Below are positions 1 through 64,000 of a stretch of DNA of 64,000 nt, piece after piece. This DNA is from Octopus vulgaris (taxonomy: Eukaryota): NCBI GenBank assembly GCA_951406725.2, contig OX597815.1, forward strand, positions 154,442,001 to 154,506,000. The letters run 5' to 3'. The notes under the pieces are model-generated. The model was not told the origin of the DNA and made no database searches. It saw nothing but the letters and a program-made list of their open reading frames with translations. Position numbers and translations under genes: made by a program. Numbering within the stretch: the stretch's first letter is position 1; every line of letters begins with the position of its first letter.

Positions 1-22
1 AATAATAATAATAATGATGATG

Positions 23-92
<70 letters not shown>
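1..92. repeat. (AAT)n microsatellite
   Basis: Direct tandem AAT run with a few GAT units. Confidence 0.95.
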
Positions 93-93
<1 letters not shown>

Positions 94-2364
94 GTAAAAC
101 AGAACTACTGCATGAATTTACTGTTGGCAAAACGATTCTTCTAAGATAAACAAAATCTGTTCCAACACGCGATTTCACATCAAGAATCTTGCAAGCCAAA
201 TTACGAAAAAGAAAGACCACTAATTTAATATATTATACGTAATGTACCAAGTTTGGAAGACTCTGAGTTTCCAAGTAAGATTACTCTAAGTAACGACCCA
301 CACCAAATCTACCTATGTTACATAAACTTTAGTATCTGGTCGCCTTAAAAAAATATCGATTTTATGAGCAAAGACTAGATGTCTGAAATGCGATTTTAAC
401 TTTAGAAAATTACTGCTCGGAGCCATAACTTACTAAAGTTCTTTTTAAGTTTATACATATATATTTACACAAAAAACAGCCAACACACATTCATACACTC
501 ATACAAACACATAGATCCACACATACAGTCACACAGACATTTCTTTATAAAATAAATGGAAATAATGTTTTTATACTTTTTCAGGGCCAGTTGTTTAAAG
601 GTACCGTTCCACATCTACCACATACGTTATTATATTTGATAGAGAAAATAAAATCTCAAAAATACGACACCGAATCTTGTTCTCCATCCTCCTTTTCTTT
701 TTACTTACATCACATTTGTCCTTTAAGAGGGATATTTGTGATGCAATGTATGTTGGAAAGTGAACATTAGAAAGCACTTACTCATATCAATCGGTGAAAT
801 ACGTTTCATTTGATAGCTAAGATTTGTGTCTTGAACAACCTTCTTGAAGGTCAGTTTGAAGTGACTAATACGGTTACATCCATGGACTGAGAGGATTAAT
901 GTTGTGCATAGCCCTGGAACCATACTGATTGCATAGACCCATGGTATATAGATGATGACCATCCCTTCCATTATATAAAATAGAAATTTTGGACAGGAAA
1001 AGTAATAGGCCTATAAACGTTAAATTCAAACAAAATTGAGCATTCGGTAAGAAATGATAGAAAAGATTGCGATAAAAATACGTATGGCGGATATAATGAA
1101 ACACTTATGTAGGAACAGGAGAGTTACGTCAATGTTTTATTAAGTTTAAAGATATCAAGATATCAAACTATAGAGATATAAATCAAGGTCAATAATTGAA
1201 TTGTAAAACAATACGACTCCGCATGATTTAATTTCCTTAACCTTATATGATGATATTTGCAATTATAAATAAGCATAACGCCTCGCATATTTTTGGTGCG
1301 AGTCATGAAGCAGCTTAAAATATTGAGAAGTGAGAAATTTAGAGCAAAGTAATTGGGGATTAATATTTTCATTTAAGAAATTTTGCCTTGCGTAACTTCA
1401 AAATACTTTATAGAATAGAAACGTACACATAGTGACAGAACATTCAAGAAATAGTAGTAAATTTCTTTCAAATAATACTTTATTGTCTTAAGAAATAAAA
1501 ATTCAATAATGTGACCCAAGACACACTATATCTAAAAGATAAGAAGATGATCAAGAAACGGACGCTCAAAGCTAGAACATTGTTTGCTTCTTTGGTCGGT
1601 TTCAGTTTTGCTACCTTTGGTTAGGCAACAATAACCGTCTGGAACTGAATAAATGTCACAGCATTCTATTTATGTTCTGACGTATAAACCCTCTGACTAT
1701 CGGTTTGATGATTTCTTCCATTTGGTAGAGAAATATATCATAGGATATGCTTCAGTTTCCAGTTCGAATCCCACATTTACATATACAATAGCTTTGAGAA
1801 AAATTTCACCATGAACTGACTTATTTAATCCAATAAGTCTTACGTTCTTGCATGCCGCAAGTAATCAAAATTAACGAGTCAATAAAATCTAATAAATTAG
1901 ACATTTTCATTATGTCATTTTTGAAAGCGAATTAACAAGTTTTGTTCCTTTTCTAAATAAGTCATCTGTTAAACATACTGACATTAGTCTTTTTAGTATA
2001 CGCTGTTAAACAGTGATGGTAATTAGAGTTGATAATGCAGTTTGTCAGCCGAATAATTAAGGCTAGTTCTCGGCGCCGTGATATGTCGGTGCCTTGAAAT
2101 GTCTGTGGCTGAAATATTCAATTTTTCATGGTCAGTCCATTATTTTAAAGTACTAAATCTTAACTGTTTGCTGAAATAGCCTGAGGGATATAACATTTCC
2201 AAGTGTTTATTTAGCTTTCACGAGTTCAATTCTTTATTCTATTGAAAAGAGAATCAGCCTGAACTCCTCCAGTTCCTATTTATCAGGAAATAGTGCAAGA
2301 GACAAAGTACGACCCAATGGATTATGAAGTTCATTGTCACACCAACTCACTGTTTTGATGTAAT

Positions 2365-2572
2365 GCAGTGAGTAGAGAGAATTGTTAGATGTTGGGCGAA
2401 ATGCTTACTAGCGTTTCGTCTCCTCATTATATTCCGGGTTACATTCTGCCGAGGTTGACTTTGCATTTCCTTCTTTCTAGGACGATAAAATAAGTACCAT
2501 TTGAGCCCTGAATTTGATGCAATCGTTTTAACTCCTCACCTAGAATTCCTTGCGTTGTACCAACATTTGAAA
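2365..2572 (+). mobile_element. Degenerate tRNA-derived SINE (Deu/Nin-like core family)
   Basis: GCCGAGGTTGACTTTGCATTTC...GATAAAATAAGTACC matches the better copy at 35088-35315. Confidence 0.7.
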
Positions 2573-3349
2573 TGATTATTAGCTAGTTGCATTATGTAAC
2601 ATTTTTGTTGAATTTATAATAAGGAAAATGAAGAGCAAACTGTTGACATCTGAGTAATACTACACAACTCATGTATTCAACTGGAAACAAATTGGTTATT
2701 ACTTTATGAAAATTATTTCAAAATATTTCTGATTCAAAAGGTCATGAGTAAAGAAAAAGTGAAACAAAATAATAGAAAGGTTAATATATGATTGGTAGTT
2801 TACTTGATTTATGATATGTTTTACGTATAAGATAAAATGTGGTTGAATAAACATACACTAGATTAAGAAATATCAGCTGTTTACAGAAAAAATGTTTAAA
2901 AGTAGTAACGATACTGACAAAATATATATGCCTACAAAGAATGATACATTGTGGAGAAATCACATAAGGAGTTACTGAATATTTCAGTTATATGATGAAA
3001 ACCTGTCTATGGTTTCACTGAAAAAGAAATGTTGAGATGATTGGTAACTACGGTAATAAAGCGTGAATCAACGAAGAATCTTCTACATTTGTATATTAGC
3101 TACTGAAATTTTTGCAACTCCTTCTAACCACATAATTTCAGACGGCTGTGTTAAATTTGAAACGTCGCACTGAATATTGTAGTTATATATAAGTGCAAGT
3201 GTGTATGAGCGTGTGCGTGCGTGCACATGTGTGTGTATGTATATGTGTGTATGAATGCATATGAATGTATGTATACAATATATATATGTATGTTTACCAC
3301 TATATATATATATATATACATACATGCATATATATAAATATATATATTA

Positions 3350-3397
<48 letters not shown>

Positions 3398-4233
3398 GTA
3401 TGTATGTATGTAAGTATGTATATATATATATATTATGAAGTCTCTAAATTGCAAGATACTTGCAGCTGAAATGCGTTTGATCATTGGTCGGCTCCAGCAG
3501 AAGTGATCTGGAGCTAAAATAAAACATATAAACAAGAATAGACAATAATACAATCCATTATTATTAAATGCAATCTATAATTTAATATCGGGTCATCAAC
3601 GTCAAAACTTTTTGAGCTTCTGGATGCGTTATAGAGACTTGAAATTTACAGAAAAATGGACAGATTTGTAAAAAAAAATGTATATTTGTTCGAATACAAA
3701 ACTCTATTCCAATCGATATTTTGTTCAAAAAGAGTTTTAACTGATTAATTTTACATTTATCATCTGTGGAATGTTTTTCAGGAAACGTTCTATAGCAATT
3801 AGCCATAAGGCTCTCTTGTTCAGAATATTAAAAAAAATAAAAAAATAAAAAAATAAGAATAAAAATGAGATACAAGTTTTTTTGTACTGAATATTAGCAG
3901 AGGTTAATATTAGTCACAGAAATTAGCCTTTTGCATTCAAATGTTAGCACGCTTCTGGCATTCATTGATATCTTACAGAAGTTAATTGCTGAGAGAGTGA
4001 AAGGAATTGATAAAAACGTTTATATTAAAAAGAAATTGAGCATTTTTTTATATGGCTTAATGAAACATATCTCCACATGTAAATAACGTGACAAATTCGT
4101 GACATTATCATATTACTGATTCAAGAAACGAAAGAGCGTAAATGTAAAAATATAAACAAAAATTAAATAATAACGATACATGAACGAACATAGAATTAAA
4201 AAGAAATCATAAATTAACCAATAGTTTACTTAC

Positions 4234-4570
4234 CGCTAAAGAGGTTGTCTAAAAGTGTCATTGGTAAACAAAACACAGCAACTAAAATGTCAGCTACAGC
4301 AAGATTGACAAGGAAATAATTTGTTACTGTGTGCATATTCCTGTTTCGACATACCGTGGCAATCACAAAAATATTACCAATGAAAGCAAAAAGAAACACT
4401 GTTCCATAAGCCACTGAGTAAATTATAATATTGTGAAGTTGTTGCTTTAACAAAGGGTAAGTAATTATATGGTGTGTTATATTACTTCCATTTATACTGG
4501 ATATAACAGAGTCGGTTATTTGGTCAGTATAGTTATCAAAATCAGAGTACAAAGCATCATTTTCCTCCAT
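4234..4570 (-). CDS. First coding exon of a rhodopsin-like (class A) neuropeptide GPCR, SIFamide/NPFF-receptor-like (N-terminus, TM1, TM2)
   Basis: The ORF has N-terminal N-glycosylation sequons (NYT, NGS, NIT), TM1 ending [13 protein letters not shown] (GN motif) and [35 protein letters not shown] (TM2 LAxAD). It ends at a canonical donor G|GTAAGT (plus-strand ACTTAC 4228-4233), phase 1, just before the expected ECL1 Trp. The subfamily call rests on motif resemblance only. Confidence 0.9.
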
Positions 4571-7500
4571 TGTTAACTTTCTATAACGAAGCCGTTATTT
4601 TTTTTATTATCCAATGTGTTTCGCTGTGTCTTTTGCACGGATTTTTTTCAAATAATGCTCAAATGTTTATGATGATGTTTTGAAAAGTATGAAAAGTGAA
4701 AAATCTCTTTGGATTAGTTTTCATAACTGTCAGAACCTTTATATGGTAACTTCATTCTTGAAGCCGAAAAACAAATACTTCGGTCGCCAAGATATTCAAT
4801 ATATTATTGGTGTCAAACATCGAGAAAAGTTGTAGCTTTAAAGAATGCCAATTTGTAATGATACAATGCTTCCAAACTTTTAAATATTGATTCGCTACTT
4901 ATCGATCCAACTCTAATAAGCAGTGATTATATATTAAAGGCCAATAAAATATATTTGTATGTGCGCGCGCTCCGATATGAGCGTGATTGTGTCTGTTTAT
5001 GCCTGTGTGTCTGTGTGAGTCTCCGTATATCTGTGCCTGTATGGGTGAATGTAGGCGAGTGTGAGAAACGATTAGATGATCTATATTATACAATATTCAT
5101 AAAACATTATCGGTTTGAATAAAATAAGAATAAAAATTTCAATTTTAAATTTTTACAATTTGCAGTAACATAAATTGCCAACATTTTAACTTCTATGAAT
5201 AAATAATTATATAAATCAACAATGATTGAAAATTGTAGATCTTTACTGCTTCATAGTAGAAGTAATCAAATCACTGGATAATTGGCAAATTAAAGAAAAT
5301 ATCTTTTAAATTGTCCAGTTGGAATAAATGATTTTTGAAAGACAATCAAATTATTTATTAGGATGCTGTTTATGTTCACAAAACAGCATACTTTGTTTCA
5401 CGAATTAAAATTTACTATTGAAATTGTTATAATAATAACATTAGCACGCCGAAAATGTAATTAAGTGAAAAGCTTAATTGATATAACTGTGGAATAACTT
5501 CACAATAATGCAAATAAAAAGTAAACTTTTGAGGTGCATTTATAGAAATAAATGATATAGTCGTATGACTCTACACATGAAAGCAACAGTATGAAAACGT
5601 TGTGAAATATTTTACTTTTATATTTATATGCAAACAATAAACTGTAACTTCATAAACAGAAAACAAAAGATTTTCTTAAAGAGATTTCACAAAGTTTCTG
5701 CGAAAATAATGAAATATATATAATATATTATTATTACAATTTTGGTTTCGTGTGGCAGTAATAATAATAATAATGATAATAATAATAATGATAATAATAA
5801 TAATAATAACAACAATAATAATAATAACAATAATAATAAGTATATATATATTTGTATGTATATATATATATAAACTGTGTATGTATGTTTATATGTATTT
5901 TATCCGTATGTGTGTATGTGTATATAGATTCTATGCGTGTAAAATGTTTTATGTATATGCTTGTGTATACCTTTTTGTAGTTTGTTAACTGAGTGTGCTT
6001 TGTGTCAAAATGTATGTTTCTAGTTTCCCAATATATAAAAAAGTTGTTATTTTACAGGGTATTTAGAAAAGTATTTTAATATTATTATTCTAAAGGTTAC
6101 AAAAAATAATTCTGCAGTTTTTGTATGAAATTAGCTCAGAAATTAATTACGTTCCCAATGTTATTCTCATTAAAATAGTCATTACTTGGAATGTTGCTTC
6201 TATTTTTACATAAACGGGGAAAAATATCAAAGTGATTCTCGGTTTCATATATTAATTATAATTAGTGTAATATTGTTCACAGTTTATTAGAAATGCTTAT
6301 CGTAGTGTAACAATATATTGTAAGCTTTAAGTGAAAAGAAAATTTGATGAATAATTTAGAAAACAATATTCCAAGATAATTTATCTAACCTAGTAATTGC
6401 CTTATGTTGAGCATTACTGTAAATAGACTCAGAGCCGTGTAACTATTGTTTACCTATTGATTTTATGCCAGATTTCAAAAAACGACAATGACAGCTTAAA
6501 TGAGTGATGAACTCATACATAAACGAGGTATTAACACACACGCAATAACAAATATTTAGATACATATGTATGTGAGCCTGTTTGTGTGTGTGCGTGTGTG
6601 TGTGTGTATGTGTATGTGTTTGTGTGTGCATATGTATATCAGTATGTATGTATATATGTATATATCTATCTACCTATATCAATATAAATATATATATATA
6701 TATATTGATATTGATATATATATATGTATGTATATATACGAATATAAAGTTATATATAACTATATATGTGTGCTTGGGTGTGTATGTGTGCGTTATTTGT
6801 AACGAGTGTTTGCTTTGGGTTTTTTCGTTGTTTTTTTTTCTTAGATTTGTGATAAGTTTTTGAGAAACCCAGTATATTTCAATACAGCTGCACGATAATA
6901 TAAATAAAATTTCGGTGTGAAAATCACAACAGTCACAGCAGCAACAGCAGCAGGGAGCAGCAGCAGCAGCAGCAATAACAACAACAGCAACAACAAGAAT
7001 ATTATATTTCAGAAAGAAACCACTAATTTGTCGATATGGAAGAGTTAATTAAATCGATACATGTATTTGACCAGTATGTGCTTTAGAGTTAAAGGTTAAA
7101 TACATTTTAGGGCATTGATCTTTAAAGAAATAGAAAAAAAATCTTAAAAGATATCAATCTATATCGTTAAAATAGATAAGTATATAGAAGTATATATGTT
7201 CAGCTAAGTTTCTAATTCTGTAGCTATCAAGTGCTTCTATTAATGCTCTATATGTTTTCTTCCGTAATTAAATTTTGTGAGAAATATTTGTAGCAAATAA
7301 CTGGACTGGTTATACTTAAAAAAAAACCCCCAATCCATGCGTAAACATGTCTCTTTACATGCATGTATGCGAACGCACATTCGTGTATTTTTTATGTTGT
7401 TATATCTGAGTTTTTATGTTACGTGTGTATGTGTGTGTATGCGTTTGTGTTTGTGTGTGTGCACTCGTGCGTGTATTTATGTATGTAATTACAAATATGT

Positions 7501-9604
7501 GTGCGTATGCATGTAAATACTTAAGTATATATATGTATGCGTGTGTTTACTGTTGTTGCTGCTGATATCATTATTCTTTTCACGAAATGCTTTTCGGCTA
7601 ACAATCCTTTAAAAAAAATCTTACCGTTGAAATGATGCGAGAACTTCTAAAAGAAGAACGGCGGCAGCAAAAGTAGCAACAGCAACAATGATAGTAAAAA
7701 TAATAATTTCAAAGTCTGGAAATTTGGGAGAAAGAAGCTTGATTAAATCAGCTCAATTATTGAACTGATTTATATATTACGATTATTTACATGTAAGAAA
7801 TTATTGTTAAGGTGATATTAGTGCGATTTAATTTTCCTTTTAACACATACATTCATACACACACACACAGACACACATACACACACCCATACACACACAC
7901 ACCCTATGTATCTATCAATTTTTATATACAATTATTCCTGCTAAATGTAATAGTTTTATAATTTTTAATACCAACTCACACCCCTTACTCAAATATCAAT
8001 CTATATATTGTATATAATCGTGCTTGTGTGTGTATGCTTGTGTTTCTGCATCTGCATAAGTGTGTGTAAGTATGATGGACTTTAGAAATCTACAGAATTT
8101 TTTTTACGTTGTATTTATCTAAGAATAACCAAAACTTTTTTCTCTCTCTCTCTTTCTCTCTCTCTCTTCTCTCTCTCTCTCTCTCTCTCTTCGTTTTTTG
8201 CTTTCGATGTTAAAAGTGATGTCAACGCAAGTAAGATTGTTTACATTAATAATAATAATTGTATTAGTAATGCTGATAAGATCGATTACTTTTGCGTAAA
8301 CACGAGATTAATTTTCTGTGGAGACAAGTTATATTTTAGTTCGGCCCCAAAATGCTCCAGTTAACTTTTTACTTTTCTTTTTATCGAATCCGGATTACTC
8401 AATTCAAAATCCTAAAATCAGAATAAAAGTTGTTTAATCCTGTGTGTAACTGTTTGTTCATTCTCACTACTCTCAGCATAAACAAATTAAAATGACAATT
8501 TTTTAAAGAAATTTGTATAAAATAAATCACCTTTCTTTTTTCCCCATAGAATTGTTGAATATTAGTCGCACTCCACCGTTCCGCAACACAATCAAATACA
8601 ACCGGTGTCCTTTCGACTGCTTATAGTGTATCTTCTGTGTGTGTGTGCGTGTGTTTGTGTATGTGCGTGTGTGCGTGCGTGTGTGCATGCGCGCACGTGT
8701 GTTTTTGTCCGTGCCTACGTATACGTATATGTGTCTGTGTATCTATGTACGTGAAGGGTAGATGGAAATATATATATAAATATATATTGATCACTTTATA
8801 TTTAATCCTTAATTTCCTCCTCCGTATGTAGCCATGGTGATAATGGAAACATTTTACACATAAAACATCCTTGTATCAACTGTAAGATGTATTTGCTGGT
8901 TTTTAACATCGAGGTTGTTGTTACTGGTGGTTGTACTAGGTTGACATTATTTCATTGTAAATAATAGTAAATTCCTATAGCAGAGGCGCATGTAGATATA
9001 ATTTGAACACGTTTCACATTGCAGTGCATCAGTGATGTGCTGGTTTATTTATCCTTTGCTTATGTTATTTATTGTTACTTTTATTTTTGTGTTTATAAAA
9101 TAAGCTTTATCTCTCTCTCTCTCTTTCCCCCTCTCTCTCTCTATTTATCTATCTCTCTATCTGTCTATCTGTCTATCAATCTATCTTTCCAAGTACCTAA
9201 CTATCTGTTTATATCATATATGCATTAGGCTTTGTTTGACGTTGACCGCACGGACAACAAGTGACTTTTCTACAGTAGAAAGTATCAGCCGTAGAAAATG
9301 ATAAGGAACAGGAGAGTAAAGCGAGAGAGAACAGGACAGAGCAAACTAAACAGAGAGAGAAAGGTGATAGAATTACAAAGGACTATGAGAGGGGGCGTGA
9401 AAATAAGTTGGCTGATGTTAGAATGAGAGGATACTCTAAGGAAATAAGAGTCAAAGACTGCAGTAACTTCATAGATGATGATAATTTAAATGAGAGAGTA
9501 AGAAAGAGAGAGAAAGATAGAGGGATAGACGGTGAGGGAGAGAAAGGATAGAATGAGTGAGGGGGTGTTTATGCTTATGGAAGAAGGATAAAAATGCATG
9601 CGAG

Positions 9605-9671
<67 letters not shown>

Positions 9672-9682
<11 letters not shown>

Positions 9683-9732
9683 GCAAGATTATTGGCTAAA
9701 CTGGCAATATGACTATTCCGAAATATAACAAT
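9672..9732. mobile_element. About 60-bp minimal Penelope-like fold-back remnant inside (TA)n
   Basis: 9672-9690 is the reverse complement of 40690-40708 (tail). 9691-9732 matches 40617-40658 (terminus of the 38927-40715 element) with one mismatch. Confidence 0.8.
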
Positions 9733-9757
9733 ATATATCTATATATATAAAACTCTA

Positions 9758-9802
<45 letters not shown>

Positions 9803-9831
9803 TTATATATATAAATATATATATATAATAT

Positions 9832-9865
<34 letters not shown>

Positions 9866-9902
9866 GTGTGTGTGTGTGTGTGTATGTGTGTGTGTGTGTG
9901 TG

Positions 9903-10205
9903 TGGAGGCGCAATGGCCCAGTGGTTAGGGCAGCGGACTCGGGGTGGCGGTTTCGATTCTCAGACCGGGTGTTATGGATGTTTATTGAGCGAAAAAACGC
10001 CTAAAGTTCCACGAGGCTCCTGCAGGAGGTGGTAGCGATCCCTGCTGTACTCTTTCGCCACAACTTTCTCTCACTCTTTCTTCTGTTGGCCTGCTCGCTT
10101 AGCCAGCGGGGTGGCGTCATTTGAAGGCTGAAACAATGCGAAGCGCATTGTGACCAGCGATGTGTATGCAACATATGATAGCCTGGTCGGTCAAGTGATC
10201 ACGTG

Positions 10206-10206
<1 letters not shown>
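9903..10206 (+). mobile_element. tRNA-derived SINE
   Basis: A-box-like TGGCCCAGTGGTTAGG and B-box-like GGTTTCGATTCTC head; shares GTTTATTGAGC...CTAAAG.TCCAC with 23115-23476. Confidence 0.85.
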
Positions 10207-10236
<30 letters not shown>

Positions 10237-10237
10237 C

Positions 10238-10276
<39 letters not shown>

Positions 10277-10634
10277 CAAGAGAAGAGGAGAACTAGAGCG
10301 AAAGAGAAAGACATAGGGAATGATATACTTAAGTTATTGAGTTCTCTCTACATCATAACATTATTTTGTGCGTAATGCTACTTGTAAATTTAATAAAATC
10401 TAATGTAATGCAATATAAATACATTTCACGCACACACACAGCGCGTGGGCTTGCCTTTATATGTTTGTGTGTGTGCGTGTGTGTGTGTGAGAGAGTGAGT
10501 GTTTATGTATGTATACAAGTATATATGCATGTGTGTATATATATATATATTCTTACATATATACATATATTTGTGTGTATACACACACACATATATATAT
10601 GTATGTATGTATGTATGTATCTCTCTCTCTCTCT

Positions 10635-10740
<106 letters not shown>

Positions 10741-12404
10741 ATGTATGTATGTATATATGTATGCATGTATCATTTATCGATGTCTTGCTCATTCACTCTC
10801 TACCACTCTGACTGCGTGAGTAAACAAGGGAAAGAAGTGACGGAGTAGGAGAGAAAGTGAAAGAGGGAGAGAGGGAGAACTTGAGTGTGTCATAAAAGCG
10901 AAGAAGGTTAAGGGATGGAAAAAAAATGAATGATTAGAGATGAGAAACAAAGGAACAAATTGAGATGAGGTGAATAAATAAAGGGATGAATATGGAGTTA
11001 CATTACGTATGAGAGAGTTGGAGTAAAGTAAAAGAGAACATGTCAAGATTTATTATATAAATAGTATTTGAGGGATACTGAATGACATGTGAAGAGGGGT
11101 AAGTTATATGTATGAGAGTAAATATTGATAGAAAGAGAGAGAAAGAGAGAGGGAGGATGAGAGGATGAGAGAGAGAACGAAGGATATGGAGATAGTGAGA
11201 GGAAGTTGAAAGTGCAACATGTGTTTGCCAATGTGATAATGCCTGTATAAGACTGAGAGACAGATAAAGAGTGTGTGCTAGAGTGAGAGAAAGAGAGAGG
11301 AAGAGAGAGAGAGAGAGAGAGGAAGAGAGAGAGAGAGAGAGGAAGAGAGAGAGAGACAGATTTATAGACTGCGAGATTATATGCATGACAGTAAAAAAAG
11401 ATTGAGATAAAGAGAGCGCATGCGAAGAGAGAGAAAGAGAAAGAGAGAAAGAGAAAGAACGAGAGTAAAAGGGACTGACTGACAGATAAGACTGAAAGTG
11501 CAATAGAAAGAGAGCAAGAGCTTATAAGCAACTGCACAGAGAACATTAGTGGAAGAATAATTTAACATCTGTTGCAGTTGTAAGGAACATGAGTTAGTTG
11601 GACAGTTGTAGTGAAACTACAGATATGATCGATCACTGAAAACATTTCGCTCGTCATATCAACAAACATCAACAATCAAACTATCTACTCTTAAACTTAC
11701 ATTTTTTTTTTTTGCCAACTAAACACACGCACTATATGTTCGTTCTTCTCTTCAGATTTATCATTGTTTTTATTTCATACCCCCTAGCATAGGAGCTGTT
11801 CTTCAAATGGATTTTCCTATATTATCTATCAAATTTCACTCACAAGCGTTGGTCTATTCAAGAGCTTATTAGAAGCCACTTGTCCAAATTAAACCACGCA
11901 GTAATATTGAACCCGGAACTACATAGTTACAATCAAACTTCCGAACACAACCCTAAGCAATAAAAGAGCCTGTATGAGTGTGTTGTTCAAAAAGCATATG
12001 TTCTCATATGTTTTGTATTTGAAGAAGTTGCCGGAATTGTCACAGTCAGTATACGCTTGAACTAACAAAAGAACGTCTAAAGTATTATGAACAATATATG
12101 TACGCACATACATGCATATATACATATAATAATATGCATATGAATATATGTGCATTGCATACACAGATACTTACATACGGCCGCATACACGCAACTTGTA
12201 TATGAAGATTTGAAAAGTGAAGAAGAAGAATGATTTGTCTAATCAGTAAAGTGGAAAATAATGCACAGAAATATAAACCTTCCTTTTTTTTTAATTATAC
12301 ACTATTCTCTCTCTCCCCGCTGTCTCCTCGTCTCTCTGTACCTTGCTCACTCAGTGTGTTTGTGTATACAACGCATTATCTCTGTACATAATGCCTATAC
12401 ATTC

Positions 12405-12460
<56 letters not shown>

Positions 12461-12465
<5 letters not shown>

Positions 12466-12744
12466 GGTTTGGAGATGATGTACAGGTATTATATATTAGA
12501 AGAAATGAGTTACTCAGAAATCTGGATGGTTTTACATTTACAGATATTTATAAGTATGTTACATGTTTTTATAAATTATATATCATATATTAGCGCTTTC
12601 GTCCACTCTAGTGGAGTTGTCAACTCCACTAAGCTTTACGAAGGTACTATTATATGATATATGATTTATAAAAACATGTAACATACTAATAAATATCAGT
12701 AAATATAAAACCATCCAGATTTCTTGAGTACCTCATTTCTTCTA
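12461..12744. mobile_element. Short Penelope-like fold-back element (tail 12461-12496; arms about 12497-12592 and 12647-12744) in (TA)n
   Basis: Near-perfect inverted arms, one-sided tail, TA tracts on both sides and a hammerhead motif in the loop. Confidence 0.75.
12591..12623 (-). ncRNA. Hammerhead ribozyme motif (U3-A8 core; stem I 5' strand lost)
   Basis: Minus strand reads UUGACAA-C-UCCAC-UAGA-GUGGA-C-GAAA-GCGC-UA; palindromic stem III AGCGCU. Confidence 0.6.
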
Positions 12745-14440
12745 TATATATATATATATATTGTTCATAAAATTTAAGACGTTCTTTTGTTAGTCCAAGT
12801 GTATATTGACTGTGACAATCCTAGTAACTTCTTCAAATGCAAAACATATCAGAAGAAATGCTTTCTGAACAACAACCATACAGGTTCTTTTATTGTGTAG
12901 GATTGTGTTCAGAAGTTTAATTGCGACTATGTAGCGCCAGGTTCAATACTACTGCGTGGTTTAATTTGGACAAGTGAATTCTCATAAATGCAGGAACAGA
13001 CCAGCGCTTATGAGTGAAATTTGATAGGTAACATGGGAAAACCCATTCGAAGAACCACTCCAAGGGTATTTTATACCCCTAACAAAGGGTATAAAATATG
13101 AACAATGATAAACCTGAAAGGAAGAATGAAAATAAAGTGTGTGTGTTTTGTTAGCAAAAAATAAATTAAAATGACATATGTAAATATAACACTTTCCCCT
13201 CAGCATTCTTCAAACATATTCAAACCGTTATCTTGATTAAGATTTCTATATAACCCCTAACTCTGTTTCGAAGATGGATCTGAATCTTCGACCTGAGGTA
13301 AATTGTTTCCTTTCTCCGAACATTTTCATGGACCTCAAAAGCTGTGACTGGTACTTCCTCTCCTTCTCTAAAGTATTTCAAATTAAAAAGGAAAAAAACT
13401 CTGCCCACATTTGTGTTTAATTTGTGGCAGGTATTGCCTGAAGTGCTTTTTAAATATTTACATCGTAAATATTTAAATATTAGCCATCGTAAAAACTGAA
13501 AGGGGAACATGATGTGGAATCATTTTCCTGCCATTATTGAACGGTCGAAACATAAAGGGATTCGTTGGCCCATTATTAGATTCTATTATTCATTGTTGAT
13601 CATTCTCGTTGGTTGGGTGACTACAAAAATACAACAGAGATGCGCAAGATTGCGTAAAATGGTGGAAAAGTTTCATACAGAAAGTAATAAAAGACGCAAG
13701 CATAGCTCTGTGATTTAAGAAGTTAGCTTCATAATCACATAGGAACTGTATGGAATAATGTCATGTGTGTGTGTGTGTGTGTGCTTGTGTGCTTGTGTGT
13801 GTGAGTGTGTATGTGCGTGTTGAGGTGTATGTGTATGTGTTTTCCTTTGTGTATTAGACTTAAAAAGTTAGTATTGACATCAATTTGTTCCATTAGTCAC
13901 ACGGAACTACTCCATCATAGTGACAGTCCAAAAACTGAAACAACTAATTGAATAAATAGGTAGAGTGTAAATGATGTCCTTTCCCTATGAAATGAACGTT
14001 CTTTAAATCATCTAATTATAAAATCTGTGTCCATAATTTGTTTCGAGATGCCGTTACTTAAGATGCTTTAGTGAGACTATCCTCAACTGTGTGCCAGGCT
14101 CACAATTTTGCAATACATCTTTGTGTTTGAGCTGCAGTCCAGCTGATAGGGAGACCATTCTACGTTAATAGAACCATTCTACGATAGAAAGAAGATTGAG
14201 TTGAAAAATATATCCCAATGTGAGGCAAAGATCGAATCGAATCCATATCGTGTCACATATTAACATAATACACTTTCTCAAGCATTCCAGGAACAACTGT
14301 AAGCGACTACTTATTTACAATAACTTTATTTGCACTCGTTATTATGAAGTAAATATCCTCGAGCACAAATTTTCAGTTCGGATAGATTTCACGCTTTATT
14401 ATACTCCTTCCACTTCGCTGTGTTGCTTTCTGTCTGTCTG

Positions 14441-14472
<32 letters not shown>

Positions 14473-14674
14473 TATTTATTTCTTTCTTTCTTTCTATCTT
14501 TACTTCTCTAGCACTTTGGTTGTTACATTTCTCATTTGTAGAATTCTATACCAAATTCTCATACTTTCATTCAAGATTTCATTGGATGTAACTTTATTTC
14601 GTTTGCTGTATTCTAATGAGCTGCGATCAATATATATATATAGTAAATACATGGTCTGTTGACGAGAATGTGAT

Positions 14675-14717
<43 letters not shown>

Positions 14718-14867
14718 AGAGAGAAAGAAAGAGAGGGAGAGATGTAGCACTTCGAGTCGTGAATGAAGTTTACATCATTCATTTTTACATAGGATGTTTG
14801 AAATACGTTCTGTGGTTTGCATCTTTATGGCTTCTCACTCTGATGCTATTTCATATACTGTATGTAT

Positions 14868-14998
14868 CAGTATTCCGCCGAGCCCGACTTTGCCTCTCAT
14901 TGTTTCGAGGCCGATAAAATATGTACCAGTTGATTAGTGGCGTCGATCTAATCAACTATCCCACTCCCACAGAACTTGATGGCCTTGTAACAAATTTT
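14868..14998 (+). mobile_element. Degenerate SINE fragment (Deu/Nin-like core family)
   Basis: ATTCCGCCGAGCCCGACTTTGCCTCTCAT...GATAAAATATGTACCAGTTG matches 35088-35315. Confidence 0.7.
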
Positions 14999-15567
14999 TT
15001 GTTATCAATGTATTTTAGTATCAGCTTGCTGTTTCGTGTGAAACGTGTAGAGTTTTATGACATACTGACGACTTTATCGCTTGTTGCAATATACCCATGA
15101 TACTTTGCAACCTACAACCAAGTACCTGACCAACGCATTATTATTAATCTTCTCATTTATTCTCAGGATGAAGCTGAGGATGTCTTGCGGTGTTAATGGA
15201 TAAATGGTTTTAGGAAATCTATATTACGCCAAGCTAAAAATGAATGTCTGTTTAACTGTTTAGTCCTATTCTTGAATTATACATTGTGCATGCACTCATA
15301 AATATAGGAATATTTAAATATACATGACACGATCTTTTAAACTATGTGTCTACCTGTGTCTATATGTTTGTCTCTCTCTATATATATTTCTGTGTGAGCG
15401 TGTGTGTGTTTATTAATGTTAGCTTTTATGTCCCATTATAATAAAAACAATTTTGAGTTACTCTGTACTTTTGTAGAGTGCAAATTTATTATTCTTATAC
15501 TGCAGTCTGACGATAGCTTAGCTGGCTGAAACTAAAGTCACAGTCAACATTCTCGTAGAAGAAGAGT

Positions 15568-15644
<77 letters not shown>

Positions 15645-15777
15645 AACAAGCAGCAACAAAAAATAGCACCAACGGCAACAGAAACAAGAACAATAATGAT
15701 GATGATGGTAATGATGATGATGACGGCGACGATAGTGGTGGCAATGGTGATTGTGGTGGTGGTGGTGGTGGTGGTGA

Positions 15778-15806
15778 TGATGACGATGATGATGATGATG
15801 ATGATA

Positions 15807-15860
<54 letters not shown>
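15778..15860. repeat. (GAT)n microsatellite
   Basis: Tandem GAT run, preceded by (GGT)n. Confidence 0.9.
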
Positions 15861-16954
15861 ATAATTTTACCTATAAAGGTTATTTTAACGTATCGAACTG
15901 TTTGGTAAAATTGTTATTTATTTTTTGATTAATTAATTAATTAATCTAATTGTGAAATTTTACCCTTCTCTTATTAATTTAAAATTATCATTTACTTCAT
16001 GATAGAATACTGCAGTTTTCTGCGGTATTGCTCGTAGCGTACACATGGGTATAGCATTTAAATAGTATATTCACATTCGGCTGTGTAAATTTTGGAAGTG
16101 TTGGTTGGATATCTGTTACATTATGACAGTCGATTGTGTGCATATACAGCTAAAGCACTTTCAAATTTTATAAAAACTGGAAATATTATACTGAAGAGAG
16201 GGGTAAGTAAAATTCAAATTACTTTTATCTCGAAACGCGTATATAATTAATCCTGGTCGTGTTGATCCATATTAATGTTTGTTGTCCTTTTTATAAATGA
16301 TATAAGAGAAGACAAACATATACAATGGAAAAACGTATACAATGGAAAAAATATTGTCTCATGAAAGATCAATTGTATGCAACGTTCTTCCCACTACACC
16401 GAAGGTCAAATGACTCTTCTGTATTTGTAAGAGCAATAATAGACGTTAAACAGCTACAAGGTAAGGCATATCAAGCCACTGGAGTGTGCTTTCATAAAAA
16501 TATGTTTGCAATATGTTTAACATCAAGTGCAAAGTAAAACACCTCACACAGAAGTCGAAGCAAAGGCAGGTAAATATACCGGTTCTTTGGAGAACGCTTA
16601 TTCTCATCACTCAGCACTTAAATGTGGTAATCCAACGTCAAATTAATTACGGGATTGAGACAGTTCAGCAAGTGCTACGCCAGGAAGATTATATCGATGG
16701 AACAGCTAAGCTACTGTGAGAAACTGAAAAACGTACGACTCTAATCCCTGGAGCGAAGACAAGAGAGATTTAATATGACATACGTATTGAAGATCCTAAA
16801 TAGGTTGATTTCAAACTTTGGCACAGAGACGAATTAGACGCCATTGCACTGTTCCAAATGAACTTACCATCCAAGGTACAGAATTCTTTATTTTTGAATG
16901 GGATACTGTTTTCTTTTCTCTTTATGCAAACTGTCAAATTTATGCGTGTGTGTG

Positions 16955-16959
16955 ATTGT

Positions 16960-17035
<76 letters not shown>
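16955..17035. repeat. (TG)n microsatellite
   Basis: Tandem TG run. Confidence 0.95.
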
Positions 17036-17040
<5 letters not shown>

Positions 17041-17257
17041 CGTGTATGTGTGTTATGCGGGTGTAGAAAGTTACAAGTGAAAGTCGAGAGCCAAATGTTC
17101 ATGGCAAATGTTTATGGCACGAAATATTCGGCGCTGGGGTCTTTCTTGTAACTTGCTCTCAAATATATATAACCTCAAAATCTATATCCTCCTGTACTCA
17201 GTTCTATTTTACGCTTTGCTTTACAGAACCTAATCTTACAAGCATATGTACATATGC

Positions 17258-17291
<34 letters not shown>

Positions 17292-17293
<2 letters not shown>

Positions 17294-17508
17294 CGGGAAG
17301 GTTTACGAAAATAAACAAAAGACGAAGGCAGGTGGTGATCAAACAAACAAATGTATTAGTATGGCGCTCAGGAATAGAAACAGAACAAGTCTTTTACGTT
17401 TCGAGCCTACGCTCTTCGACAGAAAGATACACAGAAAACAATCAAGGAGAGAAACAAGGAGAGAAAAGAAATGCGTGTAGGAGCTTTAACGGTCTATCAA
17501 GTGGCATT
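17292..17508 (-). mobile_element. Penelope-like 3'-end fragment with hammerhead motif (17390-17427) between TA tracts
   Basis: Minus strand reads UCUUU-CUGUCGA-A-GAGC-GUAG-GCUC-GAAA-CG-UA-AAAGA, with a perfect 5-bp stem I and an A6U change in the core. A related motif lies at 34653-34694. Confidence 0.65.
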
Positions 17509-17518
17509 ATATATATAT

Positions 17519-18015
17519 AATTTATAAGTAAGGGCAAAAAAAAAAAAAAATTTCTAATGCCAAAATATGCCGAAAATAGACATAACATCAATAACCATTA
17601 TAATTCGTCACAACAAACACGTATTTCAAGGAAAGCCGACAGAAATTTCTAAAATGTCAGTGTGCTCATGACTTAGTGTTTGCTTCTTCCACGGGTGTAA
17701 GTAGGTATTTCATTTATTTCTGTACCGCATTTATCACTGATAAAGGGAAGGTTCTTATGAACTAACTCTGAAATCGTGTCCGATATGGTAATAACGGGAT
17801 TTTTTTAGAAATTTCTGTCGGCTTTCTTTGAAACACGTTTTTGTTGTGACGAATTATAATGGTTATTGACGTTGTCTATATTCGGCATATTTTGGCATTA
17901 GATTTTTTTTCTTTTGCCCTTACTTATAAATTGTTTATAAATTTAATCTTTAAAGGTATTTTTTTAATATGCTGACCATTCATAGAGTTTTTTTCGAAAT
18001 ATTTTATCCTACATT
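17519..18015 (+). mobile_element. Penelope-like fold-back element (arms 17519-17654 and 17803-17932; tail 17933-18015) with hammerhead motif 17732-17785
   Basis: Inverted arms. The loop contains UAUCA-CUGAUAA-AGGGAAGGUUC-UUAU-GAACUAACUCU-GAAA-UCGUG-UC-CGAUA (GUC site). A same-family inverted copy lies at about 62101-62290. Confidence 0.75.
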
Positions 18016-18036
18016 AGATATATATATATATATATA

Positions 18037-18590
18037 TTGGGTTGTCCGGAAAGTTCTTGCCGATTTTTAAAGGAAAGTAAATGTTCAATAAATACTTGAA
18101 TTACATTTTTAATCAACCAAATATGAACCATTTTGTTGCACAATGCGTCTCCAGCTTTCCTTTAACTTGAAAATACCCTCTTCCTACAATTAAGGTGGTT
18201 CCATGGCAAAGAATTCCTCAAGGTATCTTTTTACGTCATCCAAGGAATTGAAATTTTTGTCAATAAGACTATTCTGCAGAGACCTGAATAAGTGGAAATC
18301 CGAAGAAGAAGCAATATCTGATGAATATGGATGGTGTGGTAACACATCCCAGCCGAGGTGTAGCAATTTTTGTCTGCTTCCCAATGCATCAAATACCGCA
18401 AATGAATTTTCTTATCTTCCAATTTAAAGGGTTACAGTACTGACACAGGTTAACCTTCTTCCACAAAAGGATAGCTTAAACTGTGCTCTTAATGGATGTG
18501 TAATCAAATCCTATTTTATGGGGTCAACCATGTTCTAAAATAAGTCGAAATGTAAGCTGCTATAAATCGGCACTAACTTTCTGTAACAAC

Positions 18591-18594
<4 letters not shown>
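18037..18594 (-). mobile_element. Internally deleted mariner DNA transposon
   Basis: TIRs TTGGGTTGTCCGGAAAGTTCTTGCCGATTT and AAATCGGCACTAACTTTCTGTAACAACCCAA, flanked by TA. Transposase C-terminal remnant LGWDVLPHHPYSSDIASSSDFHLFRSLQNSL (YSPDLAP-like). Confidence 0.9.
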
Positions 18595-18660
<66 letters not shown>

Positions 18661-19329
18661 TATGTGTGTGTTTGTGTATAAATATATATGTATGTGTATG
18701 TATATCTGTCTGCTGTCTCTCTATCTATAAACGTAAATAAAGGTACGTTAGTGATGCAAACAGACAAAATAATACATAAATTATGCATAAACGTACTTTT
18801 CATTAATGTTCAGCAAAAGCAACAGGGTGACTTAAGAGGCGAGAATTTCATGCGTTAAATATATGTGTGTGCGTGTGTGTGTATATGAGTGTGTGTGTGT
18901 ATAAATGGATAGATAGGTAGAAATAGGTATAAGCATATAATGCCTGCTAAGTCAGCGTTTAATAGCTTTTGGGGAATAACAATAGCAACAACAACAAAAG
19001 CGACATCAACAACAGCACCAACGGCCAAAGAAACTAGAACTATAGTAATGAGGATGATGTTGACGACGACAACGACGACGACGTCAGCGACGATAATGAT
19101 GATACGTAAAGGTATATATATACATAAATGTATAACACTCCTTTAATGTAAGAAAGTATACTAGTCCCTTAATATTTGATATTCAATATTTCGTCTATTC
19201 AATAAAACAATCAATACTTCATTTCATTATACTACTATATATACTTTTTATACTATATATTCTATATTCTACTTTAATATTATAAAGAATATAAATAAAA
19301 CATAAAAACAGAGTTGGAATTTCTTTGAA

Positions 19330-22300
19330 TAATATATATATATATAAACTTAGATAAACTTAGATATGTTTTGACCAAAGATTGGTCCAGGTCATGTCTA
19401 AATTAATAGCACCACCTGATAGGATTATTTGAATCCTGTTTAAGTCAAGATTTGTTTATGGTCCACTCAAGTAGGGAGTTTTTGTTGGGTGAGTTTTATC
19501 CAATTATGGGTGACTTATCTGGTATTCCTTGAAGGAATCTATCCAGACTCCGTTTAAAGTTGATGGGATCCTTTTCCTCTTTGATCTCTTTCGGGACAAT
19601 GTTAAATAGGGCAGGGCCTGTTGAGGAAAATAAATTATGTTGCAGTGTACATGTATACTGTAATCTTTGAATTGAGCAGGGGACTTATGGCCCGTGGTCC
19701 CAGTCTTGGATGACCCTTGAATCTAATGTTCAGGTCGTTTGGGCAAAGTTGGCGGTATATTCTCTACATCGTACAAATGATGTACCGCTCTCGGCGACGC
19801 TGGAGAGCGTAGAGTTTCAAGGCTTTAAGGCGGTCCCAATAATCGAGAGCAGCCATGCCTTCAATTCGTTTAGTGAGTGCCCTCTGGGGTGATTCAATCC
19901 TTGAGATGTTTTGTCTTGTATGGGGAGACCACAGTGGGCAGCAGTATTCGAGGTGTGGCCGTACAAAGGAGGAGAAAAGTGGTATGATGACACCTTGTTC
20001 TCTGGACCGGAAAGTTCTTAAGATCCAGGAACTCATCCTACGAGCTATATCGACCTTATTTTTGATGTGTGTACTCCAACTGAGATCGTCATCAACAATT
20101 ACACCCAGATCTCTGATATTGTTAGAGGCTGTGAGCGGTTCCCCTGAAGGAAGAGTGTATGGCTGTTTTAGTGAGGAATTTCTTCCAAAATGCATCAGCT
20201 CAAATTTTCCCTCATTCAGTTGCATTTTGTTTCTGTCTGCCTATTGACTCACAGCATATAGATCAGACTGAAGTTGAGTTCGGTCTGCTTCTTCATTGAC
20301 GATTTGCTGGAGCTTAGTGTCATCAGCAAATATTTTCACTTTGCAGTAATGTACGACACTGGAAAGGTCGTTTATGTAAATTATAAAGAGTAGCGGGCCC
20401 AAGACAGTCCCCTGGGGGATACCGCTGGTGACTTTTGCTGGGCTTGAGTGGACTCCATCAACTACATGTTGTGTTCTATTCGCCAGGAAATACTTAATCC
20501 AGTGTAGAACTTTTCCACGGATTCCAACATTTGCCAATTTTGAGAGTAAGATATTACGGTCTACCCTGTCGAACTGAAGTCAAGATATATGACGTCAGAG
20601 TTCGAACCTGTTCGCAAGGCTTTGCATATATCTTCAATGTGGCGTAAGAGCTGTGTTAGATAGTCCCTTCCACAGCGAAAGCCATGCTGATTTGCGTTTA
20701 GGAGTTTGTGGATCTCCAGGAAGTCAGCTATCCTTGATCTTAACACTCTTTCAAACACTTTAATGATGTGGGAGGTGAGTGGGATTGGGCTATAGTTAAG
20801 TGCGAGGGATCTGTTTCCCTGTTGACTGACTGGGATAGAAGCTGTTTCGATATATAACCTGCGTCTAACAAATTTCTCCAGAGGTTGGTCAGAAGGACTG
20901 CAAGTTGGTGTCTACATTCCTTCAGGAGACTAGCGGGGAATCTATCAGGGCGTACAGCAGAGTAGTATTTGACCTCATTTATTGCTGCTATGATGTCCGT
21001 GGCAGTGAAGGTTATGTCTGAGATTTTATGTTTGGAATCAACTTCGTTCGCTTCTCTTATGTCAATATCAGTGGGAACACTAAAGACAGAGCAGTATTGT
21101 TTCTGCAGTATTTCTGCCATTTCTTTAGCATCGTGTTGAGGAATGCCGTTATCATCAATCAATGGCCCAATGGATGAGACAGTGGTTCTATGCGTATTTG
21201 CATAAGAATAGAAAACTTTTGGGTTCTGTTTGATGTTTTTGATTACCCACTGTTCCTCCACAGCTCTTTGATTTTCAATAGAGGTTTTCATGTCGGTCTG
21301 CAGATAAAGTTTTTCCAGCTCTAGCCTTTTCATTGTTGTTGAATGTGGATGTTGTATGTGGGAATATCTTAATTGGTTAATTTTTTTATTGAGTCTTTTG
21401 ATGCGCCTGATGAGTGTTTTTTTTTTCTTTTTAGGGAGTTGTACTTCGGAAGGAAGGACTTGACTTTGCTAAGGCACTCTTCAAAGCACTTTAGAGGTGC
21501 TTGGGAAAGCCTGTAAACACCAACAATGATTATGTCCTTGGCCTTGCTGAATAGTGATACAGATTCACAGTAGCCATTGGAAAATATGTCCTTGGCATCA
21601 AGTGAAAAGGAGTCATGGATAAAGATGGCTGTCCCTCCCTTATTTCGGTCTGTGCGATCCGCACGAACAATGGTGAAATGTTTTATTTTCACCTCGGCAT
21701 CCATATGGGTGTTGTTCAGCTGAGTCTCAGTAAGGATAAAGAAAAGGAAGCAATGTGCCGTTTCGGCAAGCCAACTCTGTATATATGGGGTCTTCCATTT
21801 TTGGGCAATAATTGATGGGTTGATGCCACGTACATTTAACAGGAATGTCGAGGTAAGGGAAGTTTGATGTTTGCATTGTTCTAAGTTATGTTTTCTGTTG
21901 TTCAGTGGTAACAATGTGGGTAGTCCTTGTATGGAGCTGTGTGTGTATGATTCTCTTGTTGGTAGTGGGTGTGTGGTCCTTGTGATTTGCATAAATGGTT
22001 GCTGATAGCTCGCTGGATCTCCTGGCTTAGGTCGGCCTTCATATTTTCTAGGTAAGTCAGTAAAAAAGAGTTGCCTCTTTGGTTTGCCACTTGGTCAGAG
22101 GATACATAGTTCATGTTTATGTTATTTGGTGTTATGGTTTTTTCATGGTTCTGTCTTCGTTGTTTGATTGTAGGAGGGGAAACGTGGTTGTATTTTGTTT
22201 ATGTTGTTGTCGTAGATCTCCTCTGTTGCTGTTTATATTTATTTTGCGATCGTTTTGTGCCTTTCAGATGGTGGTGGTTGCATTCTGGGTTCAGGCACAT

Positions 22301-22768
22301 CCTTAGTGACACAGAAGTTTGGCACAGTTTAGGATGGAAGAAGATGCATCCATTGCCTTTTGTGCATCCATATTTGGCATCAGGACCATGGACTCTGTAT
22401 TTAGGATAGTATTTGAGGTGGAGGTGAGGGCAGTTTTTTTCCGTTATACGACATAAGGTAGGATGGAAAAAAGCACAGCGTCCCTTGTTGTTGGTGCCGC
22501 TGGGTCCAAATCTACAGTTGCCTTGAGATGGTAACGACAGGGTGTTTGACGTGGGTGTAGTAGTGGTTTTTCTATTCTGGCAGGCTCGTTGGTCAGTGGT
22601 CCTATTGTAGTAGCAGTAGCAGAGTGTTGTTGTTGTTGTTGTTGTTGCTGTAGCAGCAGTGAAACTTGACTTGCAACAGTAGGGCTGAGTGGAATCGGGT
22701 CAGATACTGGTGCCAAACAAGGTGCTTCCAATGTAGTAGCAGAAGTAGGCCGTTGTTGTTGAAACTAG
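19330..22768 (-). mobile_element. Decayed CR1/L2-group LINE (ORF1 with Cys/His fingers, APE endonuclease, RT), frameshifted and internally deleted
   Basis: Endonuclease motifs LLNVRGI, LTETQL, RADRTDRNKGGTAIFI, IVGVYR. RT motifs NQHGFR, IYLDFS, SGIPQGTVLGPLLFIIYINDL, KIFADDTKL. C-terminal FVRPHLEYCCPLWSP and LQRRRERY. Upstream Cys/His-rich GCTKGNGCIFFHPKLC. Confidence 0.9.
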
Positions 22769-23114
22769 GACATATAATCCCTACTAAGTCAGTAAGCGTT
22801 TAATAGCTTTGGGGCAATAACAATCACAACAACAACACCAACGGCAACAATGACTAGAACTATAGTGATGATGATGATGATGATGATGATGTTGACAACG
22901 ACGACGACGACGATGATGATGACAGGCTACTGCAAATATTCTGCTCAATACCGCAAATTCGCTTGTCAGTTTTTGACGTCAACCTTAGTGGCTATGTCCA
23001 TTTCTGGTCCAGTCCAGGAGTTGTGGGGAGCATCATAGCCATGTGTTGAGAGGAATTCCTTGGATTTTGATTAATACACCTGTGGAAACATAGCTGTTTC
23101 GTTCATCATCCCTA

Positions 23115-23476
23115 AACAATGGTCCAAATGGCAGCGGAATCGTGGTTGTAGGACCCTGGTTTCGATTACCAGACCGGGCGTTGTGAGTGTTTATTGAGCA
23201 AAAACATCTAAAGCTCCACAATCTTCAGCAGGGGGTGAACTCTACTGAACCCATTCACCACAACTTTCTCTCATTCTTTCTTCCTGTTTCTGTTGTACCT
23301 GTATTTCAAAGGGCCAGTCTTGTCACATTCTGTGTCTCGCTGAATCTCCTCGAGAACTACGTTAACTGTACAGGTGTCTGTGGAGTACCCGGCCTCTTGC
23401 ACGTTAATTTCAGGAGCAAGCTGTTCCGTTGATCAGATCAACTGAAACCCTCGTCGTCGTAACCGACGGAATGCTC
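23115..23476 (+). mobile_element. tRNA-derived SINE related to 9903-10206, with a different 3' part
   Basis: GGTTTCGATTACCAGACCGGG and CACAACTTTCTCTCA are shared with the 9903 copy. Confidence 0.75.
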
Positions 23477-24760
23477 GACAGGAATAATTGCCTTCTTTGC
23501 CTTTATCTACAGTTCCTTTATTTCTCTCGCTAGATCTTGATATTTCACAATTTTTTTCAATTATTCCTCTCATCTTCTTTTCTCCTTTTTTAATTATTTT
23601 TTTTGTTTTCGCTAGGCACTTTTTACTATACGCTTTTAACAGAAAAACTGTTACGAAAACTGTGGTAATGTAGAAAATATGTTGCAAAACTATATTAAGA
23701 CTTTACTGAAAAAATTTACAAAGCACAAAATATAAAAAAAAGTATATCAAATACGGATTAGAACCTACTACTTAATTTATATCACAGTACCAATTTATAC
23801 GTCGTATGACGCCTTTTTTATTATTTTCATACGGGCGACTATAATTGCTTTTTTCTTTTTGCATTGGACATGATGAAGTTATGATGTAAGAGGCCTTTGG
23901 TTTGTCTTTCAACAAAGTTAAGTCTATTTCCTCCTCGACCAGTGCATTGCACTCGTAAGTACACCTTGTAGTTCTTATTTCTCTTGTCACGAGAAACTGC
24001 TTCTTTGCAGGAATCCTAATTTTGTGTCATCTTGTTCTGTGGGTTTATTTCCGTGTAAATTATTCGGTTTTTGATTGGTGACAATAGTTTTATTTCTTTT
24101 CCCATGTTTTCCAATAACTTCTACCTTTGTTCACGCCCTCATTTTTGTTCAATACTGTCATCTTACCTTGTTTTCGAAAACAATGAAGACATCGCCATAT
24201 GCTTTGCCCAGATGTTGAAGTTTATATCGAAGCATTGTGCAGGACTTCTTTTAATTGCTCCACTGAGAGGACACAAAAGTTCTTCTTCGTCTCCTGCGAA
24301 AGGAATACATCACCTTTTTTTGTTCTTTCTTCAAGGAAGGAGAATTTTCTCACCATATTTTCTTCCAGGAGATGTCGCCAAGTTCAGTGCATCTCTTATT
24401 TTTAAAACATCAACAAACATATGTTCTATTGTCTGCGTTGAAAAGTTTCTGCTACTTTATTCATATCACAGATGAATTTATTTGTGTAACTGTCATCGAT
24501 ATTTCTTAATGTTATTTTGTTTGTTTTACATTTTTTAAAATTTGCATTTATATTTGCAAAGTTTCCAGTCGAATCTACTTTGGCCGGCAGCAAGCAACTC
24601 TTTACATACAGACATACATTTAAGTAAATATGCATGTATAAACATTCAGGCACAAAAATACATACATGCATACACACAAACACACACAGACACAAATACA
24701 CTCACACGTATATATATATACAATTTATATATATATATGTATGTATATATATATACAATT

Positions 24761-24791
<31 letters not shown>

Positions 24792-24888
24792 TTGATAAAA
24801 GTGACAACAGAAGAATGAGACCTCGCTGTTAGATAAATAGAAGATTATATATATATGTAGTGTTTAGGACAGTCAGCAAACTGTCGTA

Positions 24889-24947
24889 ATAGTACTCGGG
24901 GTTTCAAATGCCGGAGCTAAGAGCTACGATGCATTCTCACCGGCTAT
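24889..24947 (-). ncRNA. Degenerate hammerhead ribozyme motif in a short insert between TA tracts
   Basis: Minus strand reads AUAG-CCGGUGA-G-AAUGC...GCAUU-U-GAAA-CCCCGAG-UA-CUAU; the core differs from CUGAUGA by two transitions. Confidence 0.6.
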
Positions 24948-25049
24948 AATTGGCAATATATATGTATATATAACCTTACTCTTTGTAGCTCTGACTACAA
25001 TTTGCTCATGCATTCATACAAAAATACATATATGCATATACATACATAT

Positions 25050-25088
<39 letters not shown>

Positions 25089-25162
25089 TATACATATATA
25101 CTCTACCTCTGGTATTTGAGTACTCTTTTTTCCATCTTGTTTCGCATAAATGTGCTTACTCC

Positions 25163-25165
<3 letters not shown>

Positions 25166-25212
<47 letters not shown>

Positions 25213-25400
25213 TATATACATATATATACATATATATATACATATTATATATAAATATATATACATATATATATATACATATATATATATACATATATAC
25301 ATATATATACATATATATATATACATATATATACATATATACATATATATATACATATATATATACATATATACATATATATATATACATATATATATAT
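25166..25400. repeat. (TA)n/(TACA)n compound microsatellite
   Basis: Direct inspection; a similar tract continues at 25762-26020. Confidence 0.9.
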
Positions 25401-25758
25401 TATGTGAAATAGAAAGATGAATAATCTTGTAGTAGATTAATCAAAAGTTTAACCGATACCTTAGTAGCAAAAATCACAGCAGTAAAACAGCACGGTTGGA
25501 GGTACAACCATATGGTGTTGCAACCGTGCGTTGGTGCGGATAATTGAAATTAGAACATTATTGGTGAATTGAAGAAATGGAGCTGAACGCAGATTGAACA
25601 GAAATCGTTTTATTTCATTCTCTGAAGAGAAAGACACAATATGGTCCCATTATTCCATCGGATTTTGGTAATTTGTGCCTTTCGAAACACGTGTAGAATG
25701 AAATAAAACGATTTCTGTTCAATCTGCGTTCAGCTCCATTTCTTCAATTCACCAATAA

Positions 25759-25761
<3 letters not shown>
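25401..25761 (+). mobile_element. Penelope-like fold-back element (tail about 25401-25554; arms 25555-25621 and 25695-25761)
   Basis: Perfect about 67-bp inverted arms enclose a hammerhead core; TA-rich microsatellite on both sides. Confidence 0.8.
25610..25706 (+). ncRNA. Type I hammerhead ribozyme, canonical core
   Basis: CUGAAGA (25622-25628), stem II GAAAGACACAA...UUGUGCCUUUC, GAAA (25684-25687), palindromic stem III ACACGUGU, GUA site (25693-25695), long stem I. Confidence 0.8.
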
Positions 25762-25796
<35 letters not shown>

Positions 25797-25921
25797 TATA
25801 CATATATACATATATATATATACATATATATATACATATATATAAATATATACATATATACATATATATATATATACATATATATATACATATATACATA
25901 TATATATATACATATATATAT

Positions 25922-25974
<53 letters not shown>

Positions 25975-26094
25975 CCTATATATATATATATACATATATA
26001 TGTATATATATATATATATATGAATTTTCTCTCTATATATATATACATACACACCCCCGCGCAAATGCCCCCCCTGCGAACACACACACACACA

Positions 26095-26173
<79 letters not shown>

Positions 26174-26619
26174 GTATACATAAATACATACAGTTTTAAA
26201 AAGGGACCAATTCTTTGATTGTGTGCACACCGAGATTTCGTATATATAAGTCAGAATACTTGCCATCTTCTGTTTGTTGAATATTTTGAATTTATATTGG
26301 CATTACCTCAACTAAGATGTAAATTCCTACTATTATTATATAGACTAATGGTGCCAAAATCGATGTTGTGTTTCCTTAGGCCTCTGCGTCCTGATTTACA
26401 ATACAACTGGGAATATATTTGGCCATATATGCTTATTACAATGCTAGAAATCTTCCCTGTAGCCTTCATAAATTAAAACTCTCTCAACCCAAATGGCTAT
26501 CATTTCGCGGAAATTACGAACAATCTCATTTATTACTCTGCTTTACCCACTACATGAAATAAAAAGCACAAGGCATTAGATGGACAGACAGGCAGATAGG
26601 CAGACTGACACAGAGGCAG

Positions 26620-26638
26620 ATAGATAGATAGATAGATG

Positions 26639-26700
<62 letters not shown>
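26620..26700. repeat. (GATA)n microsatellite
   Basis: Tandem GATA run. Confidence 0.95.
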
Positions 26701-26701
<1 letters not shown>

Positions 26702-27104
26702 GGGTTCGTTACTTATGCACACAACTATATGCCCTTGTGTATACGTGCAAAATTTTATTGTACATTCGATGAAGAGTGCGGTCTGCAGCCATTACGATGA
26801 AATTCATTTTTACTGGATTTTGCACGAGTTGAAGCTTTTCTACTATATAGACCTTCTGAACACGTGTTGCCAAAGTCGATGTCATCCAAACATATTATAG
26901 TGGACGAAGTTCTTAATACGTGGACTATTACTGGTATGTGACTTACGATGATATTGGCTATTGCCCAACGGAAATCCCACTGCTGGTCACCTGTGGAGGA
27001 AGAACTAAAAAGAATCAATTCTTGTTGTAGGTTCTTCCGTTTTATTGTTTATCAATTGATGGAAGAGATATTAATTAGTAAATAGTTTACAGATGATGCT
27101 GTCT

Positions 27105-27350
27105 ATGAAAACTCATTTGCAACCTTGTGTTTTCCGGTTCAGTAGCACTTCAGAACCACTTCGGCCTCTTTCTAGAGATGGTGAACACGGTAGAGAATAA
27201 CTGGGAAAGATTTTGTGGAAGTCCGTCGTATATGTATATGTGTGTGAGAGAAAGAGTGTGTGTATGTATGTTTGTGTTTGTCTGCCTCCAGCTGACAACC
27301 AGTATTGATTTGTTTATGCAACTTAGTGGTTCGGCAAAATTGTCTATCAA
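27105..27350 (+). mobile_element. Degenerate SINE (same family as 29575-29945)
   Basis: TGACAACC...TTAGTGGTTCGGCAAAA and GAAGTCCGTCGTATATG match the family. Confidence 0.6.
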
Positions 27351-28373
27351 ATAATTATCAGATTAAAAAAAAATTGCTGGTATAGACGCAGACTTTCATG
27401 GCGGTATCCCAGCAATATATATATACACACACACACACATGTATATATATGCGTGTGTGTGTGTGTATATGTGTGTGCGTGTGTACAAATATAAGTAAAC
27501 ATATGTAAGTATATAAATATACGTATGTTCAAACACTCACGCACATATATATGTATATGCGCGTGTGTATTAACTTGCACACACTCATACTCACAAATAC
27601 ACACACACACTTACGCACCCGCATACATACATGCTTGCTCAGTCATATATCATATATTTGCATATATCTGTATCTATGTTTTAGGATATGTCTGCGTGAA
27701 AGATAGAGAGATAGATAGAAAGAGAGAGATTGGGGTGGGGGGACCGTAACCTCGACAAAAATTCGACGTGTTTCGTAGATGAATCTCATAGGAAAAATGT
27801 TTCACTTATGAACATCTCATCTGTTACATCGAATGAATCTAGTAAAAGCAACCCATGATAGTGTCGGCAGAGAGCTCACGTCGATAAATATTCTATCAAC
27901 TCTGCTGATTTTTCAAAGTTCGATTAAATTACTGACGCTTATATGAACGCTGATAATGTCCTTACTGTTACTTCTAATCACATATGTAGGTAGATATTAG
28001 CACCCTTCCCAATTCTTTTGGCATCTCCATACATTTATCAATCACACGCCAGTCAAACGCTTCACACCACCCAAAGAATTGAACTAAAGCAACGACACAC
28101 CTAGGCGTGGGAAAATGAGAATCTGTTTTTTTTTTACTTTAGAAACACAATTTCTGCACCTGTGCACACACGCATACACACACGCAAATATATGTACGCA
28201 CCCTCGCATGCGCGCACAGACTTAGAGATACAAGCACACATACTCACACACTGTCCAGGCTTTTAGATATATGAAACATTGTGTCCAGAGGTGTTCTATA
28301 TTTTTATATAAAGCAGAAAACTATATATATATGTGTGTGCTAAATATCCATCTATCTTGCTGGCTATACATAC

Positions 28374-28429
<56 letters not shown>

Positions 28430-28949
28430 GTTCGTATGTATAATCGGCTCACGATCAGAACATAATGAGTTCGATTCCCGACAGCAACTTTATTTCACGT
28501 CCCTCACACCCACTCAGGTGGCAAAATCTGTACATGTATCAAATGAATAACCGCGATATAATATTTAGTAAATAAAACGAAAATTAATGGCGAGTTCCAA
28601 GTATCACGGCATATATTTCCATAGCATGATTTCTTTCAAATATGAGTCCCTTGCATATATATATAGTTAAATAAGGCTATACAAGGCACGTTCGCAGTTA
28701 TTGGGTTCATGCTGTCATCATACAATGGAAATAGTCCTGCTGTTGGTTATACATCATGAATCCCATACTGTCCGTCGGTATTTCACCATGCGCTGTGCAC
28801 TAGGGATACAACTTTTTGTAACTCCATAGTCCTGTATCATATCCTGATGAGTTTTTGCTAGAAGACAATAAAAATCAATGTTTTTTTTTTTTTGTATTTG
28901 ATCAAAAAAGTCACCCATGACTAACTTTGAAATTTTAATACTTGGTTGC

Positions 28950-31084
28950 ATTTGGGTGTATTTCCAAAAATTAGAACCCTGATAGAATAATAAAACAAAG
29001 TCAAATTAGTCGATAGTCAAGTTGCGACAAGTCTAATAAAGAGAATGAAACACAATGGCAGGTTGGCTTTGTTCTTGTAAGCGGTGCGTGGCTTTTGCAT
29101 GACCTTAATTGCCCGCTCACTGCATTGATTCCTTCTGCTGATGTTTAGTCTTAAGGACACTTGTTTCCAATGATTTGTCAAGAGTTTCAGAGGAGTATTG
29201 TAGGTAGTAAGGCTTGCAATAGCTCTGCATAATCTTCAGCTCTATACAGTTGTTCACTAAACCACTGGTCGGCTCATTCATATGAGATGAACTGGCAGAT
29301 CATATGCAATCTCTAACATGTGGCATGAGGTAAAATGCAAGAAGGGCTAAGATTGCTTGCGAATTCCATCTGACCTTACTGATGTTCGGAATTTTCTGAA
29401 ACTTGATGAAAGCTATGTCACCCTTTTCATGGAAAAACCTGAAGGCACGGGTAAAGTGGAACAGAAACTTCATATCATCTCTGCAACCAGCTTGATCTTC
29501 AATGATGAGTTCCATTCTGGAAGGAGTCTTGGAGTTCTTCATAGCTTGGAGTTCTTCATAACATTTATAGACATAGGAGTGGTTGTGTGGTAAGTAGATT
29601 ACTTACGAACCACATGGTTCTGGGTTAAGTCCCACTGCGTGGCACCTTGGGCAAGTGTATTCTACTATAGCCTCGGGCCGACCAAAGCTTTGTGAAGCCC
29701 GTCCTATATATGTAGATATGTGTGTGTATATGTTTGTGTCTCTCTGTTTGTCTCCCCCCAACATAGCTTGACAACCGATGCTGGTGTTTACGTCCTCGTA
29801 ACTTAGCGGTTCGGCAAAAGAGTTCGATAGAATAAGTACTAGGCTTACAAAGAATAAGTCCTGGGGCCGGTTTGCTCTACTAAAAGCGGTGCTCCAGCAT
29901 GGCAAAAGTCAAATGACTGAAGTAAAATAGTAAAAGTGTAAAAGAGTTCTTTAACAAAACAAAAATTGCTATTTGGTGAATTGCATGCACCTGCTTGCAC
30001 CTGATTCATAGTAATGTGCAGGATTCTATCCAAGACATGGTGTTGGCAGCTCATGAATTGTGGCTTGTCATTGCCTTTACTCAAGAATAGTATCTGCAGT
30101 CTAACCACTATTCCACTCTTTCGTCCTGTATTCACACTCGTCATATCAGCAAGTATCATTGAGATTGCACACAAGTTAAATTCCTCCAAGACCCTTTTCA
30201 ATCCTTCTGTAATGGTCTCAGCCTTGCCATCACACAGCTTCAGAGCAGCCAGCTTGATTTCATTTTCTTCAGTTATGATGACAATCGCTTGATATTTATT
30301 TTCGTCAATATGCAGGCTCCATTTTTTATTGTGTAGCGTATCGATCAAGTGTTTCTTCATTTCATCAGATTTCTTGAACAGTGCATTGTAAATGCCTTGC
30401 TGACTAGGAGCTGGGACATCAATGTCTTCCTCTGACAATTGTTTGCAAATTTTCATAGCTTTGTTTGTAGAGACGTTTGATTCAGTTACAAATCTCGTGC
30501 CAATTGCAGATTTGTTGTGCTTTCTTGTGGAAGACTAAGTGACATCACTATCACTATCATTTTGATCAACTCTGTCATCTTCACCATAATTGTACTCTTC
30601 AAACTCTTCTTGTTCAGAATCACTGTTAGTATCCAGGGCTGTTGAGTTTGATAAAGAGTGGGAGGCTTCAACATCAGGGTATCTTCTCTTGGAAGGATGG
30701 ACAGTGTGCTTCCTTGCAGCTTTGCTTGTCGAATAACTCACTTTGCCTTTGCCTTGGAGTATTGCGCCATTCACCGCGGACTGCGGTGATATTGAACAGT
30801 TCTTTTAATGGCCCAACATTTCCTTTCTTAGTGCATTTGTCATACAAATAAAGCACTCTCTCGAGCTTCAATTTGACTGGAAAATTCAGTTTATCCCTCC
30901 ACAGTAGTGTCACCTCTCTTGATAATTCCTCCACTCCCTCCTTTCCGTCTTTAAGTGATTTCTCAAGAAACTGGTACCGACCAACAATCTCCTTGAGCGG
31001 CATTTGACTTCTGCTGGCTAGTGAGGTTTCTACTACAAGCACATGACCTCTAGATGAATGGGACTTGAACTGCACCAAATACAC
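28950..31084 (-). mobile_element. Decayed hAT-superfamily (hATm-like) DNA transposon
   Basis: Fragmented transposase with WSLHID, LADMTSVNTGRKSG, SCQHHVLDRIL (CxxH), RDDMKFL, KVRWNSQAI (RW) and NQCSERAIKVMQ (catalytic E); interrupted by a SINE. Confidence 0.7.
29575..29945 (+). mobile_element. Near-complete tRNA-derived SINE inserted in the hAT-like transposase
   Basis: Head GGAGTGGTTGTGTGGTAAG...GGTTAAGTCCCACTGCG, CORE-like CCTTGGGCAAGTG, 3' end GGTGCTCCAGCATGG...GTCAAATGACTGAA. Confidence 0.9.
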
Positions 31085-32048
31085 TGTTTAACCACCTGGA
31101 ACCATCCCTGATCTGATCACTGGTACATGCTGGACTATGTTATAACTAGGAACAAAGACTGCAGTGATTTCAGATTCACTAGAACTTACAAAACTCCTAA
31201 GTGTTACTTGGATCACAGAATGTTTCACAGTAAGGTATTTGTTATACTATATGGAAAGAGGCCACTGAAATCCAGTTTACATCCAAGAATAAACGCTGCT
31301 TCTTTAAAAATCCAGAAATGACAAAAACTTTGGAATACGTTTAAATTCAAAGCTTGCAGGAATAGGGAAGTGTCTGAAGAGTTGTGGCACAATATTCGTG
31401 ACAACATCAAAACATCTGTTGAAGTAGTTCTAGGATTTGTGAAACACAAACACCAACAAGGACGATTCTCAAATTAAACCTCTCCTAGAAACTTTGCAGA
31501 AGAGACAAATACTCACCAACATACAAATTCTTATACATCACTAGAAACAGTATGCAGAAAACTGCATGACATGAAAAATTTTGTGGGCAGAAGAAGCCCA
31601 AGAATTGGAACAGACTGCTAACTCTCACAACTTGAGAACACTGTATAACATTCTGAAAAATGTATTTGGTCCCCGAAAAGGTAGTACAGAATCTATTCTC
31701 TCTAACGATGGAACAAAACTCTTAAGAAGGAAAGCTGAAATTCTGAAAAGATGGGCTGAACATTTTAAATCTTGTAGCAAATCAAGAATCCACTACCGAT
31801 GCTGATGTAATCAAAAAATCACCAGTGATCTATAACTGAAGGACCGGTGGAACATCCTTCCTTGGATGAGGTAAGTACTGCCACCAAAAAGCTTTCCAGT
31901 GGTAGAGTTCTTGAACAAGACAATATTCCCATAGAGGTGTACAAGCATGGTAGCAGATAACATGTAAATAACCTGTGCAAAATTGATCTATTTGATCTGG
32001 GAAACTGGATCTGTTCCCCAGAAGTTCAAAGATGCATCTATAATGCAC
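31085..32048 (+). mobile_element. Decayed RTE-clade LINE fragment (endonuclease end to RT start)
   Basis: TWNHP..HWYMLDYVITRNKD, LDHRM, WAEEAQELEQTANSHNLRTLYNILKNVFGP, AEILKRWAEHF, PQKFKDASI. Confidence 0.8.
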
Positions 32049-32059
32049 TCGTATCTCAT

Positions 32060-32392
32060 TCTTTCTCTTCCTCTTTTACTTGTTTCAGTCATTTGACTGC
32101 GGCCACGCTGGAGCACCGCCTTTAGTCGAGCAAATTGACCCCAGGACTTATTCTTTGTAAGCCTAGTGCTTATTTTATCGATTTCTTTTGCCGAACCGCT
32201 AAGTAACGGGGACGTAAACACAACAGACACCGATGGGCTTCTTTCAGTTTCTGTCTACCAAATCCACTCACAAGGCTTAGGTCGGCCCGTGGCTATAGTA
32301 GAAGACATTTGCCTAAGATGCCACGCAGTGGGAGTGAACCCGGAACCATGTGTTTGGTAAGAAAGTTGCTTACTACACAGCCACTCCTGCGC
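32060..32392 (-). mobile_element. SINE, same family as 29575-29945
   Basis: Reverse complement of the family 3' end (TTTCAGTCATTTGACTGCGGCC...) and head (ACACAGCCACTCC). Confidence 0.9.
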
Positions 32393-33049
32393 CTTTGTAT
32401 AAAAACAAAGGGCAGAAGAGTGTATGTAATAATCCACTTTTCCAATAGAAAAATGAATATAATAAAAAAGGATGGAGAAATGTGCTGTTATTGGCAAGCT
32501 AGACTAGTGTAATTTATTTTATTGATATCTGCTGGATTTAAAGGTAAAACTGACTTTCGTAGGATTTGAATTCAGAATGCAGAGGAACATAACTAAATAG
32601 AACAAACCATTTAGTCTGACATTCCATTCTGGGCAGAATTTTTTGAACAACAGTCCTTCAAAGTTCCACACCTTGCGGAAAAGGAAAAGTGAGTTGGAAA
32701 ATTTCCTTAAAATTTCTGTCTTTCACATCCCAGCCCTCAATTTTTTCCTTCTGTATTATTTAGGAAATATCTATTCTGATTCATTGTGTCAGCTGCTTCA
32801 GTTCCACAGGTTTATTATTTCTACCTTAGCTGGACACAAACCTACCAATTACATTACTTGCTCACCAGATGTACGGTTTTACCTCTACATCTCAGGTAGG
32901 GGTGGGGGAGGGGCAAATGCCCAGGTGATTAATAAGTTCACATCATAATCCTGACATGTTAGTGTTGAGATCAATCCAATTCCATCACAACTTGAGCAAG
33001 AATCTTTTAGTCTAGTTTTGGTTTGATCTTTTTCTTTTATCTTCTACCC

Positions 33050-33480
33050 GTGTTGGGTCTGAAAGGACAGTGCTCATGCCCTTCACGGACCATCTAGATT
33101 AGTGATGATAATGATTAATGCCATTAAGGTTTCTTGTGAACCTTCGTAAACCAACATCTGTGGGAAAGATATGAACAGGGAGAGATTTCCTGAGGGACGC
33201 CGCTTTGGGAAGGAAAGACTGAGCATAATGATAAATGTGAGGTCTTATAGGTGGGAGTGGGATGGGGTGGACATAAGAAAGATGATTAAAAGAGAAGAGG
33301 CAAGTAGGATGGATGGAAACGTTTGAGAGGAGGTGAGGTAAGCTCAGCTAGCTGCAAGGAGCAGAAAACATACAGTAACAGTAGAAATGGTATAGAATGG
33401 GGACACAATATTTAGGCATCAGATGATGGCACACATCTGTGAGTGACTTAATAGTTAATCTGTCATGTGACCAAAGCATT
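33050..33480 (-). mobile_element. Highly decayed LINE 3' end (CR1/L2-like)
   Basis: The minus strand weakly resembles a LINE ORF2 C-terminus (FYCY...CS*L...SFPK...NLS); frames are broken. Confidence 0.35.
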
Positions 33481-34230
33481 GGAAATAAAATTGGTTAAAA
33501 AGAAACTGTGTGGAAACCTGCCAAATGAAGTACAACTAATTTAAATAGCCAACCTAGTCTTACACCAAATATGCAATCAATAACAAGGAATGAAGATGCC
33601 TGTGACCCACAGTACCCCAGAGCTCTCCACAGCTCCCTGTGAATAGAATTATTCATCTGATATTTATTTAAGTTTTGTTGCGAATTTCCACAATTTATTC
33701 AGCGAATGGTGTATTTTCTTATTAGTTGAGAAATGTTCAGTTGAAACTCTTGCTATATCCATCATATGTCACGCTAATTCAGTCGCAGAATTACATTAAG
33801 GTTAATTATATATATGGAATACACACATGCATATACACGCAATTACTTACATGCACACATGATATACACACATATACACACGCCCTGACACACACACATG
33901 CACATGCAAACTCAGGGCCACTTACACGTCCTCACACACACGCATACACACATACACGCACCTATAGATCCACACACTCATACGCACATACACACATACA
34001 CACACTCATACGCATATATATATGTACATACACAGATACACACTCATACCCTCATATACGCGCACACACGCTCACACACCCATATGCACATATATATACA
34101 GCCACACACTCGCGTGCCCATACACATGGACGCGTACGGTTAGATTAACACACTCGCACAAGTGTCACCGCATCTCTCTCTCTCACGCACACACACACAT
34201 GCACATACATATTACGTCCACACAAAACCT

Positions 34231-34274
<44 letters not shown>

Positions 34275-34652
34275 CATTAATACACATGTATATATACGCA
34301 TACACACACTCATACTCACGTATAGAGAGACATATATTCCCATTCTCTCATACGCACACATTCAAACACATACAAACACAGCCACACCCACCCATTTACA
34401 CTTACCCCTCGTTTCTCACCTGTCACGAGCGAATCGAATACATAACCTTCTCACTGACTCAAACACTTATACATATATCACTTACATAAATATAAACACA
34501 TACAAACACAAATATTACCACATACACCGACCATCTTCTCATGCTCCTGTCCCAGAAAACCACTTTCGCGATCTCTTTCCACTTCCGGTCATTTGAACAA
34601 TGAAGCAACATATATGCTGTTGGTGATTTTTTTTCTTTCTCTGGATTTTTCT

Positions 34653-34694
34653 GTTTTACTTTCCGACAAAGAACTATGTTCGAAACGTTAAAAA
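34653..34694 (+). ncRNA. Degenerate hammerhead-like motif related to 17390-17427
   Basis: CCGACAA-A-GAAC-UAU-GUUC-GAAA-CG-UU-AAAAC, about 100 bp upstream of a TA tract. Confidence 0.4.
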
Positions 34695-35087
34695 CTCTCT
34701 CTTCTTATCCAGCTTCACATTAACACTCATGTACACGTCCTCTTGTTTTGTTGTTGTACTTTTATTGTTATTTTTAATGTTCAGTTCTTCGTTTTGTCTA
34801 TATATACATATATGAATATGTATATATGGAACAAGCTCGCAACAGGCGACATCAAATCATGCGGAAAGTTTGACGATACGAAAAGGACAGAAAAAAACAA
34901 GTGCGGTTCATTTGGAACTTTCTATCGTCAATCGAGTTCCAGATCGTCGTTGCAGTTTCGGCAGGTTTCACTTGAGACTGCTCCAATGTGGCCGGCCCGA
35001 AGAAAAACTAAGCTAAGGGCACTGAATTCTTTGGAAGAAAGTCAGCGAATGTATACGAAAACAAGGACGAAAGGAGTGAAGAAATGG

Positions 35088-35315
35088 TACGAGCTGGCAG
35101 AAACGTTAGCACGCCGGGCGAAATGCGTAGCTGTATTTCGTCTGCCGTTACGTTCTGGGTTCAAATTCCGCCGAGGTCGACTTTGTCTTTCATCCTTTCG
35201 AGGTCGATAAATTAAGTACCAGTTACGCACTGGGGTCGATATTATCGACTTAATTCGTTTGTTTGTCCTTGCTTGTCCTCTCTGTGTTTAGAACCTTGTG
35301 GGTAGTAAAGAAATA
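35088..35315 (+). mobile_element. tRNA-derived SINE with Deu/Nin-like core
   Basis: GAGCTGGCAGAAACGTTAGC head, B-box GGGTTCAAATTCC, core TTTCATCCTTTCGAGGTCGATAAATTAAGTACC. Confidence 0.9.
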
Positions 35316-35872
35316 GGCACACTATTACAAATAAAAACAACAGGTGTCTTTCAATTAAGGACGAATTAAATTAAGCTGGCGTGTGTGGAAGTGAAACCAT
35401 ACCGCAGAGACATAACGGATGTAAGTCATGGGAAGGAATATAAGAGATGCTATAGGGATGGTAGTCGAATACCAGTCATGTGGAAGAAGGGGAGAGCGGT
35501 ACAGGGCAGAGGGATTGAAAAATTAAGGAAGGACGGGGAAGAGAGAAAGAGGGACGGAATGAGGTAAAAGAGGAGGGAAAGTGATGAGAATGAAGAGAAA
35601 GCCAATAAATGTGTGAGGGGAGAAAGTGGAAAGAACGATGAAAGAGTGAAGGGGGCTAAAAGGAACAGTTAAACGGTGTAACAGAATTTAGATATATATA
35701 CTTACATGCAGGAAACCACATGTCTATGTACACCGCTATACATACACACACACACACACACACACACAGGCGAGCACACACACAGGCGCGCACACACGCA
35801 GGCGCGCACACACACATATATATATATGAAAGAAGGTTTGAAAATCCAACGTTCTTTTAGAAATGTTTATTG

Positions 35873-35913
35873 ACTTGATAGGTTTCACTTTTTTAGAAAA
35901 GATTATCAAAAGT
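35873..35913 (-). ncRNA. Hammerhead ribozyme motif (U3-A8 core) in a putative Penelope-like 3' end abutting a TA tract
   Basis: Minus strand reads ACUU-UUGAUAA-U-CUUUU-CUAA-AAAAG-U-GAAA-CCUA-UC-AAGU. Confidence 0.6.
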
Positions 35914-36204
35914 AAAATGTAAAGCTTTGTATAAGCTCCGTTTTGTGAAGTACTGGTTATCACAAAAGTATTAAAATACAGTTATACGGTCTTTGATAAT
36001 GACATGAGAATTTTAAAAACAGTTTACATGAAAGTATTCAAGAAAGGGACTACAATAAGTATTTTGAGTTCAATAAAAATCATATTTGTTTTGTAGTATT
36101 TATATAAAAAAGGAGATATATTTAAGAATTTACATAAAATTGGAAAGGATCCACTGACCTGTCTGTCTGACATATTCTGTGTTGTGTACAGCTAAAGAAT
36201 GACA

Positions 36205-37530
36205 ACTACTACTCACCACAAGGTATTCGAGCGCATGAAGCCGGACAAAGTTCCAGACCAGACAACATCTCGTTTGAGTTTTTCACACATAGAGGTCCTA
36301 AGCTGAGCAATCATCTGATGCTCCTTATCCTCAAGATTTGAGAAAGCAAGACCCTCGCGAACGACTTACGCGATGCAATTCTCAACACATTCTACAAGAA
36401 GGGAGACCGAGAGGATTGCAAGAAATATCGGGGCATCTCCCTCCTGAGTATTACAAATAAGATCTTCGCCCGTATCCTACTCAATCACCTCCTCATCTCG
36501 CAGAAGACGTCTTCCATGAGTCCCAGTGTTGTTTTCGACCCTCTCGAGGCACATTCGACATAATCATTTATGTCCGCCAACTCCACAAGTATCAAGAACA
36601 ACAACAACCTGTAACGTTCATCTTCTGGGACCTAAAGAAAACCTTTGACAATATGGGCCGCCCTTGCTCGGCTTGGATGTCCGGACTTCATTGCTCTGGT
36701 CCGCTCCCTTCAGGACGTCATGATGGATAGGGCATGCCATCAAAATGCCTTTACAGACCCGTTTCCCATCATTGGGCGTCTTAAGCAAGGATGCGCCCGG
36801 GCACCAACCTGTTTCTCTTTGAACATGGCAGCTATGTTCAACGAAATCCTACTAGATTCGCCTTCCATTAACATGCGCTATCGCCTGGACTCTTTAATCT
36901 CGCACGTCTCCGCGCAAAGACGAGCATCTCCGTCATCTCAGTCGGTGAGATGCAGTATGTCGACGATAATGCCACCCCGAGCCGGACCACAGATGGCCTA
37001 CACAGGGCAGCCAATCTTTACAGCGCGGTTTACGAACGCTTCTCTGATGCAGGTAAACACATTAAAGACTAAGATCCTAATCCAACCTGCACCAGGACAG
37101 AACAGTCCACCCACGAACATTAGCATCAACAGCCAACCCCTGGAAGAAGTTGAACGCTTCTCATACCTTGGGAATATCCTTTCGAAGAACCCCACGTGTG
37201 AAAAGGACGTGGAGAACCGATTAGAGTGGCCCACTCCGCCTTCAGTAGACTCAGCGAACGTATATTGTTCAGTCACGTGCTGACCATCCGGACAAATATC
37301 ATAGTCTTCCGTGCCATTGTCCTGTCAACTGTTCTCTACGTCTGTGAGACTTGGACGCTGAACGGCCGTGACTTCAAGCGCCCCGAATTCTTCTAGTAAT
37401 CCAAGCTACGACAGATCCTCAATATTCGATGGGAAGATCACATTACCATCAACGAGATTCTTCCCCGTGCTTCACTACCAAGCGTCGAACCTACCATTCT
37501 TAGCCATCGTCTCCAGGAAAGCGTGGGAGA
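36205..37530 (+). mobile_element. Decayed RTE-clade LINE reverse transcriptase
   Basis: KGDREDCKKYRGISLLSITNKIFARILL, ESQCCFRPSRGTFD, DLKKTFD, GRLKQGCARAPTCF, MQYVDD, FSYLGNILS, VLYVCETWTL, with frameshifts. Confidence 0.9.
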
Positions 37531-37635
37531 GAGCAGTTAATGGGATTCCGGTGTAGTAGACAATACATAACACGGACTTTGTCTACTGAAAGGAGGTTTT
37601 TCAACATATTATATGCTTTTATTTCCAGTTGTATA

Positions 37636-37850
37636 AGGCGGTGAGCTGGCAGAATCGTTTGCACGGCGGGCAAAATGCTTAGCGGCATTTCGTTTAACCC
37701 TACGTTTTGAGTTCAAATTCCACGGAGGTTGACTTTACCTTTCATCCTTTCGGGGTCGATGAAATAAGTACCACTCAAGTAATGAGAGCAATGTAATCTA
37801 CTAGCATTGCCCCCAAATTTCAGGCATTGTACCTTTAGTAGAAAGGATTA
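37636..37850 (+). mobile_element. tRNA-derived SINE with Deu/Nin-like core
   Basis: Aligns by eye with 35088-35315. Confidence 0.9.
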
Positions 37851-38738
37851 TTAATAACTGTATTTGTGAGGTTCGGGATTTCAAAAGAGAACAATCTATT
37901 TATTTATCTCTCTGTATCCCTCTCTCTCTGTCTCTCTCTCCCTCTCCTCTCACACACATTGTACACAAAGACTCACACATACACACATAATATATATGTG
38001 TATGCATGCGTACGAGTATATGGAATACGTTCATATTTAACATACATACAGCTCAGCTGTCCAAGTCAAAACCTGTTATAAATACCATTTGTATCAGTAA
38101 TTTTCCAGCAATACTTGAAAAGATGTCTATAATGATTGAAACCGTTCTACTGAAGAGAAAACCATAATTATGGTTTGCCCCTTATCCTTATTTACACAAC
38201 GTATCAGATTATACATTCATTGAGTTTGTACATCCATTGAGATTTTCAAAATTTATCCACACAAATGACGCCCCTGGATTGTAGTTGATTTATTCAACAG
38301 AGAATCGAATGCGATAATTTCTCTCGTAGTTCTTTTTATATAATTCTAATCAACTTCATTTCTCTCGAGTAGATGTAAGCATTAGCCAATGAACTGTTTT
38401 CAATTGTCATCGTGTGCTGCCGATAGACTCCCGTAGTTTAATCACAGGTTCAGTTTGCACAGCTGAGTGTCACTGCATGTTTATCAAACACACGCTAACT
38501 CGCTACTGCTGATATTTTTTTTCTTTAATTTACGTAAACTGACAGCGGATGCCAATTATACAAATGAGTAAAGTAACGCCAACGCTCGTAATTGGCAGTA
38601 TCGCTATAAGTATTTTAAAAGTTTATCATTCTTCAGAATGTACACGATAGGACATAGTACACTGGACTATAATAATCAATGGAAATTAACGACGATGTTC
38701 GCGGCCGAGTTTGTTCAGTAGAGAAAGAGTGAGGGAGA

Positions 38739-38780
<42 letters not shown>

Positions 38781-38886
38781 CAGGTGATTTAATTAATGAG
38801 TTTATGTACACAATGAGGTTATAAAAAGACCTCCTGTGAATTAGTCCCAATTTATCCAAATATGCGCATAAACAGTTTCACTATTT

Positions 38887-38925
<39 letters not shown>

Positions 38926-38926
38926 T

Positions 38927-40715
38927 TATTGTTATATTTCGGAATGGTCATATTGCCAGTTTAGCCAATAAAAACACACGCACTATATATTTGGTGTTAT
39001 TTTGCTTCAGTGATATTTATTATTTACATTAATCTTAATCTTATTTCGGCCAAAGTTCTTTCGTCACACTCCTGTGACCGCATCAGTGGTCCTTTGTTTT
39101 CTTCTCACTTACTTGTGTCTCTCCTTACTAACCGTCAGCCATTTTGTATTTCTATTGTATGTCTTCATTTGCGCATGCTTATATCTCTATGTGCGTCTAT
39201 GTTTATTTAGTGTGTGTGTGTGGGGGGGGATGTCTGTAATATTTGTATCTTCTGGTTATATACATTCTTGTAATTTGTATTTTGTTTTTGTTGTTGTTGC
39301 TTTTGTTCTAATTTTGTTCATGTGTTTACTTCCACCCATTATTATCATTACATATGTTTGTATGTATGTATAACAACAATATTAGTAATAATAATAATAA
39401 ATCTAATCGAGAGAAAAAAAAAAAAAAAAAAAGAATATACATATACATATATATATATATATACATACACATACATATACATATATATATATACATATAT
39501 ACACACATATATACACATATACATATACATATATATACACATATACATACACATAGATATTCATTTCTATTTCTTTAATTACCTGTGTATTTATTATGTT
39601 TGCAGGATCCACTATTGTCATATGTTGTGGTGTGCGCTATTGCTCCATTCTAGTTTTCTATTCAGGCTAGGTTTATTTTCTATTATATGTGTAGCTTCTG
39701 TAATTTGTCTAATTGTTGCATCTGTTCTATGTGTGGACAATATCTTAATCTCTATGTTATTGATTGATCCCCCGTGTTCTTGTTCGGCGTGTTGGTACAG
39801 AATCGATGATTCTGTACCAACACATGAACAAGAACACACGGATCAATCAATAACATAAGGATATTGTCCACACATAGAACAGATGCAACAATTAGACAAA
39901 TTACAGAAGCTACACATATAATAGAAATAAACCTAGCCTGAATAGAAAACTAGAATGAGCAATAGCGCACACCACAACATATGACAATAGTGGATCCTGC
40001 AAACATAATAAATACACAGGTAATTAAAGAAATAGAAATGAATATCTATGTGTATGTATATGTGTATATATATGTATATGTATATGTGTATATATGTGTG
40101 TATATATGTATATATATATATGTATATGTATGTGTATGTATATATATATATATGTATATGTATATTCTTTTTTTTTTTTTTTCTCGATTAGATTTATTAT
40201 TATTATTACTAATATTGTTGTTATACATACATACAAACATATGTAATAATAATAATGGGTGGATGTAAACACATGAACAAAATTAGAACAAAAGCAACAA
40301 CAACAAAAACAAAATACAAATTACAAGAATGTATATAACCAGAAGATACAAATATTACAGACATCCCCCCCACACACACTAAATAAACATAGACGCACAT
40401 AAGATATAAGCATGCGCAAATGAAGACATACAATAGAAATACAAAATGGCTGACGGTAGTAAGGAGACACAAGTAAGTGAGAAGAAAACAAAGGACCACT
40501 GATGCGGTCACAGGAGTGTGACAGAAAGAACTTTGGCCGAAATAAGATTAAGATTAATGTAAATAATAAATATCACTGAAGCAAAATAACACCAAATATA
40601 TAGTGCGTGTGTTTTTATTGGCTAAACTGGCAATATGACCATTCCGAAATATAACAATATCTGTTTCAACACACGACTTCACATAAAAAAATCTTGCACA
40701 ACAAATATTTAAACG
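38927..40715. mobile_element. About 1.75-kb palindromic Penelope-like element (arms 38927-39804 and 39808-40659; tail 40660-40715)
   Basis: 3-nt loop at 39805-39807. The left arm (minus) encodes a GIY-YIG-type C-terminus, [13 protein letters not shown]...[34 protein letters not shown]. Hammerhead motif in both arms (39048-39092 minus; 40493-40538 plus). TA flanks. Confidence 0.8.
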
Positions 40716-40724
40716 TATATATAT

Positions 40725-40925
40725 ACTGTTTGACTTGTTTCGGTCATGAGACAACGGACATGCTGGAGCACCGGCTTTAGTCGAAGAAATCAACGACAGG
40801 TTTTATTCTTTGTAAACCCAGTTCTTATTCTAACAGTGTGTTTTGCAATACAGCAAAGTCACGCGGATGTACACACACCAACATCAGATGACAAGTGATG
40901 GTGGGGGTACAAACATAGACAACAA
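40725..40925 (-). mobile_element. Degenerate SINE 3' part (29575 family)
   Basis: CATGCTGGAGCACC...TTATTCTTTGTAA...GTGGGGGTACAAACA. Confidence 0.7.
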
Positions 40926-41257
40926 ACACACACATTCACACACACACACACAGACACACACAAACACACACACATATATATATACATATATAAATATTTG
41001 AATATATATATAAACATATATATACATGCATATGCATATATATATATACATATTGATATATATATACATCTATAAATATAGGCATATATATACACGTATG
41101 TATACATGTCTATATATATATACATATATATATAGACATGTATATATGAATATATATATATATATATGTCCTCACATATATATGTATAAATACATGTATA
41201 TATATATATATCCATATATGCATATATACAGGTATATGTATATACACATACATATGC

Positions 41258-41296
<39 letters not shown>

Positions 41297-42279
41297 TACA
41301 TATATATGTACACACACACACATATATATATCAACTAGCATTAAAGACCCGTCGTTGCCGGTTCATAGTGCTAGTGCATGTATATATGTGTATATATATG
41401 TGTACATATTACATGTACAAAGTTATATCCACAACAATATTAGAAATATGAGAGCAAGATTTTGTATACAGAACGTAACTTTTAAGTATAGAGTACTGGA
41501 TCTTGGCAATAATTAGGAGACGCATGCACACACACACATACACATACACCCATACACACACACACATCCACAAACATACATATACACACACGCACACACA
41601 CACACACACACATATATATAACTAGAAATTACTGATGAAAGTAGCATTAATTTTTTGGTCGGATTTTCAGTTTTTCTCAAATGATCAATAGACTAATTGA
41701 GTAAACCAACCAGTAACGTACTTATACTGACCACTGGAACAGCTGTAAGCGAAATTTACTCTAATAAAGAAAAGTATGTAATAACCATTACTTAAATCTC
41801 GTTACACGCGAATACACACAAACACATATATCCATACATATATAAATATGCACATATGTACTTGCGTATGTAAGTGTGTGTGTGTATTAACTTAAGTGAA
41901 TCTGCTTGCTACTATATATCTACATACATGGTAGGGAATGTACCTCCTACCGCTAAGATACTACATTGTTCACAATTTACCACTCAGCCCATCTTCAGTA
42001 TAACTTTCTGCTGACAAACTCGTCTTAATCTTTTCAGACACCTCGGCGACTCTGAAATCAATAAATTGGCACTGTGAACTCTCTTATAAATATGGAAATA
42101 AATACGTCACTGTTGCTTACCACTATTTTACTGTCACTGACTAGTAATTATACTAACACGGATGTGAAAACAGATTTGAAATTTCAATCGGTTTACATAT
42201 ATAATAAACTTCATTTCACGACTAACCACGCCTGCCTCATACACACGCTCATCCGCACGCACACCCCTACACACCCCGG

Positions 42280-42353
<74 letters not shown>

Positions 42354-42710
42354 TACATATTATATATATATATATCGCTGCATGTATGAATGTATGAATG
42401 GGTATGTATGCATGCGTGTGTATGCATGCATGTGTTTGCATGCATATTCATACGTATGCATGTGTGCACGTTTGTATGAATGTATGTATGTACTCTGCAT
42501 GTTTGTGCGTGTGTAGGTACGTATGTATATGCGTATATATATTTATGCATGTATGCACGTTTGTATGCATGTGTTCTTCATATCCATGTGCCTGTGTTCA
42601 TGTTTGTGTGACTGTGCGTGTTTGTGTCCACCTGCCCATATTACCTATGTACGTATCTATCTGTATATATCTATCTGTGTATACGCTTATCCGTTTACTC
42701 ACATATGTAT

Positions 42711-42749
<39 letters not shown>

Positions 42750-42814
42750 TATATGTATGCATATATATTTATATACACACACACACATACACTCACACAT
42801 ATATATATATATTT

Positions 42815-44950
42815 ATAATAAGTGTAGATCGTATACGAGTGGGTATACGAGTATACGAGTATTTATAAAAAAGAAGTTTGAAAACGCCACTATACAAGAT
42901 AAATTTTAATTTTCTTCGAAATTTTACATGTTTCGGTTCTTCAAACACCCTTCACACCCTAGGAATAGAAGCGATCCCTTTCTGGCTAAACAACTGCTCC
43001 TTTGAACTCCCAACTCGCATAAATAAAGAACTTATAATTGAAGGACTTAGATTTATTTTAGAAAACAATTACTTTATTTTTGATAATAATTTCTACAGAC
43101 AAAGATCGGGAACAGCGATGAGTACGCGTACTGCGCCTTCTTTTGCCAACCTAGTGATGGGATACCTCGAGAAAATACTCTACCAGAAAACACTCGAGAA
43201 ATATGGAAACACTTTCTCCTCCTATTTTCAGAACAACTGGAAAAGATACCTCGACGACTGCTTCATCCTCTGGGATAAAAGTATAGAGCAACTTGAGGAA
43301 TTTAAAATACTATTAACTGGAATAAATGATAATATTCAGTTCACGATAGATCATAACGAAGAAGAATTACCATTTTTAGACATCCTCATTAAGAAAGTCG
43401 GCAACAAAATAGAGACAGATATCTATTATAAACCGACAGAGTCCAAGCAGTACCTACCCTTTGATTCATTCCACCCAAGACACACTAGAATAAATGTCCC
43501 TTTTTGTTTAGCTAGAAGGAGTTGCACCATAATATCAGACACAAACACCCGACACACACGCCTCCAGGAACTTAGAACTACACTCATAAATAGAAATTAT
43601 CCACAGCTCCTAATAGACAGCGCAATCCAACGAGCACTTAAATTAAGTATAGAAAACCTGAGACAAACAAAACCAAAAAAGAAAGAAAAATTAAAAACCC
43701 TTCCCTACATCTCTACACACAACCCACTTAACAATGAGGCCTTCAGCACCATACTACAAAGCACAGCCCTACTAAAGGGAAACCCAAAGATGAACCGGAT
43801 CCTCGAAACACACACTATCATTAAAAGTAAACAGCAACCAAAATCCTTAAAAAAGATTTTAACCCAAGCTAAACTGCACTCAACATCAACCACAAAACCA
43901 GCAGTTAGAAAATGTGGAAAGCCCAACTGCGGAATCTGTGTCATCTTGGTAGAAGGTTCAGAATTCACATTAGAACAAGGCCATCGGTTTATCATCAGAA
44001 CAAACTTCACCTGTGCATCAGAAGACTTAATTTACGCCTTAACATGCGCAAGTTGCAATAGGCAGTATATAGGCCATACAAAAACAGATTACGAAAAAGG
44101 ATGGCGGTGCATAAACCCAAAATTAGAAATCCTGAATACAGGAAAATACCAGTCAGCGGACACATAGATAGATATGCTTCAAATAAAAATCCGAAATTCA
44201 CAACTTGCCCACTTTACAAATTCAGTGACAGCGTAACTTTCACTCAACGCCAAAATAAAGAACTTTATTTCATTAGAAAATTCAGACCAAGTTTGAACAC
44301 CCTGGGACAGGAATATTATAACAATACATTGGTCTTCCGAAAAGAAAAATGGAATTATACCACAACCACCACGATCACTACGACTGCTACCACTATCACT
44401 ACTACTACAACCACCATGGTCACTACTATTAATACTACGATCAACAATCCTCCACTACTGCTGCTGTTGCTACTGCCACAGCTAAGCTGCTGCAACCCCA
44501 ACCACCACCACGGTTACTACTACTACGACCAACAGTCACTGCTGCTACTGCCACAGCTTAGCTGCTACAACCAATGAGCTGCTGCAGCCCCAACCACCAC
44601 CACGGTTACTACTACTACGACCAATAGTCACTGCTGCTACTGCTATTTCAGCCGCGGGTGATTCGAACACATAAGACAGCTAACAAAAACCACGTGGATC
44701 CTGTTGAGACCAGTAAGAAACAATTGGGAACTTTTTTATTACATTCAACTTACATTAAATTTACCGACAAAACACTACATGGATTCTGTTGAGACCAGTA
44801 AGAAACAATTATGAACTTTTTTATTACACTTAACTTTTTAAAAAACTTTTGATAAGGTTCGTTTTTTCAAGGAGAACCGAAACGTAAAATTTCTAAGAAA
44901 ATTAAAATTTATCTTATGTAGTGGCGTTTTCAAATTTCTTTTTTATAAAT
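42815..44950 (+). mobile_element. 5'-truncated Penelope-like element (probably Neptune-type) with RT, Zn finger and GIY-YIG, and an inverted terminal copy at its 5' end
   Basis: 42861-42942 is an inverted copy of about 44872-44950. Hammerhead UUGAUAA-GGUUC...GAACC-GAAA-CG-UA at 44849-44886. TA tracts on both sides. Confidence 0.92.
42943..44300 (+). pseudogene. PLE RT/GIY-YIG ORF, N-truncated, one frameshift near 44085
   Basis: FYRQRSGTAMSTRTAPSFANLVMG, WKRYLDDCF, LPFLDILI, YYKPT, HPRHTRINVP, KCGKPNCGIC, LIYALTCASCNRQYIG; second frame HKPKIRNP...RQNKELYFIRKFRPSLN. Confidence 0.9.
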
Positions 44951-44985
44951 ATATATATATATATATATATAAGTGTGTGTGTGTG

Positions 44986-45031
<46 letters not shown>

Positions 45032-45036
<5 letters not shown>

Positions 45037-45253
45037 GCAGCGTGGAAGGTGTTTTTAAGCCATTTAAGAAACAGACAAAAGCCGTTCGATTCACTTCAAT
45101 ATTTAAGTTTAATTTGTCAAAAAATTTTCGTCGCTAAAATCCGCGACCTGTTCACTGACAAAAATCCGTGCTGCAAACACCTTCCATGCTGCAATTGTTT
45201 TCGTTCCAGCACACGATCTTAGATCAAATCACTTGCTATGCGAGTACATCTCC
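45032..45253 (-). mobile_element. Small Penelope-like fold-back (22-bp arms 45032-45053 and 45175-45196; tail to 45253) in (TA)n
   Basis: AATTGCAGCGTGGAAGGTGTTT versus AAACACCTTCCATGCTGCAATT; hammerhead motif inside. Confidence 0.7.
45113..45162 (-). ncRNA. Hammerhead ribozyme motif with G3-C8 swapped core
   Basis: Minus strand reads UUUGUCA-GUGAACA-G-GUCGC-GGAUUUUA-GCGAC-GAAA-AUUUUU-UGACAAA; perfect 7-bp stem I and 5-bp stem II. Confidence 0.7.
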
Positions 45254-46224
45254 ATATATATATATACATACACATACACACACGCACACACAGAGACACA
45301 CACATACAGGCCTATATAACAGCCTACTGATAACGCTGTCTGTGTATATATAAACTGTGATTATTGGTGTCTGACACCTTCTGTGTATATTCCCTATTTA
45401 GTGCTGGGGATGTTTCTTTAATGATACGTACTCTTGTATTTGTCTGAATGTTAGGTCCTTCGGGGGCTTGGATAAAATGCGAATGTCAAGTTGACCAAGC
45501 ATGCCTCCATGTTGGTCTTTGACATATAAATATACACATGTATGTATGTAAGTATGTATGTATTGCTGTATTTCGAGACGGTCATTTTTGTTTTGCCACA
45601 TGAACAAACACATTATTTATTCATTCTTCAGTCGTTCATTACTGTTTTTACTCTAACTCATATCCATTGATTGATTGATTCATTTATTCTAGTTTCAGCT
45701 CACGAGCTGTGGCCATGCTGGGGCACCGCCATTGTCCAGAAATCTTTCGTCACACATCTGTGACCTCCTCAGCGACACTTTCCGTCTTCCTGTATGCTGT
45801 TGCACAGGTTATTCCATTCTGTTCTTCTATGATGTGTATCCTTATATGCGCTTGCGTATGTGTTTGTGTCTGTGTGTGCGTATGTGTGTCATTGTTCTTA
45901 TTAGCACTATGACCCTCCCCTCCGCCTCATCCCGTACCCCTTTCCCGCTGCTGCTGCTGCCGCCCTTGAACTCGCCTTTTTGTACTGTTCTTGTCTGTGT
46001 ATTCGCCCACGCTGCTGATATCATGGTAGTTGTTGTTATTACTGCCATTGTTGCTAGTCATATTGTTGATATTGTTGCAGCCGTCTGTGTGTTTGTGCGT
46101 GCATACGGGTTCTCTTCCTATGTTGTTTGTATCCGTGCCTTTTGTACAGTTTTTTATGCCACTAATTTCTTTATATATTCATCATAGGTATGTGCATACA
46201 TGTGTATTGTATGTGGATTACGTT

Positions 46225-46226
<2 letters not shown>

Positions 46227-46295
<69 letters not shown>

Positions 46296-46431
46296 CCTAT
46301 CTATCTATCTATCTACCTATCTATCTATCTATCAAGCTAGCTAGATAGATAGATAGATAACTACCTACCCATCCATCCATCCATCAATCCATCTGCCTAT
46401 CTATCCACCCATCCATCCATCCATCAATCCG

Positions 46432-46500
<69 letters not shown>
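46227..46500. repeat. (ATCT)n/(ATCC)n microsatellite
   Basis: Tandem tetranucleotide runs. Confidence 0.95.
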
Positions 46501-46502
<2 letters not shown>

Positions 46503-46530
46503 GCCTGCCTGCTTGCCTGCCTTCCTGTCA

Positions 46531-46624
<94 letters not shown>

Positions 46625-46908
46625 ACATATATATATGCATACATATACATACATATATATATGTATGTATGTCTGTATGTATGCATATATTGTTCGGCAA
46701 GATAGATCCACATTTAATATTCCAACATATTCCTCTTATGTTACAAAAGTCAGTATCTAACACATATAAATTAATAGATGTCTACAAACGTTTTGAGCAT
46801 AATTTATAGCATTTGTTATAGACACAATAAAAAAGTGTAGAATCAACACTCAAGTCACATATCAAGATGTATGTATATATACATGTGTGTGTATGTGTGT
46901 AATAGGTA

Positions 46909-46952
<44 letters not shown>

Positions 46953-49239
46953 CCTCTTGCGCTATCTCTTTCTGAGCGTGCGCGTCTGTGTAAGCAAGCG
47001 CCAATTATTTAAACACTATAAAATCAATAGGTGAATACCCTATACGTTTGACTCAAACACCCAAGTTCATTTTTGGCCAAGGTATATAAACTCATACAAT
47101 ATGAATTCTTAAATAGATAACGCATTAATGACATTTCTGAGATATAAACATTTTCCCTAAATCTATAAACTTTATTTACTATAGTTGTTTAATGTGGCTA
47201 GTCACGTATTTTATTACCAAATATCTATTTGCTCGCTGTCTCTGAAATATTACGTCACCTTCCTGAATCGTGTGTTAGTCCATACTTAATAATCTTGCAG
47301 TAATCAAAATTATTTTGACTTCATTTACGCAGTGTGTCAGAAGCTGTTTAAATTAAATAAAATATATCTTGTTTTTTCAAGTCTATCTCACTACTTCTAT
47401 TTTAATTTTACCACTAATTATTCGAACCAACAAGTTCTCTATAAGGCCACGTGATCTATAAACAAAATTCGGAGAGAACTGCTTCATACCGCACCCATTT
47501 GCCTTACAAAAAAAAAGGAGAAACATGTGTATTGGACAGATTTAGCCTAGGACATTATCTAAACTGATAATTCAGAGTGAACGGCCTCTCCCCTATCAGA
47601 AGATGGAGTCTGTAAAGAAGTAGCTGGCACGTTTCTCACATATTACACCATATACCTTAAGAAGATAATGACATAATGGATAGTGTTACCTTAGTATACA
47701 GATCGAATGAATATGAGGTGTTTCATATTTATTGAAACACCTCATAAATTTGATGATAAATTTATTTAGTCAGAGCTGGACTAGAACGAAACGAGAAAAC
47801 CGATTCATCGTTATACCTATATTTCAACATTTAACATTCTCACACAACCTTGTTAGTGAGGGACAGCTAGTATTTAATTTATTTTGATATTATGACGTAT
47901 TTATTTGACTCCACAAAAACCTTAGCTAATGGATACCAAAATACACTTACTATTCGGTCGAATGAGAATATTTATATTGTTTTCGGAAGTTATAAAAAAG
48001 TGTATAGGAGGCAAAGTGCAAAGGCATATAATCGAGCTTAGGGGTACAACAGCATTTATAGAGTATTGTTAGACAAGTCTCCATCAGTGCACACTACGAA
48101 CGTACCATTTACAGGAAGCTATTCGAAAGATGAGAGGCAGACAGAAGCCGATGTGCGGAACATTTTAGGCGAGGGATTCACAAACGTAGAGACACGTTAT
48201 ATTCTATGATTCACATACTTAAAACTTTCGAAATTTCATATGAAACCATACAACTCTGTTTCATTTAATTTTTGTCAAAGAAGCGATGCCTCAAATGCTA
48301 AACGTTTATTCTTGTTTGTTTCTAATATTTTGTAATTATTTCGTTAATCTTTGGTTATAAAACTTCAAAATGTAATTGCCAGAATGATCATTCCTCTATG
48401 CTTTGAAGATTTATCTTTCCGAAATATAAATCACGTTAATTAATCTGTGAATATTACCAGATTCTTCTGTGCGCGGTATGAATACAAACTCATCAGGTAT
48501 ATAGTAGGCAAACCATCGAAATATAAACAGATTACAGAAGCTTAAAACATACTATGAGAGAGAAATAATAATCTGCTCTTATAAATATTAAAATTAGTAT
48601 CGTTGATTTTTATTAACTTACATTTCTTTCTATAGCACGGATAGTTTTTCATATAAAGTAAATTTGACATTTTTTTGTTTATATAACAAATAGTTAACGA
48701 AATAAAGTAGCACATAAATCAACGAACAGGTGAAGATCTTCAGTTTTCTTTTGTCAGTACAAAGCATTTTGCTGTAAATAAGTGTATACGCAGAAGGGAA
48801 GGTGGAGTATGAGAGACAATAAAGTCCTGTATTAAATCTTTTGATATTAACGAAACTTATTATGTTATCTCGCGGTAACATTACATAAACAAACGATTGA
48901 GTTTAAATAGTCCTGTTATTGATTCATTATGGTCGTGGTACTAGCGATTGCTCACTGGCTTTTCTATTGCACTACCTGTCCGTTCACTAATTTTATTCAT
49001 CAGTCTTCTACAAAATTGCCATCGTTCCCAAAAGATAAATCAGTAATTTTCATAAAGTTGTGATGACCGCTTTAGAGTTAGTTGTCAGATGGTAGTAATT
49101 GTAATGGTCCTTTCTCTACGCTTTCGCTGCTTATAATTTTCAGATTACATCAAAACGTCCAGTTTTGTCTTTCGTAGTGTATGGGATCTTTGTGTCGTAA
49201 CAGAAAGAAACAAATACTGTTTCTAATGCATAATACCAG

Positions 49240-49385
49240 CAGTTTTAAGAGGATGGACTAGTTGAAATCATCAACCTCAATAATTGAGAAGTACTTTATT
49301 TTATTAATCCCAAAACGTTAAAAAGCAAAGTTAATTCAAACAAAATTTGAACTTAGAACGTAAAAGTTTGGGATAAATACCATGA
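49240..49385 (-). mobile_element. Highly decayed SINE (Deu/Nin-like family)
   Basis: GTACTTTATTTTAT...AAAGCAAAGTTAA...ATTTGAACTTAGAACGTAA resembles the reverse complement of the family. Confidence 0.5.
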
Positions 49386-50167
49386 AACATTTTTATTTCC
49401 GAAACCCGAGTAGAAACTGCCTATTATTAATCAAAATCTAGATAAGATCATAGCAAAGCAAGCTGAAGCTTCGCATTTCAATTCTTAGCTGAATTTATTA
49501 CATTTTCTGCTACTCTGCTGATATACTTTCATTCTATTTACGTCACACAATCACATTTCAATAGGGAATATCTACTGTGATTGACGAGGCTGAATCTTCA
49601 GTTCAGTTTCCCTATGCTATATTTTCTTGGAGAAAGGTATACAGATCATGAAACTCTGTATCATCACCACTAAAAATATTATGCACTTTGTGCTACCTAA
49701 ACCCAAATCAATATTATTATCTATCAATTAGTATGAAATTACTGCTTTTATTTTGTATGGATGTCCTTGTTCTCTGTATTTATAGATGAGACTTGAAACA
49801 GGAACTATATTGTTATGACTAGCAAATAGCAGTCATAATTAATAAAACATCGTTCGATGTTAATGCCTAATGGACAGTAATAGACTTTAATGTAAAGAAC
49901 GCTGCAGAGTAGAAAGTTATGAACGGCGAGTCCGTTCATCGTTTGTATAAATAAGAACAGGAGGATATTTAAAATCCGTTATGTAATAGCGGTATAAGTA
50001 TAATCCTGTGTGTAGACAAAGGACTCTGAACAGATTTAGCATAACAAATATCAAATTATGTACATTCGGCTTGGCATTTTATAATCAGCAGCTCCACTAC
50101 TGCGTAGGTTACTAATCCCATTGAGGTCTCAAGTATGTGTAGAAATAGTGAGAATATTTATATTCAC

Positions 50168-50375
50168 AACGGCGCGTTCGCGGAATTGTTAGCATGCTGG
50201 GCGAAACGCTTAGTAGCATTTCGTCCGTCTTTTTCAAATTCCACCGTCGTCGACTTTGCCTTTCATCACTTTGGGGTTGATAAAATAAGTACCAGTTGAG
50301 CACTGAGGTCGATGTAATAGATTGCCCCCCCCCCCATCAAAAAATTGCTAGCTTTGTGCCAAATTTGGAACCAAT
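50168..50375 (+). mobile_element. SINE (Deu/Nin-like family)
   Basis: TCGACTTTGCCTTTCATC...GATAAAATAAGTACCAGTTGAGCACTG. Confidence 0.85.
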
Positions 50376-52121
50376 GTATATATTCACATAAACGATATAG
50401 AAATTAATGATTTCTTACAAGTACACAACTTTTCCGATTTATTGGTGAGCTGGGAAATGAAATATATGAAATAAGTGCTTCCCTTATGGTTACTAGTGAT
50501 GAAGCTAAAATGAAGTAGCTACAGCTGATATTTGAAACCAAATTCCATGCCAGATTGATACAAGCCGCGATTTTATCTGTTCTCAGGTCAGATATTAAAA
50601 TGCAGTGTATTTTTATTGTAGTAGAGTTATATTTATCATGGGTTCGGAGCTGATAGCAGCTGTAAAGCTTTCGATGTGTTACTGAGTAAATTTAGGAAAC
50701 TTAATTTATCTAATGTTATAGACTAAATAGCAAGCTCTCCCAACGAAGATATCTGTGATATCCTGAGAGGGAAAATATTCCCTTCGACTTAATGTTGCAC
50801 AAACGATAAACAACAGTTTTAATAATTAAATAGATTCCGTATGCTAAGTTCTGAAGATAATGCTAAGTTTTGATCTCACTTCTAAACACTTTTATATTAA
50901 GTATTGACTGACTTTCTACTGTCTCCTATACACATTTATCCATTATACTGTTATATCTCAGCTTGGAACCGGCAAATGTGGCTTTATTTAAATTTCCTTA
51001 TATTCCCTATCTTTTCGTTAAAAATGATTTCTTTACAGCTGATATCCCAATAAACCATAGTTTTAAGCATTCGTATTTAAGTCATTTAAAAAAGTTATGC
51101 TAATAGGCCACTCTGTTTAACAGAGTTTTGTTTACCTTTATGTATCAGTAGCCGAGTTAGTTCTCTTGTAAATATTTGAGGGAGACTCCCAGACTAAGTC
51201 TTTTCTTTTCTGCAGAAATTGATCTTCAGATATCCACGCACTAATCTCACTAGTCTGCAAGTGCTTGAGAGAGCCATGATTATTCCCTCTCCTATTCCAA
51301 GGAACACAAAAGTATCATGTCGCCAAATAGTTTGGGGAAATGTTATGCTCAAATACTGTAGAGTAATTATTATCTTAAGTTCATGACGAAAAAATGCTTT
51401 ATAGCTTTTAGATATAAAGTTTTTTTAGAGATATATTTTCTTCTATGAATTTCGGTTAATGTCTATTTATATACGATACTATTTCTTCGGTTTCTCATTA
51501 AGAATATCTATATTTTACAAGCTGCTTTTCAGGAGTAGGCATTCTATGGCTGTGGATATTAAACATTCCGTTCTTGTTAAGCTGCTTCATGTGCATATGT
51601 GCATTTCTATAGTGTTATCTTTGACACATTCATGCATTCGGCTATATTACAGACAAGTATCAAACATTTAGAATTTGATGTGAGTAAGATTAGCTACGAG
51701 TTTGTAAATTTCGCTGGAACATAACAAAAGCGAGTTGATGAATTAACAAGATATGTCAGCCAATATGCACACCAGACATATTGTCATTCAAAGTACTAAC
51801 AATATATAGGGTGACTTTAAATCGCAAAATATTTGATCAGCCATCTGCTTATCAATAATTATTGATTTGAAATTACAGTCTAAATAGTTTTGATACATAA
51901 GCATTTCTTCTTCTTGCACCCTATATATACATATATACAAACATACATACATGCATACATATAAGTGTGTGTATGTATGTATATATATATATATATATCT
52001 ACATACATATGTATACATACATGCATACATATAAGTGTGCGTATGTATACATACATATATATATATATGTATCTATGTATGTATGTATACATATGTGTAT
52101 AATATATATGTATATTATATA

Positions 52122-52171
<50 letters not shown>

Positions 52172-52480
52172 AAAGCTATAGAGAAAGCAATGCATTATTT
52201 ATTCCAAAAGGTTGTTTGATTACATTTTCAAGTATCTCTTTGTGCTAGTTATAATGTTAATGAGCTCAGTTATATACAGCTTATTCTATTATATATAGTA
52301 GAATTAGAAATAGAAATGCCACATTAGAATATTATATATTGGGAAAAAATGGATACGAATCGCTTTTCTGATAATTTTTCTACTTTATTAGATATTTATA
52401 AATCATTAGGTGTTTACAAAAACATCTAATCACTAAAGGTGAAAATTTATCAGAAAAGACACTTCTACTCAATTTGTAAA

Positions 52481-52517
<37 letters not shown>

Positions 52518-52521
<4 letters not shown>

Positions 52522-53793
52522 CAAGGAAAATTGTAAAAATGCAGAATGCTCGATTGAAAGAAAATGTTAATGAAATGAGGAAATGAAAAAATATATAAAT
52601 ATATATTTATTCAAACCGGTTTTCGTCATAGTTTGACTTATCAAGAATAGTTAGGTGAAAAGGTTTTTAAAAAATGAGAAAGGGGAAAAAAGTTGCATTG
52701 TTTTTTGCAAAAGAATAATAATAAATATGTATAAAAATTAAAAAATAAGTACTCCGATACATTGTGAGTTCGTTGTGTATCTTGAGTTTAATGAATGTTC
52801 ACGAAAAAATTACCTTGAGGTATTAGGATCCAATGGGATTAAGGCCATGTGTTGTTTGGTTTAATTTAGGATGTTGGCAAAACAGGAAGTAGTAGTAATT
52901 GTGGTTCTCCACACAGGAGAGAATTAACAAGGAGAATCTCTTTATTGAAAAATTCCAAACACAACTTAATATACAAACTCCTCGTTGATCAAACTTCCCT
53001 TTTCTACTTCATTCTTCATGGATGGACTCACACAAATATATAAGGATACCATAGATTCATCACTTCAAGCAAAAACTTATATTCTTTAAATATCATTTTT
53101 ACTATTGTTGTTATTACCATCATCTTTATTATTTATGATATAACAATCTGAAATGCAATTGTCTATGCAAATTTATATAATTAGAAAATAATATAAACAA
53201 AGTGTTAAAATCTGAAAGTTAAATTAACAAACAATTACATAAAAAAGATAATGCAAATGAAACTAAAATGACAATTTTATAATTTGGGGTTTTATCAGCA
53301 GCCTTTATTGAAGAACTCAAAAGAGTTGTCTCCCCTTATTCACAACACAGGAACTGAAGAACCACAATTACTACTACTTCCTGTTTTGCCAACATCCTAA
53401 ATTAAACCAAACAACACATGGCCTTAATCCCATTGGATCCTAATACCTCAAGGTAATTTTTTCGTGAACATTCATTAAACTCAAGATACACAACGAACTC
53501 ACAATGTATCGGAGTACTTATTTTTTAATTTTTATACATATTTATTATTATTCTTTTGCAAAAAACAATGCAACTTTTTTTCCCCTTTCTCATTTTTTAA
53601 AAACCTTTTCACCTAACTATTCTTGATAAGTCAAACTATGACGAAAACCGGTTTGAATAAATATATATTTATATATTTTTTCATTTCCTCATTTCATTAA
53701 CATTTTCTTTCAATCGAGCATTCTGCATTTTTACAATTTTTCCTTGCTTATCATTTCTCCACGTGCGGTCAACACAACCCCACCATTTATTGA

Positions 53794-53795
<2 letters not shown>
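52518..53795 (+). mobile_element. 5'-truncated Penelope-like element with about 390-bp inverted arms (52518-52908 and 53358-53751) and tail 53752-53795
   Basis: The spacer begins with TQERINKENLFIEKFQTQLNIQTPR* (52911-52988), matching the GIY-YIG end of the 42.9-kb element. Hammerhead in each arm; TA tracts on both sides. Confidence 0.88.
53618..53659 (+). ncRNA. Type I hammerhead ribozyme, U3-A8 core (mirror copy 52608-52649 minus)
   Basis: UAUUC-UUGAUAA-GUCA-AACUA-UGAC-GAAA-ACCGGU-UU-GAAUA; perfect stems I and II, palindromic stem III AACCGGUU. Confidence 0.8.
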
Positions 53796-53832
<37 letters not shown>

Positions 53833-53836
53833 CTCG

Positions 53837-53890
<54 letters not shown>

Positions 53891-53899
53891 AGTATAACA

Positions 53900-54995
53900 T
53901 TTCGGTGAAGAGATTTACCCTCACGTGGTGAGTTGTATTGAAAAAGATATATCATAAAAATGCACACAACATTAATGCAGTATATGGGGATCGGACAAGA
54001 AGTGTAAGCCAGTGTCAACGGTGGTTCCAGAAAGTCCGCGGCGGAAACTATAGTCTAGAAGATGCATCTTATCCTGGAAGATCTGTAGAGCTCGACGAGG
54101 AATTCCTGCAAATCCTGGTGGAAGAAAATCCCATCGTAACTGTTCAAGAAGTAGCATAGAAGCTTGGATTTGGTCATTCAACCATTCATTAACCCGTGCG
54201 TGCTATTGGAAAGTCAACAAATTGGGTCAATGCGATCCTCATAAACTTCCCAAGTCTAATCGCATGTAGAGAGTGAATGTGTGCTCTTCTATGCTGTCAC
54301 GTCTCACGAATTAAAAAAGATTTTGGGACCGAATAGTGACTGGGGACGAGAAATGGGTTCTCTATAAAAATGTCAATCGCCGAAGACAGTGAGTAGAGAA
54401 AGAAGAAACACTGGCACCCCAGGCTAAAGAAGGTCTTCACCCACGTAAAGTGATGTTATCTATTTGGTGGGATGTTAAATGTTTAATACATTTCGAACTT
54501 TTAAACGTAAACCGAATGATAACAAAGGAGATCTACTGTGAGCAGCTTGAGCGGCTGAAGTCAGCGCTAGAGCAAAAACGACCATCTTCGGTTTCAAGAC
54601 GAAAGGTGTTCTTCCATCAGGATAATGCTCGGCCACATAAGGCGAGAATGACATTCTAAAGTCTGGAGGTGTTTTAATGGGAAACGATGCTACAACCTCA
54701 ATATTCACCGGACATCGCCCCATCTGATTATCATTTATTCCCCAGTCTTCAAAATCATTTGGAGAGAAAAAGTATGAATTCTGTCGACGAGGTCAGAACA
54801 GTACTGGAGGTGTAGTTTTCGTCACGGACAAGTGAATTTAGGAAGAGGGGCCTTGCAAGTATACTAGATAGATGGAAGAGCGTTGTAGAAAATGAAGGAG
54901 AGTACATTTTAGATTAAAAAAGGAATTTCTTTACCTTAAGTTTGAAAAATATAAAATGTATAAAGAAACCGCATTATTTATGGGATGACCCAGTA
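53900..54995 (+). mobile_element. Decayed mariner transposon, 5' end lost
   Basis: CQRWFQKVRGGNYSLED, IVTGDEKWVLY, LHPRKVMLSIWWD, FHQDNARPH, PQYSPDIAPSDYHLF; right end CCGCATTATTTATGGGATGACCCAGTA. Confidence 0.9.
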
Positions 54996-55033
54996 TAATA
55001 CGAAAAAGAAAATGCACACAGTTCATATATATA

Positions 55034-56720
55034 CAGTTGCGGCCAAAATGTTCAGAACGGCATTGTTTTCGTCAGAAAAGTAGGTATAAGTTTTTTTAAA
55101 GTTGTTTTATATTCTATAATTTTCACAGACAATAAATACAATATTATTTGTTATTGTCTAAGATTTTGGTGTAATTTGAGAGATAATAAAAGAGTTATGG
55201 ATGATTTAGTGATTTACTGCAAAACCCATGGCGGCCAAAATTATCAGAACGGTTGCTTTTTACTCCGTGTTTTAGTATATTTAACCTTGGAACTCTAATG
55301 TTTTGAATTTGTTTACGTGACAGTTCGTTTACTAAACATTAGTAAGAATATCTGCAGAGTACCTTGTTAATATAATGCCACTTGCCCCGTTACCAATTCT
55401 TCAGCAGATTATTAAGCTTCGAAAGAAGGATAATTTAAGTATCAGATCTATTGCAAAGATTCTTAACAAGTCAAAAAGTGTTGTTCATGGTATTCTTAAG
55501 GTCTACAATGATTGTGGTTCGTGTGAAGCAAGAAAGTCTACAGGTAGGCCAAGAAAAACGACCAAGAGAGAAGATCGTGCTATGTTAAAGTTGGTTAAAA
55601 AGGACAGATTTAAAACTGCTGCTGCTGTTTTTCGGGAGATGAGCTTTGTACTGAAGAAAACTTTATCTCGAAAAACTGTGTCTCGTCGTTTCGTTTAACA
55701 TGACCTACAAGCAAGAGCACCTGCAGTGAAGCCACTGATCAACTCCAAGAATAAAAAGTGTCGTCTTACCTTTGCAACCGAACATGTGTTGTGGTCTCAA
55801 GAAAAATGGCAAATGGTGCATTTCAGTGATGAATCTAAGTCTATGTTATTTGGCTCAGATGGGAAAAGGTACGTTCGTCGAAAAGCAGGTGAAAAATTGT
55901 CACCTAAATGCCTTAAGACTAGTGTTAAATTCGGTGGCGGAGGTGTCATGGTTTGAGGGATGATATCTGGAGATGTTGTGGGTCCTTTGCTGCGATTACA
56001 TGTAAATGTAAATATAGGAGTTTATAAACAACTTGTAAAAGATCATGTCTTGCCTGTGCTGAGAAATTCAACTTAGCGACCACCCATATTCATACAGGAC
56101 AGTGCCCTTTGTCACAAGGCTAAGGTGGTCATGAACTTCCTCAAGGCTGAAAAGGTTATTGTTATGGATTGGCCTGCTCAAAGCCCAGACCTCAATCCTA
56201 TTGAAAATGTGTGGAATATTCTGGGAGAACGTTTGAAAGCCAGAAATCCTAAAACAACCGAGCAATTATGGAATGCCCTTCAGGAAGAATGGAATAAGAT
56301 CACCCAGCAAGAAATTGAAAATTTAATTTCCCCATGCAGTCAAAAATGTCAAACTTTGATTGAAGCTAAAGGGCTTCACACTAAATATTAAATAATTCCA
56401 GCACTCTCTGTCACTTTTTGATTATTTTGTTATTTTTTCAACCGTTCTGATAATTTTGGTTTGATTTTGTGGTGGCCTTTTGCTTAAAATAAGTGATTAG
56501 TCATGTTTTTTTAGTTTTTCACTTTGTTTCATGATTGGCAAATTTCTTTTGTTGATGTTTAAAATGTTTTGGTTATGCGGATTGTGTGCTACTAGAAATG
56601 GTATTGTCTTCTGTTGATTGGTTCGTCTTTCTCATGTTGCCCTAAGTTATTCTATAGGTATCTCTTTTACTCGTTGCATGCTATTTTCTGTAAGTAATAT
56701 CCAAACCTGTTCTGAACGGA
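55034..56720 (+). mobile_element. Tc1-family transposon with IR/DR-type ends, transposase broken by stops
   Basis: Starts TA|CAGTTGCGGCCAAAATGTTCAGAACGG. Inner direct repeat GCGGCCAAAATTATCAGAACGG at about 55230 with its inverse at about 56442. Transposase motifs GRPRKTT, VHFSDESK, VKFGGGGVMV, QDSALCH, WPAQSPDLNPIENVW. Right outer end degraded. Confidence 0.9.
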
Positions 56721-56764
56721 AATGATAACAATAATATAACGACCAGTTAATGATGTGGATTAAA

Positions 56765-57250
56765 AAGATATCTTTAACATATGAAAATAAACAAATTACA
56801 GAAGACTCCCACAAACTGAAATAAAAGCGATCGAAACCAACTAAGTTTGCTCACTCATAAAAACCATTACATGTAAACCTCAAGACAACTGATTAAAATA
56901 AAGGCGGGATCTACGCCAGTAATATCGTTACGCCCGGTATACCGTAACATTTAAGCTGCATGTGGATTGATCAAAACCATATTCCACAAATTCAGCATGT
57001 TAGAGCCTTCTAAGAGGTACAAAAATGAAGAATTCAGTTATTCTACTACAGTTGCCAAGAACTCAATTGTTAGTTTAATACAGTTTGAAATCTGATGATT
57101 ACTACGAACGTATGTAAGATCTAATTGAACTTTATGAACATTACAAAATATTTCTTTAATGTTTAACACACCTCAACATTGTAAAAAAACTATATACGTT
57201 TTCAAAATACCATAATAAAAGACGTGAAAACCAGACCATGTTTTAACTTT
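56765..57250 (+). mobile_element. Solo terminal repeat of the PLE family at 62853-64000
   Basis: Aligns with 63625-64000 (GAAGACTCCCAC, GCTCACTCATAAAA.CCATTACAT, CAAGAACTCAA); decayed hammerhead CUGAUGA at 57092-57098. Confidence 0.8.
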
Positions 57251-57264
57251 AACTACACACACAC

Positions 57265-57319
<55 letters not shown>

Positions 57320-57728
57320 GGTGCAATTGTAGGATTAAGTCAAAATGCCCGGCACCTGGTCTGTGTGGGGTCCATAACGTAATCTATAAATGTACCCTAA
57401 CTACTGAGAATAGCGAATTTTTTATTTGGGTTGTACTATAAAATTTAAACAAAGAGTTAGCAACCATATCTCCTCATTTAAGTTACGTCATAAAGCTGGT
57501 TGCACCACACTTTCAAGTAAGGTCTGGGAACTCAAAAATAATAATATTAAATATAACCTTAATTGGGAAATAGTTAGAAGAGCGATGCCTTATAGAAATA
57601 ACAGGGTAGGTTGCCAACTCTGCTCCATAGAGACATATGAAATTTTAAATCATAGAAAAAATGAAAATTTGTTAAATAACCGTATCGAATTAGGATTATC
57701 TTGTATTCACTCAAAAATTCACTCTTAA
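57320..57728 (+). pseudogene. GIY-YIG endonuclease fragment of a second PLE type, 5'-truncated at a CA/TA microsatellite
   Basis: CNCRIKSKCPAPGLC...NVIYKC...(frameshift in T run)...YLGCTIKFKQRVSNHISSF...TTLSSKVWELK...WEIV...CQLCSIETYEI...LLNNRIE...CIH. Confidence 0.8.
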
Positions 57729-58439
57729 ATATTTTAAATAAATCGTATAGAATAATCGTATAGAGCTAGGTTTATCTTGTATTTACCAAAAAAGCAAAAC
57801 TCTAATATATTTTAAATAGATATCTGTGAGCTCTTCCACCGGTGTTCTTTCTTTCTAACTGTACCTGTTTAGAACACAAAAAACCAATTAGTATTTGTAT
57901 GTTGCCAAATTTTAATTGACTATATAGTCAATTTAATTAACCTAACTTAATTCAAATAAATTGCTAATACTTCCTAATTCTATTCTAAGTTTAATAGGTA
58001 ATGCTACTTCCTTAATAGTAATTTAAAGAATTTTCACTATAATTTTCACTATATTTTTGAATAAGCAATACTCTCACACCATTTACTATAGAAATTAATT
58101 GACCTCTACGTATAGACCTAAAGTCTGTCTTACAATTTATAAACATTTGTATAAATAGAAACAATAATAAATAAATAAATAAATAACTTCCTGTTCTAGT
58201 GTTGCACTTAAATTTCTTAATGTATCTTCCTCTACTGATAGCCTTTGACCCCCTCAATTCTTTCCTTTGTTCTCTTTATATTCTTTATCCCACCATTAAC
58301 TTTGTAGGAGTGGCAGTTAATAGCTGTCTGATGGTCAAAAATAATTTTCTCTTATAAATTCCTAAATTCCTGCAACACTGACCTTGATTTTCTGTCACCA
58401 CATAAATAAACTTAACTTTGTAGGTTGTATACTTACACC

Positions 58440-60980
58440 CCCTTTCTCCCATTATGTCCTTATTTGGGCGGTTTCTGCTTCACTGACTTCTTTTGCGACT
58501 TCTTTTAGCCACTACAGCCAATCTCTTCTTCCAGCAACGTAGTTTTCTGAAACGAATAGATGTGTGATCAACATCTTCTCCTCATATATCAGGAAATTAC
58601 ATCTGCTTTATTATGGATGGTGAGCTAAATAATGAATTTTCTCGGTTTCTTCTTTTAGGATTTCTTCAATAATTTCTTCGCGAATTTGATTTTCAAAGAA
58701 TTTATCATAATCCTTGGATAATTTTTGATCTGCTGTTAGTCCTTGAGAAAGCTGTTTCAAACGACTGGTAGCCAATACTCGACTAGTAGGTAGTCTCGGG
58801 TGGGGATGTTTCCGGGAAAATTGAACTTGATATCTACATTTATTTCCACTGAAACGAATAGTTTAATTGAATTGATCAATGGCACAATCGTTATCAGATA
58901 GTTCCGGCTTGTCCATGATGTCCAACGTTTCCAGCTTCCACAAGTTCTACAACTCGATGTTAAAATTGTCCTCGCTATTTGAGCATTTCCTTTCTGTAAT
59001 TCTGTTTCCAAAAAGGTGTTGCAAGGATCTTGTCTGTTGAAATCACTCTAGCGGCAGCTTCCTAATGCAGTGCCAAAAATGGTTGGGAAAACAATCACTT
59101 TTGAGGTTGTAGATATCAACTTCTTGACTTGTTTTTCTTCTAAAATGTCAACAAGATAGTCAGCTACAATCAACACTTCTGGCACATCTGTCCTTGCCGA
59201 TGACAGACTAATCTGTCATCGTAACTCTCTTTTATCTTCTGTAAGAATGACGGGTCTGTCCAGAACACTCGCATTGAGAGTAAGGTTCCGGCCATTCTTA
59301 GCGTGTAGATAGATATTGGTACCGGTGGCACTGTGATCTTTTTTCTGTAAGAGAATGTTTACCTCTAGATAACCAACGCTCTTTGATGAGAGTTGAAATT
59401 GTTTTCTCAGTCTTTCGGTAATAAAACTCTTTGGACTAATGGCACCCGGTATTGCTTGTGTGAGTAATTTTCTCGTCATGCCATTTGGATTACTTGTTAT
59501 TACCGGCACGGTTGTTATATGTAGGCAATTAGAATCCGTATTCATTTTCAACGACACCACTGACCTTATCGGTTCCTTTCGGCTGTCTTTGGGGTTCAGT
59601 TCTGTTAATGATTCATCTTGTTGAATCGGGAAGGCAGTGGTTTTAGGTCAACGTTTTCTGCAGCGAGCTTTGTGTTTCTCTTTGAAATGCCAGCACACTT
59701 TTGGCATTCTTTCGCATAGTGTTGACTCGAAAGACATTTGAAACACAATACCTTCTCCCGAATAAGTCGCATACGGTCTTTGTATGTCCTGTAATTTTTA
59801 CATTCATCATTAAAATGTGTATGTTTGCAAAAGACGCACGGTGGTTTTGGGTTTCAAGGTGAACCGCTGGTTGATTATTTTGATTTTTGAAACAGCCTGT
59901 CATTCTTTTAGCCTTGTGTGTTAAAGTTATCTATTGAGCCTTTCCAGTTATCCTTTTTCCGTCTTGACGTTCCTTCGTAATTTTGAGAAGCAGTCGGAAC
60001 AAATTCGGAGATTGGAAGATCGTCCACAGTTGTGCCATCTGGCTTTACCTGTCCAACTTCAAGAACATAATTGGCTGGATACTTTTCAAGCACGATCATA
60101 TTCTAATCTGAGAGTAAAATGTCCATGCCGAGTGTTTGCAATTGTCTCAAAATCTTATTTTATCTGTTAATTGCTTTCCTGAGCAGTTCAGGATTTTTGT
60201 CGGTCGCTTGGATGTTTGTCAACTGCCTATGCAATTCGCGTTTAATAGTTGCATCTTGCCCGTAGCGTTCTTTCAAAAGTTCAATTGCGAGCTCCTAGGT
60301 TTTGTCCGTTATACTCAAACCGCCGATCGTTTATTTTGCTTCGCTCTTGATTAAACCATACAAATAACTGAACTTCAGAAATCGTGAACTGCTGATTTGA
60401 AAAGTGCCAAAAATGTTGGCCATTTGAGTTAGTCGCCTTTGAAAGTCGGTAGTCGTATGTCTGGTAGTCTTATAGGAGCCGCAGGAATTTTCATCGCTGC
60501 ATCTTGAACCAGACCTTATTGTCTTCGATTAGCGTAATCATTCGAACTTGGCATCTGTCTTGAGATGATTTTCCCAGATAAACTTCGAGTTAGTCGAGTT
60601 AGTAGGACAAGGGCATCGAGATGAATCTTTGTGTACCCATAGTCGCCTTCGAAAAATTCGGTTAGCTGCCTTTCTTCTTCAGCTGTTCTGTCCACTTCAC
60701 CTTTCTGTTCGAATTTCTCGACAACTTCTTCCAATTTTTCTTGTTGTTTCTCTATAAGTTCTATTGTCCTTTGGATATTTAGTATAAATTGCTTAATAGC
60801 TTGACGAACACAATCTTGTTTCTCAGTTGCAGAGATGATGGGTATTGGGGTGGTTATATGTTTTTGGAGTCGGAGAATAGCTGCTTTGATCAATCTTCTT
60901 ACGTTGACCGAGGAGGCCATTCTTGGATTTTATGAGGCCAACAGCATTCGGCCACCTCTATCTCCTTCGCCACCATCGTC
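58440..60980 (-). mobile_element. Decayed BEL/Pao LTR retrotransposon (gag to start of pol)
   Basis: Coiled-coil gag start (60516-60920), DUF1759-like IRLPDIRLPTFKGD*LKWPTFLALFKSAVH...KFSYLYGLIKSEA, Cys/His knuckles CVFCKHTHFNDEC and CFKCLSSQHYAKEC, and a HYLAHHP-like motif near 58610. LTRs not identified. Confidence 0.8.
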
Positions 60981-61966
60981 CTAACGTCAACATCTCTACG
61001 TAGACAACTCAACAAGCAACTCCCCAAGTTCCAACACTTCACTGTTAGTTAATTACTTCACTATGGATGAACAGCGAATATACAACCTGCGAGAACTCCT
61101 GTACCAATTAACCCAGGCAGCAGCATCACAGCCAGATCTTCACGTACGACATATACTGCAACCGGGTCAGCATCATGGCTGCAACTTCTTGATACAGTAT
61201 TTCAATTACCGTAAACAATTGACAACGAATTGGTATTCTCATTCTTGAGTCTATGAACATTCTTCTAACTTTTCATCATGGACACTTTCAATGACCTTTC
61301 CTTCATTGCTATTCTTATACGTAATTAACTCACACACACATATCCATGCCTACACATACATTCACGTTGTTCTCATGACGGCCTTTCTATTATTTTGTGT
61401 ACATGACGCACACACAGGCACACATGTTAACATATTAAATAAATCTTCTCTTAAACATTCTACTCGTCTCTCTTTTTCCCTCTAGCACATATATATATCA
61501 TTCATCTTATAATCATTGTAAGAGCTGTGTGATGTACGAAAGAGCAATTCTTGTCACCTTACATCGCACAGTCTCTTACAACGCAAGATATGCATTCTCT
61601 CTTCACTATTTTTATATAATACTTTAATTTTAAAGTAGGTGCTCCTTTTGAGTTACGTAACATAAAGGTACCTATTATTTTATTGTTTATATTAAACGTA
61701 CTTTACATATTTGTTTAGTTAAAAATAACACATGATGTCTGTAGCTTTCTTCTTTATTTCTAACACCTTCCATCTTGTAAAATTCTAGTGTATATTCTAT
61801 TCCAATTCGTAAATCATAGTTTCTGACAATCCTTTGCAGGTGAAAAGTGAATATGAAAATCTGCCATACACACGCGCACACGCACACACTGACTCACACA
61901 GACATACATGTGATGATTAATTCTTCAATTTAATTCTAAATTGTTCTATATATAGAAACAAGCATT

Positions 61967-62031
<65 letters not shown>

Positions 62032-62100
62032 TTATATATGTATATATGCATATATGTATATGTATGTATATATGTATATATATATATATATATATATTTC

Positions 62101-62290
62101 AAATGTGACGATAAAATTCTTTTCGAAAAAAAATATTTTCTCGAAGAAAATTTTATCAATGACCAGCATATTAAAAAGTACCTTTAACGGTTAAATTTAT
62201 GAACAATTCATAAATGAGGGCAAAGGAAAAAATTTCTAATGCCAAATATGCCGAAAATTTGGACATATTGTCCAGTAACCATATAATTAA
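62101..62290 (-). mobile_element. Terminal fragment of the 17519-18015 PLE-like family
   Basis: Reverse complement of the tail plus arm: CAGCATATTAAAAAGTACCTTTAA...AGGGCAAAGGAAAAAATTTCTAATGCCAAATATGCCGAAAAT. Confidence 0.75.
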
Positions 62291-62309
62291 ACATAGTAAA
62301 TAGGGTAAT

Positions 62310-62800
62310 AAAAGTAAATTATTATTACCAGTGACCTAGCACAAAAGATGAATTAGTCATTAGACTATACGTTATTAATATATAAATACATTAAAAGGTT
62401 TCCAAATAAAGAAGCGAGTGCTAGATACACAAAAAGGGGATAAATTCATGAAATGGAATGAAAATCAAAAACGTTTACCAACTCAGCTAATCCTGTACTG
62501 CAGTTTCATCTTTTCTTTTGCAAATGAATAGAATTTATCTGCCAAGGCCAGAATCATCAGCAAGAAGCCTTTGTAATCCGAGCTGTAGAAGCGCGTGCAA
62601 ATCTAACGATCTGTATATCCTAAGTTTTCAGACCAGTGCGCAGACGCAAAACATTCTATTCATTTGCTAAAAAAAAGATGAAACTGCAGTACAGGATTAG
62701 CTGAGTTGGTAAACATTTTTGATTTTCATTCCATTTCATGAATTTATCCCCTTTTTGTGTACCTAGCACTCGCTTCTTTATTTGGAAGAATTTTAATGTA
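62310..62800. mobile_element. Fold-back element (arms 62387-62534 and 62653-62800) ending in (TA)n, probably Penelope-like
   Basis: About 148-bp near-perfect inverted arms; minus-strand CUGAUGA at 62554-62560 followed by a hairpin and UAAA instead of GAAA. Confidence 0.6.
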
Positions 62801-62852
62801 TATATATATATATATATATATTCAGAATTTGTATAAATGTGCATCAGCTGAA

Positions 62853-64000
62853 TAAAGTTAAAATATGGTCTCGTTATCACGTTTTTTATTATTGTATTTT
62901 TAAAAGATTTTTTACAATGTTTAAGTATGCTAAACATTAAAAAAATATTTTTTTAATGTTCATAACGTTGAATTAGAGCTTTCATACGTTCATAGCAATC
63001 ATCAGATTTCAAAATCTATTTTAACTGACAGTTGAGTTCTTGACCACTTTAGTAAAATGACGGACGCCTTCATTTTTGTACGTCTTAGAAGGCTCCAACA
63101 AGCTGAATTTTTCGAGAAAGACTTGGACCAATCAGCATGCAGTTTAAACGTATCGGTTTGCAATGTGTACCGATATTACTAGCATAGATCCCGCCTGTAT
63201 TTTAGCCAATTAGCGGTTTACATGTAAATGGTTTTATGAGTGAGCAAACTTAGTTGGTCTCGATCGTTTTTATTGCAAGTGGTGGGAGTCTGCTGTAATT
63301 TGTTTATATTCCTATATTAAAGATATTTCTTAATCCACATGATTAACCGGTTGTTATTTTATTATTGTTATTTTCGTTCAGAACAGATTTGAATATTTTA
63401 ATAAAACGCTTTTCTTTTATCATTCTTCCAAACTCACTTGTGTAAAGTACCTTGTGGAAAGGAAAAATTGGAAATATTTTCTGACCACATGCTTCACTCA
63501 GTGGAATTCGGCGAACATCATTTTCCCAGATTCTTTGTCTGTGAACTTCTGAGCATTCTGATAATACATTCACTATCTCGCCAATATGTAGTTCTTCGCA
63601 ATTAGGGCATTTCGGGCATTTGAATATATTACATATGAATATAAACAAGTTACGAGTTACAGAAGACTCCCACCTATTCAAATAAAAACAATCGAACGAA
63701 GTTCGCTCACTCATAAAACCATTACATATAAGCCGCAAACTAGTTGGTTAAAATAAAGACGGAATATATGTCAGTAATACCGGTGCGCCTGGTAAACCGT
63801 GACGTTTAAGCTGCAGGCTGATTGTGCAAATCTGTATTCGAAAAATTCATCCTGTTGGGGCCCTCTAAAAGGTAAAAAATGAAGAAGTCAGCCATTTTAC
63901 TACAGTTGTCAAGAACTCAACTGTCAGTTGAATATATTTTGAAACCTGAAGATGACTACGAACGTATGAAAGCTCTAATGGAAGTTTATAAACATTACAA
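62853..64000 (-). mobile_element. Older 5'-truncated Penelope-like element with inverted terminal repeat, running off the window
   Basis: Central minus-strand CPNCEELHIGE...VHRQRIW...IPLSE...IFPFHKV...RMIKEKRFIKIFKSVLN (GIY-YIG C-terminal half). Diverged inverted arms about 62853-63330 and 63625-64000. Hammerhead-like cores at 62968-63012 (minus) and 63946-63975 (plus). Confidence 0.82.

Follow-up and report, generated by a model that had tools for sequence, protein, structure and literature searches.

Minimal hammerhead motifs with three forms of the 3-8 pair in Penelope-like and short non-autonomous repeats of Octopus vulgaris

Why does one stretch of octopus DNA hold so many small hammerhead motifs, with the catalytic 3-8 pair in three forms, and does this variation mean that each element family is kept for cleavage? 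The window discussed here is a stretch of 64,000 nt from Octopus vulgaris (GCA_951406725.2, contig OX597815.1, positions 154,442,001 to 154,506,000), covered from 12461 to 64000. The motifs are probably fossil minimal type I hammerheads, derived from the 3' ends of Penelope-like elements (PLEs) and from short elements that likely borrow PLE enzymes; judged from sequence, the master copies were likely selected for the catalytic fold, with predicted cutting that would be slow and mainly dimeric.

Hammerhead motifs of the window

A library search of 12461-64000, with inverted pairs counted as one, finds minimal type I hammerhead motifs in 14 insertions, which belong to about 11 families (Table 1); the original prediction had 12 or so distinct inserts. 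The cores named there are all present (7/7), most in decayed copies: U3-A8 as UUGACAA at 12623-12617(-) and UUGAUAA at 35909(-), 44849(+) and 53623(+); C3-G8 as CUGUCGA at 17422(-), CUGAAGA at 25622(+) and CUGAUGA at 63006(-); and G3-C8 as GUGAACA at 45155(-). Their flanks, described as unrelated, are not all so. Those at 57092, 63006 and 63946 form a single family, 39086/40499 and 45772 are related to 45155, and RT identity between the 44849 and 53623 families is ~54%.

Table 1. Features located in the window
Position	Strand	Feature	Basis or remark
12461..12743	-	Inverted-arm insertion, U3-A8 hammerhead-like motif 12623-12587	Library search, family alignment
16185..16247	+	C3-G8 hammerhead motif (CUGAAGA), intact, with long stem II and 6-bp stem I	3 relatives among compared loci
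17390..17427	-	Minimal hammerhead, C3-G8 with family-wide U6 (CUGUCGA), ~230-nt repeat	Family alignment; without ORF link
17731..17791	+	Decayed copy, CUGAUAA; C3-G8 in relatives	
25622..25700	+	C3-G8 core, long stem II, palindromic stem III	
34658..34695	+	Decayed 17422-clade member, core CCGACAA; C4 in nearest relatives	
35873..35916	-	U3-A8 hammerhead, U10.1.U11.1	Stem III palindrome decayed here, CCGG in family
39048..39092	-	C3-G8 hammerhead, A9C in copy, inverted arm paired with 40499 arm	Family kin to G3-C8 family
40493..40715	+	Tail-bearing arm of 39086 insertion, C3-G8 core at 40499	3' tail resembles that of G3-C8 element
42867..42946	-	Inverted fragment of Penelope-like element 3' end (hammerhead 3' half)	
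42929..44330	+	Penelope-like ORF, 5'-truncated, frameshifted: RT C-terminal part, Cys linker, GIY-YIG endonuclease	
44845..44890	+	U3-A8 hammerhead, ~540 nt downstream of Penelope-like ORF	Stem I mismatch, shortened palindrome in copy
45036..45175	-	Inverted arm, ~205-nt non-autonomous element with G3-C8 hammerhead	Motif 45162-45113
45177..45255	+	Tailed 3' arm of G3-C8 element inserted at 45036	
45734..45777	-	C3-G8 hammerhead CUGAGGA, sister family of G3-C8 family	Another repeat interrupts copy
52608..52649	-	Inverted arm with U3-A8 hammerhead, intact	
53618..53659	+	Tail-bearing arm with U3-A8 hammerhead, intact	In family, PLE ORFs ~640 nt upstream
57089..57130	+	Decayed C3-G8 copy, 63006 family, GAAA lost	
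62972..63009	-	C3-G8 hammerhead, U10.1.U11.1, short stems	Downstream of endonuclease fragment
63376..63630	-	Penelope-like GIY-YIG endonuclease fragment	E 8e-13 to P0011
63943..63985	+	Inverted arm, insertion of 63006, CUGAAGA, decayed	

Stems I and II and the palindromic stem III are whole only at 16191, 17422, 52644 and 53623. In the copy at 45155 the core occupies 45155-45149, the predicted cut falls at 45120/45119 and stem III has a single change. At 25622 the upstream stem I is replaced by downstream sequence in inverted copy. The motif at 12623 has C.C at 10.1-11.1, a palindromic stem III, a stem I of 2 bp and an inversion junction in place of the 5' strand of stem I; its core was considered as a local-inversion artefact, an idea rejected since UUGAMAA is carried family-wide. 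The candidate at 23231(-) belongs to an abundant repeat, the core being absent from its relatives, and was not counted; nor were those at 11675(-), 51356(+) and 62560(-), whose motif regions have no relatives among the compared loci.

The strand order stem I, core, stem II, GAAA, stem III, UH, stem I is present and, with the family majority lines, supports the assignment to minimal type I hammerheads with palindromic stem III. The helices expected in the family consensus sequences are complete in the majority lines of 53623, 44849, 45155 and 17422; the 35909 and 63006 families have U.U at 10.1-11.1, and 12623 has C.C with a 2-bp stem I. The core letters U4, G5, A6, A9, G12, A13, A14, A15.1 and U16.1 are retained in 6/7 aligned families, with U6 in the 17422 family and C4 in its sister as the exceptions.

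DNA rich in AT and repeats could in principle yield such look-alikes by chance. Many window copies fail the strict descriptor, and the Rfam hammerhead models find nothing at E up to 10 at 45155, 53623 or 17422 in targeted scans, nor any hammerhead among the 150 of 259 window matches listed. Against this, the strict descriptor has 3 matches in the window versus a mean of 0.07 in 200 local shuffles (maximum 3; maximum 1 with paired 3-8). In genome samples taken at even spacing and totalling 1.2 Mb, this descriptor, which leaves positions 3 and 8 free, has 33 matches versus 0-3 per shuffle (mean 0.95, 20 shuffles), and 3-8 pairing appears unrequested. Family majority lines restore the helices, and the motifs keep a fixed place behind PLE ORFs. 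The chance reading is refuted for the tested families and, taken as a whole, is extremely improbable. An optional base between 9 and 10.1 must be allowed, as descriptors without it missed most motifs. A search keyed on CUGANGA misses about half, as predicted (6-7/14 window inserts and 10/21 sampled loci/families), and such searches and the Rfam models miss about half of the motifs in this genome.

Penelope-like families and the 17422 clade

A C-terminal PLE protein match lies upstream on the same strand in three families, at 15/30, 10/30 and 9/25 loci. These ORF-linked families are those of 53623, 44849 and 63006, with the hammerhead 320-670 nt behind RT/GIY-YIG ORFs. The Penelope link proposed for the motifs holds for these three; an upstream ORF is seen at 1/30 loci of the 12623 family and 1/25 of the 35909 family, and at no locus of the G3-C8 (0/60) and 17422 (0/25) families, which are short, hard-ended repeats. 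The Penelope-like identity of the broken window ORFs is deduced from the domains of their homologs, which carry RVT_1 and GIY-YIG; in the ORFs themselves Pfam finds neither an RT nor a GIY-YIG domain, and a PDB sequence search is empty. The ORF at 42929..44330 has CxxxxCxxC between RT and endonuclease, and a Cys-rich linker at this place has been described for the Neptune/Nematis clade (PMC8557442).

The U3-A8 families with an ORF link form one RT clade with support of 98/99, in a tree built without named reference elements, so swaps at 3-8 are fewer than families. The 17422 clade is very abundant and carries U4C or A6U: canonical CUGANGA occurs in 8/41 sampled copies, U6 in 17 and C4 in 11, and the stems, GAAA and C3-G8 are retained in 36/41. 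The 17422 family, with 25 anchors over 25 loci, shows no inverted arm, one-sided tail or duplications.

The min-HHRs of metazoan PLEs (Cervera and de la Pena 2014, PMC4209133) are likewise type I with a tiny palindromic stem III and an optional unpaired base between 9 and 10.1, occur in opposite-strand pairs, and number thousands of dispersed, heterogeneous copies in PLE flanking repeats. The U3-A8 variant was reported there, with ~1,300 hits in Schistosoma mansoni. The alignment in that paper, as compared here, holds CUGA and UUGA cores only, without G3-C8, without a cephalopod and without the family-wide U6 and C4 cores found here. Among natural core variants (Perreault et al. 2011, PMC3088659), U3-A8 covariation and the U10.1-U11.1 mismatch recur; in the compared parts of that paper A6 variation is A6C, U4C is mentioned for a viroid, G3-C8 and A6U are unnamed, and the tested core variants come from phage and bacterial contexts. 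The small dimeric PLE hammerheads of Lunse, Weinberg and Breaker (2017; via PMC6765202) reportedly share the short palindromic stem III and the PLE association and cleave as dimers. The general phenomenon and U3-A8 are already published, and the less ordinary part is natural G3-C8. None was found in the literature searched; the closest paper, that of Lunse, Weinberg and Breaker, lay outside the comparison and may list G3-C8.

The G3-C8 element and its sisters

Three Watson-Crick states at 3-8, as claimed for the window, are seen far above chance. In the 1.2 Mb genome samples, with 3 and 8 left free, the pair is formed in 30/33 matches (23 C-G, 5 U-A and 2 G-C) versus 4/19 matches from 20 shuffles (Fisher p 5e-7, on matches that are not independent, 7 coming from a single tandem array). 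A Watson-Crick 3-8 pair is the majority in 7/7 aligned families. This pair forms in the hammerhead's catalytic conformation. Single mutants of it abolish cleavage (PMC11167929).

The G3-C8 hammerhead belongs to a ~205-nt non-autonomous element with 8,027 genome pattern matches, all with G3, versus 273 with another base at this position; C8 is present in 97 of the first 100 matches listed. A looser genome-wide pattern is uninformative as a count, with 38,553 overlapping matches versus 21,407 in the control. The family has a one-sided tail of ~55 nt, inverted 5' arms, microsatellite targets and target duplications, the last identified by eye at L040, L051, L335, L349 and L353. Such features are consistent with an element that enters TA-rich sites by target-primed reverse transcription. 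An autonomous partner was not found; at L287 a weak tail match (E 0.01) lies ~900 nt behind a PLE ORF, with no hammerhead between.

The sister family at 45772 has stem I, a bulged G, stem II and the tail in common with the G3-C8 family, and stem III in 45772/39086 is GATT or GAAC, an imperfect palindrome. It has 856 pattern matches; among the first 100 listed, 82 are C3-G8 and none is G3-C8. Sister copies, which were found via the shared motif, align to the G3-C8 element with z of 3.6-6.9 (5/5), versus -1.6 to 0.9 for 5/5 other families, and the G3-C8 profile model gives weak matches to the sister family (E 0.09-7). Since the G3-C8 element appears homologous to C3-G8 sister families, G3-C8 looks like a true double swap. 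Two compensating transversions would have produced it, in a lineage with sister families that still have C3-G8.

The swap could instead be inherited baggage, each family keeping the core of its founder and the non-autonomous families spreading without ribozyme selection; G3-C8 would then have become fixed a single time in an ancestor, or by chance. The 1.2 Mb samples hold a single G3-C8 family, the ORF-linked U3-A8 families share the clade described above, copies within a family are non-independent, and Naiad PLEs lacking canonical hammerheads have reportedly spread (PMC8557442). Two chance transversions at paired positions are unlikely, however, and no cluster with at least two members in the samples has a mismatched 3-8 majority. 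Differences between G3-C8 subfamilies lie in loop II and flanks, not in stems or core: over 141 arms, variants at a frequency of at least 10% occupy 4/8 loop II columns versus 0/42 stem/core columns, a contrast biased by the choice of 60 loci by likeness to the window copy or core pattern. Retrozyme-like repeats of this genome, moreover, show a separate C-G/U-A alternation at 3-8. We regard the baggage explanation as rather improbable and prefer purifying selection on master copies, the genomic copies then presumably decaying neutrally. The G3-C8 family and its homologous C3-G8 sister constitute comparative evidence for selection on the catalytic pair in a mobile lineage, and the two supply ready-made pairs for mismatch-and-rescue assays.

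Templates, dimers and cleavage

Penelope hammerheads cut poorly in vitro. The palindromic stem III has family majorities of ATAT, ACCGGT, CATG, CG, CCGG and GCGC (two families), and two RNAs may pair these stems to form active sites, perhaps aided by the element's protein. For the G3-C8 family the modelled dimer has -27.2 kcal/mol per monomer versus -7.9 for the monomer with stem III, and for the 53623 family -16.5 versus +1.9. The G3-C8 dimer is no better than two free monomers (-27.2 versus -29.4), and among the 10 largest descriptor clusters, in which the palindromic stem III was imposed by construction, co-folding gives the hammerhead dimer as the structure of lowest energy in just 1. G3-C8 copies are single or inverted and so offer no same-strand pair for a dimer in cis.

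Among 30 tail-selected G3-C8 arms, 22 reach upstream of the predicted cut site and only 2 end within 6 nt of it. The 29 tail-selected loci contain 22 non-tail arms, 19 of which end 58-66 nt before the reference end, and 5' ends of G3-C8 copies show no pile-up at the predicted cut site. Since most tail-selected arms extend past this site, most G3-C8 copies appear to be made from uncleaved RNA, and cleavage may accordingly be slow or regulated. The claim that each family is selected for cleavage is overstated, given a single G3-C8 family, shared U3-A8 ancestry, the abundant U4C/A6U clade and mostly uncleaved G3-C8 templates.

The fold might then be kept, at least in short non-autonomous families, as a binding or assembly signal for a Penelope protein, with cleavage incidental. 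The uncleaved G3-C8 templates and the retained helices of the U6/C4 clade agree with this, as does work on the hammerhead of the anole Poseidon element PAc, whose catalytic mutants still inserted in vitro and for which zero RNA reads started at the cut site (PMC11167929); A6C slows the Mg2+ rate by orders of magnitude (PMC7151607). Selection on catalysis nonetheless predicts just such a compensated swap at 3-8, and a core-reading protein would not be expected to take C-G, U-A and G-C equally. A pure binding signal is an unlikely explanation, and selection for the catalytic fold is retained here.

The PAc hammerhead resembles the present case in belonging to a PLE, one with a one-sided tail and unprocessed RNA as the main template. 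Its cleavage needs protein, and engineered C3G/G8C partly restores it (PMC11167929). In PAc the G3-C8 form was made in the laboratory, in a hammerhead that overlaps the start of the ORF, whereas the G3-C8 form described here is natural, is the majority in its family and sits in a non-coding element; it also differs from the min-HHRs of PMC4209133 in this non-autonomous context. In the one Penelope element that has been reconstituted, cleavage was dispensable for insertion. A bolder and tentative proposal is that the octopus families are a natural mutagenesis series. G3-C8 would have arisen from a C3-G8 ancestor by compensated swap and reached thousands of copies since the catalytic fold is needed, yet would retrotranspose uncut; with the second clade bearing U6/C4, the ribozyme would be a slow, protein-gated switch and not a simple end-maker. 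If so, the G3-C8 and U6/C4 families allow a direct test of whether Penelope elements need cleavage.

Non-LTR retrozymes (PMC7229834; bioRxiv 10.64898/2026.07.22.740005) are likewise non-autonomous, hammerhead-bearing and proposed PLE derivatives, but form head-to-tail tandem arrays, whereas the window elements are single or inverted. Within the window there are no head-to-tail hammerhead arrays; true tandem hammerhead arrays occur elsewhere in the genome, at loci L356 and L238.

Hammerhead motifs and the 3-8 pair

The window (G000:C2:154442001-154506000) has a base composition of 35% GC and is rich in TA and CA microsatellites. All seven hammerhead cores named in the original prediction were found in it, and the 12 or so inserts it had counted became 14 when a library of 445 motifs from retrieved genomic loci was combined with direct comparisons. 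Most of the window motifs were matched only by descriptors that tolerate an extra, unpaired nucleotide between 9 and 10.1, which PMC4209133 describes for Penelope hammerheads. A strict descriptor matched the window 3 times, whereas 200 local shuffles averaged 0.07 matches. All stems together with the palindromic stem III are preserved in four arms only (16191, 17422, 52644 and 53623). Targeted scans of the 45155, 53623 and 17422 motifs matched no Rfam hammerhead model at E up to 10.

Features in the window (bare numbers) and in retrieved stretches of the Octopus vulgaris assembly (G000; L numbers)
Position	Feature	Detail
12623	hammerhead insertion	U3-A8
16191	hammerhead insertion	
17422	hammerhead insertion	C3-G8
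17737	hammerhead insertion	
25622	hammerhead insertion	
34663	hammerhead insertion	
35909	hammerhead insertion	U3-A8
39086/40499	hammerhead insertion	C3-G8 sister family
42964/44849	hammerhead insertion	U3-A8
45155	hammerhead insertion	G3-C8
45772	hammerhead insertion	C3-G8 sister family
52644/53623	hammerhead insertion	U3-A8
57092	hammerhead insertion	
63006/63946	hammerhead insertion	C3-G8
17390-17427; 34658-34695	17422-clade members	
62505-62565 (-)	candidate extra hammerhead	C3-G8, palindromic stem III; adjoins inverted repeat 62373-62814; no relatives across the motif among retrieved loci
42929-44330	Penelope-like ORF	
56344-56694 (-)	weak Penelope-like protein match	E 4e-7
4226-4594 (-)	rhodopsin-family G-protein-coupled receptor exon	7tm_1, E 5e-14
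19764-22699 (-)	presumably broken LINE-like ORFs	motifs resembling endonuclease and RT; no Pfam match
55336-55698 (+)	Tc1-like transposase fragment	weak HTH matches
59216-60929 (-)	fragments resembling an LTR retrotransposon	no Pfam match
L356:2307-4513	retrozyme-like tandem array, C3-G8	G000:C1 near 20.00 Mb; units of ~360 nt, a type I hammerhead in each; 5 units on one strand, 2 on the other
L238:8667-9029	retrozyme-like tandem array, U3-A8	G000:C6 near 50.01 Mb; 2 units of ~360 nt, a type I hammerhead in each
L352:1373-1580	G3-C8 element, complementary ends	5' GAGATG, 3' CATCTC
L287:7235-7307 (-)	stretch like G3-C8 element 3' end	E 0.01; ~900 nt behind a Penelope-like ORF
L263 near 4150 (+)	internal junction of one arm	restarts exactly at predicted cut site

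The seven sites were used as queries against the genome (2.8 Gb, 227 contigs), each giving 527-1,725 first-look candidates, of which 40 were scored, and the best 25-30 loci per site were aligned. Among these loci the 53623 and 44849 family majorities are complete U3-A8 hammerheads and the 17422 family is C3-G8 with U6 throughout. The 45155 family majority is a complete G3-C8 hammerhead with a 7-bp stem I, a bulged G, a 5-bp stem II and a palindromic ATAT, in which the window copy carries one change. Stem II is closed by U.U in the 35909 and 63006 majorities; the 12623 family, with C.C at this closure and a 2-bp stem I, is the weakest of the seven.

The pair itself was examined in 120 evenly spaced 10-kb stretches of the genome (1.2 Mb), scanned with positions 3, 6, 7 and 8 free. 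It was Watson-Crick in 30 of 33 matches (23 C-G, 5 U-A, 2 G-C, no A-U), which are non-independent, one tandem array supplying 7 of them; 20 shuffles gave 0-3 matches each, with 4 of 19 paired. When the first 100 of these stretches were scanned more strictly, 14/14 matches were paired, against 2/5 in 10 shuffles. That the motifs arose by chance is scarcely credible. Searches keyed on CUGANGA had been expected to miss about half of the motifs, and rightly, because that pattern fits only 11 of 21 loci or families (18 of the 30 paired matches).

The 17422 clade is a very abundant short repeat in which the stems, GAAA and C3-G8 are kept, N7 varies freely and subfamilies carry U6 or C4. It accounts for 41 matches in the 1.2-Mb sample (~100,000 genome-wide by extrapolation), of which 36 keep C3-G8, 17 have U6, 11 have C4 and only 8 are canonical. 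These counts weigh against a simple story of selection for cleavage in each family.

Penelope-like carriers

The Penelope-like ORF in the window has 50 full-length homologs (722-936 aa; RVT_1 in most, GIY-YIG in many), a Cys-rich linker and, at its 5' break, its own 3' end repeated in inverted orientation. A C-terminal Penelope-like element (PLE) protein match lies upstream of the hammerhead on the same strand in 15/30 loci of the 53623 family, 10/30 of 44849 and 9/25 of 63006, in one locus each of 12623 (1/30) and 35909 (1/25), and in none of the 25 loci of 17422 or the 60 of 45155. For the 17422 clade a Penelope link is putative and drawn from its architecture. In the protein tree the 44849, 53623 and 35909 families form one clade (98/99), separate from 63006, the 35909 placement depending on a short fragment of uncertain linkage to its family. 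Because these proteins share a clade, U3-A8 may have been inherited among the three rather than acquired repeatedly. Among retrozyme-like repeats there is a separate alternation between C-G (L356, L063, L071) and U-A (L238, L370, L143). L370, L143, L063 and L071 hold repeats related to the two arrays tabulated.

The motifs are probably 3'-end hammerheads of Penelope-like elements and of their passengers. Master copies would be under selection to reach the catalytic fold, with predicted slow cutting as dimers, perhaps aided by protein, and genomic copies would decay. That the cores are merely inherited baggage is unlikely. The feature is real and its kind is already known: PMC4209133 reports that Penelope repeats carry minimal hammerheads, how abundant these are, that they occur as pairs on opposite strands, the dimer logic and the U3-A8 variant, and PMC3088659 reports the U3-A8, U10.1-U11.1 and A6C variants. 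What may be new is the natural G3-C8 family, G3-C8 appearing as a laboratory mutant in PMC11167929 and PMC3884650. Neither a natural G3-C8 hammerhead nor an octopus hammerhead survey was found in the part of the literature covered, which makes the novelty provisional. PMC13725137, PMC7229834, PMC6155905, PMC6765202, PMC7151607 and a 2026 retrozyme preprint, each seen in part, served as context only.

The G3-C8 element and its sister family

The G3-C8 element spans ~205 nt; its 5' boundary is hard and lies ~25 nt ahead of the core, and its 3' end is fixed. Its insertions show inverted 5' arms lacking the last ~55 nt, TA-rich targets and target duplications. Such features are Penelope insertion hallmarks (PMC8557442), and the element is therefore likely to be non-autonomous. 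Genome-wide, an exact pattern yields 8,027 matches carrying G3 and 273 carrying some other base at position 3, both arms of inverted pairs being counted. Of the G3 matches, the first 100 listed include 97 with C8; among the first 100 non-G3 matches listed 3 are C3-G8, all from the sister family (45772 and 39086/40499). Across 141 family arms, a set biased by the picking of 60 loci for likeness or core pattern, variants of at least 10% occur in 4/8 loop II columns against 0/42 stem and core columns. The element's ends are complementary over 6 nt, which could favour RNA closure or template switching. The tail-like stretch in L287 is a possible lead to an autonomous partner.

The sister family has 856 pattern matches, the first 100 listed comprising 82 C3-G8 and no G3-C8, and it has stem I, the bulged G, stem II and the 3' tail in common with the G3-C8 element. 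Alignment to that element gave z 3.6-6.9 in 5/5 sister copies against -1.6 to 0.9 in 5/5 unrelated families. Homology is likely, not proven, because profile matches of the G3-C8 model were weak (E 0.09-7) and the copies were located through the shared motif itself. One old copy, L258, joins a G3-C8 core to the start of the sister family's stem II.

Cleavage and neighbouring features

Among 30 G3-C8 arms picked by tail alone, 22 reach upstream of the predicted cut site, 20 contain the hammerhead in full, and no more than 2 stop within 6 nt of that site; in the random sample 6/7 reach upstream. The RNA templates were therefore mostly uncleaved. PMC11167929 reports the same of PAc, an anole element: its hammerhead requires the protein, and insertion in vitro can proceed without the hammerhead. 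Uncleaved templates would fit a fold recognised by protein with no need of cleavage; the retained catalytic pair sits better with selected cutting, and we consider recognition without cleavage unlikely. Since G3-C8 copies are single or inverted, a dimer partner would have to come in trans. The modelled dimer is more stable than the monomer fold with stem III, and is the best co-fold in only 1/10 clusters. The L263 junction, a single case, looks as if reverse transcription had jumped off the end of a cleaved RNA.

Given the receptor exon, this region with its many repeats may sit upstream of a rhodopsin-family receptor gene or inside it.
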